From the NCBI GenBank assembly GCA_010093705.1, contig MU006103.1, positions 593,121 to 657,120 on the forward strand: a stretch of 64,000 nucleotides of DNA, read 5' to 3'. The first letter of the stretch is position 1, and the number at the start of each line of letters is the position of its first letter. The notes beneath the pieces are model-generated. The model was not told the origin of the DNA, made no database searches, and saw nothing but the letters and a program-made list of their open reading frames with translations. This document shows positions 1 through 64,000 of the stretch, one piece after another. The stretch comes from Patellaria atrata CBS 101060. Its lineage: Eukaryota. Position numbers and translations under genes: made by a program.

Positions 1-563
1 GACCGATTGATGGTGGTGGTGGTTGTATATACTCCGCAGTCTATTCCAGTTGTCTCCCTCACTCTCTCCTCATAGCTCTAAACGCGTACCTTTCTCAAAT
101 TCCTCACATCGCTTTAAACTCTTATCGACAAATTCGTTTTTAATTTGTTTGAAAGTATTGAATGCGCGACTTTTCCAAGCTGCCAAGCGGTATCGAGATG
201 GCGATCCGCGCACCAAGTACGCCGTTTCAGGACATCAATTGCTTGAAATTCGTGCGAGACAGCGAACGGCCTCCTGAAGCGCGACCCCCAACTGATCCCA
301 GCGTCGAATCGTCCAATGTCCTTTCACACAGCAAGGAGCGTAGATCAATACTTTCATACTATTGTATTTCGTAGCGCGTGCGAAAATATTAAGTAGACTG
401 TCGCGCATCCGTATTAAGTTCTGTAGGAAAGAGTGGGATTGAGTCTGGTACCTTTCTCACTTCTCACCTCATCTTTATCCCGTCCCTCTAACCCGCAATA
501 TCATCATATTACGGTTACCCAACTTCGGAATCTCGTCCATGTTCCACCGATAGTCCTATCTCT

Positions 564-583
564 TATATATATATATATATATA
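564..583. repeat. (TA)n microsatellite upstream of the antiporter
   Basis: tatatatatatatatatata read directly. Confidence 0.85.
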
Positions 584-739
584 TTCATTGTAATGACATT
601 GTAACCTCAGCTGGTCTGATATTTACTGTTAACCGCCTTTGCGGATTTCTTTCTTCTTCTCCAACATAGAACTATACATCTATCATACACATTCTTTACT
701 TTTCATGTTCTTTGTCCTACTCGTAAGAAAGTCGCGACC

Positions 740-2786
740 ATGCCTACTCTTGATGTCAGCGAGCTTAACATTGTCATCGCCGTTCTAGGTACGTATATTT
801 AGAAAAGTGCTTCCAACAGCTTACTCTAACCAAATAATCCCAGGCGCTTTCATCATTGCATATGGCTTCATCTCAGTGAAGATCAAGCAGGTCTGGTACC
901 TAGGTGAAGCATGTAAGTTCATCGAGTTACTTGCATACAATTGACTGGACTGAACTATCTCAGTACCTGCCGTTGTTATCGGTATTATCCTAGGACCCAT
1001 ATCAGCAAAATTCCTGGACGCGGAAAAATGGGGCTCAGCAGAAGAAGGACAGCAAGAAGCTATCACTTTGGTAAGTAATCAGGGTAAACTTAACATGACC
1101 TTCTCCTAATAACTCTTCAGGGTCTCTGCCGAATCGTCATCGGCGTTCAACTAGTTATCGCCGGCTTCCAGCTTCCCGCCAAATATCAAAAGGCAAACTG
1201 GAGGGAGATGGCACTTTGTCTGCTCCCAGTCATGACCATCATGTGGATTTGCACCAGCTTATGCGTTTTGATCACCGTCCCCAAGATTTCCTTCCTGGCA
1301 GCTCTTGTCATTGGCTCGTGCGTCACCTGTACAGACCCGATTTTGTCGCAAGCTGTCGCCAAGGGACCTTTTGCAGATAAGTATGTCCCTCGTGCTTTGA
1401 GGGAGATCATCTCCTCTGAAGCCGGCGCAAACGATGGGTTTGGGTTTCCGTTCCTTCTGTAAGTCATCGTCTCTCTCTCTCTTTTATCTTCCGAACATTT
1501 CACCTAACATCTCTTTCGATTGGCCACATACCTCATCCGCCATGCCGAACTGGATCATGTCAAGTTCAAAGAGGGTGCTAGCGAACTAGCCCATCGCGCA
1601 GTCAGCATCCTCAAACGCGAAGAAGGCGTCGGTCGTCTAGGTGGAGGTGTTGCCAAGGCCATGGAACAGTGGATCGTTGAAGGTTGGCTGTATATCATCA
1701 TCATGTCTGTTGCAATCGGTGCAGTAGTCGGATTCGGCAGTATGTACGCGATCAAATTCGCTCTGAGAAAGAAGTGGATCGATTGCGAGAGCTTCCTTCT
1801 CTGGCCCATGGCAGTCGGCGTAAGTCACACAATTCTCGAATACAGCACACATGGGGTCTGACCTTTCCTCACAGCTCTTCCTCATCGGCATCTGCGGTGC
1901 GCTTGGCACAGATGACCTTCTCGCCTGCTTCGTTGCCGGAAACGCCATGAATTGGAACGGTCTGTACCTCGAAGAAGCGGAGAAACGGCACGACGAGGTG
2001 AACGGCTGCTTCGACGTGATTCTTAATTTCGGCGGCTTCATGTACATCGGTACAATCATCCCGTGGAAGGAATTTCACCTCCCCGAAGAAACCGGCATCA
2101 CAATCGGCAGACTCATAATCCTCGGCCTGCTCGTGCTAGTCTTCCGCCGCATCCCCGCCATCTTCATCTCCTACAAGCTCATGCCCCGATGCGTCAAAGA
2201 CTGGAAAGAGGCGTTGTTCATGGGCTATTTCGGCCCAATCGGTACGTTCCCACCCTCCCCCCAAACTAACCCACCCCATCGCTAACACACATAACCCCAA
2301 GGCATCGGCGCCGTCTTCTACGTCGAGCACACCCGCCACCTCTTCCCCAAACAAGGCACCGCCCTGACCGACGAAGAAGACCACCTCACCTCCGCCATGA
2401 TCCCGGTCGTCTACTTCCTCGTCATCTTCTCCATCGTCGTGCACGGCCTGTCCATCCCGGCGCTGAACGCCTTCTACGTCTACAAGAAGATCCCGCCCAT
2501 CTCCGAGGCCGAGCCGGCCGAGATCCGTATCCTCTCCGACACGCAGGCCCTACCCAACAACGCCTACAGCAACCCGAAGCGCAATTCCGTCATAATGCAC
2601 AATCGCTTCTCCCGACCCATGTCTATGGCGCCTCGGGGGCCCGGGCTGCAGCAGTGGTATTCGGGTAGGGATAGGGATAGGAGTAGGGACAGGGAGAGTT
2701 CGGACACGCTGGTCACGCATCCGCAGGAGATGGGGTATGCGGAGAAGCTTGACCATCTACGGCGGTACGGTGGGGGCGTCATCTGA
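740..2786 (+). CDS. Fungal Na+/H+ (cation/proton) antiporter, CPA1 family, Nha1/Sod2-like; multi-exon
   Basis: ATG at 740 (MPTLDVSELNIVIAVL). Hydrophobic exons carry TCTDPILS, SSEAGANDGFGFPF, GTDDLLACFVAGN, FRRIP, GYFGPIG and SIVVHG motifs, typical of fungal Na+/H+ exchangers. One intron acceptor is non-canonical (see findings). Confidence 0.9.
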
Positions 2787-3476
2787 TGCCGCTCTCAGGA
2801 CCAGCGCTCTGGGTGTCCTGACACCACATCTTGCTCGTGTATCTATCTAGACTATGTTCGTTGACGCGGGGAGGAAGTGGGAATGGCGACATGGGCCGAC
2901 ACTCATTTGAACAAAAAAGGACATGGATAGAGAGGTGCGGATAGAAGAGTGGAGTTGGATTCGCTCGCTAAGTAAGTGGTCGGGTATCGCTTTCGCTCGC
3001 CACCCCGTCTTTCCTGCCTCATTGCAGGGTTAAATTCTGTCGCTCGTTATGTATAGACTTTTTGTCTTTTATGGAATCCGATGTGCTGTATATATCAACG
3101 AGTAGATGTTCTGGGAATCAGTAGGCTTCGTAAAATATGATTCAAGTATGCACGTTTGGTTATATATTTTGTGTTTTGGGTTCCTTGACGGGCTTGCGAG
3201 TTGTGCTCTCACTTTCAGTCGCGCATACTCGTATCATTCATGCGTCGCTTGTATTCCCTATTTTTCGTCTACTCTACCTTTTTATACTCTTAAGTTTTTA
3301 TACTCTACCTTTCTAACACTCCGCCTTCTTACACTCTTCACTGTTCTTTAGGGTGTTAAGCTTCGAATGTATCCAAGTTACACCGAGTCCTATCACTATC
3401 AACTAGTTCCATTACCTCTACCTCTATACTCAAGAACATCCTATCCCACTGCCACCACCACCACCACCATCAACAC

Positions 3477-6400
3477 TCACAGCTCCAGGTCCCCTTCTAA
3501 CAACAGATTTCTCGAGCTGGCGCCCACGAACACCCGTTTCGGATAATCCGAGATCCTCCAATCCTGCGCCGCGGTATCCCAATTACTGAGATCCCTCCTC
3601 GTAATCGTGCCCTCGAAAACCGCACTCTCCCCAGCCGCAATAGCCAGCCTGTCGAAATTCCTCAATATGACTTTCGGGTCATCCGGCCCGCCTGGCGAAA
3701 TATATAACTGCGCTATCTCTTCCCCATCCACGTCTCCCGTGTTCGTGATGGTGGCGCGCACCGTGAAGAGCACGTCCCACAGCTGGGGATTACCGCCGGG
3801 GGCGCCGGATGCGGGGAGGACGGGCTGAGGTGACGCGTCTGCTATACCCTCGGGCAGAAACTCGGCGGGGGTCATGCCGTAGTCGGAGCCGTTGTAGGAT
3901 TCCGCCAGATCGGTGCTGGTGAGGTAAGGGTAGATGTGGAAGGGGATTTTCCTGAAGCCGTCTGGATATAGATACTCTTCCATATCCGGGTTGGCGGATT
4001 CGTTCCTCAGCAGTGGTGCAGGTTGTGTCATGCCGGTTCGTGGCTGATACGGGGCGACGTCGTGTTTTTCGATTGTGAGGTCGGAGTAGGTGAAGGTGGT
4101 GTAGCTCATTCCGAAGCCGAATTCGTAGATAGGGTCGATGTTGTCCCTATCGAAGGCACGGTAGTCGATAAAGACTCCCTCGTCGAAATCCTGCTGGGGT
4201 GCGTCATTACCATTATTAGGAGTATATATAATACTAGTGGGATAGTCTTCAGGTGACTTGGCGATGGTGAAAGGAAGCTTTCCGCCTGGGTTAATACGGC
4301 CGTAGAGAACGTCGGCGATGGAGTTGCCGGATTCTTCGCCGGGAAGTCCTGCCCAAAGGATGGCTGTTACGTTGGGGTTATCGTAGAAGGAATCTACCAT
4401 TACTGCGCCGACTGTGTGCATTACCACGATTGTGTTATTGCAGACGGAACTTACGGTCTTGATTAGTTCCTCTCCACCCTGCCATAGCGTTAGGTTAGAC
4501 CGATCACCTTCATTACCATCAACACTGATAAAACCCTCTCCGCTGTTGGCATTTATGAACACAATAGCAACTTCGGCCGGAGTTGCCTCCCTTGCAACGG
4601 CTTCCAACGCATAATTATCGGTTATAGCGGAGATATAACCGTCATATGCACGAACCTCGTTCTGAATTGCGGTCAGGGGAGAGATTATGAAAGGAAAGTC
4701 GGCGGTTCCAGATCCCCACCCGATGGCGAGTGTTCCATTATTACAACCACGGAAAAGGCAGCCGTTGGGACCATAGGACGAATCCTCAGCATCTTCTCCG
4801 ATCACGACGGTATTCGATTCGCGTCCTGTTAGAGGAAGAGCTCCGTTATTCTTAAGCATGACAGTTGACCTGGCAGCGGCCTCTCGAATATGTTTTGCAT
4901 GACCTTCACGCATTTCAATAAATCACTCTTATAATTGAGTCTGGCGATGACGAACTTACCTTCACGGACGTCGATATGTTGGTTAATCGTTCCATAGTCA
5001 AGACCAGCAAGGGCGAACTGATAGCCATTGGTAGCCTTAGACCATGAGTTGAAATTGGGCGTAACATCATCTGTATCTCGGCCAACGTAATAATACGAAG
5101 CCATGATACGTGTAGCCATGTCGTCAAGGCGCCATTCCGGTAGTGTACCGTTGAGAACAGCAATTGTCATGTTCGTGCCCTAAATTCGATTAGCATCTTG
5201 CAGATTTGGAATAAGCGATGAGTATTACCCAGAACGAATCGCCAGTTCCATAATAGCTGTCGCCTGGCATGCTTACGTCCAAACCAGCCACAGCCGCACT
5301 CACGCCTGAGTGTTGTGCTACCCAATCGCTCAGGATGAACCCTTGGAAACCTAACTCGCCTTTGAGGAGATGATTGAGGGTATAACTATTTTGGCAAGAG
5401 TGGCTGTTGTTTACTTGATTATGAGCACACATTACGGCGCCTGCGCCAGCCCGAATTGCATCAGCAAATGGCCTGACGTACTTGGTCAGCAAGGATACAG
5501 CTATAAAGTTCGATCAGTAACTTTCACGTACCAGAGATATAGTTCATGCATGGCCACATCGCCAACATTAGCACTTAAAGCATTTGTGATGTTATAGCCG
5601 AATTGGAATGCTTCGGGAAGGGTACGAAAGTGTTCTTGCTCATTGGCGAGATAATGTTTGGGACAAGAGATTACTCCGGCATCCTGCATTCCACGTACTG
5701 TCATCGCAGCTGCGATTCCTGAGAGAGACGGGTCTGGACTGAAGGCTTCCCAATTCCTGCCACCTGCTGGAGACCTACCCAAAGGTGAAATGACTGGTCC
5801 GAGTAGGACATCTACACCTTTGAGACGATGTTCCGTGCCTACATCGTATCCTCGTTGATACCAGAGCTTTCGATCCCAGGATGCCGCTACAGTGCCTCCC
5901 GCTGGGAATACTGATGCATGATCGGCTGCTCATCATTAGATCCAATCTAAGGATACATTTCTTTTTTAGAGTGCGTCGCATACCTTGTATGACACCGTGG
6001 GTAGAAACTTGCAGACACAATCCATCCATTCCTAATCTAGGCACTCCGCCAACATGACCGAAGCATTTCCCAGCTTGCCAACTGTTATTATTAGTTACTG
6101 CACGGAACTTATAGACGGGTTATCGACTCACCCAATGCCGGTAGTAAGATTGACCTTCTCCATCAAGGTCAACTGAGCGACAAACTCCTGGGCTCTTTGA
6201 TAGGCATCGCCCCAATCACCAGAACCGTCAATCCAAGGTGATGGATATTTCGGAGGCGAATATGCTCCCCACAGAGGTCCGTGAGTAGTGTCATCCTACG
6301 CTGGTCAATACAGATTGTTCTATCCTTGCAGTACCAAGATAGCGTGAGTGAAGCAAGTGAAAGATATCAAGCGGACAAGATGGACAGTTCGTGTAAAGTA

Positions 6401-6488
6401 TTCTGGGCTTTGATGGAGCACGTACGTTCTCTTGAGCACAAGTCAGGCCGAGAGAGAGCAAGACAGATGAAGCATGGAGAAGCTTCAT
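3477..6488 (-). CDS. Secreted glycoside hydrolase family 3 (beta-glucosidase BglA/Bgl1-like) with C-terminal Fn3-like domain; multi-exon
   Basis: Signal peptide [62 protein letters not shown]; nucleophile motif GFILSDW; NSGEG acid/base region; [13 protein letters not shown]-terminal VGASSR. Confidence 0.93.
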
Positions 6489-9230
6489 GATGAACGAGGA
6501 AGAAGGCCGTGAGGGTAATACAGAACTTGGGACTTGGGAAGACGCTTCACAGATCCATATAGCTCTAAAGATCAGTAGGACCTTATCAGGCGACGGCTGC
6601 CTTGAAGTACTCTCTTTCGGAGCTAGGTCTCTACTGCTCAATAACCATAGTCCGGAGAGTAGACGTCAGGAAGTCAAACTCCCAAGACCAACGAAGACAG
6701 CCGAAGCGTCAAGTTTATGGACAGTACAACGCATCCTTCGGACTCAGTGTTGGGAGTTCAGCGTAAATGTTAGATGGTTCAAATTTCAGAAGAGCGTTTA
6801 ACCGTTGGCGAATGTGCAGAGCATTGAAAAGTGAGGTTACTCAACATGAGGCCTGACATATATACGGCATCCTTTTCGCTTAAGCCTACAGACCGTTAGT
6901 AAGGTACCGTGAGTAGATTGGGGGATTAAGCGAAAGGATTCCCTCAAACTACTGAGTGAGGTGATGCTTAAGGTAGAGCATTACCTTATAAAGCTGAGGT
7001 GGTGAAGCTCATGGTTCGCTAAGGTGAGGTCGGGTAAGCTCGTGGCTTAATGACATCTCTCAGCTACAGGAATCTGGAATCTGAGGTTTTTTACGGTAGT
7101 TGGGGGTTCCTGCCAGGCATGCTTTTTCTCCACAATCCCCCGCAAAGGGAAGTCGCATTACCTTACCTTATGTGCTTATGTTGAGCCAAAACGGGCAATG
7201 ACGAACAGACTAAAAAGATCTACTCAAATGGAAGCTACTACTGTACCTAGACCGGGTGGAAACTGGAAACGGGAAGCCACGTGGGGTGTGAGGCGTGCCT
7301 TCCATTGCAATACGTTACCTTACCTTTATGGCCCCGGACTACCGGTGGTCCGGTAAGCTACCTGTGTACCCTCAAAGTCGGAAAGTGCACCTCAGTACCT
7401 GAGAGCTGCCATGAACACCAAGGCTTCCACTTCCTTGGCTCATCCCTGCCCCCTCAGTCCGCAAGACAACCTAAGGTAAGGAAACCAGGTTAAGCTTAGG
7501 ATTCATCGAGAATTCACAGGCGATTGTGGGAGTGTTGAGCATCATACCGCATTATCGGGATACTATCAAGGGAAATAAAGGTACGATGAGTTTGATAGTC
7601 CCAATTAATTCCCAAGGAAACGGGACGGACCGTGGAGTATGATACCGCTCAGGATCGCGACGGGACCTCGAGTTCTCACAACTTACCTTAAGATATGCTG
7701 CATCGTAAAAGTGTTGCATATGCAGCCATCGCGTCGGGCCGTCACTCTTTACACCCGACAGTAACGCCCATTTCGACTATTTCCAGTATGTAACTTGGGC
7801 TGTACAGTAAAGCACATCCTAGTTGAACTTCTTCCAATCCCCGGCTGGATTCTTATATTCCTGATAGAATTCGGATACCCAGGCGCGGGCATTGTTTAAG
7901 ACTGGCTTATCAAATCCCGATATAACCGTATAAGCCTATCATCGAGTTCGATTTCTTAGAGTGGTGCGAATTTACCGTGCACGTGCGCCAGAGATGGCTT
8001 GCTATCGGATGGCGCTCGACACTCCAAGGGGCAGCCCGAATGCACGTTTTGCAGGAACGAGGGCCTGGGAACGAGAATAACCGCGGATCTGCTCATCTCT
8101 AACATAAGGTAGAAACGCTATTCCAGTTCGGAATGTGTGTCTTCCGGCGATAAAAGACACCCCGATTGAGACGATAGACGTTTGCCAGCCGCAGCTCCAA
8201 AAAGTACATTGGCCGCTTCATGCCGACGGATGTCGGATCCTATCACCAGTTCGTGTTTTCTCTAACCGAAGAATAGTGGTAGGCATACAAGTATAGATAC
8301 TATTCAAATAGAGAGTGTAAGCCTATAAGACCATATAAAGCGTCTGGTAGCTGGCTTCTTCCGTTGCTGCCACGTACATGGTCTGGCTTGTCTTGTCCTC
8401 CAGCGAAATGCAACCCTTAGAGTGCCTTACTGGTAGCGCACGCAGTTAATAGACAGCTATTGACGGACGGTGGTGCACTGAACGAGGAGTTGACAGACCA
8501 CGAGCAGCGAGTTCTTGGGTAGTACTCTAGAGAATAGTGGTACGCTATCGCCGTCGCCATCGTACGCAGAAGCATCTCTAATGGGAATAAATGTGCTAAC
8601 GGGATACTATATTAGACGATGTGAGCGGAGCTCGCCTCCTTTCTATTAAATCTGTCCAATTATACAGAATTATTGAGAATGTCTTTATCCAGTGGAGCGT
8701 ATACTTTTGAGCAAGTTGTGGACCAGGTCTGATTACGTAAGAAGTTGATGGTGACGAGACCGGGTGGTAGTCAATAACTAGCCGGGTAAGAGACTGATTG
8801 CGGAGAGAAGAGCGGAGTAGACGATCAAGAGATGGAGAAAGTCTTCCATAACCTCTATGACCGTAAATTACTACAAGCTCTACACTTGCTGGAGACGAGA
8901 TACAGGGTAACACTGGGCAGAATATTTGGAACAGATGCTAAAGCGGGTGGTAAAATAGACGGTTGTATGGGGTGCATACTAAATGAGAAAGGACTAAGAG
9001 CGTACAAGAAGAAAGGCTCACTGTTATATTCTCTGGATTCAACCAGCTGTTGGAATACTTAGTCGACACAGGATCTTTTCTTACCTCCAGGGAACTATGA
9101 TTTGCGCGATAAACTCTAGGGACGGCCCACAGAGGAGACACAGTGACGCAGGAGCTATGTGGTACTGCGTCAGAGCGTACAATATATAGAAGCCGGCTAT
9201 ATCATTCCTTAACACGGTCTCTATAGCAAT

Positions 9231-11368
9231 TTATATCAGACTCATCCACCTTGCTAAAGAATCTTCCGTATCATCGTCAAGCCTTGTCCATTTCAACCCC
9301 GAGAACCGCGGCGAATCCCGTTGCGTGATTAGTTCCCCGTTCGTGATGCCGTGGAGATAGCATGGCCCGATGAATTGAAGCGTACCCTTAAGTAGCTCGT
9401 CCTTGTATTTCACCTTTTCTGCAGGTCGAACAACATATGGCACATAACAGCCATTGAAGATGACAATGACGTCGCCACTCCGGATATCTTTTGGAGCAAG
9501 TCCTGTATATCCTTCCAAAATGACGATCAAACGGGTAAGGAGGAAAATATTAGCCAAGTAGTCGAGAAATCCACTGGCAATCCTGCCCCCCGTAGATATT
9601 GGTCTGGACTCTCCTCCTAATGACTTGAGGAGGACGTATTGAAATATTTCCCCGGTTGGTGCAAAGGAATGTACAGCGAAGCAATTCCAGACTGCGGTCA
9701 GCCAGGGTAAATTACCTTGTTCCAGATGACTGAGACTATATAACTTTGGGTTCTGTGCTAGGAGAAATTCCGCCTCAGGACAATCGCTGGTTTCACATGT
9801 TCAACGTTTTAGTTAGGATCAGCCACGCCGGTTCTGAAATGGGTTGAAACACACAGTCTGGAGGAGGGGAAGTTATTTGTTGTAGCAGATTGATGAGCGA
9901 AAAGTAGAAAGCAGGGTCATTTTCTCAGTCCCGTAGGGGTTTCCCATTATATTTAAAACTGATACTCTTTATAATATCGAAGAGTTCGCCCGTGACATGC
10001 ATCATATTGACCACTTCTGGATCCGGGATGAAGCAGAAAGGGATATCTATGGCAGAAGAATAACCTCCACTGAATGGCGAACTCCACGCATCCTTGAACG
10101 ATGGGCGAAATTCAAGTACCCAAGAGGGCAAATAGTTACGATCGGTGATATCGATTAGCTGATGTTGATCATTCTCGATACAAATCTGGGCATATTTAGG
10201 GTCTATGTCGCGTTGTCTTCGGCATAGTCCCGCCGAATAAATTTGCGTAATTGGGGAATACCTCCTCGCGAATTCAGTATAAGCTTCCGCGAAGGTTTTG
10301 CTATAATCCGGAATCATCGAGTATGGAGATTTCGTCATTGCCAGCATTGCATACATTCTATCGCGATCATCGGAATAACCCTTGCTGCTCATTTGCACAG
10401 AGCAACTCCGGTGAGGAAGTGATGGTCCCTGTCAGTATATTTGTCCAAAAGTCTTAAAATGTTCCGGTGCCGTAAAAGTTCCCAGGTGGAGCAGACAACA
10501 TTCAACCTGGATCGCTCTTCTCCCACTGGCATTTGTCTCAAGCCTCCGCGAAGTATTTCCAAGGCGTGAACGGAGGCAGTCCAGACCATCCTGGAAAGTC
10601 CACAAGATACAACCAGCTTGGCGGAGAAGATTACTTCTTGAACAACCCATACTCTGTCAAACCACGAGCAAAAGAGGAGAAGGCGAACGTGAGATTTAAG
10701 TGCATCTTGAACGAGACTTCCCGCTTCGGCATCGGGAATGCTCAAAGAAGGCCAGCCCATGATCCATCGAGGCCGATCAACTTTATCACTGATCCCATAG
10801 GGTTTCGCATTCGATGAGAGATTTACCATGAAGGCCATCGCCTTTGTCGCCCATGTTCAGTGTACGTGAGCCATGTTTGCACTGTTTTTGCCTTACTGTA
10901 AATTTCAGCTATGATAGCGACTTGTTGAGTTTTCTCGACCGTGTCCGCTTGATTAATGCATACAGCGTCCGCCCACAGTACCCTGTTGCGGTCAGAATAA
11001 CTGTACGCCATAAGTGCAGCATACAGATTTTTAGTGATCCTTTAAACTTGATTTTCCAAGTAGAGCGCTCGGTTGAACTAAGCATATTCGCCCCACGCGT
11101 AAGAGATAGCGTCATATTCACATTGTCCGTCAAGTTTGTGAACCTTGAGACAGTCTCTTAACCTTGATAGATCATTTAAGGGGGCCTCTAGATGGAGGAG
11201 CCGAATATAATCTGGGCCAGGAAGTGGAGGATATTCGAATTCCCTCGAACACTCGTACGGAGAGGATGTCTCTTTTAGATGGACTCCTTCCCAAGCGTTT
11301 AACCTCATACGGTAGAAGGACGTAAAATTGCTTACTTCCGCTGGACGGTTATGTATCAGAGGAGACAT
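9231..11368 (-). pseudogene. HET-domain (HET-6-like) gene, disrupted
   Basis: IRLLHL, YDAISYAWG, LWADAVCINQAD..EK..QV, WFDRVWVVQE, DDRDRMYAML, LPSW and GPCYLHGITNGE motifs are spread across several frames. In-frame TAG (11078-11080) and TAA (11042-11044), and frameshifts near 10840 and 10395. Confidence 0.88.
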
Positions 11369-12769
11369 CTGTTTCGAGATCCGGCTCAGTCTTCTCTCCC
11401 GTTCATCTCGTCGATCCCATTCTGTATTTTTTCGAGTTACCTGGCAACCCCACCTCCACGATGCCGTTGGGGTTATTAGTTCAATAAAAGCCGGTCAACT
11501 TTTTAGATCGCTATGTTGCAGTTGTAGTCCTGTACTGATCGGTTTAGTGGATAACTAGTTGTATAGACTGCTCCGCCGTCGTTTTCGGTCGCTCTGCTAC
11601 GGTGGAACTGGTACGTATCGTTCGCACACTTGTCGTAGGTAGTGTTTTGAGTATTCCGCCCGACATGTGACCTTCCGTACGTCTGGTATAGTTGTACCCT
11701 AACTTGGAAGGTAGTTGAAGAATGGAACAACTGGTAAGCCCAGGTAGGTTCTGTATGAGAACTAGACTAATCCTCTTCTAGGTAGCTTCTTGAAGCGACG
11801 CGCCCTTTCCATCTTCATATTATAAACACCCCCTCTACACAACACCTTTGTAAACCTCTTGAATGGGTTGAGGGATCATAATCCGCGACGCATCTTTGTC
11901 TTTGCCATACCAATTTAGCCTTAAAATGCTCTATCGATCTATACCCGATCAGCCGTCATTAAATCCCTGGAGCAGTCCAACCTCGCGAGACCTCTTTCTC
12001 AGTCTGTGTAGCTAGCTCTATCATCCGTAGGTACATTCCCACAAGAAGACCAGAACAGAGCAACGGCTCGATCGCGCAATCGCAACTGATTGCGAGAGGC
12101 AATATACAAGCCTATCAACGCATGTCCTAGAGTAGACACTGAGGATCCTTCAACAGGTGATGGATGACAGTTAAGATTTATTCCCAGCTGCGACAGAAAT
12201 CATCTAGCAGGGCAATGAATTACGACGGGAAACCAGAAAGAACAATAAACGATAACCTGTTAGGAAGAATAGAACGAGCTTGGAACACAGTCACAAGCTT
12301 GATGAGTAGAGGTGCTCTCTGAGCAGAACATTCAAGAGTCCCGTCTCGTAGAGATATCTCCAATGATGTTTCCAGTAGTGTCTCGACCTAAAAGCCCTTC
12401 TTCTTGCTGTTCTGTATAAGTTCAAGCTTCGATGTCCTTGGAAAACTTGATGACTCGAGAGGACTGCGTAACGCACTTTTCGGAGGTCTAAGCACTTAGA
12501 TGCAGACTCAGTTGTAACGTCTGTTGCGATTTATCACGAAATCATGGATGAGAGTGATATGCTCAAGTGGATGCTGCACTACGGTGGGTGTGTCTCACTT
12601 TGTAAGAGGCTAACAATACACTGGTGAGACCCCCTCGGTATTTTGTAAAATCTATAGTAAAAGTCTCGTCAACTTTAACACTACCTTGGAGCTAAGTAAG
12701 CCCATTTCCGAGCCCTAGGAGGTATCTAGAAACGAATTGATACTACGGTAATATAACAAACCGTTTCTC

Positions 12770-14773
12770 TTAAATGAGGGTTATATCTTCTAGGCGAGTC
12801 GTATCAAATGCTTCTCCATTCATAATCCCATAAACGTACGCTTCACCGACAAAAGCAAATTCAGAACCACATGTCTGCAAGGGCGTTTCCATTCGTCGTC
12901 TGACGATGAAAGGCGCCTTACCCCCTGCGAAAATCACAACCTCGTCTCCTTTCATTGCTGGCCCCGGGACTAGAGCTAATAACCCATTATCTGTTCGAGC
13001 TAAACGTCGTTGATTGCAAACGGCTATTAGTTGATCATACGTCTGCGCATTAGCTGATCTTATGGATTGAGTCTCTATATGACTGTGCTTGAATTTCAAG
13101 ATGGAACTGAATGTACGAAACGATGACCACATTTGAATATAGATTGCTGAAAGAATAAGGTTGTCTGGTAGGCGACCCAGCATTAAAAAGTTCTTCCACC
13201 AGTGCTGGAAATACTTGATGACTATGCTGTGCTTTTGGTGTGTGCCTGCTATGAGTGTGATAGCAAAGCAGTCCAGCATGGATTCACCGGTGGGATACAA
13301 TGACTCTTTCTTGGTGCGGGCAATATCATATGCCCAGTGCTGAAAAAGGTGTCCTTTGCGTTTCAACCTGTCAAGTTTTTCTTTGAAGTACGTCCCGCTT
13401 TCCTGGGGTGTGGCTTTTGGAGGATCAGCGTCTTTCAGATCACATAGCTCGCCTACAAACTCAAGGCGACAAACACGTACCGCTCTGACCATGAGCCGCC
13501 GGTGATCTGCGCTTACAGAGAAACATGGGACACTTCCTTTCCCACTATCATAATTATACCAGTCGCTATCCACGAATGTTTGAGGTGAAAAATCGTCAAG
13601 AAACTCTTTTAAACAATTTATTCTCAAAGGAGCTGTCAGTGCGTCCTGTATACTCCAGTCCGGGCACCAGGTAGGAAGCCCATCCACTCCTGAACGTTTC
13701 ATATGGCGTGGCACTTCCAAGATCTCGAATGTCCTATACTTCTCCAGATGCAAAATCGCGATGTTCGTATAAATTTTCGAAACCTCACTGCCGTAGTCAA
13801 ATCGGACGTTCAATCCCTCTGGTCCCGTGTCTGACGATATCCCACAAAGAGCATATATCTTATCCCGTGGATTCGTGGATTGAGAACCGAAATGGCTAGT
13901 AAGGTGCCACATTAGGGGTTGCAATTTTCCCTCGCTGAACTGTTTTCGGGAAACCAGCAAAGACATGACGTTATTTATAGCGTTTTGTTTTCCAGACATC
14001 CTTCGATATATAGCAAGATTAGCAAATAGATCAAATATAGACGTGAATGTCTCCCAGGAAACCCAATACACTCCGCAGAATATTATACAGTTGCTTGATA
14101 CGGCTTGCTCTTGGATGATCCAAACACGACCAAACCAATCGCTCGCCCAAACCTCTGCAAAAGCTTCATATACGTTCCAATGTCCTAAGTTAGGATCGGG
14201 TAGATGGTAGCGCTCCCAGTCAGAGTGTGATAGACTATGCCATGGGCGGCTATCGTTATTGCGCAACCGGAGTTCCTGAGCGTGAATAAAGCTCGGCACC
14301 ATTGACAAACCGGCCTGCGTACGAGCATTGCCTTCACCTAACCATATAAGAGTTTGCTTCGCCCTCTGATAGATATCTCGCATCATCGGGATCTGCTTGT
14401 TCTTCTCTTCGACGTTTGATTGATCGATGCAAAGGGCATCAATCCAAAGATGACGTGCATCTTTTGGATCGCGGAATCGTTTCAATGCCTTGAACAGATT
14501 GGGATACACCTCTACGGATATACCATTGCATTTAATGCGATACTTAGGCGTAGATGGTCCCCAGGAGTACGACACAGCCTCGTACTGGTAACCGTCATCT
14601 AATCCCACTATTTCCAGGACAGTCTGTATTTCATAGCCCAAGGATTCTGGTAAGAGAGTAAGTATCCTAATGGACCTTTTCTCGAGATTAGATGTGAGAG
14701 GCTCGTAGATCGACATAGGTTGAAATGTGATATCGATTGTGTTTGGAGTAAGGTAAGGTCCTTGGGAGTTCAC
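12770..14773 (-). CDS. HET-domain (HET-6-like) protein, intact single exon (ATG start possibly at about 14716)
   Basis: IRILTLLP, YEAVSYSWG, LWIDALCIDQSNVEEKNKQIPMMRDIY, WFGRVWIIQE, STNPRDKIYAL, LPTWCPDW, VGEAYVYGIMNGE. Confidence 0.93.
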   Translation of the reverse strand: MNSQGPYLTPNTIDITFQPMSIYEPLTSNLEKRSIRILTLLPESLGYEIQTVLEIVGLDDGYQYEAVSYSWGPSTPKYRIKCNGISVEVYPNLFKALKRFRDPKDARHLWIDALCIDQSNVEEKNKQIPMMRDIYQRAKQTLIWLGEGNARTQAGLSMVPSFIHAQELRLRNNDSRPWHSLSHSDWERYHLPDPNLGHWNVYEAFAEVWASDWFGRVWIIQEQAVSSNCIIFCGVYWVSWETFTSIFDLFANLAIYRRMSGKQNAINNVMSLLVSRKQFSEGKLQPLMWHLTSHFGSQSTNPRDKIYALCGISSDTGPEGLNVRFDYGSEVSKIYTNIAILHLEKYRTFEILEVPRHMKRSGVDGLPTWCPDWSIQDALTAPLRINCLKEFLDDFSPQTFVDSDWYNYDSGKGSVPCFSVSADHRRLMVRAVRVCRLEFVGELCDLKDADPPKATPQESGTYFKEKLDRLKRKGHLFQHWAYDIARTKKESLYPTGESMLDCFAITLIAGTHQKHSIVIKYFQHWWKNFLMLGRLPDNLILSAIYIQMWSSFRTFSSILKFKHSHIETQSIRSANAQTYDQLIAVCNQRRLARTDNGLLALVPGPAMKGDEVVIFAGGKAPFIVRRRMETPLQTCGSEFAFVGEAYVYGIMNGEAFDTTRLEDITLI

Positions 14774-15541
14774 GTGGATTGGTTCTAGTTCCTACGGTTG
14801 CCCAAGCGGCATTCGACGCAACCCAAATCAACACACGAACCGCATGCCGGGAGCTCTGTAAACTAACTATCATTGTTTGCATCACACCGTTGAATAGATT
14901 GAGACGTTTCGCTCTCAAGGGCCTCAACCTGGAGATGGATAGTAAAGAATCTCCCCAGATAGCAAACGTGCAATTTTAGACATCAGGTTATCTCGGGATT
15001 TAGTATAATAGCCTAGAACTTATCTAGGAGTCTTATACTCTCCTATTATGATCATTAAAAAGAAATCTTAGTATATGCTAATAAGTAGGTACCCTGTTAC
15101 GGGTATGATTTGAGAGAGATCTGGGAAATTTGCCTTCTTTAGCTCTTGTCTATATGCGCTCGATGAGCATAGAAGAGATATACGAATCTCCCTAGAGCAC
15201 ATGGCGTTATCTGTTACAGTACATACGGGAAACAAAGGATCTCCTCTGGCGCATCCGTCTTGTGGAAATTGAAAGACAAAAGAGAATCAATGAGAAGCTA
15301 GGAAAGGCATGGTTGGGAAAAGAATAATGGTGACTAACACCTAGTTCATCTATGCACATGGTTTTGATAACTGATGGCTCTATAGTGATAAGCCAATAGT
15401 GAGTCATTATCTTTTCTAGTCATCCTGCTTTACCAAACCTTTCAACTAGAATATTATCAATTAATATAGTAGTAATTCTCATCATTTTCATACGCATGGA
15501 TCACATAATATCTCGTGAATAGATTGACCTTACCGTCCTTG

Positions 15542-17631
15542 CTAGCATATCTGTATCCACGAATCCAATCCAACACCCAAAGTATCCGTTATCAATGTTC
15601 CCGCCTTTATCGCCCCAAGTTCGGTGACCCAACTTGGAATAAAAGCTTCGCCGAAGAGAACGTACTTTCCCACTTCTTGAGATCTTCGTAACACATACGG
15701 AAACGAGGCTCCATTGAAAACCGTAATCGGGTCCCCAGTTCGGGCGTTAGCGGGAATCAGAGCCAAGAATCCTCTCTTCGTAATACAAAGACGACGCCCA
15801 ACGCCGTATGACCGAAGGCCGGCATGAAGTCTATGGTTCCGATGTGGACTGTTGGATGAGTATGACGGGGGAAGTAAGTAGCACCGCGTGAGCTTTGGGT
15901 TCAAACCAACGTGAAGGTACGGATTCTTCTGGTGATCGGTCAAGAACGAGTCCGGGTCCTTGCTGTCATTCTGTATCTTAATAAGTCTATAGTGACGATG
16001 AAGGTCATCCGCTTGATCAGCCAGGACCGTTAAGAAGCGGATCCAGTTCCTGGTTATCTCTCGTTCCTCGCATTCAACATATTTTTCGAAGTCGTGCTTA
16101 CATAACTGCGTCCGTAAAGATGCATCTTTAGCGAAACTTCTCCACGAATAGTACACAGACTCCATGTCTTCCGTAGAAGCATTGTTCCTGATAAAGAATT
16201 TGCAGATGGTTTCGACAGTATCAACAAAACCACCCTGCAGCACTAGAACCTCACCTTGAACCTGTACATTGGGTAACTCTGTCTCAGTAAGTTTATTTAT
16301 GAACCTCTTCCCGTGCATACCCACTGTCTGAAAGGGCATCGCCTTCCATTTATCCTGTAAGGACGGTATCCATGAAGGTAAACCATGCTTCTTTTCGGGG
16401 TTTTGGCAAGCACCGAATATTTCGAGCCCGTAGTCCTGCGTGATAGCGGCTCTAGCGGCAGCAAGAAGTACAAAATGTGATTCCTGACGGTAATTTGGAA
16501 CAATGGGATAGATCTCGGGATCCGCCAGACCTAGTACGGAAAAGACCATGTCGCGAGCATCTGTGGCTTTACAAGATCTTGTTATGCGCAAGAGTTGCGC
16601 AAGACCGGCCCAGAGACGTCCATTTCCTGTTATTTCTCTTAGACCAATCAACGTTCTGGGGTGGAAGTCCCATGGTAAAGATACTGTGGACTCGTCATCC
16701 GAATCGGAAACCGTGTTAGTATAACCCAACGATGAGATATGTTTTAACATAAAGAGTGCTGGTCCCAAGGTATTCATTTCAAAGCTCTTATCTCCGCACC
16801 ATACCTTCACGAGCGAATGAAGCGCAACTTCTTGTCTAATCCATACACGCTCCCACCAAGGTCGTTTAAAGAGGGCCCTAAGCGAGTTCCAATGACGTAC
16901 CACTTCATCTTCTGGAAATGAAGGATACTGAATTGTCCTCTCACCAGGTGCATGCCTGGGAGGCGCACCTATGGTATTCAAGAGGCCCACAGCCACGGAG
17001 CTATCATCTGCCTCTTCGCCCAGCCAGACTTGAACAGATCGGGCGCGTTTGTAGATGCGCCGCATGAGCGAAACTTGTTCACCTCGTTCGTCAATATTGG
17101 ATTGGTTGATACCTTTAAATGTGAGCGTGGCTAATGCTTGATTCCATATGATTTAAATTACGACGTTGACTTACATATTTGATCGACCCAGCAGTAGCAT
17201 TCGTGACCCCATAGTCTACCATTAATTTCAATTGTAGCATTATCCTTGTACGAGAAACGTAACTGCTTCAACGCAGCTTCGAGACTTTTGGTTATTGGGA
17301 ACTTACATCCATCTAGTAAGAGAGACCCGTCAAATACCGGTGGTCCCCAAGTGTATGACAGCGCTACAAAGCCGTACATCAGAGTATTGATAGTACCATC
17401 ATCAAGACCAACAACGACAAGATCTGCAATCAGCGGGTCCGAGAGTTCTTCAGCTTGACGGACTCTCAGAATGCGGATCTGTCCTTTATTAGTATTGAGA
17501 GGTGTATAAGTATATAAGCGATTCGTATCCTGTTTGTCGGTGAGTACTTGATCCTGTTTCTGCGTCTCGAATTGGCTTTTTGACATCCAGAACGTTGACA
17601 TTTCCCTTGTCCCCCGTAGGGAAGACATCAA
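15542..17631 (-). CDS. HET-domain (HET-6-like) protein with an intron at 17113-17174; may extend upstream to about 17857
   Basis: IRILRV, FVALSYTWG, WVDQIC|INQSNIDERGEQVSLMRRIY joined by a GTAAGT..AG intron, WWERVWIRQE, ATDARDMVFSVLGL, LPSWIP, FGEAF. Confidence 0.9.
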
Positions 17632-18600
17632 ATCCCCTTCGCTGCTTTGTTACTCCTTGTACTGCGGACAGCCGCAAATGATCTAGTATCTTATTCAGAG
17701 CGCCTTCAATGCGTTCCATCCGGATCTCAAGTTCTTCAAAATGATCTTTTATGGATTCTAGTGTGGTTTTGTGCTCGGAAGGGCTGTTGTTTGTTGTTTC
17801 AATTGCATTTGGAACGATGCCGAGGAGTTTCTGTAGATCATCCATATCGTAGCTCATTTTAGTTTTCACCGATGATATTACTAGGAATGAAGGGAATCGG
17901 CTGCTTCAGCGAACGCAGAATGTTTGCAAGGAGTGGGGAGGTTTAAGAGGGGGGCGGGAAGCAGAATGCGAGACCGAAGTGATCTCATTCTGCATATTCA
18001 CCCATGCATTTGAAACCGAGTACGCATAACTTAACGTCTCTTGAAAGGATACTATTCCGATGTTATTAAATGTTAAACCAATATTTTAAATTAGTCACAA
18101 CTTACGGTTTTAGCGCAGTATTTACCTATCTTATCGCTCTTTCCTTCTGGCTTATGCTAAAGTTGGACGCAACCCCGTTCGTAGGACCTTACTTGCGATA
18201 CACTTGGTGGCGATCGTGATGTGTTCGGCTGTAGTTGAACTAAGGACGTATAAGAGCGTTGTATGAAAGATGAAGAGGAATACATTTACATAGGGTAATG
18301 ACATAGGAATATAGGAAAACCAGTACCGGAAGAACAGATGGAGAAGATGAATCCAGCAAAGTGGGCATTCTAATATCCCACAGAGTGTTCAGAACACTGA
18401 GACGCTCTAGGGAGATGCTTTCCCTCATATATTCTCGGATTTGTCTTCAACCTGTGCCAAGGGGATAATTGTTGACCAATATCACACACGCCCTCCAGTG
18501 GTATATGTTACCAGGGCCTAAGTATACCGTTTCAGTCGCCTATATGCGTATAGTCCATCTGAAGAACCGGTTAGTAAAACTAGTGGATCCTCTCCACCCG

Positions 18601-18774
18601 TGTCATGGCTCAAACTCAGATGGAAGCTGAAAGGTATATTGCTAAATGTACATGAAGCTTAAACTTAAGGAAAGAAAGTGTTGAGACAGCCTATGCTGTT
18701 CTACTAAAGTACAGTATGACTAAGCTGTCGGATCATCTAAGGCACTTATACCTATCGGGTCTAACCCGTGGACA
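18601..18774. mobile_element. Solo LTR, copy 1
   Basis: Starts TGTCA and ends GACA. Flanked by the 5-bp direct repeat ACCCG (18596-18600 and 18775-18779). Clearly similar to 33704-33983 (shared gaagctgaaaggtatattgcta and aaggcacttatacctatcgggtctaacccgtg). Confidence 0.85.
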
Positions 18775-19692
18775 ACCCGAATCTAGCATGAATTTGATAC
18801 CTCGAGCTTGTACTTTTCTAGTCACATGACGGTGTTTACACTGACCCTTCCAAGCCAATGCTTGGATAATAGACACACAAATCTCCAATTCATCCATAGA
18901 ACTTTTTTCAAGACACATTAATTTCCATTGTATCCACAATAACCAAAAGTGCAGAGGCGATTCCTCATCAGAGAAGGAGAACCCCGTCTACTAACAAAAA
19001 CTGACCTGGCATGAAAATGATCTGAACCGTAATATATAGCTGATAAATTTCCCCCTTCCCTCAACAATCCAATTAACTAGATATACGGTGACGTGTCACG
19101 TATTCTTGATGAATCATCCTGGGACAGGACGAAAGGACACGAGAAGAGGTATAGTCCTCACTCAGGAAACGAGTCAATATGTTAATATAAAAGGGCCAGA
19201 ATGAAGGTTCCTTGTGAGGGATGGGTTTTTTTAACAAAGGGTTGATGTTGATCGTGGAAACTTCGGTCATTTGTCATTCACTCGGCAGCCCAGGTCTCTC
19301 CACCTCCATTAAAATACTCTTCAGGGTTCATCGCCATCACTTCATATCATCACCATCTCATACCGTCGCCCTTCACTTTCCTCCGGTGGGCTATCTGGTC
19401 GATATTGCTCTATTCTCTGCCGTTTCAACTCTGTCGCTATATGGCTGCACGTATTTTAAATGTACTTTGTGTTATTAGCGATGTAGTACTGTATAAACGG
19501 TGAACTTCTATCTGAAGTATCTTTAACAAAACAGCAGATGTAAGCGAACATTCGCCGCTGGATTCACTGTGCTTCTCTTACTTCACAAACACCCAAGTCG
19601 CTGTGTGGACTGATACGAAGGCGTCCCTACGACTTTCCACTCCCCAAATGAAATTTGGTTGACCATCTTGACCCTTTCTCAAAGTCAGATTC

Positions 19693-21259
19693 TTAGAATA
19701 CTTTGAACCCGCCTTTGACCTGGCGTTGGAAAACTCCATCCGGGTCGTATTTCCGTGCGACCTTCCGTAAAAATGCTTTGGAGGCTTGTCCATAGCCGTC
19801 AAAAATCTTCTGTTTACTTGCGGCGTAGTTGAGATACCGGAATCTCTCCTCCACATGCTCATCCGCAGCCGCATTATTTATCTCACGAATTAATTCGTAC
19901 GTCCTATCCTCCACAACTTTCGAATCAGCTTCCGAGTCCCAGTTGTGGGCGAGTAGGACTATAACGGAGTCGGCTTCGGGAACCGCGGCGTTTCCGAAAC
20001 CTAAACTATTTGCGAATGATTTTGGGGGAGGTGGAGTGGGCTGAATAATAAACGCGCTGTTCATTCCCGAAATACGAGAAAGCGTATCATTTACAGCAGC
20101 CTCCCAGAGTGTATAGGCTTTCTTCATTATGGTTGGGGAGATCCCAACCGACGTAGTCCCATACATAACTCTTTTCAAGTCAGCATAAACTTTACAGGAT
20201 GAAGGTTGAAGTTTTTCTTACGCCTTGTTCAACACCTGAAGGTCATCTATTTCCTGTGCGAAACTCGACATATTGGTAGTCCGAACCGTACTACTGATCT
20301 GTGGCTGAATCGATGTCCACCGCTGAAGACTGTTCGGGCTCTGGACTGACCCGGAGTGGAATGTATTGAGTAGAAGTGAGAAGGATTGATCTCCACCAAC
20401 ATAAGTATAGCTTAATTCAGCTAGCTCATCCGGGTCAAATGTTGATCTATTCATGTACTCGGTGAAAGCATCTAAAGTCGCGTCAAAAGCTTCCTTTGGA
20501 TAGAGAATCGCGCCCCCGAGAAACGGCGACTGCTCATGTGTCATTAGATCTATTCTAGTGACTACACCGAAATTGTTTTGGCCACCTTTCAAAGCCCTGA
20601 AGAGGTCTTTGTTGTGCGCTGCGTTCGCATCTACAATCTCTCCGGATGCGAGAACGACTTGGAAATTAACAACATTGTCACATCCCCATCCGCGCCTTCT
20701 TGAGAAAGCAGAAATTCCTCCTATTTTCTAGTGAGTATGAAAGCAGGGAATTGGTGTTAGATTAAGGCTACAGACCTCCTGTAATAAAGCCACCTGTTCC
20801 AACTGTACCACCTCGACCTCCTATTACAGATACTCCCACCTGATCGGTCACGGGATACACATCCCCCCATACTGCTCCACTTTGGACTCGAGCGATTTTC
20901 CAGTCTTTACTCAAAGCGATATCATTCATTGACCTAAGATCGATGGTGACTCCGTCGTCGATGTTTGAGAATCCATGATTAGGGGAATGGCCACCACTAC
21001 GGATTGCGAAGTGTGTTGACCTCTTCCTAGCTAGTGTCTTCACGGCGAGAGAGACATCTTTAGCCGATTCGGGGCGCAGTATACATGTAGGAGAGAGACG
21101 ACCTTGAAGGGGAAAATATGACGAGATAGACGCGTTATAAATCTCACTGGGTTCAAAAAAGACCTTCCCTGGCAACAATGCGTGCAATTGGTTACAATCA
21201 GCAGCTGAAAAGGGCAAATATCCAATTAGGATACCCAGCGCGAGACTGATCTTCTTCAT
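19693..21259 (-). CDS. Secreted FAD-linked oxidoreductase (BBE/VAO family); 3 exons
   Basis: Signal peptide MKKISLALGILIGYLPFSAA; RSGGH covalent-FAD His motif; IGGRGGTVGTGGFITGG; DLFRALKGGQNNFGVVTR; YLNYA; KYDPDGVFQ. Confidence 0.92.
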
Positions 21260-22240
21260 TGTGTGTAAGTTAAAGTGGAGGCCAGCAGACTGGAACGAGG
21301 AGGGAGTTCAGAACAACTCGAGCGTAGCAAAAGTTTGCTTATAGACCCCGTTGAGCTCTTAAAGAACTTACTTTCTATCATTGTGGCAAGGGCACGGCAA
21401 ACACCCACTTGAGCCACTTCTGTACCTGCATGCGCACCCAGAACTGTGCCGTTGTGGATGAGTGAAGAGATGGACATACCTTCTTGGGTTCAAAATTACG
21501 TACTTAGGTAAGCTCAAGTGCTTAAGACATTTCTTTGTTAGGAATTAACTGGTGTAGCAAGCGATAGGGCGCTGTCTTGGCCACAGTAGCTCGGCTGACA
21601 ATACCTTACCTTACAGTACGCCGGGTTACACGTCCAAGTACTCCGGGCCATCAATACCGCACGTACATCGCCTCTGCTCCATATATGCGGATCATACATC
21701 GACTGAATACAATCCCACCAACTTAACCTGCGAAGTCACCGAATCATCTCTGTGAACTTTCGTGTCGGGGCAGACGAGATGGAAAGACTTGTTGTCAAAC
21801 ACCCACACAAATCAATCTGACGCGGTGTTGTCTTTACATAAGTCACCGGAGGGTAGCGTGATCCACCCTCTGGCTCCTTTCAAGGATGTTCTTAAGATCG
21901 ATAGCAATTGACGTAATGATTTCTATAGTAGTTGAAAATTACATTCCGACCACTCTCCTTTACCCCTTGGGCAAGTTGCGACAATTTGGTGTACAGGATT
22001 CATTCCATGGTCTCGTTGGATGGTCCTCGAGTAGAGAGTAGATACGAACACCTCGAGGAGGGGATGCAAATACAAAGCGTTCAAAGCTCCTTTCAATACT
22101 TGTGCAAGGGCTATGAAGACTTCTTTGAAGTCACCTGGACCAAAATCAGATGCAAGCCTCGACTATGGTTAAGGTTGATGATTTATTTACGAAGTTCTGA
22201 CTTAATATCTATCAAACTCTATTCGCCGTCAATCCTATCC

Positions 22241-23454
22241 TTAGTCCTGACCGATCGGTTTAGCAGCTCTCTGCCATGCAATTTGAGCCGAACCTGCCGT
22301 CAGGGGCGGTGTCACGCCCGTTTCCTTCGGATCATTGCCGATGAAGTTTAGAGGAAAACCCGAATCAAATGGTTTGACAGCTTCCAGTCGTTCGATCTGT
22401 TGGAGCGACAAGCGGATGCTGAGCGCGTTGATGTTATCAAGAAGGTGCTCAACCTTACGGCCTCCCACGAGTGGAAACACATTACGAGCCTTTGCCATGA
22501 CATATGCGATGGCGACAGCGGTAGGAGTTGCTCCAACCTCATTACCAACCTCTTCGAGAGCTTCAGAAATTCTGACCTGTTCTTCGCTTTGCTCCGGGCC
22601 GAAGAGTTTACGGAGAGTTTCGCCATTTTCTTGCCTCTTCTCAATCTCCTTCCTACTCTGAAATTTGCCTCCTCCAACGACATCCCATGGACAGAGAGCC
22701 ATTCCAAACTGACGAGCCATGGGAATGATATCGCGCTCAAAGTCCCGCGCGAGCAAGTTCCATCGTCCCTGGTAAACGGAGAAGGGAGTTTTCCCGTGAG
22801 CCTTGGCATAGATGTTTGCTGCGCTCACCACCCACGCCGGTGTGTCGGAGGCACCAAGGTAAAGTACCTTCCCTTGCTCTACTAATAAATGCAGACTGTC
22901 CATAACTTCCTCGATCGACGTGGTCCAATCCCACCAATGTATGTAGAGGAGATCGATGTAGTCAGTCTTCAGCTTCTTCAAACTATCGCGTACGCTCAAG
23001 TGTAAGCTCTTCCTGGAATTACCGCTGTAGTTTACCGTCTTCCCCTTGCCGAGTTCGTGCGCGCGGTAGTTTGCCGTATACTTTGTCGCGATGAACATGA
23101 GGTCTCGGTTGCCACGCTCTCGCATCCAGTCTCCAATCCAAGTCTCGGACTCCTCGTTCTGATAATTATTGGACGAGTCGATGAAATTGCCGCCGGCAGC
23201 GTGGTAGTGGTCGAACAGTTTGAATGCCGCTTCCTTGTCCATGCTACGTCACGCTTTCAGTTTCCCCTCTGGTCTCGCGGGATAGATTGGGGCTCGAGAA
23301 GAACTTACCTTCCCATCAATCCCTCCCATGCCTTCCCAATCGACATGGCGCCGATTGCCAGTGGGGAGACTCGTACACCTGCAGTCGAAGAGAGGATACG
23401 ATAACGACCGAGCTCCGTAGGAGGCTCCGGTGCGGGTGTGAACACTTCTGACAT
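22241..23454 (-). CDS. Aldo-keto reductase, aryl-alcohol dehydrogenase / norsolorinic-acid-reductase-like
   Basis: [32 protein letters not shown], one intron, then [45 protein letters not shown]. Confidence 0.93.
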
Positions 23455-24547
23455 GGTGGACGAAATTTTAAGGTGACTGACAGTGATAGAAACTTGGTCT
23501 CGACTTATGAAAAAGGTAAAGTATCGGTAGAACTGGTGAAAGGATACAAACCAACCTTAGGTGTGCATCATGACTGACCATATTATTATCCCATCTAGAA
23601 TTGTCGCCTCTGCGTAAACTGGAACTACGGTGCAATTGCGCCCGTATGGTAACCTTATCGCGCAGGATTACCCCGTTCTAAGGATTATCATCTTGTACTG
23701 TACGCAGGTCCGTACCGAAAAGGTGTTTGCATTCTGGACGATGTCAAATTTCGGGTGGCGGTGGCTAGCCGATCGTGCACCGAAGTTTTGGGCTCTCCAG
23801 CTCCACATTGCCCCTAAGTTTGGGTACTCCGGTCCCAACTGAACTGGCGTAGTGCGCATGCCATCACGCAACCGGAATATCCGCGCACTTTGACATCTTT
23901 ATTTTATTTTCTATTTGGATCAGTTTGAAGTACAACTTTTGACAACGGGCGATTGAGGTTTAAGCACTCGACAGACGTCCTATTACTTTTATTTCATTGT
24001 TGTTGTGATCATTGGGAGAATTAGAGCTAAATTTGCCAAGAGTTCGTCTATTTACTTTTCTCCTACCTAGTTTTACCCCTTTCCCCTTCTCTCTCTGAAG
24101 TAAATATCATTAATTTAAAGCATTCTTACAGTCTCTTCTTGTGCCCAAAACTTCTCATCATCAGCATCTTCTCCCGCTGCTTAATATGTTGTTTTTCACC
24201 GTTCTTTTGCAATGGAGCATTGTAGGGATCATGGGCTTAAAACATATTCCCTTGCATTTCTTGACTATCTATCTATACTGTACAAAGTACTCCATATGAC
24301 GCAAACCAGTGAAACCATGCTTGCACCCACTATTGCTGATAAATCCTCACAGCTTTGCTGCAGTAGTACAAATACTGCTGTCCGTAGAGCTACTCGAGGC
24401 CCGTTTTTACTTTTCGCCATTGAGGTGGCACGGGGTGCTCTTGGCCTTGACCAGCTTACACTTTATCGCACCCGCTGTTGTTGGACTATTGTTTTGAATA
24501 TCAAACTGTCAAGTAACTTGTCTCACCTTCATAGCAACTGAACGATA

Positions 24548-26558
24548 ATGGAGCCCTCTCAAGAAAAGGTTCTTGAAGCACATCAGGCGGATAATGGAAG
24601 CGCAGGACATCTGACTTCACCAGAAGATGGCCATCCTCGCGAGAAAGAAACACGAGAAGTCACCGGACCGAAGGTGGGTGTCATTTTCTCTGACAACTCA
24701 GTAGGAATTTCGCGAATTGCTAATCATGTTCGCAGTGGTTTATCTTCGTGACTGCTACTTTCACTGCCATGTTTTTATACTCGCTCGACAACACTATCGT
24801 CGCAAATATCCAACCTGTAAGTCGTCACGGATGCATGTCCATACCCATCCCGTTTTATTTATGCTGATCCGTATTAGACGATCGTAAACAATTTCAACGC
24901 TGTCGATGAACTGCCATGGCTTTCTGTAGGGTTCGTTCGGAAGAATCCATTTATCAGTTTAGGACACTCACTAACTTTTGTTTTCTTGACCTAAAGCTTC
25001 ATGGTCGGTGGTCTCGCCATGGTCATGCCATTGGGCAAACTTTATTCTCTCTTTAACGGGAAATGGCTTTTCGTTATGTTCGTCGTTCAGTTCATGGCTG
25101 CCTCCGCTCTATGTGGTGGTGCGCCTAACATGACCGCAGAGATTATTGGCCGTACATGGGCAGGTGCTAGTGGTAATGGTATTTACTACGGTGTGATACA
25201 TCTCGTCTCAACAATTACTCTACCGAGGGAACGTCCAGCTTATCTCAGCTTGAAGTAAGGGAAACATCCATCTCTCTCGTCCTCCCACTAACCAATCCCC
25301 ACATTACAGTGGTCTCGTTTGGGGTATGGGAGCAATTCTAGGGCCCATCGTCGGTGGATCACTCGAGTTGGTCTCGTGGCGCTGGGCATTCTACATCAAT
25401 CTCTTCTTTGCGATTCCCCTCTTTCCGGCGTACATATTTACGATCCCTTCAAGCCAGCCGGCCCCTCATCTCTCGATCAAGCAAAAACTTGTAACTTTTG
25501 ACTGGATTGGGGCCTTGTTAAGCACTGGTAGTCTCTTAACGTTCATCGTCGCCACCAACTTTGGCGGACTAGAGTATAGATGGAACAGCGGTCCCATCAT
25601 CGCGTTGTATGCTGTAAGCGGAGTCCTGTTCCTCACATTCGCAATTCAGCAAACTTTTACTATCTTTACTACCCCCGACTCTCGCATGTTTCCAGTGCAT
25701 CTTTTACGCAACAGGGAAGTTGTCCTACTGTTCATCATACACGCATGTGGTGGTACGATTAGTTATGTCCCCGTCTATTTCGTCCCCCTTTACTTTCAAT
25801 TTACAAGAGGAGATACAGCCGTTGAGACTGCAGCTCGCTTCCTTCCATTCGTTTTTCTACTGATTTTTGGAATATTGTTGAATGGATATCTTATGTCAAG
25901 AGTTGGATATTACAAACCATGGTTCGTCTTTGGGTCAGTCCTTTGCGTTGTCGCCGGTGTTCTCTTCAGTAAGTTCTCTCTGTTCACTCCAATCATTCAA
26001 TCTAGATAAACTAACATGACGTGAAACTTCAAGGTAGGATCGAGCTTACAACCTCGAATCCTGCTATTTACGGCTATGAAGCTCTTCTCGGTCTTGGAGC
26101 CGGCTGCTTTGTCGCTGCAGCTTTCGCTGTTGTTCAAGCGAATGTCGACTTGAAAGACCTCGGATATGCAATTACCCTTATGACAGTTGCTCAAATTGGC
26201 GGTATCGCTTTCGGCTTGTCAATGTCAGGAGCGACTTTCCTAAATATTGCCATACAAAATCTTGCTGGTGTATTTCCCGATGAGACTCGAGAGACTCTCG
26301 TTGACGTCGTTTCGGGTACCAGTGGAGACTTTTTGCAGACCCTCAGTGACCAGAAGGCAACGGAAGCACTAGATGCGATTGTTAGAGCAATCCAAGTTCC
26401 CTTTATACAAGTTTACGCTGCCTCAGCTCTGACTGTCATTTTAAGTCTTGCTCTGAAAGTAAGTAAAATCCTTCATAACCAGAAATCATTCAACAAATTG
26501 CTGACATGTAGCGACATAGTGGAAAAAGGCTTACAACGCTATCCCTATTACCGGTTGA
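24548..26558 (+). CDS. MFS drug:H+ antiporter (14-TMS, secondary-metabolite efflux type); multi-exon
   Basis: LYSLDNTIVANIQP, ASALCGGAPNM..IIGR, LGPIVGG..SWRWAFYINL, YFVPLYFQF, GYYKPW. Last exon ends at TGA 26556-26558. Confidence 0.92.
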
Positions 26559-27500
26559 GACTACTAGATGTTACAATTTTGGTATACGAAATGCCACGAA
26601 CGGTAGATATATTCTCATTTTCCAACTAGTGCGAGCAAAGGAATGAGAATGGTTTAGCAGAGAAAATGATAAAAATTCTAACCCGCATGACTAATATTCA
26701 ACCAGTGTTTGCATGGCTAAATATCTTGAGTCGTACCTCACGAAGCCGTCAGTCATCGGTGAAAATAGTAGGAAAATTATTTCTATTCTAGAATATGCTC
26801 TTTATGTAACTGCCCACTTTCCTGTTCGTTGAGTTACTTGTTCAGATGAACATGTTTGCCCGATACAAGAAAGGATGTGAGCTTTGTTTTGACGGGTCGA
26901 TAAGGTGCTCTGGCCATCATTTAGATCCAATATCATCAGGTATAATCTTGTGTAGATGTTTCCTTAGTTTCGTTTTAAAACGTATGATTTTCGTCTATTG
27001 TATTTTAATGTTACATTCCAAAATCTAAATTCTCAGAACTCTCCAGGTTTTTTTGAGATAGACCGCAATACGACAAACACTCACTACGTCAAACCCTAAA
27101 TTCAAACTATAAACCCTTAAAGAATATGAAGGATAATACGGTAGACATTATTCTACTTCTATCAAAGTATTAGAGAAATATTACGTCCCACTAATTCTGA
27201 CACCCCATAGTGGATCTTCTATTTGCTCTCCATAGCCTCAAATCAGAGCGATTATAACTCTATTACTTGTCTTCGTTAGATTTCTTACTCCATTCCTTCG
27301 TCACATACCTGGAAGCTTCTATTCTACAAAAAATTCATTCATACAAAGTGATACAAAACTCCGGTCCTGAACGCGGTGTTACACCGTGAAATACCTTACA
27401 CAAGCAATTCAGAGAGCGCCTTTCTGCAGACATAAGCACTTATCTCCTGGGAGCAACACCTTTACATTGGTTTATACGAGCCTTGATTTATCTCTACACG

Positions 27501-28860
27501 ATGAAACTCACACCCGAATGGCAAGCTTTAGAGGTGAAATGGGGGCAGCGACCCAGCTTAAGCGGTACCGTTGAGGACTTTCGTACTGGATATGATCAAC
27601 TCAGTTTAGCTCTTGAGGCGCAGGAGAACACACCAGCGGATCCCTCTGTTCACGTCAGTAAGTCGCCGATGAAAAACACATCTCGTTCTTACATTTTCTA
27701 ATCACAAACGTAGGGGACGAGGTTCTACCAAGCGGCTTGACAATACGTATCTACGTGCCCGAGGAAGTTCACGAAAGAGGCCAAAAGCTACCTATCGGGG
27801 TATAGTAAGTGAAATATACAATACGTTGACCAATCAGTCTTCTAACTTCCGCTTTCAACTATCCAGTGCACACGCTGGGGGGTTTACCTGTGGTAGCCTT
27901 GATAATTACGGCGAAGATCGTGAGCCTATGTCCCGAGAAGATTTGAACGTTACCAACATAGGCATCTATAGGTCTTTGTCGCTATCTAGTACAGCATGCA
28001 CCATGTGTGCTCGCCTCCGTGGATTATCGACTCGCCCCTGAGCATCCAGTTCCGACACAGCTTCACGATTATCTAGAAGGATATGACTGGGTGAGTAGCC
28101 AGATATTGTCATATATCTTCCCCCAAGCATAAATTTCATCTCGCTGAGTGTATATACCTAGGTATGGGAACATGCGGAATCACTCGGCGGATCCAAGGAG
28201 ACCGTCTTCGCCATTGGCACATCCTGCGGTGGCGGACTCGCTCTCGGTGTCGCGCTGAAATACCTCGAATACGGCACCATGGCGGAGCGAGTCAAGGGGA
28301 TCATTTCCCTCGCTCCAACTACAATCCACCCCCATCACGTTCCGGAAGGGTTTAAGAGACACATTAAGTCGTGGGAGGAGAATAGAGATGCGCCCATTCT
28401 GAACTACGATTCCTACATCAACTTCACAGGTGCTGTTTCCCTGCGAACTTTGAGCATACTGAAACTAAAGATGGTAGAATAATACAGTAATCAACGGCAC
28501 GATAAACGAAAAGAAAAATCCGGACGTGCATCCGGCGCTTCACCGCCGGCTTGGAGAACTACCTCCCACCTACATCGTTACGTGTGGGGCGGACTTGGTT
28601 AGGGACGATGGCACGATCGTCAAAGCCGTCTTGGATCATGCAGGGTATGCTCTCCCTTTCCCTTATTTCTTGAAGGAAACAATATCCAGTGCTAATGATA
28701 ACGTCTCCGGGGGGATAGGGTACCTTGCAAACAAGACAATTACGAAGCTCTACCGCACTTGTTTTGGCTGTATCCCGAGATTCCGGAAGGTGCTGTGTTC
28801 AAAGCAAATACTGCTGCGGCGGTGAACTGGATTATGAAGGCGGGAAGTGTGAGACAATAA
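27501..28860 (+). CDS. Alpha/beta hydrolase (HSL / Abhydrolase_3 family esterase); multi-exon
   Basis: Spliced model gives YAHAGGF (oxyanion hole), VDYRLAPEHP, nucleophile G-T-S-C-G-G, LPPTYIVTCGADLVRDD and YEALPHLFW. Confidence 0.88.
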
Positions 28861-31157
28861 TGGAAGTGATTTCATAGAAGTAGAGAGGGGTCCCCTGGAG
28901 GGGTGTTTCAATTATCTCCTTTATTATCTCAGGGAGTCACGAATTCATGTGAAAAATAGAGTACTGGTAAAGCTTTCGCCAATAACCCTTAGAATTAGTA
29001 CTATAACCCCTTTTCCAGGAAACCTAGACGATACAGTCTTACTTTACTCTAACCTAATCCTCGTATCAAACCCAACATCTATGAACGTTCAAGTTGCCAC
29101 CAATTTCGATCCCGGAACTCGTCATATAAAACCCGCTACCCACATTCCCTCCCGGGTACCGCTCAAAAAATTCCAACAAGCGGTTTAGTAAATGGTTTAA
29201 GGAAGACTAGTCACCGTAACTTAACTGATAGAGGTCTTAATCTACCTTTCCTATAATTCACTCTACAAAACATACAGCACCTCCAAACGCTATTATGTAG
29301 AGAGTAACAATAGTGATTGTCTTAGCGTATAATTTAGATGGTATATAGATGGGAAAACAGATCAAAGTATGTTTACACATTCCACACTCATAAAAACCTA
29401 TAAACCAGCATTTGGGAGTGGCCTAGTTGTCTACATGTTTCTCGATATATATATGATTTCAGCTTTTAATACCTGATAAAACCGAGATTTAATTCCTATC
29501 CCGGGATCAATTTACAGTAATCACTTCCCCCTTTCCCTACTACTCGTACAAAAATGGCCGAGTTACACTTGGAGAAAGTGTACACCTTATCAATCACTTC
29601 GAATAATTTCTGGCCGGTGGCTGAATTGTTGTTCAAAGCTTGAATGGAGAAAGCTAAAATTGAGATACGAGAAGAGTAGGATAGACATATCCATTCGTCT
29701 CCATTATCTTAGATCTTGGCCTCTCAGCTATCTCCAGCCTCTAGATCTATACCAACCATGCGTTAAGTATCAATTCCAATACAAGGTACCGGTAACCTTA
29801 TCGATCCTTACACCGTTGTGTGGGGGTGGGGGGCTCTGGAGTTGGTTTACTTCTCCCGATGTAGGATGCCTATCATCGACGAATCTAGTGCAGCATTTCT
29901 AATCCCATGTCCCGTTTACTATTGCTTTTCCATCTTCCCGTTTGGTACCACTACCTTACCAACAACGAAGTCACTCACCATGGAGGATGCAGTTCTAGGC
30001 AATTCACGAACGCATACACATGCAGCGCTGTCGATGTAGTATTTGCTGAGGGTCCGCCATGCCAGATGCAGGGAACTTCAAATGTCATCCCGAGATTCCC
30101 CTATTGCCGGGCAATCCCCATGGCCGAGAAACATAAGTGAGTCTAATGAGTGTCCGCCACACCCATGGGGAACGAACTACGGTGGTAAACCATCCTCCCC
30201 ACAACTTTATTTCAACGTATGAAGCACTATGGTAAGGCTAAAGCATGCTAAAAAGTAACTGTGGGTGTAACAAACCTGATTGGGAAGGTGAAAGAAACAG
30301 ATCTTTCCTGTGGCGTCTGGTATTACCCACCTGCGTCATCTCACCCTAACGTCCCTCTAATATCATTCTTTCTTACCGTAAATCTTGTTTTCTCTTGTCG
30401 CTCAGGCTCGATTGTCACACAATCACCACGCCCGATCTGAATGAGATCTAAGGGACCGCTCTGTCCCAAACTTGAATTATGATACCGTTCTTACACACTT
30501 GCACGCTTCAGGATTCGGTGTAGTCCCGAAAGCTGGAGGGAGAAAGGAACGCATGTAGCAAATAATGGCGAAAGAGTCGAAAGTTGTCCGTTGGCATGCA
30601 CGACATGTCTCGGCAGACGAAGAATATGGCCCCGAGAACCGAGGAATGCGACCCCAGATGTCACAGCACGCAGGGATAGGTATGGAAATATACCTTTATC
30701 TACACCTGGCCACGAAAAAAGCTCGGCACCCCGAGTTAATGCAATTTTGCTGACTTTGCTTTCCATTTTCCCTGTATACCTTGTCCTTCCTAATAATGCT
30801 TGATAGAGGCTTGTCGCTGCCCTTTGTCTATCACCATTGCTAGCATGCATTGGTACAGTACATGCTTCAAATATCTTGGTCATGTTCCGCCGAATGTAGC
30901 ATTTAAGCGGACGAAGTCCAGTGGCGAGTTGCCTCCTCCGCATTCTAGACATATCATAGGCCTAGACGTAAGGCAGGGGGTTTCAATATACAAAAGTAGT
31001 TGCACTTGGATACTCGTGAACATTGTATCTGTTCTCATACCTACATACGACGTAGTAGAAACCAAAACACTGCGTTGTTCCTCAGTTCAAAATAAAGATT
31101 GTGGAATTTTCTTATTTCGAAATCGAAAAGAAATTGTGTTTGTTGTGTACTACAAAT

Positions 31158-32500
31158 ATGCCAAAAGCACCTAAGAAGTGGACTGCGGAGGAAGACCGAA
31201 TCTTGCATCAAGAAGTCATCGCAGCCGGTAAGACAGGCACTCAAAATCCTTCAGAAATCCATCGCGGCTTATGTGTGGCTTTTTTTTTGTTCTAGAGCTG
31301 AAAGTTCCTTTTAGGCGAGGACGGTCGACCAAGAAGTTGGACAGCTATTGCAGCTTGTCTACCAAACCGTACCAATAAGGATTGTCGTAAACGTTGGTGC
31401 AATCACCTTGTCGGAGGATTACGAAAGGGGCCATGGAGTGACGATGAAGATGAGAGACTGAGGAATTCAATTCAGAAACATGGCCAACAGTAAGATTTGA
31501 TTCATTGTTAAGGACCATAGTTAACAGAGGGTTAGGTGGCCGCTTGTCTCTGAAGACGTTAGAACAAGGAGTGGAGATCGTAAGCATATCTAAGCATTCA
31601 TCATTATTTAGCAACATAGCTAACACATAAGTATCTAGAGTGTGCAAAACGTTGGAATCAGGCCTTAGACCCTGCGATTGATCGCAGTAACTGGACGGAA
31701 GACGAAGTAAGTAGGTTAAACCAAACAATGAGGAAGATACTGACAAAAAGAATTAGCAAAGAACACTATTAAAAGCTGTGAGAGAGCATGGAAGGAGTTG
31801 GAAACAAATTCAAGAGCTATACTTTCCGGAGCGTGCGACAAACAATGTCAAAAATAGGTACAATTACGTTGAACGCTAAGTTTCCAGTGCTAATACCATA
31901 CGTAGATATACAACGTTGGCAAAAGGGGATAGATTAGGGGTAGACCAAACCCCGAGTGAAATATCCGAAAGTTCCTATAGTGGGACGGAAAGTAGCCCCT
32001 CCGATTACCTTCAATCTTTTGACATGTCAAGTGAATGTTTCTCAACCGATGCAGCGACATGTTTGGAGAATTCTGATCAGAGTTCGACCCACATACAGAG
32101 CCTTACCACAATACCAGATCCTCTCAATATGGATGAGGTTGACTTCGATTACCTCAATATCGATCCGTTTTTCATGGACTACATGCTTAAATCGATTCCC
32201 CAAGAATCCGACGTACCGAAATTGCAGCAGTGTCCAATATCAGATTTGGAGAAAGAATCAAACACAGGTTATGTTTTCGACAGTCCCATGGCGGATTCAG
32301 GCTACATGATAGGATTGGACCCATCGGAAACCGTAGTTCAAAATCATAATCTTTCCAATCCACACGCAATGGATAGCGCAGCCCTACAGAAATTTGTAAT
32401 TACTATCGATGAACCGAACCCAGAAATGGTGGGAGACATTATGGGCCTTCTGGTAACTCGAAAGGCGAGATTCAAATCGGAGATGCAGCAAGGTGGTTAG
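31158..32500 (+). CDS. Three-repeat Myb transcription factor, probable cluster regulator; 6 exons
   Basis: Spliced: KKWTAEED..SWTAIAACLPNRTNKDCRKRW; KGPWSDDEDERL..WPLVS..RSGDQCAKRW; NWTEDE..GRSWKQIQ..PERATNNVKNRY. Acidic C-terminal region. All five introns are GT..AG. Confidence 0.92.
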
Positions 32501-33703
32501 AAAAGCGGACGGTCAGGTCGTGTTCGAAACCCTGAACAAACAAGATCCTCTGTACACGCTTTTGCGACATTCTTTTGCGACATGCGCTCTTGCATGGCAC
32601 TCGTACTACACCCACACAACATAGATAATACATAATACTAGGTATAACTCTTCTTATCTTCGAGTAGAGTACTAATATCTTGAAAGTCGCCATATGGCCT
32701 GGTTGTTTCCAAATTCAAATCGCGATGTAACATAATTCTTGACCGATGATATCGTAAATATCGACGAGGTACGATGAAAACGGGCCGACTGTCCATCATA
32801 GGAAGTTGCCTGCATGGAGGAATTCGGGGTATCTTTGGATCAAGTCTCGAAATTTTGAAGGATCGTCAAGATGTTCTTCCAGCACGGGAATTCCGCGCAT
32901 TGTATCCTCCAGCACGGTAATCATCGCTTTGTGCATGGTAAGCTATGTCTTGCAGTACGGTAAGCTTCGCATTCAAGCACTGTAAGCATTGCATGCCTTG
33001 AGTGGGGTTGGGCATGCGGGCAAAGTCAATGATTGGGGTGGGTGTCTCCTGTACCGTAAAAAGATAGAAATAATGAACTTTCCAGAATATAGTAAGGCTG
33101 TGAATAGTGGAACTATTGAACTTTAGAAACTTCTCAGATGCTTTCTTTTACTTCATAGTTAAACAATGTTCAAACAACGTACCTGTCCCTTTGTCCTGTT
33201 CGACGATAAAAGCCCGGGAAAGAATAAACGTCGCCTGAAGTTGCCATGCTCTATCACGAGCAGCAGCTCACCCCGTGGCGTGCAGGCATCGGCGCATTTC
33301 TGGGTGGCCATATCAACAACGTGGGGTATTACTATCAGATTGGTACGCGGTTCACAATCCACTTCGTCCGCACTCACGGTGGCACACTTGAGATCTCTAA
33401 CATCACGCAGGAGATAGATTAAGAAAGCTGCGAAGTTTAGGTTGGGATGAACCGTTGATTTAAACTTGGCGCCTACTGCGGACCGGGCCGACTGCCTAAA
33501 ACCCTAAGGCACCTTATCTGGAACTTAGCAGGAACCGAGGGACACCAACCAAACCTTGTTCAAAGCTCTTCTATGCCGGAGAAGAATGTTCCTTTACACT
33601 GCCTCGGGCTGGTATTCGATCTAAGTGCATACAACCACCAAAATTCTCGAGCATTTCGGCGGAGAGAGGTAACAAATCCATCGTTGTTCGCAGGAACACC
33701 AAG

Positions 33704-33983
33704 TGTCAAGGCTCAACCTCAGATTGAAGCTGAAAGGTATATTGCTACATATACACGAAGCCTCAACTTAAGAAAAGAAAGTAAAAGAGAGTATCAGAAC
33801 AGCGTGAGCTGTTCTATTAAAGTACAACATGACTAAGCTACTGGATCATGCATGGAGCTTAAACTTAAGGAAGGAAAGTAAGAGAAAGTGCCAGAACAGC
33901 GTAAGTTGTTCTATTAAAGTATAGCATAGCTAAGCCGCTGGATCATCCAAGGCACTTATACCTATCGGGTCTAACCCGTGACA
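33704..33983. mobile_element. Solo LTR, copy 2, with an internal tandem duplication
   Basis: TGTCA...TGACA termini and the 5-bp direct repeat CCAAG (33699-33703 and 33984-33988). An internal block of about 95 bp (aacttaag..aaagta..cagaacagcgt..gttctattaaagta..taagc..ctggatcat) occurs twice. Confidence 0.88.
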
Positions 33984-34785
33984 CCAAGACCCAATTAAGG
34001 TATAGAACTAAGGAAGTTCTAGATAGAAATAACGCTAAGACCAAGTACATGGCAGGGAGAAATCTCACATTACCATCGAAGAGGTCATTTTCGCATGGTG
34101 AGTCCCTCAGAGATCTCCTACCTTGGATGAAAGGGGTCTAAAACGGGGGAACCATTTGAGCGCACTATATCCACATGAGAGAAGCCCGGTCCTTTTGACG
34201 CAGAGAACGCTACAGAAATACCTATAACAGATACTACACAAGATTCTTGAATACCGATTCCCACGAGCCTTTGTCTCTGCGTGTTCGCCCATCCATTCCC
34301 CATAATCCCATAGACCGGTAAACCGGTGGTGGCTGATGACTCTAAATTAGCGAAATCCCTGTAGGAAAGTCCTGAGTCCTAGATATAAAGCTGGAACAAT
34401 TTGCAAGATAACCCGTGGGTTCCCTCTATAGAAACATAAGCAAGAAGTTCGGGATATTGAGGAGAGAAATTTGTGGATATGGAAGCTAAGTGGAAATACA
34501 AGCACATCCTTCGTTCAAACTTAGCAATGAGAAAAGGCGATAAGGATATTGTGGTAAAGAGAGCTGGTTTTGACCTTGTTGGATCAGCCTCTTTTGTGCC
34601 GCGCGGAATTGAAAATTTGAGGGCTTGATAGGCATTTTGGAAACCCTTGGGCACTAAACCATCAGGTCACACAATCCATGATTGCAGATAGAAAGTGAGC
34701 TTAGAAGTTTAGTGAAACAGCATCATCTCCTAACCTTACATGGGACGTATAATGACGATTGAACCCTTCTAATTTCTCCCAATCA

Positions 34786-37639
34786 CTATGAAAGCAAGAA
34801 CGCGCCGAAGTAGCTCTCAAGAGCGTCTATGTCATCAGGAAGGGAGGAGGTACCGACCCAAAGGTCAGGACGCACAACCACGAGAGCGCCACTACTATGA
34901 TTGACACCATATGTAGTATGTGCATTTTCATCTGGTGCGCGGTCATCAAACACGACCGTGGCCGTCATTCGTAGTAAGTCTAACTCCACCTCGTCCATGA
35001 GACCGACAGTCTCATCAGGAAGGCAGTTGAGCACGACCACGATGTTAAAGAAAGAGGAACCACCATACCGATGGTAAAAACTCTTGGTATTTCCAAGTAC
35101 TTTCGCTGCGAATGACGAAACGTGCTGACGTACCTTTCCACGGAGGTTGGAGCCAAAGAGAACTAGATGGAAGAAACCTGCACCCTTCATCCTGTCATAC
35201 AGATATCCCGTCTCGTTTATTGAGAAACAAACACGAGGATTGGGCGCTCTAACACCGTTTTGGAGTTTAAGTGCACCGTGATCGGGTTGTATGGGAGAAG
35301 TGATTACCGATGGATCAAAAGGTGCTTCGATACCGAGTAAAAATTGGCCGTTTCTCCCGAAGAAGCTGCCTAGGAACTTTAGATCCAGGGCCTTGTCTTC
35401 ATCAAGGATGTTATGATCCCCGAAAGGTACATCGACGCCCAACATGGTTGTGCCGGTTCTATCAACGAATGTAGCCAGCTTTTTCAAGATTTCAGGAGTT
35501 AAAATCTCGTCTGGATTAAGGTTGGCCACGGTTGGGTTAATCTTGAAGCCCTTTTTGGGTTGAAAATGTCCATTCGCCAAGGAAGTACCATTGACGGGCG
35601 GGTGCCCGTTGACCGGTGGTGTACCATTTTCACTTGGGTGACTGACATCATCTCCTGACTCTTTGGCTTCCATGTCAGATACACCATTTCGTCTACTGTT
35701 TCCAATTGGGTTGCTAGTCCCATTCGATTCTTCGTTGTTGTTCTCCAACATTTCATTCGATGTACCATTTTCAGTTGGTTTGTTGACTCCGTTTGCCGAG
35801 TGTTCTGATTTCCTTTCAGATACACCATTACTTGACGCACCTTTGGCTGCTGGTATGGATGAGCCATCAGTCATCATCATAGCACCCTTTTCTGGATTCC
35901 TTAGATCGACAATCGGTAATGAAGTATTGCACACAAAGCGGAGGTATTCCCCGGAAACTTCGATGATGCGACAAGCTTGCTCGTGCCTCTCGTGGTGATA
36001 TGTTGGCATAATTGTATCGACAGATGCTTTTTCCTTACATACTAGGCCCATCTTCCAGGCCAGATTGCATGCATCCATGATAGAAGCGTTAAGACCGAAA
36101 GCGCCCATAACGCTATGAACGTGTCTGAGATAAAGAATAAGCTAAAAGATTCCGATATATTTGGGGACGGGGACTCACGCAGCATCCCCAACAAGATGTA
36201 CCCGTTGATCTTTCGATGAAAATGACCGTGCAACACGTTCGGAAACTGCATATTCTGTCAGCCTTTGTGCATTAGGCGTAGCTTTCTGTCATACTTTTCC
36301 AGATGGTAAACCAGCTCAAAGGAGCTCCAAACCTAACTTTGTAAGGTGCAAAAATCTTGTTTGTTTGCTCCAAAACCTCCTCGGGAGTGATAGAGTGAAT
36401 ACTGACTTTACCCCCAGTTTCAACAAAAGTTGGATCTCTAGCTTGACGGGATGCAGCAATGGGTCCTGTGTATGATACATCAAGTTGAGTGTATAACCTA
36501 TTCAGCTCGTCAGAGTGAGTAAGATTTTGGGGATAATTCGTGAACAATGGTACCTGATGTATCCGTCTTCCCTGGGGATAATTACACAACCACCGTGCTC
36601 AGAGCTAATTACTGACCTAACTTACTTTTAGTAGGGTTAATCCAGATTTGAGAATTGAACCAACCCGAAGTTCCAAGCATGAGGATAGTCAGTTTCATAT
36701 ATGCAGTCCATGATTCCCCAATAGATGTCGGTACTGATGCCATCAAAAGGGATCGCTAAACTTTTGCGAATCTTACTAGTCCCGCCATCACTTCCAACGA
36801 GAAACTTGGCACGGACTTCTTCTTCTTTCCCTGTACGTTGATTTTGAATTGTCACTCGCACTGGATGTGTGCCTCCGTCCTCCTCTACAGAGAAGTTGCT
36901 TAATGTCGAACTTCGCTCTACTAGCATCCGATGGCGAAGTAAATCACGGATATAGATGCGCTCGATTTGGCCTTGGGTTACAATATGTAGACCTCGATAC
37001 CTAGAATCGCTTTGATGGGATCGATTGAAGAATAATTTCTTACCGTCCTTATAAATTGCCGTGCGTTCAATCAGTGGTCCCTCTTCATGTACCTCTTGGG
37101 CCAGACCCCATGAGTTCAAAATCTCTAAAAACCGAGGTTGAACTCCATCCGCGCGACCAGCGATGAGAGGACCTTCGGCTTTATCTATAGAACGATCAGT
37201 ATATGTTCTAAACAAAAAAGATACGTCTGGGTTAGGCACCTACCAATTATGCGAAACGAGACACCTTGTCTGACCAAACTAAGAGCTACTTCAAGTCCAC
37301 TAGGTCCAGCTATCTCCCGTCAGTACTGGAAGGGTCCATTAGCATTACATTCCACGCAACTAACGTACCTCCGCAAATCACGACGTCGACTTCCTTCGAC
37401 GGATTCCACCATTCAGGAACGCCATGGGGATCGTTAGTACCATCGTAAATCGTTGGCCAAGTGCGTAGAAGGTTAATTCCAAACTCATTGTGGCCCTCTG
37501 AAGTCACTATTTCCTTCCATGGCGGACATACATAGGAATCGTCATCTTCTTCATCTGTCAATTCACGCGCCCAAGGTGTACCCGCAGCGATCTCTCGGTA
37601 ACCCCTCTCGTAGGTGAAAGCTTGCGTAGATTTAGCCAT
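34786..37639 (-). CDS. FAD-dependent monooxygenase, phenol 2-monooxygenase-like, with C-terminal thioredoxin-like domain; multi-exon
   Basis: VDVVICG|AGPSG (GxGxxG), GRADGVQPRFLEIL, LVGSDGG, LVGDAAHVHSVMGAFGLN..DACNLAWK, C-terminal VVVRPDLWVG. Confidence 0.92.
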
Positions 37640-37952
37640 GACAGCGCTTTGTTATTCAGACCGTAGTTTACTACCTGTATTTATCTATACTTTTCATGCA
37701 ATGTCCATCGCATGTGGAAGCGCCACCAGTGCGAGCTGCGAAACTCCGGTCCTTCGCGGCACTCCGCCCTATGGAATCGACTCAAGGAGAATAAGATGTA
37801 AACTGAACTCGGTCGGAACCCTGGGTCATTTCCCCGAGATTGACATTTGAAATAAAAAAAAGGGCGATAAAGCGTCGAGATCCCCATGATTGAAATTGTG
37901 ACCATGTGTTGATAGATAGCAGCACGTATCTTTGCACCTTAGACTGATTACC

Positions 37953-39744
37953 ATGGACTCCCAGAACGCGAAAACTCTCGCTGATCTCGGTCACCTCATT
38001 GCAGCATCGTTGAAGGTCCTTGATGGCCTTACGAAGCCCTCCAGTTTCGACCAGGAACTGAATGGTCGTGAGGTTACCCATAGCGACACTCCAAAAGGTA
38101 TTAACAAACACACACCAAACGGAAATGGAGAACACGACGACTCATCAAGCGGAACATTGAAACAAATTGAAAAGTCTTCACAACTCGGATCTGAAGAGTT
38201 TCCCACCAAAGAGATTTTTGATGTGCAAAGAAATCTTTTAGCTGCGGCCGGAAAACTTACGGAACTCGTTAGCTCGCCAAGCAATCGACTGCTTGAAGTT
38301 TCATCACAATATTTTGAGGCGCGTGCTCTTCACGTTGTCGTTGACAAACGTGTTGCAGACATTCTCAATGCCGCCCATGGAGGGTGTATGGGTATCGAGA
38401 CGCTGGCGACAAGAGTCGGCATAGAACCAGGCAAATTATGTACGTCTCAACATTGATAACATCCTCCACTTCGTCAAATAGTGCTGACAATAATTACAAG
38501 CGCGCATTATGCGATGCCTTTGTTCAATTCACATTTTCAATGAACCTACAGCCAACTCCTTCGCTAATAACAGGATATCGGCTGCGCTTATTCATAATGA
38601 GCCACTTCGCGCCTATGTGATGCTCTTGTATGTCACCTGCATACCTCACTAGTTGCAGTTTTAAAGGATTCGAGGCTGATTCTTGTAGTGCTTTGGACCT
38701 TTACAGCGCGTCAGATCATCTTCCTCGATATTTGAGCGATGAGAGCACAGGAAAGTCTTATGATGTGCAAAAAACCCCATTTCAATCTGCTGTCAACACT
38801 ACCAAACCTCGGTGGGAATGGCTAGAAGAGAAAGTACCCGTGAAAACCATACTTGACGGTAATTGTGGCTCCTATGGCGCGTTCAGCGAATATCCCGGCC
38901 CGTTCGGGGATGAGCTAAAGCAGGCCGTGGATGGGAAATCCGATGATGAGCTTATCAGTCGACCCGAACATAAAATATTCGGCATGGCAATGCTCGGTGG
39001 TGGACGCGTTTTTGGCACGGCGCATCTCTACGGTTCGTACCTCTACCATCAATTCCTCCTTCTTTCATAAAATGTGCTAAACTATCCTAGATTTTCCGTG
39101 GGCCGATCTAGGGAACGGAACGATCGTTGACGTGGGCGGTGGGGTTGGTACGTAAATCTCACACAAAGTTTTTTCAGTGCCCACAAATTCTAACATCATC
39201 TCAAGGTGGTTTCTGTCTACAACTTTCCCAAATTTACCCAGACTTGAACTTTGTGGTCCAGGATCGCGCTCCTGTGCTCGAACAAGCCAAGAACACCATC
39301 TGGCCCCGTGAGAACCCAGAAGCTCTGGATCGAGGGAGAGTAACATTCACCCCCCATAACTTTTTCGAATCTAACCCCGTCAAGAATGCTGATGTATACT
39401 GGCTCCGGTACATCATCCATGACTGGTCCGATGACTATTGCGTGGAAATCCTATCCGCGATCCGCGAAAGTATGGGTAGCAACTCCCGCATTCTGATTTG
39501 CGATCAAGTTATGAATACAACTTTGGGTTCCCCCGAGCTAGAACCAGCACCAGCACCCCTACCAGCTAATTGGGGTTATTACACGAGATACTCGCATCAG
39601 CGGGATTTAGCTATGATGAGTATCATCAACGGTATTGAAAGGACTCCAAGCCAATTTGTGAACATCATTGAGCGGGCTGGCTTGCGACTACGGAAGATTT
39701 GGGATTGTCGAAGCCAGGTTTCCATCGTTGAAGTCGTTTTGTGA
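37953..39744 (+). CDS. SAM-dependent O-methyltransferase (Methyltransf_2 type); multi-exon
   Basis: IVDVGGGVG SAM motif, FVVQDR, HNFF, WLRYIIHDWSDD (catalytic His), RILICDQV, NGIERT. Confidence 0.93.
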
Positions 39745-40484
39745 ACCACGAGCTGACTTTACTTTCTATTGCATTATTAACTTAGTACAACTTGAAATGA
39801 ATCAATGTCTCGATATCATGTTCAGCACGTAGCGTTTTTGGAAAGTTCTCGATGGTGATTCATATCAAAAAGACTAAATCTCTATTCTACTTTCATTGGT
39901 GATATCGCTATTCCCGTAACTGAGTATGGAACAAGGTTAATAATGCTGTTTTCCCACACACAATAAACACTTTCCTTTCCTGTCAGGTTTCTGGGACACC
40001 AACTTGGGATGCTGGTATCTCAGAGCCGAGTGAACCTTAGCGGGACCGGAGTGACTTCAGGTAGGGGTTGAGGATTCCTCCTCCTAACGGAATAATAATA
40101 CCGCACGCAAAAAACACGAGGACCATCAACCTTTGAGCGGTCGGGACAAAGTAAGCTACCCTAGATTGCTCAGTACATAGTATGGGTACGCAGAAGTCAA
40201 ACCGCAAGTGATAGTATCACCTTGTTAACCCATAGTTTCATCATTTACGGTGAGCTCTTCCGTTGTAGATGGGAATCCTAGTACCTAACGTGGAATTTGG
40301 AGTTGAAATTCAATACAGAACAAATCGTAGACTTGGACTCGTATTGCCCTAACGACTGAAACTTCATTCCAAATCGAAACAATTGTTATAATTTTCCCGA
40401 GAGTTATTCTATACTTCTAATCGAGTTCTCCTGAGTATGAAGTCCTATTTGATTCTGATTCTCACTTACCCATCATGAGCGAAT

Positions 40485-43400
40485 TCAATTTAGGAGAGAA
40501 TCTACGGCCAACCTGAGGCTGTCAGAGAGACTCTCTACCTATACATGATCGTTAGCCTCGCCTACTGATCTATTCACTTATAATCTCCACTTACATTGTC
40601 AGGTGCAAAGAGACTAAAGTGATTCCCCTTGATGGGATAAACGGGTATTGGCTTTTTGATCAGCTGTTCCCAATCCGCGACATCCTGCATGCGAAACTCT
40701 CTGTCGGAAACAAACGGATACTCAACCCCGTACAACACAAGCGTATCCACCAGCTCAACGCATTGAAGCATCACGCATTCGAATCGCGCTGAACTCGCAT
40801 TGGGCGTGTACTTCCCGAGCAGTCTAGCATTGCGTTTGAACTGAGCCTCCACACAAGACCTCAGCCTTTGCGTCTTCGGCGAACGAGCGGCGAATTTTGA
40901 CGAGATCTGCTCTATGATTGTATCGGGTAGTGGATCGTGTTTAAGGGGGCTTGGACTATCAATCAACATTACTCCTCGGGGAGATCTTCCCTGAGCGCGA
41001 AGCTGGCGAGACACCTCATAGGCCAGAACGCCGCCAAAAGACCACCCTGGTTTAATTTTAGCTGTATTCTCTCTAAGATTTGCAGTTGGATGGCTTACCA
41101 CCGAGAATAAAATCCTCCGCATCCATGAGCTTCGCACGTGCAATGCACTTTGTTGCAAGTTGCTCCAAAGATTGAATCTGATTGTCCATATTGTCGAAAT
41201 CGACGCTTGAAATACCAATGACACTGCAAGGGAGCTTTGAAATACGTGAATAGATGTTAGACATGCCGCTTCCATCATGGAAAAGATAAAGAACAGTCTG
41301 GGAATGCTCGTTTCCCTGTAGTAAGGTAACGCATCGTGGTTCGTTGGGACTTGAATCCACATCATTCTCTTGGATCTTGAGAGGTTCTGTTAGTTCTATG
41401 GAGCAGTCCAAAAGTTGTGTAGTATCCATACTGTGACTTTCAACGAAACCTTCGTCAATGGGATGTGTAGAGTTTGATACCGAGACGTTGCCAATAATGA
41501 GTTTCTCTAGTTCTTCAATCGATATGGTGGAGATTATATTGTCGTTCGTATTGATATCTATACCGAATATCTCACGTAGCCCATGTTCAATTTCGATAGA
41601 AAGGAGAGAATCCACGCCTAAGGAATCAAGTGTGCAACGTTTGTCAACACCCGTAATTGAAAATCCGCAGGTCTTTTCGATGAAGATACGTAGATCCTCA
41701 ACTCTAGGTCCTATATCTAAAGTGTTTGAAATCGTTGGCTTTCTAAATTCAGAGGGTGTTCGAGATGATGGAGCTGAAGTAAGCATGGAGTCGAGCTCGG
41801 GAGTCACCATGCCGCTTTTTGATCCGCTCTCGATAGAAGATTGGATAAGCTTGCATATGTCCATAACAGTAGTGCAGCTCTCTAGCATTTTGGTTGTATC
41901 CCCAAGTGTAGGATACTCCTCTTCGAGTTTATGTGCGATCTCAATGAATAAGAGCGAGTCAATACCCAGGTATTCCAGTTTAGTATTCTGACCGACCGTG
42001 CCATCTAATTGGCACAACTCAGATAGAATATTCGATAGGGCGTGGAAAACCTCTCCTTGGGGTTGTTTTGAGATTTCGGCTAGTCTGGGAGCGTCAGATC
42101 CGTACTGGTTATTGTCTTTGAGATTTGGGCTTCGGGCTTTGTCAGACCCCTTCACTTTGGTTGTTCCGTTCGTTTTGACAATCCCATCTGTTTCGACGGC
42201 TTTGATAGGTTTGATTGCTCCGTTGGTTCTGGTGTTCCGATGCGAGTGCTGAATGTTTGTTCTTGATGTATTGTGATTTGTCGACTCAATCGTACGGGCA
42301 AGTTGTGTTTGGAAGCCTTTTAAGCTCAAAATTTTGAAATGCATTCCTCGTACCGCGACGCGGACGTTATTCGTTGAATCGAGTGCGTACGCATCCGCTA
42401 TCAAATGACCTTTTACGGCGTCAATCAAGCTACAGTACAATGTCAACTCTTGAGTGGGAAAAGAGCTTCCACGGGGAACAATCGCTTCTTCGACGCGTAC
42501 GCAAATGCAAGCTTCAGCTGCGCTGACTTTGAGGTTGGCAATGAAACCTGCAGCGTGAAGAAGTGTGTCTACGAGCGGAGGTGGACTATTGAAGATTTCC
42601 TGTTCCAACATGGGCAATTTGAAATGTCCAAACCCCTCCAGCCCAGATGCGGCAATGCGTAGTTGCTTGATCGTCAAGAAAGGATCCGAATACTGGACTA
42701 CGCGAGGAAATATAACGTCATATATCACCCTTGAGGAGAGAGACTCGACAAACTCCACGGATTTGAGTTGCCTATTAATCACGGACGACTGTCGAAGGAA
42801 CATTGTTGCAATATCCTCAGCTCGAGCCTGACCTAAGATACCCGTGCAGTGAAGATCCCCAGTACCGGAAGTGACGTTAAACGTCCCAGTCATTAGATTG
42901 TTCGTCGTAAAAACAAGCATGTGGCTGCCCTCTTGGTAAATCAAAGGCTTGTTAAACACAATGTCTTTGAAAACATTGAATGTTCCTGTAAAGTTTTGGG
43001 TTTCCAGGTCATTCGCCTGAGCTGCTAATTCCATGTACACGGAAGCCGGACATATCGGGACACCACCGACCGCATGTGATTTGATATAATCAGCCAGGGA
43101 AGAAACGGTAGTGTCGAATGTTCGTGTCCCGTCGGGTTGCGATACGCACGAACCCCTGAGAAAAGAGAAAGGAGAGAAAAACTTCCCAGTTCCCCTTGGC
43201 TCATCTCGCTCAGGAGATAGATTGTTACTCCTTGGTTCTTGGTATGGAATAATGAATGTTGACGGCGATAAGGGGTAGTGAGGTAATTCTCCCAGGAATT
43301 GTAGGTCAGCTCCGCGGAATACTTCTGTCCATCGGATTTGTTGTCGATGAGTATATAGACTGCTTAAAGTAGCATTGATTGTGACCCAAGGCTCTTCGGA

Positions 43401-46400
43401 CGGTCTCAGGGAAGGCAAAGCATTCGAAGCCTTATGGTTCAATGTCGCTTTCACCATGGGTAGTGCTATTGTTTCATCAGCAGTTGGAGACATTCTTGGG
43501 TTTACACCACTTACTTTTTGGCGCCGGTCCAATCTCCAGAAATAAAAGTTCTTTCTCGGCCGCAAACTCTTCCACAGTTTTCAAAGCTGCAACGAAGTCA
43601 ACTTTCTCTCTTGCATGTTTAACGAAGTTGGGAGGTTGGAGATCATCTTGTGTCAGAATTCTCCCAAGTGTGCTTGAAGCGATCGTAAATTCAGGGGCAT
43701 GAGTAGTGATCGTTGATGCAAGCTCATAGAACGGCTCCAGGATAGGATCCAGTGCGCTAGAGTGAAATCCATATGTGACATCCAGTTGCTTAGTCTTTAT
43801 CCCCATTGGCTTATTTTGGTATGCGAATTGCGACAGTGAACTCTTTGGTCCTGCAAGGACACAGTCCTCTGGGCTATTTATGCATGCAATACTAAGTTCT
43901 GGGTATAGTTCACTGTTCCTGGATAGAACTGACTCTAGCTTGGTGGATGACAGATGGCATGCCATCATACCAGACGATCCAGGTTCGCAGAGGTCATACA
44001 TCAGCTCTGCGCGCTTTGCAACAAGGAATAGCGCATCGCGGAGGGAGATTGCACCAGCGACAGCCAGCATAGCGTATTCACCAAGACTGTCAATAACTAT
44101 AGTAAGCTCTTGTTCCGTAAATATTAGAAATAGTACGCTCACCTGTGTCCAACAGCTATATCTGGATTTACACCAAATGACATCCACAATTTGGCGAGGG
44201 CGTATTCCACTACAAAACAAGCGCATTGAGCGGTAACAGTTTTCTCAGCCAGAATTGGGTCATCTAATACATGCTCATTCTTAAGCATGCACGGCTCAGT
44301 CTTAGAATACCCGAGGTTTTCTAGTATTTCATCGCAAGTTCGGACTGCCTTTTGAAATACTGGAGCAGTTTCAAGAAGCTCTGAAGCCATTCCTTGGTAG
44401 ATACCTCCTTGACCGGAGAAGACGAATACTACAACCTTTTTCTTTGATCCATAGAAAGTGTCAGGGGTTTTGACTTTCTTAAGCTTGTCCAGAGCGCTTT
44501 CTACACTGTCTGCGACAATCGAAAGGCGGATATCATCATACTCAATTCTTCTAGCACTGGCGGAGTAGGCTAAATCTCCGAAAAATAGATCCTTAGAAGC
44601 AAATGCAAAGTCGTGATAGCTCTGAGATAACCTTTGAAAAGCGTCGACTGTCTTTGCAGAGATGTTTAAAAGGTAACTTGATCTGACAGTTGGGAAACGC
44701 CTTTTCATAGGCCGGATGGGCTCCTCCAAGATAAGGGCTGCATTTGATCCAGCAGCGCCAAAATTGTTCAAGAGTGCTCGTCGAGGACTCTGGGGCTGGG
44801 CTCTCCATGCGGTGAGTTCCCTTGGAATTACAATATTATACGTAGATAAATCTCCAAGCCGAGGATTCAGGGTTTCATGTGCAGCTTGAGGGGGGATCTG
44901 TTGCTCACGCATCATTAAAACCAGCTTTGCAAGTCCAGCTGCTCCAGAAGCTGCCTCCGCATGGCCTATATTACCCTTGATAGAGGATACATAGAGCGGG
45001 TTACTGGGCTTTCGACTCCATCCAAAAGATGACTTTATGCTGTTGATCTCTGCGTGGTCACCTGCTTGAGTCCCTTATGATTGTTAGTTACAATTGAATT
45101 ACGTTGCTTCAAAGTTGACTTACCGGTACCGTGCGCCTCTACTACGCTGATTGAGTCCGGAACAACTCCGTGTCGGTTGAATAATCTCTGAAAGAGTTTT
45201 GCTTGAGTAGTTGAATCGGGATATGTAATTGATTTAGAAGTCCCACATTGATTAACTTCAATTCCTCGAATGATACCGTGTATTCGATCTCCTTCCGCTA
45301 TCGCATCACAGGCGCGTTTCAAGACAAATACACCGCATCCTTCAGCTCGACAATATCCATCAGCGGACGCATCAAATGGCTTGCACTGCCCTGAACTATT
45401 GAGGAAATGTGCTCGAGAAAGACCAATGTGCATCTGCTCTGTTCAGTTTTGGGCTCGAACTTTAAGTCGGTTTGCACTTACATCTGGACTCGATATTACA
45501 TTGACCCCCCCTGCTAACGCTGCTGTGCAATCTTTTGCTTGAAGTGACCGACAAGCTTGATACAATGCTATCATCGAGGAAGAACAAGCAGTATCGACTA
45601 CCACAGATGGACCTTCAAATCCGAACGCATATGAAATTCTTCCGCTAAGAAATGCCCGAAGGGTTCCTGTGCTGTAATAAACATCAATATTATCACGCGT
45701 ATTGTCCACGTAGTCCCCAGTAGCCACTCCTACGTAAACACCGAATGAGTCTCTCTGGAATGTTGGGGTGGCATCCGGTGAATAACCAGCATCTTCCAAT
45801 GCATCCAAAGCCGTATGTAGGAGGTTCCTTTGTTGAGGGTCCATCGACTTTGCCTCACGAGGTGAGATCCGAAAGAAGCCGTTGTCAAAATCAAAAGGAT
45901 TAGCCATAAAATTTCCATACTTTGATTTTGTGGTTCTTGAACCATCCCCTTTTTGGCTGTCGGGTTGATAGTAATCCTGTATGTTGAAACGTGATGATGG
46001 AATCTGTATGCTGTCATTTTATTGTTAGGTCGTGTTCATGGAAGAATAATATACCTCTGAAACTACGTTTAGACCCTCCCTGATTGTATTCCAAAATTGC
46101 GATTTCCCATTTCCAACAGGATATTTGATTCCCATGCCAATTATAGCAATATCATCCGGTGAAACTAACCTCTCAGAAACAGAAGTGCTGCTTAGAACGG
46201 TGAGACGTGGGTGCACAGTTGATTTCATGTTAAAAAGTAGAGATTTGGCATTCGGTTCGATGGCAATAATTCGATATGCGGAAGAGGTGTCACTACTTAG
46301 AATATTCTTTGCCTTTTGAAGCAGTGATATGGATACCATCTGCCACTCGACTTGTTTCATGAACATCGCGCTTAAAATAGCTTCCAATAGTGATGTCTTA

Positions 46401-47346
46401 ATCGTATCGAAGAGCATATACTCTCCGTCAAGTGTTGATCTAATGGGCATTGCCAGATCTTCCCAGCATGGGAATTTGATGTTTCGTCGACGAACATCCT
46501 CGATAATCTTTGTTCGGGTAATCCTTGAGACCTTATTGCCACCGTGATAATACCCATGCACATTTCCGGACCTTGTAGTTACAGACTTTGGAAGATATTC
46601 GACTTTAAAGTGGTGTAGAGAGGGTCCTTGTCCACTCAGTGACAATGTCCTATCCGCTAAAACGGAAGCGATACATATAGGGAATTCAGGTTTCTGAACA
46701 GTAATTAGTGATATGAAATAGAAAATGTGAGTAGGAATACTACCTCAGTTTGATTATATCTTTTCAGTACTTCATTCATCTCCTCCAAACCTAATCCTGA
46801 AACAACCAGAGACCAGGGAAGGTCATTGGGGTTGTTATGACCCTGAGTCCTACTATTCTGGGCAACTCTTATACCTATCCAGAAGACCAGACGGAACCCT
46901 TCAACAGCCCAACCGTGCAACTTTCCGTCCAAGAGTGCAGGGGATGCTGCTACCATAACTGCAGGTATAAGTCCGGAGCAAAGACCACTTACTTCATCGA
47001 TAGTCCTATTCTGCTCATGTTGAGTACTGTTGTATCGCAAGTACTCTAACATCTGTTGAATATATAGGGCAGTGTTCTGGATGATCGGGTTTGATGAAAA
47101 AGATTTTGAAGGGATCGCTAAGGAAAGAGGAGTCGTAAACGCGGAAAATATATCTTCCCCTAAGAGTAATTTCTCATCATCTTGAAGGCTTTGGATTTCC
47201 AAAACGAACGCATCGAAACATGCTGAAAGGATGGTCTTCGCTTGTACCGATGAAGATATGAACTGATGAAGATCTTCTGATAGGCCTTGTGTGAAGAGAG
47301 AGGGTGAGCCCTGTCCAGCAAAAAGAATTGCGTCTCGTACTAACAT
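40485..47346 (-). CDS. Non-reducing iterative type I PKS, SAT-KS-AT-PT-ACP-ACP-TE (orsellinic-acid-synthase-like); multi-exon
   Basis: SAT FAGQG and GLCSG; KS DTACSSS, EAHGTG and [21 protein letters not shown] and [17 protein letters not shown] and DTLLHAAG; two ACPs ([10 protein letters not shown]); TE FHDGSG, G|WSFGG and GNHF. No KR, ER or C-MeT motifs seen. Confidence 0.95.
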
Positions 47347-48134
47347 CGTGATGGAATGTTGAATTCTGTGTGAAAGAGAATTTGTTTTGAGTCAATATGA
47401 GAGAAAAAATTCCTCCTAATGGGTATATCAGCCCAGTTTCGAACGTTACGGCGAGAGAAACCAATTGCTCCGGGTAATACGGCGTGTAAAACCATATACT
47501 CTAAAATATAGCGTTTGGTGATTATGGATGAAAATGATTTTCGCAACCAATGAGTTTCATAACAATCCAGCATTGAGGTATTACAAAGTTTCAAAGTCTT
47601 ATTAATGTCTATGGTAGTTAGTTCTAATCATCCGAAAAAGATTTCTCTAATACAGTACGATAAGTGGAATAGAACACTTCATATCTGCTGATACACTTGT
47701 CCAGTTCTTAATATTTTAAGATTTGTCACTGGAAGGTCTAGAGACTTAGTGAATACTAGTATATTACGGTATGGAAATGTTAGGGATCGAATTACAGTGG
47801 AAATTGATAAGTATCTATAGAATTAGAAAAGTAAGTTAAGTAACAACAACTATCCGAATCGGGTAGTCTTAAATGCTTGGCTGGGGAGAAGGTAGTGCCA
47901 AGCATCTGGACCGGAGTACTTCAAACATCAATGACTCCGGTTACGCCACCTTCGTAATCCCATAGACCATCTATTACGGAAGGAAATCAACGAGACATAC
48001 GTCGGTAGATGGATAGCGCGATCAATTTTTCTTTCAGCAATTTTTGAGCCTTAGATACGAATCTTCCATCAAGTCATTCCGATTGCTTTCGCTCTCCTTA
48101 GTCTTTTTACCTCAGACACGTACTATTCTATACA

Positions 48135-51100
48135 ATGACTGTACCTCATTTGGAAGACTTTATTCGACCTTCTATTCTCCTTACGGAAACAGATAGGGAC
48201 GAAACAGTACGCTCAATCATTGATCTTATTCAGTTCAATGCTACCAAAAATCCGCATCATTGCTTTTGCTTGCAAGCTGAAGAGAAAACTGAGGATGGAA
48301 GCTTATATGCAAAGGAATCCTCTTGGAATGTCCGACAAATCACCTTTAAAGATCTTTATCTATCTCTGAAAGCTTGTGTTTCCTGGTTAAAGGCTTCTGG
48401 CATTGGCAATAGTAAAGCATCTTCCTCTAAGAACCAATCACCAGTAGCTGTATATATTGAGAGTGACGTATCCCTTTTCATCTACGTAGTAGCATTGACT
48501 GCATTGAACTGTTCAGTAAGCTTGAACTTTCATACTTATGAAGTAATCTTAATGCTGAACCCTCCTAGGTCGTTCTATTATCTGCAAGATTGAGCTCGGA
48601 GAGTATCAGTCACCTACTCAGAGAAACTGATACAAGGCATCTCTTGGTTTCGAAGAGAACCCATCATGTCGTTAAATCATCGGCCCTGAATGACATCAAT
48701 GTCACAGTTGTTGTGGGATACTCTCACTTCATGTCAGATCTCAATCGTGATGCAGAAGAAGACACTGATGCTTTCTGGAGAGGAGGTAGAGATTTTGATG
48801 AGAATGATAACAAAGTATTGATTCTCCATTCATCGGGTACTACGGGTCTGCCAAAACCAATCAGACAGGGTCATCGATATCTCTTGGGTTACGCTGCTTG
48901 CCACGATTTCCCAGTGGATGCCCCTCCGATATGGCCTAATCTTTCAACTCTTCCCTTATATCATGGATTTGGAATGCTAGCACCTTGCCTCAGCCTGTCA
49001 GTTGGGATGCCCTGTTGTTTTCCTCCTGCTACAATCATTCCTGGAGCACAATCTACTTTAAAGTTGCTGTCCCTTTTTGAAGCACAGTCACTCATGTCTG
49101 TACCGAGCATAATGGAAGACATCCTTAATATAGAATCGAAAGAGCGTGGTGAAGCATTGTCCATCCTGGCAAAGTTAAAATTTGTGGCGATCGGTGGTGG
49201 TCCGTTGCCACATAGTGTTGGAGAAGAACTCTCACACGCATCTGTGAATGTCCTAGCTCATTATGGAGTAACTGAAATTGGAGCACTGGCGCCAATCTTT
49301 GTCCCTGGTCCAGACTACGATTGGAGATATATTCGGTTACGTAATGATCTCAACCTCCAACTCCGTCCAGTTGAACCCCTTCCGCTCGCTTCGAGTGTTG
49401 AAAGATTCAAACTAGTTGGACTACCGTTCGGCTGGGGAAAAGAGTATGAGATTCAGGATGAGATTGAAAGGAGACCATCCCAACCCAACAAGAACATTGA
49501 TATTAAGGTGATGGGTAGGCGAGACGATATCATCGTTCTACAAACTGGTGAGAAGATTTCCCCAAAACTTATAGAAGACGCACTGGTTCTCGATCCTTTC
49601 GTCAAATCGGCTATCTGCCTCGGGGATGGTTGTTTCGAACTATTAATTCTTATCGAGCCTTCATCTTCTGTAACTTTTGACGACGACTCCTTAAGGAAAC
49701 ACGTGTGGGGTTTGCTTACTCGGATCAACCCAGCTCTCGACAGTCACGCTAGAATCTCTTGTAAGGAAGCGATCATTATTAAATCACATAGAAAAATTAT
49801 TCCCCGGTCTGATAAAGGTTCTGTAATGCGAAGAGAAGTTCACAAATTGTTTGAAACAGATATTAAGAATGCGCAGCGAAAGGTCGAGACAACGTCATAT
49901 GAAGAGGGACTGTTCGGCAACCCATCAGAAATCAACGAAGCAGTAAAGAGAGCAGTATGCTCCATTTTGAGTGACAAGCTACAAATCGACGAGCTGTCAA
50001 GTGAAGAAGATCTGTTCGAAAGAGGCATGGACTCGCTCCAGGCAACCCGGCTGGCACGCGCTCTATCGTCCATCTTCTCTTCACTCTCTCCTACTTCTAA
50101 AGCTCATATCACAAAGGAATTTGTGTATCAAAATTCCTCCGTCAACAAATTAGTCTCCGCTTATAAAGACTTAGCCCGAGCCCGGAAAGATATTAACAGA
50201 GAGCCTAAAAGCCGCCGAACCAGAATAAACGCCCTTGCAACCGAATATATGGATTCAATTCATCGGGATGAAGTTAACATACTCCTTACGGGCTCCAGTG
50301 GAAACCTTGGTGTTCAGTTACTCTCTCGGTTAGTAAAGAGCCAGAGGATTGATCGGGTGTACTGTCTTTGTCGTGGGGGCGATAGAGCGGTAGAAGAATA
50401 CCAGGAACTCCTCCAGACCTCAATAAAGACGGCTGACGTCCTGATAGATCCATCGGGATGGGATAAAATTGAGATAATCGGAGTCAACATGCAAGCTCCT
50501 CGTTTGGGACTAACCTCCGAACAGTATACAAAGATCATAAACTCAATCACACACATCGTACATCTAGCATGGCCCATGGACTTCAACAGAAAGCTGGAGA
50601 GTTATAAGCCTCAATTAGATGCGTTACAGATGCTCATCAAACTAAGTTGCGATATCAATCAATCGCGGCCTAATACGAAGCCTCTGCTACTATTTGCATC
50701 ATCCATAGCTGTTACTAGGTATTATCATGAACTCACCGGTCGTCATGTCGTCCTAGAAAGATCCTTGAAAGATCCAACTGTTTCAGCATCCTTTGGTTAC
50801 GCAGAGGCCAAGTGGATATGTGAGCACATGCTTGAGAGAGCCTGGAAGACATTGAGACAAAGTTTCGATCCCGTCGTCATGCGGATCGGGCAACTGAGCG
50901 GACCAGAATCTTGCAGAGGGGTCTGGAAAACGGCAGAGCATGTCCCAGCGCTATTGAAGGCATCGCAACGAATCTCGGCATTCCCTGCTCTTGATGGGGT
51001 ATGTACCATAACATGAAGGTAACCGGGATGCTTGTATAGCTAATTATTCGACTAGGACTTCTCTTGGCTTCCCGTCGATCGTGCTGCAAGTTCTATATTC

Positions 51101-51448
51101 GAAGTTCTACTTCACAAAGCGACCCCCAAAACTCTTTACTACCATCTAGAGAATCCGATACGACAATCTTTCGCCGACCTAGGCACAATCGTCGTCAAAG
51201 AACTCAATCTAAAAGACGGGAAGATTCCTTTCGAAATATGGCTAACTAGGGTAACTGAAGTTATGGGAGACGCAAGCTTGATAGAGTTTTTTCGGAAGGA
51301 CTTTAGGTCTCTCGCGAATGGGGAAATAAAGCTGGACACGGGGAGGACGAGGGGGGTGTCGCGCTCCTTAAGAAGTGCGAATGGACTTGGAAAGGATCTG
51401 ATAACGGAATATATACAAAGGTGGCGCGAAATGGGGTTCCTCTCGTGA
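48135..51448 (+). CDS. NRPS-like carboxylic (aryl) acid reductase, A-T-R; 3 exons
   Basis: A domain HSSGTTGLPKP, LPLYHGFG, YGVTEIG, GRRDD..GEK, PRSDKG; T domain GMDSL; R domain LLTGSSGNLG, HLAWPMDF, GYAEAKW, RIGQLSG. Introns at about 48517-48568 and 50999-51054. Confidence 0.95.
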
Positions 51449-52326
51449 TATTGATTTAGAGATATAACACTTCATTACGAGCCTTGATATTAATGAAGTT
51501 ATTATCCTCTAATCCCTTTCATGCTGTGAATAGTGTTTACGTTGATTGCCGTAGCAACATCATAGAGCACTGCCCTTATAATAAAGTGTTTCAAAGGGCT
51601 CAACCCTTATGCTGGAGTCATAAGCGGTATCGGACTGAGAAGAATCTGGATTGGCGGACTTTTTAGGATTATGGTTTGATGGGAGAACCTAATACCCACC
51701 CTAGAGCTCCCACGCGCTTCTCAAGGTTGACATAATAGAGTTGTTGCAATAATTGTGTCTTCATTGCGTGGAAGTTTGCGTGTGCTTATCCCATTGACTT
51801 ATAAATGTGCTAGATATCGCAGAGCATCTGGGAGAGCTCTCCAATACTTTGATCATTCGGAATTATAAAAAACAAAGGGATCGTGTAGTTCTATACGGAG
51901 GCGAAGTATGATAAAAGACTTTTAGGATTATGGAGCAAATCATCTTGGTTCATGCTACTGCACAATAAGTAGTAGTACTATTCTCCGAAAAAGGTTGTGG
52001 TTTTATAGCATGGAGACCTGAGTTTTGACTTGTAGCCACCCCCCTATTCTTATAACCTTGAAGCAAATGAGATTATATCTAACCCACTGCGGTATAGTTG
52101 TATCGAACGTGGTAGTGCTAAACTAATTGTAGCCGAGATCTTAGCTCCTACCTAAAAATTTCCCAACAGCAGGATTTTCAATTCTATGATCTTATCAATC
52201 TACAAGTACAAGTACTCTGTACACTATAGGGCTTTTCACCATCCTACACTCAGAATTAGAACACGCTCTTCAATTCACTTAATCAATTGTCTTTTCCGAA
52301 ACTACCTCAGGAACCATCTCTGCAAC

Positions 52327-54120
52327 ATGTCGTCCTCATATCGAACAAGGCCTCAAACTCAGGTGACAATGAAGCCGGGCGAGCTTTTTACTGCTTACCT
52401 TGAGATTAATAACAGAATCGATCGACTTAAAGCTTCTATTACCACTAGTAATATTGACTATTGACTCCATAGCTTCAAATTGGTCTTCAGAGACGCTAAG
52501 GCGATCGATCACCCTGTCTGTTACCATTACCACATTGAGCTTACATTTCGGGAGACTCTTAAAGCACGAGATCCATCCTGGGCGACTGCGAAATAAATGT
52601 CCATCATTTCTTCAGCAGAAAAGGGGTTGGATGCAGAAGACATAACCCAGTTGGTCATCGCTTACGAGACGTATAAACGATTCATCGAAGCTGCAGGAGG
52701 GGATCCAGCTCGACACAAGGGGAAAGAATGGGAATCGAAAGCGACGTTCAAATGCAAAATCCAAGCAGGAATCATCCTAGAATAGTTAGGAAAGCAGACG
52801 CGACAACACTTTCCAACCTCTAGATTCACCACGTTTATGATCCTTTTCGAATAGGATAGAGGGGAAATTTCTAGCCGAGTTTACTGTGTCGGTTCTAGTT
52901 CAAAGCCAAGCTCACCCCCTGACACTAGAACTACAACTTTCTTCAAGTCAACATCGGTCTTATCCTTCTCCAATACTAACTTGAAACGCGTCTTTGAGGT
53001 TTTGACTTGTCCTTTGCCGCTCACTGAGTAAGGTGTGATTCAGCTGGAGAAATATGTGAAATAATGACGTACGCCTGCTTCGATTGGACCTCTCCAGAAG
53101 AATTCACCCGGTTCTTCTTCAAAATACTCTAAGTATCGCGGCAAAAACAATGACCAAGGTTCATCATGATGAACTTTCTAAGCTAAGGTAGAGATCCCAA
53201 GTGACCAAAATGGCGATGGAAAATGCAGCAACGCTGGCTACCGGTATGAGAATCTCATCCTGGCGATTTGCTTCTTCAACAGCATTTCAACGGGTAGATG
53301 AAACATGGAAATTGGCTTTCGAAGGTCGGCGTCGAGTCGACAACACCATTCTATTGGATCGAAGAACATTCCGCACCGCTCAAGTTCAATGATACGGGGA
53401 TCTAACGATGCGGGAGCAAAAACAACCAGGTGGTGTACCAAGGATTTGCGGACATGCTTGCAAAGTTGCAACCTAAAGTCATTCTTGTATGTCAGAGTGA
53501 AAACGGTGCCCAACAGACAACACTTTTATCGGTGGTCATGATCAATCCGCAAAGCAAGAGACCACGACATCGCATGTCTAAGCAACCAACAAGTTCTTTC
53601 GTTCTTGTCCATTTCATCCAATGAATTTTAAACATATCAAAGATGGCGAGGAGCCCTTAAAGCGGGCGCTATCAGAATACTTGCTCGATGTAACGTTTAT
53701 AGTCGGGGTGAACCTCCTTGTCGGCCTTGAGTTGTCTGAAATTGGATTGATAAACCTCAGGGACCATACAAATCATAGGCCGCTTATAATTTCTCGCGAA
53801 AGAATTGGTTGGTTCTACTGATCAAGGACCAAAGAGGACGAATTCTCGGAAGATGAAACAATCTGATGAACTTGTTGGATATATAGGTATGCTTCAACAC
53901 GTAGCTTCTTTACTCTCAAAATATCGTGCAAGCGATATTTCAGATCAGATCAATACTGAGGCTATTCTAGAAGGTGGCTCTGACTATGGCGGCATAAAGG
54001 ATGATATACTATGAAGATATCAATCTCGGTTTCAGGAACTTCCTACCTAGGTCAAACCCGTGGAACCTAGATTTGCTGACAAGCATGATTTGTGGCTGCA
54101 GATGACGAGACGCACTTGAT
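52327..54120 (+). pseudogene. Degraded gene relic of unknown family
   Basis: One frame from ATG 52327 reads protein-like through isolated stops (TGA 52462, TAA 52594, TAG 52783). Further short same-strand fragments run to about 54.1 kb. Right boundary uncertain. Confidence 0.45.
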
Positions 54121-54665
54121 ATAAGATCACTAGTAGCAGTAAGATCGGAAAATCGAGTCCCTTTACATTATATTGCTAGACTCTTCGCTATACTTATTTC
54201 TCTCCTCATCCTGACTGAATATTAGCCTTTCTGCAGTCATACCCTACCATAACTACTAAAAATTCGAAAATCGACAGTATACAGTTTAGTACTCGAAGCA
54301 AGCTTTTGTTAATCAAAAGTTACCGGTAGGAGCAAACACCGGGACAGATGGTCAAACTAAAACTTTCGAGGCATCAAGAGGGGTTCCACTAAATTGGGTA
54401 AGAATTAAACGTCTCTAAAGTTTAGCTCGTTGCAAATACTGTCAAATGGCCATGAGACCTTAAAGTGGGTAGTTTGAATGACACTTAATATATACAGCAG
54501 TACTAACTTACCGCAAATTAGATCCGCGCACGTGCCGGACCCCTGAAAGTATGGGGAAGACCTGTACTTTCTGCTTGTATATAAAGTCTCGCTCGGACGG
54601 CCGGTAAGCCATGATAGCACCTCAATCCATCATCTCAAGGGACAGTCGCCTTTCCCCTCACAAAA

Positions 54666-55343
54666 ATGCTCGGAATTTCTCTCATCACGCTCGCGCTCGC
54701 CGCCACTGGCCTTGCTCAGGCTCCAGTTGGCTACCGCACGGTGTACATCACGTCGATGGTAGACACCAAATATGTTGTTCAGCCCAAATCTGCCACAAGC
54801 GGCAGCACAGTGGTAGTGTCAGTTCCCCCTTGAATTCTTCACCTAGCCAACGAGGGCATGACCTAACACTCCCAACCCTGTAGCCAAACCCTCACCAACA
54901 TGCCCGCTCAACAATGGTATCTCCAACCCGGCAACTCGACCATCCAACTTGCAGGCTCGACCCTCTGCCTCGACGCGGGTCCGAAAAGTGAGTCCTCGAC
55001 ACCCCCTTTATGAGTGTGAACCCGATTCTGATATACCGCAACAGGTAACTGGAAAGATATGGCAACTATCTACGTGAAAACCTGCTCCGCGACGGAGGTC
55101 GCCCAACAATGGCTCGTCATGGCCGACGGACGCATCGCTCTGCCCGCGTCATCGAACCCACGTAAGTGCTGCGAAGTCGCGATTTTGGATCAGAGTTGAT
55201 GTTTGATAGGAGAGTGTGTTGATCTGCAGTACATGAGGGCTACGCCGAACAATCCGGTCGGGTTGTACAACTGCAACGGGTTGGGCAATATCGGTGCGGC
55301 GGATAAGGGGCTTAATTGGCCTTTGCTCAATGTCACTTCTTGA
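54666..55343 (+). CDS. Small secreted ricin-B (CBM13, beta-trefoil) lectin-like protein; 4 exons
   Basis: Signal peptide MLGISLITLALAATGLA; QQW motifs; LCLDAG, ECVDL, VGLYNC. Three GT..AG introns. Missed by the ORF track. Confidence 0.85.
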
Positions 55344-56162
55344 AGTCGTACTGTACCAGTTCTGGAGGAATGGTATGGGTCCGAGGAACACCATTCTGGG
55401 CTCTTTGATTGAGAAAAGAAAGCCCAGGACGGCGTAGAGATCCATAGTAGAGGTGTGCATTTCTCAAAGTTAGCGCTTATCGTAGATATTAAAACTGGAT
55501 AAGCAATTCCAAGGTCAAATGCAGGCTTGTCTGAACCACCACGCCCCAAATTTTTGCTTAATTTTCCTCAGCCGAAGCTTGAGTGCATCCGTCTCGTACA
55601 TATTGCATCTGATATGTTTTCTAGGGATCTCGCTCGAATAATCCTTGTTACCCCTCAGATGCACTCCGAATCTATCCCGGCCTCGAATTAGCCGCATGGG
55701 ACTTGTTAATCAACTCTAAGACTATATATAAGATCATAAGTATATATTTTGCCGAACTCGGCAGTTGCATCGAATTACCGACGTATACTCTCGGGTCAGA
55801 ATCAAGAACTCGCATGATGCTTAAAAGTTTCAGTTGACCTTTTCATGAACGATTCATAATGCTACCATCCTCATCGTTTAAATGATGGAACTGCTGATTC
55901 TGGATGAGAGATTATTTATCGCTGATGAATGCGAAAGGTGGATGTTCGAGCTTCTCGTAGAGATGTGCCAGCATGATTTTGATTCTTCGATTCACGAAAA
56001 GAAAGGCGAGAAAAGCAAGTCATCTATGAAAATAAGATAGAGCTTCCCTATCTAGTACGTCCCGAGGAATGTACAGTACACTATAATCTTTATTGTTAGA
56101 TTCCCACGGAAGAAAACTATGCTGTTTTTAGTGGAGAGAAGAAACGTGAGCGAGCTTCAGGG

Positions 56163-56188
56163 CCCCCCCCCCCCCCCCTTTTTTTTTT
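56163..56188. repeat. Adjacent poly-C and poly-T homopolymers
   Basis: About 16 C followed by about 10 T. Confidence 0.85.
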
Positions 56189-58514
56189 GAAACCTATAAT
56201 TTAAATTTAGGATCCATTCTAAGAGCGTTCCCTTATTTACAATTCCGATTTCGAGCGGACGGAACTCACTACAAGAATCCAAATAAAAGGTGTTCTAGTA
56301 TGAAAAACAAAGTCCTTGTCTTACTCAGTTACTAATCCAAAATAAGGGACCACCGGACTAGCATAATAGTCCTATTCTTTACTTCCTGGATACTGAGAAA
56401 CCAGATGCCTACAAATTGACTCTCAAGACCTCCACAGACAGAAAGCAGCGACCTCTATATAGCTGATTCTAAGCATACAACATATTTGATGGAACTCGAA
56501 ATATTGTTATGCGACATTGTCGTATCAACTAAAAACTATCGCTGTCGGGGTGTTCTCTTTCGCCTTTTCGTTCATATCGACATACCTACGGAATCTCCGT
56601 GCTTACTGATACGAATCGTCGTTGCGATGTTCAAAGCGACGACTTACAAGATCGTACGTATCATGCGGGGCGGTCAATTGGCCGGTCCAAAATATTTAGG
56701 TCTATTATCTTCAGTCATTCCACTAGGAATGTCTCTAGAGTTGATAGCATATCTCGTTCCGGATAAATCTTTGTTCTCAGAACCGTTAACTGCGAGAGTA
56801 TCGTTACCGCAAGATGATCCTTCCTCTATCTTAAGAGAATTGGGAAAAGAGACGTTGGACGTCGAGATAGATAGAAGGTCGTTGTAGAGGAGAGATTCGG
56901 AGGGGGTGGATGAAACGATGGGACCTACGGCATTTCTCGTCTCCTTCCTGGACACGAGGTAGGAACGATGATACATGTGCGCGGTTCTCGAACACACCTC
57001 GTTACTGATGAAAACGTCGAAAGACCCGGCTAAGTATTTTATGCGCAGTGATTTCGAGAGAATAGAGAGGGAACTAAGGTATGGAAAGGATTCCACGTCA
57101 GGATTCCTTACAATACTTGAGCCGCAATTGTAACAGGCTAGAGCCTAGTGGTATGGGATGCCCTACATCCGAAGATCAGCCAGTAATATTTCCCTCAAAC
57201 CTACCCTCAGACTCTTCTCTTCTTCTTCATCTTGATTGTGGATAGCATCTGGACTAGATAGTTGGAACACAATTACTAGAGGCCGCTCACAGCCATCAAC
57301 TGTCGACATATGCACTTACCACTTATATTCCGTTATAGATCTGATTAGTTGTTTGGGACAAGAGGAGTTTACAAGATTAGGACAGGAAGGTACCTACACA
57401 TTCGCTTTTCAATGCTTCTTCTCACCCCTTTTCTTTCCATTTCCCCTCAACACACTATCCTCTAATGCGACTGCATTGTTAAAAGTCCATACTTTTACGG
57501 AAGGATTTACGTTTTGAGGAAGGAGTTGGGCCTTCAATCAACCATGGGTATTCAGCCCTAGTTCCTTTCTTTACGCTCGTCGACAGTCGGTTACTCAATT
57601 ATAGGACGTTATCGTGCCATCTTAGTAATCACTTCCCGGTCGTGTTTTAAACTTTGCTTCTAGTATGCACGGTATGTTCATTGATTCTTGTTCCTGTTGT
57701 CGAATTGTTAGAAAGAGTAATTCGAAGATACTCATCCTCCAAAATTCGTCATCTCTAGTTGATCTGGTAGGATTACCAGTACTTTTCAAATTACTCGGCT
57801 AACGGCAAGTAAGAACTAAGACCGTCGATAGAGACTGGGTGAATTTAAACGACTATTCAGAAGTCCTCTAGTTCTAAGACGCCACTACGCAACCTGTTGT
57901 CTCTTTAGAGTCTTTTCGGCTCAGTTACGAATTGTGGTAGCACTTCAACCATTTATAGCACGAAGGGAAACCTGTTGGAACATGAGTCCACTCCTACAAC
58001 GAATCTCGGCTAGTTGTGCCACCGATCGGTATGGAGCACCAAAACTCTATTTGTATGTTATTCTCAACAGCTCCACTATCTCAACAGATATCTCAACAAG
58101 TATTATTGACATCTGGATACGTATTCACTATAGCTCTTGAGGATACAGAACTATAGGTCATATCATCCGTAGCTAGAAAGAAATCTATATTATTCACGTC
58201 TGATAACCACATTGGACCTTGAGTTTAACACACACTTCTTACATCCAGCTCCAGTAATGCTCTCCTCATACTAAAGTAATCTTCGTAGACAGGAGAATAT
58301 CTCCTTTCCGATAGTACAATAGGAGTATCCCACTTCTTTATATGTTAAGGTCAGAAATATTTGTCTCTTTATGTCCTCATCTCTCATGTAAATTTTGGCC
58401 TTATACTTCACTGTAATGAAGAGGGACCCAGTTTCCACCCCTAAGTCGCTTTTATACCCAAACCATAGTCCTAACCAAGGAGTAGATCTGATTCTAGAAG
58501 CTTTGTGGAACATT

Positions 58515-59975
58515 ATGACGTTCATTCTCCAACCGTACACTTACCTTGTTGCGCAAAAGGCCCTGGTCAGCCTTTTATTGGCTTTTAGCGATTCACATTC
58601 CTTCATTCGCGTTGCATTGTTCCCCTTCACGCTTGTCTGTAATTACTATCTCATTCCCGTTTATACTACATGGATCCCACGTGCCGCTTGGATAACGTTT
58701 TTAGCGTCGGAAATAATGACCGGCCCTTTGGGTTACTTGGAAAAGCTGCTAATAAGCCGATGGAGTTTCGAACACAAAGGCCCTAGTGCCCAGGTATTAG
58801 GACACATTGAGCAACGTAATGGAGGTAAAACCCATACGGTTGGAGATAGAAAGCAAGTATATTCCAAACCAAACTTCACTTTAAGTGATAGGATAGGTTA
58901 TGCTTGGAAACGTCTAAAGTTTGGAACCTAGGTCGCAATATCGAATCGATACATCGGCACACCGTTTCAAGCACGCAATACACCTCCGTACTCGACCACC
59001 GAACCGAACTTCATTCCTACCCGATTCACATTTCTCTTACATCGAAGTTTAATCTTCCTAGCCTGCTACCTGATCACTGACATTCTTCTCCTGCTTAATC
59101 AACCCGCGCTCAATCCTATTGTCTACGACGAAATTCATGTCCCATTCGTTCGACGGCTACTCAAAAGTGAGGTAACAATGGAAGAAACGTCCATCCGCGT
59201 GTCAACAACCATAGGATTCTGGATCGGAGCTTATATTTGCATCCAGGGGTACTGCACTACGATGTCAATTCTGGCAGTTGCTTCAGGGTTCATGTCACCT
59301 GTGGACCGAAGGCCAACTTTCGGTTCACCCATGGATGCATATAGCATCCGCCGTTTTTGGGGGTAAGTGAAGCATCAAGCTAGCGATTTTCTTACGCATA
59401 CTATATTCCGTGTTTGCCAACTCCACACTTAGTAAAAAGAGCAAGACTGATATATGCTAATGACATACTTCATTTTCCAATCTGATAGACGATTCTGGCA
59501 CCAATTGATGAGGAAGAAATTCGGCACTGTCGCTGACTTTCTAACGTTTCCTCTCTTACGCGTTTTACATCTCCCGGACAAACCCCACACCTTGTTTCCA
59601 CGTTACACCCAACTCACCCTCGTTTTCTTGATCTCCGGCTTGTTACATCAGGCCATCGAGGTAGCACAAGGTTTGCTGTGGAGCCAAAGCGGGGCGTTGA
59701 AATTTTTTCTACTCATGGCAATAGGTATCATGATCGAAGATGCGGCAGTTTCGATCTGGGGAGCGCTTCTAACGCAGGGAAGTAAGAGTGTAAACGGAGC
59801 TCGCGGGTCAGAGGCAGAAGTAGTATGGTGGCGAAAAGGGTTTGGGTATATATGGGTAATACTGTATCTGTCGTGGGCGACACCTGTTTGGGCATATCCG
59901 GGGCTCAGACGGGATACTGGTCAGATAGAGTTTAATCCTCTCCCGTTCAGTTTTATTGGCCTTTTGAGGACTTAG
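58515..59975 (+). pseudogene. MBOAT_2 / wax-synthase-like (Tri7-type) membrane-bound O-acyltransferase with one in-frame TAG
   Basis: Hydrophobic segments; RPTFGSPMDAYSIRRFWG|RFWHQ; FLISGLLH catalytic His; GIMIED; GYIWV. TAG at 58929-58931, after which the same frame continues. Confidence 0.75.
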
Positions 59976-60969
59976 AAGGCCGGATACCATGCGAAGGAAG
60001 ATCAAGCTTAAGCACTTTTGATGGCAATTCTACCTGAGGAGCCGGTGCTCATCTCCCTGTCCTATTCTTTTGGTTTTAGTGGGTGCAGCTATTTTTGAAG
60101 GAAGTAGTGATCCATATCGCAATTGGCAAGGCCAGTTACTGTATTCTATTCTCGTGACATAACTTAATATTATTGCGATAAAATTACTTGTTTCTTTTGT
60201 CGAGCCCATTCTCACATCAGAGGTTTCCGGGTGTGGTAACGGCAATGACGCGCTAGAATTATAATTCTAGTTCTACCAGACCTACCTAGTTTTAGAACTA
60301 AATAAAGTTCGAGCCGCATTATCACGACCGACCTCCATCCCGGCCCGTGGTCCCGAGCTCCGAGCTGCGATAGCCTTGAACCATCCCGAAGTCACTTGCA
60401 TGTGATAATACCATTGGAAGGAGGTTTACATGTATAATTTCATTCTGATCACCTTTGGCTTTTTACAAGGGGTCACTAACGTACCTATTCTACCGTACAC
60501 GATTGGTACTTCTATGAAAGGATAATTATTGCTTCCCATGGGCTCGAGTGTGTCAAGATTGGACTTTTGCCCTATTTTCACCCTAAGTTCTGTCGTCAGG
60601 TTCAACGTTGCCGAACCAACCTTTTTCTTTCAGGAACTGCTATTGGGAGAGTGGGAGGATGTCCTTGAATGAAGTTTGATATGAAAATTGTTTATTGGTG
60701 ATCGTAAATTGGACTGAAATCACCATTGTCCACTTTCCGGCCACGGTCTAATCCTCGGCGATCTCGAAGGTACCAATATACGCAGAAAGAGTTACGATGC
60801 TAAGATACATTCAAACAACACCATCAACCCCCAGGTTCAAACATCAGAAGGTAAAGACCGTCAAGAAAAGCATAAGACAGCACTCCAACCCCGCTCTTCG
60901 CCTCCCTCACATCCTCACATCCCCCAACGACAGACAAACCCACCAGGGGCTTCTCGCCAGGCATCAAAA

Positions 60970-61592
60970 TCAGAGCGGAAAGCAGAAATAGCTGCTAAAT
61001 TTGTCGTTGTAGTAGCCGTCGCCGTGGGTGCTGAGGTCGTTGACGCCGGGCCACACGATGTCGATCCAGTTGCCTTGGCAGTTCGCGTCTCTACATTTGA
61101 TTAGACACTTGGATATTTCCAGGCTGTTGGGGAAGCACTTACACGAACATCTTGCAGACGGTACCCTGGACTGGGCCGAGTGAGGAGACTTGATCGTGCA
61201 GATCGGGGCCGAGGGGGACTGCTGCGTGTTAGTGGCGGGTTGGAATGGGAATGGGGCGAAGAGAAGGATACCGCAGATGCCGCTGTCGGACCAGATCGTG
61301 ACGCAGTAGCCGCTCCAGTCCCTGTCGTTACCTGTCGTGGATTCTACATCAGCTCTAGCATCTCACGGTGAGAAGAAGGCAGCTACTCACAGAGACGAAG
61401 TTCGTGGACTGATCTCTTCGTCAAATCCCTGGTTTCGATGTCCGTGGTCAGGTTAGGGCCCGGGTAGACGTAGTCATCGATGATTTTGGCCGTCACGCCT
61501 TGGGGGTAGGAAAATCCGGGCTGCGGAAGAGCAGCAGCTGCAATGAATGGAGTTAAGGTGCTGATTGCACTTAAGACGGTTGAGGATCTCAT
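60970..61592 (-). CDS. Small secreted cysteine-containing protein with beta/gamma-crystallin-like motifs; multi-exon
   Basis: Signal peptide MRSSTVLSAISTLTPFIAAAA and a propeptide ending in KR. Downstream exons read NDRDWSGYC, LHDQVSSLGP..C, DANCQG..WPGVNDL and YNDKFSSYFC, ending at TGA 60972-60970. Confidence 0.7.
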
Positions 61593-64000
61593 TTTGGCAA
61601 AGAGTTTGAGGGTAGTTTTTTGACTGATGACTATTGGGCTTTTGATGAATTGAAGAGGAGTACTGGAGATTGAAGAAAACGGGCAGGAGCTCCCCCTTCA
61701 TATAGTATTTGGTCTCGTGGTAATTCGAGAGAAATATGTTGGACTGGCATCTCTAAATGCATCGTGTATGTTCTTTGCGCAACGTTGGTAGATTGCATTT
61801 CTCCAATGCGCAGCTAATCATTTTCTTCGGTACGCAGGACGTAATTGACGGTGAATTGTTCATTGGTCCTGAATATTACAACAAATGAGACATCGATGGA
61901 GGCTGAAAATGAATAACGGCATGACCGTGAGGCCGCATATTTCCCAAATGACCATGTTCGCTCAATCAATTGAAGAGCTTGGGAGAGAGGAAAATGTATT
62001 GGTAAAGGATTCAAGCACAAAGGTTAGAAAGCGTATATCATAATCAAATACAAGGATAGGAATGATGTTGGAAGATCGAAATAGAAAGTGGTAGTATTGT
62101 AGGGAGCTGGAATAGAGAGCAACTTCCTTTACGGGACAACGCAGAGCTACTTGAACATTTTACCAGACACTATAGATGTTGAGGGTATTATTCCGATTGG
62201 TCGTGTTTTTTTTTTGAAGTTGTGGAGTTTCGTGCTGCGTTTTGGCGACGACAGCCGCATTACGGTATAGTTCTAGTTCTAGTTCTATTTTACAGTACTG
62301 TACTCGTAGCCTCGTAGGATTTCGAGTTAATGTAAGGCAACCAACGAAGCAAAGCCTTGTTGGACGGACTCTCCGGCACAGGAAACCACAGCACAGCTGA
62401 GGAAGGTTCGCGGAATTCTCATAGATATACTATAGCAGATGTTAGCGGTTTCTTTGGCAGCTCGAATTTCGACACTCAATAGCAAGCTCTCTATCTTATG
62501 ATTAGAGGGAGATTCCTCCATGAAACTCATTTCGGTCCGTTGAAGATACGCCCTCACCGTTTCTTGTTGGACTCCTCAATTGTTGTATAATATAGATTGG
62601 CTCTCTTCACAGACCAGTTGACAATGTGGATAACGTAGTCTCACTGCAGCCCAGTCCATAGGGTCGGGTGGGCCAGTCTGACTGCTCATCAATTGAATTT
62701 GTAAGATACCGGTACTCTGGGAGGAGCTCGTGGACCGCTGTAGAACTATTACAGATGAACGGGGTCGTATTGATTACATGAAGATGGAGAGATCCATATG
62801 GCTTGTTATATGAATAATGATACATTGCGCTCGAAGGGACGTCCGGCAGAAAAATGAAGATTCGAATATTGGGCGCACAGCACCCAAGAAGCCGCCAATC
62901 TTTCGGGGGCTTTTCTGAGGGGAACAACAGCTAAAGCTAGGCATAAGCAGCCCATTAGGGGTTGCTTCCGTCGAGGCATAAGGCGGTGAGGAGAGCCGAC
63001 TACTCTCTAACAAAATCATAACTACTGTACCTTAACTCTCAACAAACCTACTTTTGTATCCTCGCATCACGTTTCGTTATCGACCTATGATACCTCGCGA
63101 TAACCATCTCTTGGACCACATATCTCAAAATCCTTAATGCTGCTTTCCTCCCTCTCCCTCCGCACCTAGTACCTCGAGACGAAAGTTGAGAATCACCTCC
63201 GTACAGACCATGCGTTTATGAGTTAGATCTCGAGCGTATCTGGGTAGGAAAGGTCCCGTAGGATACTTCCAAAGAGCTCGGAAAAGTTGGGAAAATTGTT
63301 AGGGATTAGGTAGGACGAAACGGAACATCTTCACTTGCAAAGAGCGATGATTCTGATTCCCAAGTTATGATCTCCTATTTGACTCGAACTATGACTTACC
63401 TTACGACAACTACTTCTTATAGAGAACTTGTCAAAAACACTTCAACTCCAAACGCAGCGTCAAAAAAACGAGTCGCATCGGAGTGGAACTCTTCGCAAGC
63501 CTTCAAGTATAATGAAGAAACGACAATGATTCTTGTACTGTAGAGTACTTGTTTCCTGACTAGAGGTCACAATCCATGTACTGCACCATTCTACGGAGGT
63601 GTAACTTATCAGTACATTCTCATATCGCTCTTTTTCAAGGACTAGATTTCTGTTCTTCAAAGTAGACTGAAACCACACTTTCAGTATCATTGATTTTCAG
63701 TCACTACCGATCGAACTACCTTACATCAACGTAACCCGTTTTCCGCAATTTCTCCGTTCCATTTTCTCCGCAAAGTTCAGCCTGTAATATATTAACAATT
63801 TACATATCCAATAACTCGATCTTAAACTCAAGGCTACCCAGGTATATTTACGATGTGAAGCCAAAAGCCCGGATTCTGATTGATGAAGTACTAGGATTAC
63901 GAGATCATTTCTAGGGATGACGGATCAGCTCCTCCGACTTCAATGTAGCAAAGCATAGGCAGGTCCAAAAGATTTATTATATCTCTTTTTCACCTCTTAC

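Follow-up and report, generated by a model that had tools for sequence, protein, structure and literature searches.

A Myb-linked NR-PKS and carboxylic acid reductase gene cluster of Patellaria atrata as a possible source of ring-cleaved orsellinate metabolites

In the 64,000-nucleotide stretch of DNA analyzed here (the window), which belongs to the saprobic fungus Patellaria atrata, nine genes, all stop-free once spliced, were found at positions 19693–51448. An intact NR-PKS adjoins an A-T-R carboxylic acid reductase (CAR) within this set, so that by gene content this is a cluster of the NR-PKS + CAR aryl-aldehyde type; judging from the sequences compared, the family to which it belongs is old, widespread, and unstudied in the literature found. 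By analogy with vibralactone biosynthesis, we propose, with a confidence falling just short of even, that a Myb-controlled pathway builds the orsellinate ring and then opens it.

Composition and conservation of the cluster

The gene order and strands were BBE(−) AKR(−) MFS(+) EST(+) MYB(+) FMO(−) OMT(+) PKS(−) CAR(+), and the class of each gene was backed by Pfam (for the BBE gene, by FAD_binding_4 only):

19693..21259, minus strand: FAD-linked oxidase (FAD_binding_4, BBE-like), 486 aa; Pfam FAD_binding_4; accessory
22241..23454, minus strand: aldo-keto reductase (AKR), 382 aa; Pfam; accessory, candidate aldehyde-to-alcohol step
24548..26558, plus strand: predicted MFS efflux transporter, 546 aa; Pfam
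27501..28860, plus strand: Abhydrolase_3 alpha/beta hydrolase (esterase), 328 aa; Pfam, Ser-Asp-His triad
31158..32500, plus strand: Myb transcription factor, 350 aa; by eye, three Trp-spaced repeats
34786..37639, minus strand: VibO-clade group A flavin monooxygenase (FMO; FAD_binding_3 + Phe_hydrox_dim), 842 aa; domains, structure match, tree
37953..39744, plus strand: O-methyltransferase (OMT), 517 aa; Pfam, DVGGG and HDW motifs
40485..47346, minus strand: NR-PKS, SAT-KS-AT-PT-ACP-ACP-TE, without C-MeT, 2149 aa; domains, motifs
48135..51448, plus strand: A-T-R carboxylic acid reductase, 1067 aa; domains, motifs

Splice models, Pfam, and a motif check bore out the initial annotation, which had described nine co-located genes with intact catalytic motifs and three divergent pairs (AKR/MFS, FMO/OMT, and PKS/CAR); all 40 introns in these genes were of the GT-AG type and 46–87 nt long. 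Two sequencing runs, probably DNA contigs, covered positions 31100–51099, and no joints were seen in them.

The PKS retained the motifs GLCSG, DTACS, HGTGT, GNIGH, and GHSLG, the PT His/Asp, the DSL serines of the two ACPs, and GWSFG/D/H of the TE, and the domain scan detected no C-methyltransferase domain. The CAR carried SSGTTGLPK, GMDSL, TGSSGNLG, and YAEAK, and its spliced model was identical to the public record P0128. PDB searches with both proteins gave distant relatives only. Relatives of the PKS carried auto-assigned names, orsellinic acid synthase or ArmB-like, and in a quick KS tree, with 9 rows left out, the window PKS belonged to a subclade separate from the basidiomycete enzymes and those of the Fusarium graminearum type. 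The specificity site of the CAR is apparently His358, with site equivalence taken from motif spacing rather than from alignment; this residue was invariant in 25 of 25 aligned relatives, and CARs for non-prenylated orsellinates carry His at this site. The earlier reading of a Myb, NR-PKS, and CAR cluster without C-MeT held, and its product is probably orsellinic acid reduced to orsellinaldehyde.

An NR-PKS feeding an A-T-R reductase to give an aryl aldehyde, as predicted for the window, is common to StbA/StbB, AscC/AscB, HerA/HerB, ATEG_03629/03630, CicB, and Esp4. The preferred substrate of AtCAR, CicB, and Esp4 is a C-methylated acid, which the window PKS could not make because it has no C-MeT. 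The stb/asc clusters had been cited initially for their prenyltransferase, and this difference stands (their products are prenylated, and no prenyltransferase was present among the scanned window ORFs); however, they are not the best comparison, since the specificity site of their CARs is occupied by Phe. The stated absence of P450, prenyltransferase, and halogenase genes also agreed with the Pfam scan, which found none among 53 + 12 window ORFs, an ORF-level subset from which short exons could escape. No characterized cluster matching the gene set was found in the literature searched (mostly outside subscription journals), as had been supposed.

The PKS, CAR, and FMO genes were co-located across Pezizomycotina, often with Myb, MFS, O-methyltransferase, and esterase genes alongside, and many other fungi keep the same genes as neighbors. 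When homologues of the window genes were sought in 24 related loci, Myb was found in seven, MFS and OMT in four each, and the esterase in two, while the AKR and the FAD-linked oxidase had none (0/24 each). The tailoring set cannot be called unusual, as it had been: the core is old and widespread, and the mtf1 pigment cluster of U. maydis has the same five functional classes. In the gap ORFs of related loci scanned with Pfam (79/117 long, 89/129 short), only multicopper oxidase, SDR, and apparently unrelated genes were identified. An SDR is carried by one related locus, L008. The tblastx comparison revealed no conserved small genes in the window gaps among the inter-locus matches listed (at least 40 lines, all of one locus pair).

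An 11-bp motif, TACTCCGGTCC, was present upstream of eight of the nine cluster genes, the exception being Myb (7 copies observed versus 0.69 expected), as well as in orthologous promoters of other loci:

21639..21649, plus strand: one mismatch (TACTCCGGGCC), 380 nt upstream of the oxidase gene
23825..23835, plus strand: exact TACTCCGGTCC, AKR/MFS divergent promoter
27357..27367, plus strand: one mismatch, 144 nt upstream of the esterase gene
37742..37752, plus strand: one mismatch, FMO/OMT divergent promoter
40043..40053, minus strand: one mismatch, OMT/PKS convergent gap (no hidden gene by tblastx)
47908..47918, minus strand: exact TACTCCGGTCC, PKS/CAR divergent promoter

The PKS/CAR promoter also contained a second 8-nt motif core at 47934–47941. 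Since the same neighbors occur in many fungi and the promoter motif is common to the genes, the clustering goes beyond chance.

Among the remaining products, the FAD-linked oxidase had a hydrophobic N-terminus and an RSGGH motif; its BBE label is a weak lead from the Atlas look-ups, which gave family-level labels only. Over 345 aa, the Myb protein shared 38% identity with a Myb that is annotated as fused to a Westerdykella PKS. The C-terminal exon of the OMT had GedA as its best solved match (PDB 7wh9, E = 1.5e-81 versus 1.4e-27 for the next). In the geodin pathway, the substrate of GedA is emodin. The MBOAT and HET genes were not accepted into the cluster, as none had a match in the 24 related loci; the MBOAT gene also lacked the promoter motif and carried an in-frame stop, and the motif-like site at 13651, the only one left of the cluster, falls inside a HET ORF.

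Flavin monooxygenase and esterase in comparison with VibO and VibC

The best PDB match of the FMO, whose model includes a low-complexity stretch omitted from the public model, was VibO (526 bits versus 232 for the next), and Foldseek also placed VibO first (40% identity, TM 0.78/0.87). The FMO has an N-terminal extension as in VibO and keeps most of the pocket, namely six of seven residues (D99, L155, F265, I279, Y289, and A366, with A157 replaced by Ile), and four of five FAD-binding side chains were identical in an alignment read against the VibO paper. F265 was kept in 123 of 124 rows of the FMO subfamily and in 0 of 14 outside rows, and the A363 column held Pro in 13 of the 14 outside rows. 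In a quick FMO tree, VibO was represented by its close relative P0370 (1011 bits to VibO), which shared a 45-row clade (support 100) with the window FMO but branched outside the 42-row subclade (support 99) holding it, indicating no one-to-one orthology. Thus, on the sequence data, the window FMO is a member of the VibO clade, and the early-branching VibO is its 40% relative rather than its orthologue.

VibO inserts oxygen into an arene ring, with catechol as a side product, and has been proposed to act as a Baeyer–Villiger enzyme. Because the FMO belongs to the VibO clade, ring hydroxylation appears no more likely than ring expansion or cleavage; the ring hydroxylase of the initial annotation is by sequence no plain phenol hydroxylase, although its proposed activity is still conceivable.

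The best PDB match of the esterase was the vibralactone cyclase VibC, a weak match (a single exon gave E = 2.9e-5, a three-exon profile 4.3e-8) that may do no more than mirror which fungal enzymes of this broad esterase family have solved structures. Boreostereum vibrans makes vibralactone through BvCAR, BvAR, VibO, and VibC, acting in the order CAR, aldehyde reductase, VibO, VibC; the first three have counterparts in the window cluster and VibC a possible one, and the genes of the pathway are unlikely to be clustered according to the authors (PMC10257657). That pathway starts from 4-hydroxybenzoate and needs a UbiA prenyltransferase, whereas the window genes are clustered around a PKS, together with OMT and Myb genes.

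Proposed ring opening and alternative routes

In the proposed pathway, the domains and relatives of the PKS suggest release of orsellinic acid, which the CAR, as in characterized pairs, would reduce to orsellinaldehyde; the AKR could take this on to the benzyl alcohol. The FMO, acting like VibO, would insert an oxygen atom into the ring bond joining the C4 phenol carbon to C5 and so give an oxepinone, the VibC-like hydrolase would open the lactone, and the resulting beta-keto acid would lose CO2. The alcohol route would thereby lead to C7H12O3, the botryodiplodin formula, and the aldehyde route to a C7 1,4-dialdehyde, which with ammonia would give C7H9NO (3-acetyl-4-methylpyrrole). Formula arithmetic over insertion, hydrolysis, and decarboxylation gave C7H12O3 from the alcohol and C7H9NO from the aldehyde, both equal to the reported formulas, and that of botryodiplodin was reached without a further redox step. 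Botryodiplodin and astepyrone derive from orsellinate. Botryodiplodin bears no O-methyl group, a point against the proposal, and the OMT would have to act in a branch: if this GedA-like enzyme methylated the 2-OH first, decarboxylation would be blocked and a C9H12O5 product would form, which we take to be of the astepyrone type. The oxidase may convert a lactol to a lactone, and the MFS transporter would export the product.

Several observations argue against ring opening: VibO is only a 40% relative with a catechol side product, D99, I279, and Y289 are common to phenol hydroxylase too (as stated in the VibO paper), the esterase and AKR were seen in few or none of the related loci (2/24 and 0/24), and deletion of pmo1 had no visible effect in U. 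maydis (bioRxiv 10.1101/2019.12.28.889758). The residues D99, I279, and Y289, the phenol-hydroxylase fold of the FMO, the catechol formed by VibO itself, and the FMO/OMT divergent promoter, seen here and at the related loci L002 and L023, are consistent with the route proposed initially, in which the FMO hydroxylates the ring of orsellinaldehyde and O-methylation yields an aryl aldehyde or alcohol that is polyoxygenated but keeps its ring. We regard this route as unlikely, given that sequence, fold, and tree group the FMO with VibO and not with the phenol hydroxylases, that no role is left for the VibC-like hydrolase, and that an OMT homologue was seen in no more than 4 of the 24 related loci. 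Ring expansion might also be followed by cyclization instead of hydrolysis, giving a prenyl-free oxepinone or a bicyclic beta-lactone like vibralactone; among solved structures, VibO best matches the FMO and VibC the esterase, but the VibC match is weak, and ring-opened C7 products are reported from carriers, while no report of such a compound was found, which makes this outcome very improbable.

By gene content, the closest characterized cluster is the mtf1 pigment cluster of U. maydis (pks3, pks4, pks5, omt1, pmo1, cyp4, vbs1, and aox1; bioRxiv 10.1101/2019.12.28.889758), likened by functional class and not by sequence orthology. It shares with the window an orsellinic acid synthase, a CAR, an O-methyltransferase adjoining an FMO of the phenol-monooxygenase type, and a Myb regulator; it differs in its split PKS, and the bioRxiv text names no esterase, MFS, or AKR among its genes. 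No protein named Ustilago occurred among the matches listed (PKS 103/103, CAR best 120 of 523, FMO best 120 of 145) or, as regards Pmo1, among the 10 divergent FMO representatives checked; Tilletia and Ceraceosorus did have related FMOs. The U. maydis cluster makes a dark pigment via orsellinaldehyde, a multicopper oxidase adjoins the FMO at the related locus L003, and the Baeyer–Villiger role proposed for VibO would suit a Dakin-type deformylation by the FMO, after which the esterase would remove formate, and methylation and oxidation would give methoxy-toluquinones or a melanin-like polymer. However, the U. maydis pigment needs the P450 Cyp4, which is essential, and the GMC oxidase Vbs1, which contributes, whereas pmo1 is dispensable, and neither a P450 nor a GMC oxidase turned up among the scanned ORFs of the window or of the related-locus gaps; this route is thus quite unlikely. 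A shade less probable still is a PKS product other than free orsellinic acid (e.g., a depside, triacetic acid lactone, or a longer chain), with which the downstream chemistry would differ. No characterized member of the separate PKS subclade was found in the literature, and Pks3/4 of U. maydis also release triacetic acid lactone; against this stand the auto-assigned names of the relatives, the apparent His of the partner CAR, and the orsellinic acid found in M. phaseolina cultures.

Carriers among reported producers and significance of the cluster family

The ring-opening reading agrees with the observation that reported producers in Podospora, Macrophomina, and Lasiodiplodia carry orthologues, with the qualification that these producers were chosen after the idea was formed and that carriers are common. 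P. anserina, a producer of 3-acetyl-4-methylpyrrole, has the PKS orthologue PODANS_4_40, and P. comata has PKS, CAR, and FMO, apparently on one contig. Among 89 isolates of M. phaseolina, botryodiplodin was reported in 82% and orsellinic acid in 49%; in this species, the CAR and FMO accessions are 3–4 apart, and the FMO (68% identity) had the top score among 14 proteins compared. In L. theobromae, which produces botryodiplodin and its lactones, the CAR and FMO accessions are 2 apart. Macrophomina and Lasiodiplodia are close kin. No PKS of either genus was present among the PKS matches listed (103/103), and the reported producers A. terreus, P. roqueforti, and E. hirayamae were absent among the PKS (103/103), CAR (best 120 of 523), and FMO (best 120 of 145) matches listed. 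In the literature found, mostly outside subscription journals, no genes were assigned to botryodiplodin, astepyrone, or 3-acetyl-4-methylpyrrole, and a 2022 paper on M. phaseolina mentions botryodiplodin genes only as expected to exist.

It is tentatively suggested, at somewhat lower confidence than for ring opening itself, that ring-cleaved orsellinate metabolites (botryodiplodin, 3-acetyl-4-methylpyrrole/desoxyverrucarin E, and astepyrone) have their genetic basis in the cluster family. The family would then follow the vibralactone logic in clustered form and fed by a PKS, conserved from truffles to lichens and plant pathogens, with a Myb switch acting via TACTCCGGTCC and an accessory reductase, methyltransferase, or oxidase setting the product in each species. 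The conserved motif is a candidate site for Myb binding and can be used to mark cluster boundaries, and the cluster supplies named candidate genes in producers of botryodiplodin and 3-acetyl-4-methylpyrrole. If the proposal is true, one pathway would account for several orphan metabolites, arene ring expansion of the VibO type would be extended to polyketides, and a function would be assigned to a cluster family found across Pezizomycotina.

Gene content and integrity of the cluster

The cluster at positions 19693–51448 is real and intact. All nine genes of the initial annotation were present as described, with stop-free spliced models, namely, a BBE-like oxidase (486 aa), an AKR (382 aa), an MFS protein (546 aa), an esterase (328 aa), a Myb protein (350 aa), a flavin monooxygenase (FMO, 842 aa), an O-methyltransferase (OMT, 517 aa), a PKS (2149 aa) and an A-T-R carboxylic acid reductase (CAR, 1067 aa). 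When splicing was performed by coordinates, the introns were GT-AG in 40/40 cases and ranged from 46 to 87 nt; the gene classes were backed by Pfam, and the catalytic motifs claimed to be intact were found in place. The CAR model was identical to database record P0128, and records on the same contig matched the PKS and FMO models (KAF2836622.1 for the FMO); all of these records are named Patellaria atrata CBS 101060. The domain order of the PKS was SAT-KS-AT-PT-ACP-ACP-TE, and the domain scan found no methyltransferase domain in it. As had been stated earlier, no P450, prenyltransferase or halogenase was present among the 65 window ORFs scanned, a subset of the ORFs. The 842-aa FMO model includes 148 residues rich in Asn and Gly, encoded by DNA that contains an internal repeat of 69 nt (35400–35850, minus strand); this stretch, which may be exonic or intronic, is omitted in the public model. 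Spacing across this region was 194 aa in our model versus a median of 69 and a maximum of 147 in 84 homologues.

The following features were noted around and within the cluster:

1094–2786 (+): ORF resembling, by eye, a cation/proton antiporter
3477–6500 (-): ORF resembling, by eye, a secreted family 3 beta-glucosidase
9231–17905 (-): HET-domain genes arrayed in tandem to the left of the cluster, of which two have Pfam HET matches
9231–11494 (-): third HET-like ORF set, no Pfam match
18600–18770: related copy of the dispersed repeat, left of the oxidase gene
33701–33984: dispersed repeat of ~280 nt, between the Myb and FMO genes
52300–52800 (+) and 54618–55300 (+): two apparent small genes on the right side of CAR; neither has a Pfam match, and one begins like a signal peptide
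58458–59975 (+): gene resembling an MBOAT_2 acyltransferase, interrupted by an in-frame TAG (58929–58931) and probably a pseudogene

The two repeat copies thus bracket the block from the oxidase to the Myb gene. The summed read depth of the ~280-nt repeat was ~20,000 versus 320–460 in its flanks, with many different loose ends, which indicates a high-copy genomic repeat.

Conservation, linkage and a shared promoter motif

The gene set had been regarded as unusual; however, the core of the cluster proved to be old and widespread among fungi. With contig sharing as a proxy for linkage, and with the best 120 of 523 CAR and 120 of 145 FMO matches considered, 27 of the 53 best PKS matches were apparently on the same contig as a CAR match and 22 on that of an FMO match (both in 15, either in 34, among the matches listed), and PKS matches 54–103 included none with an apparent CAR or FMO on the same contig among the matches listed. 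Adjacency was confirmed by locus tags (e.g., Hte_010076/77/78, RRF57_007192/93/94, S40288_00832/33, ACJ41O_009098/99 and VTH06DRAFT_5250/51). The PKS model of Westerdykella was fused to a Myb protein 38% identical to that of the window, and CAR and FMO accessions stood beside the PKS-Myb accession.

A metagenome scan with the FMO as query yielded 24 loci in 13 groups. Several of these loci were too short to reveal neighbours; the genes found beside the FMO encoded PKS (14/24), CAR (12/24), Myb (7/24), OMT (4/24), MFS (4/24) and esterase (2/24), and oxidase and AKR homologues were found in 0/24 loci each. Upstream of the FMO in locus L003 (5114–6720) lay a multicopper oxidase, which recalls aox1 of the U. 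maydis cluster. The FMO tree, built by a quick method, approximately followed fungal classes, and the basidiomycete sequences branched outside those of ascomycetes; FMOs of the VibO clade (see below) were also present in Sparassis, Pleurotus, Botryobasidium, Grifola, Tilletia and Ceraceosorus (records P0343, P0350, P0359, P0368, P0369 and P0378). In a quick KS tree, the window PKS grouped with relatives from Dothideomycetes (support 91) and away from the basidiomycete enzymes and from the clade of F. graminearum FGRA07_03003, which we take to be PKS14.

When 24 promoter regions were scanned for k-mers, the 11-bp motif TACTCCGGTCC was strongly enriched and, without the window, was still the top 11-mer, occurring exactly in 10 of 19 regions (five loci). 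At no more than one mismatch, the window contained seven sites versus 0.69 expected, a number reached in 0/100 shuffles; six of the seven lay in the 9.4 kb of cluster intergenic DNA, and one lay in the 32 kb outside. The sites in the cluster were as follows:

5' of the oxidase gene
between the AKR and MFS genes
5' of the esterase gene
between the FMO and OMT genes
between the PKS and CAR genes
40043–40053: in the convergent gap between the OMT and PKS genes

A motif in a convergent gap was also observed in related locus L002 (position 9051), and no gene was found in either gap. The window scan revealed no motif upstream of the Myb gene; the MBOAT_2 gene likewise had none upstream, nor any match in the related loci. 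L007, L014, L015, L017 and L021 had no copy of the motif; these form a group of related loci in whose fetched DNA no Myb gene was seen. It was also missing from two short loci, L001 and L019. All copies in L012 had one mismatch, and L003 and L006 had the motif with the Myb gene absent from the fetched flank. This distribution supports a single regulon of eight genes, and membership of the oxidase and AKR is backed by the motif, although synteny gave no such support. The Myb protein may bind TACTCCGGTCC.

The VibO-clade monooxygenase and a putative ring-opening route

The best PDB match of the FMO, over its whole length, was VibO (7yj0), the ring-expanding monooxygenase of the vibralactone pathway in Boreostereum vibrans (526 bits versus 232 for the next match). 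VibO was also best by fold for the predicted structure (pLDDT 74.5; 40% identity, TM 0.78/0.87). In an alignment read by eye, six of the seven pocket residues named in the VibO paper were identical, and A157 was replaced by Ile. Within the subfamily (124 rows), F265 was conserved in 123 and L155 in 118; A366 was conserved in 112, and 11 rows had gaps at that position. By contrast, none of 14 outside rows had Phe at F265 and 13 had Pro in the A363 column. D99, I279 and Y289 are reported to be common to VibO and phenol hydroxylase, and a close VibO relative branched early in the VibO clade of the quick FMO tree; the FMO is therefore taken to belong to the VibO clade without being VibO itself. 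VibO is described as inserting one O2-derived oxygen into the ring of a 4-hydroxybenzyl alcohol to form an oxepinone, with a catechol side product. The best PDB matches of the esterase and OMT were VibC, the vibralactone cyclase (a weak match, one exon), and GedA, respectively. CAR His358 was invariant in 25 aligned CARs and, by spacing only, appears to be the specificity site described as His in CARs for non-prenylated orsellinate and Phe in StbB/AscB.

As a whole, the mechanism that we tentatively consider the most likely is a ring-opening route. The PKS would release orsellinic acid and the CAR would reduce it to orsellinaldehyde; the FMO would then perform a VibO-type oxygen insertion, presumably between C4 and C5, followed by hydrolysis and loss of CO2 from a beta-keto acid. 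By formula arithmetic, this route would give C7H12O3 from the alcohol, C7H10O3 from the aldehyde (C7H9NO with ammonia) and C9H12O5 from the 2-O-methyl aldehyde. The last is presumably astepyrone. Botryodiplodin, 3-acetyl-4-methylpyrrole and astepyrone probably originate from orsellinate. C7H12O3 is the reported formula of botryodiplodin, whose methyl, acetyl and lactol groups are, in our mapping, correctly positioned without additional redox chemistry, and C7H9NO is that of 3-acetyl-4-methylpyrrole, described from Podospora anserina, Eupenicillium hirayamae and an astepyrone-making A. terreus strain.

P. anserina carries the PKS orthologue PODANS_4_40, and in P. comata the PKS, CAR and FMO were apparently on one contig, a proxy for linkage. 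CAR and FMO accessions were neighbouring in M. phaseolina, a reported producer of botryodiplodin and orsellinic acid, and likewise in L. theobromae, which is reported to make botryodiplodin and its lactones. In the fetched DNA of related locus L008, PKS, CAR, FMO, SDR, esterase, MFS and Myb genes are present and an OMT is absent, which is the set needed for botryodiplodin under the ring-opening route; the presence of an OMT, an AKR and an oxidase in Patellaria points to a product of the series that is methylated, lactonised or both.

Several points count against ring opening. The producers were picked after the idea had formed, carriers are common, and two of the three producers (Macrophomina and Lasiodiplodia) are close kin; the PKS matches listed included none from these two genera, and none of the reported producers A. 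terreus (IFO 4100), P. roqueforti and E. hirayamae was among the matches listed. The hydrolase and reductase were unseen in most related loci, and loss of pmo1 in U. maydis is reported to have had no visible effect (bioRxiv 10.1101/2019.12.28.889758). Ring hydroxylation by the FMO with methylation is an appreciable, if unlikely, alternative; Dakin, quinone or pigment chemistry is improbable, and a PKS product other than that assumed is slightly more so. Least probable is that an oxepinone or beta-lactone is retained.

Relation to characterised pathways

The vibralactone route is reported to proceed from the acid through CAR, an aldehyde reductase, VibO and VibC, and its genes were judged unlikely to be clustered by the pathway's authors (PMC10257657). 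By gene content, compared by description only, the nearest characterised cluster is the mtf1 cluster of U. maydis (genes including UMAG_04095, 04101, 04105, 04106 and 04107), in which Pks3/4 are reported to form orsellinic acid and Pks5 to reduce it, omt1 adjoins pmo1, and Mtf1 is Myb-related (bioRxiv 10.1101/2019.12.28.889758). That cluster, which 15 other Ustilaginaceae genomes reportedly lack and which may have been acquired horizontally, is described as needing Cyp4 and Vbs1, whereas neither was found among the window ORFs scanned. The first two steps are, as described, common to HerA/HerB, stb, asc and the Patellaria cluster. A literature search found no characterised member of the Patellaria-type family. 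The Patellaria cluster is a member of a widespread family of the PKS plus CAR kind, and the ring-opening route would provide this family with a specific, testable prediction of ring cleavage.
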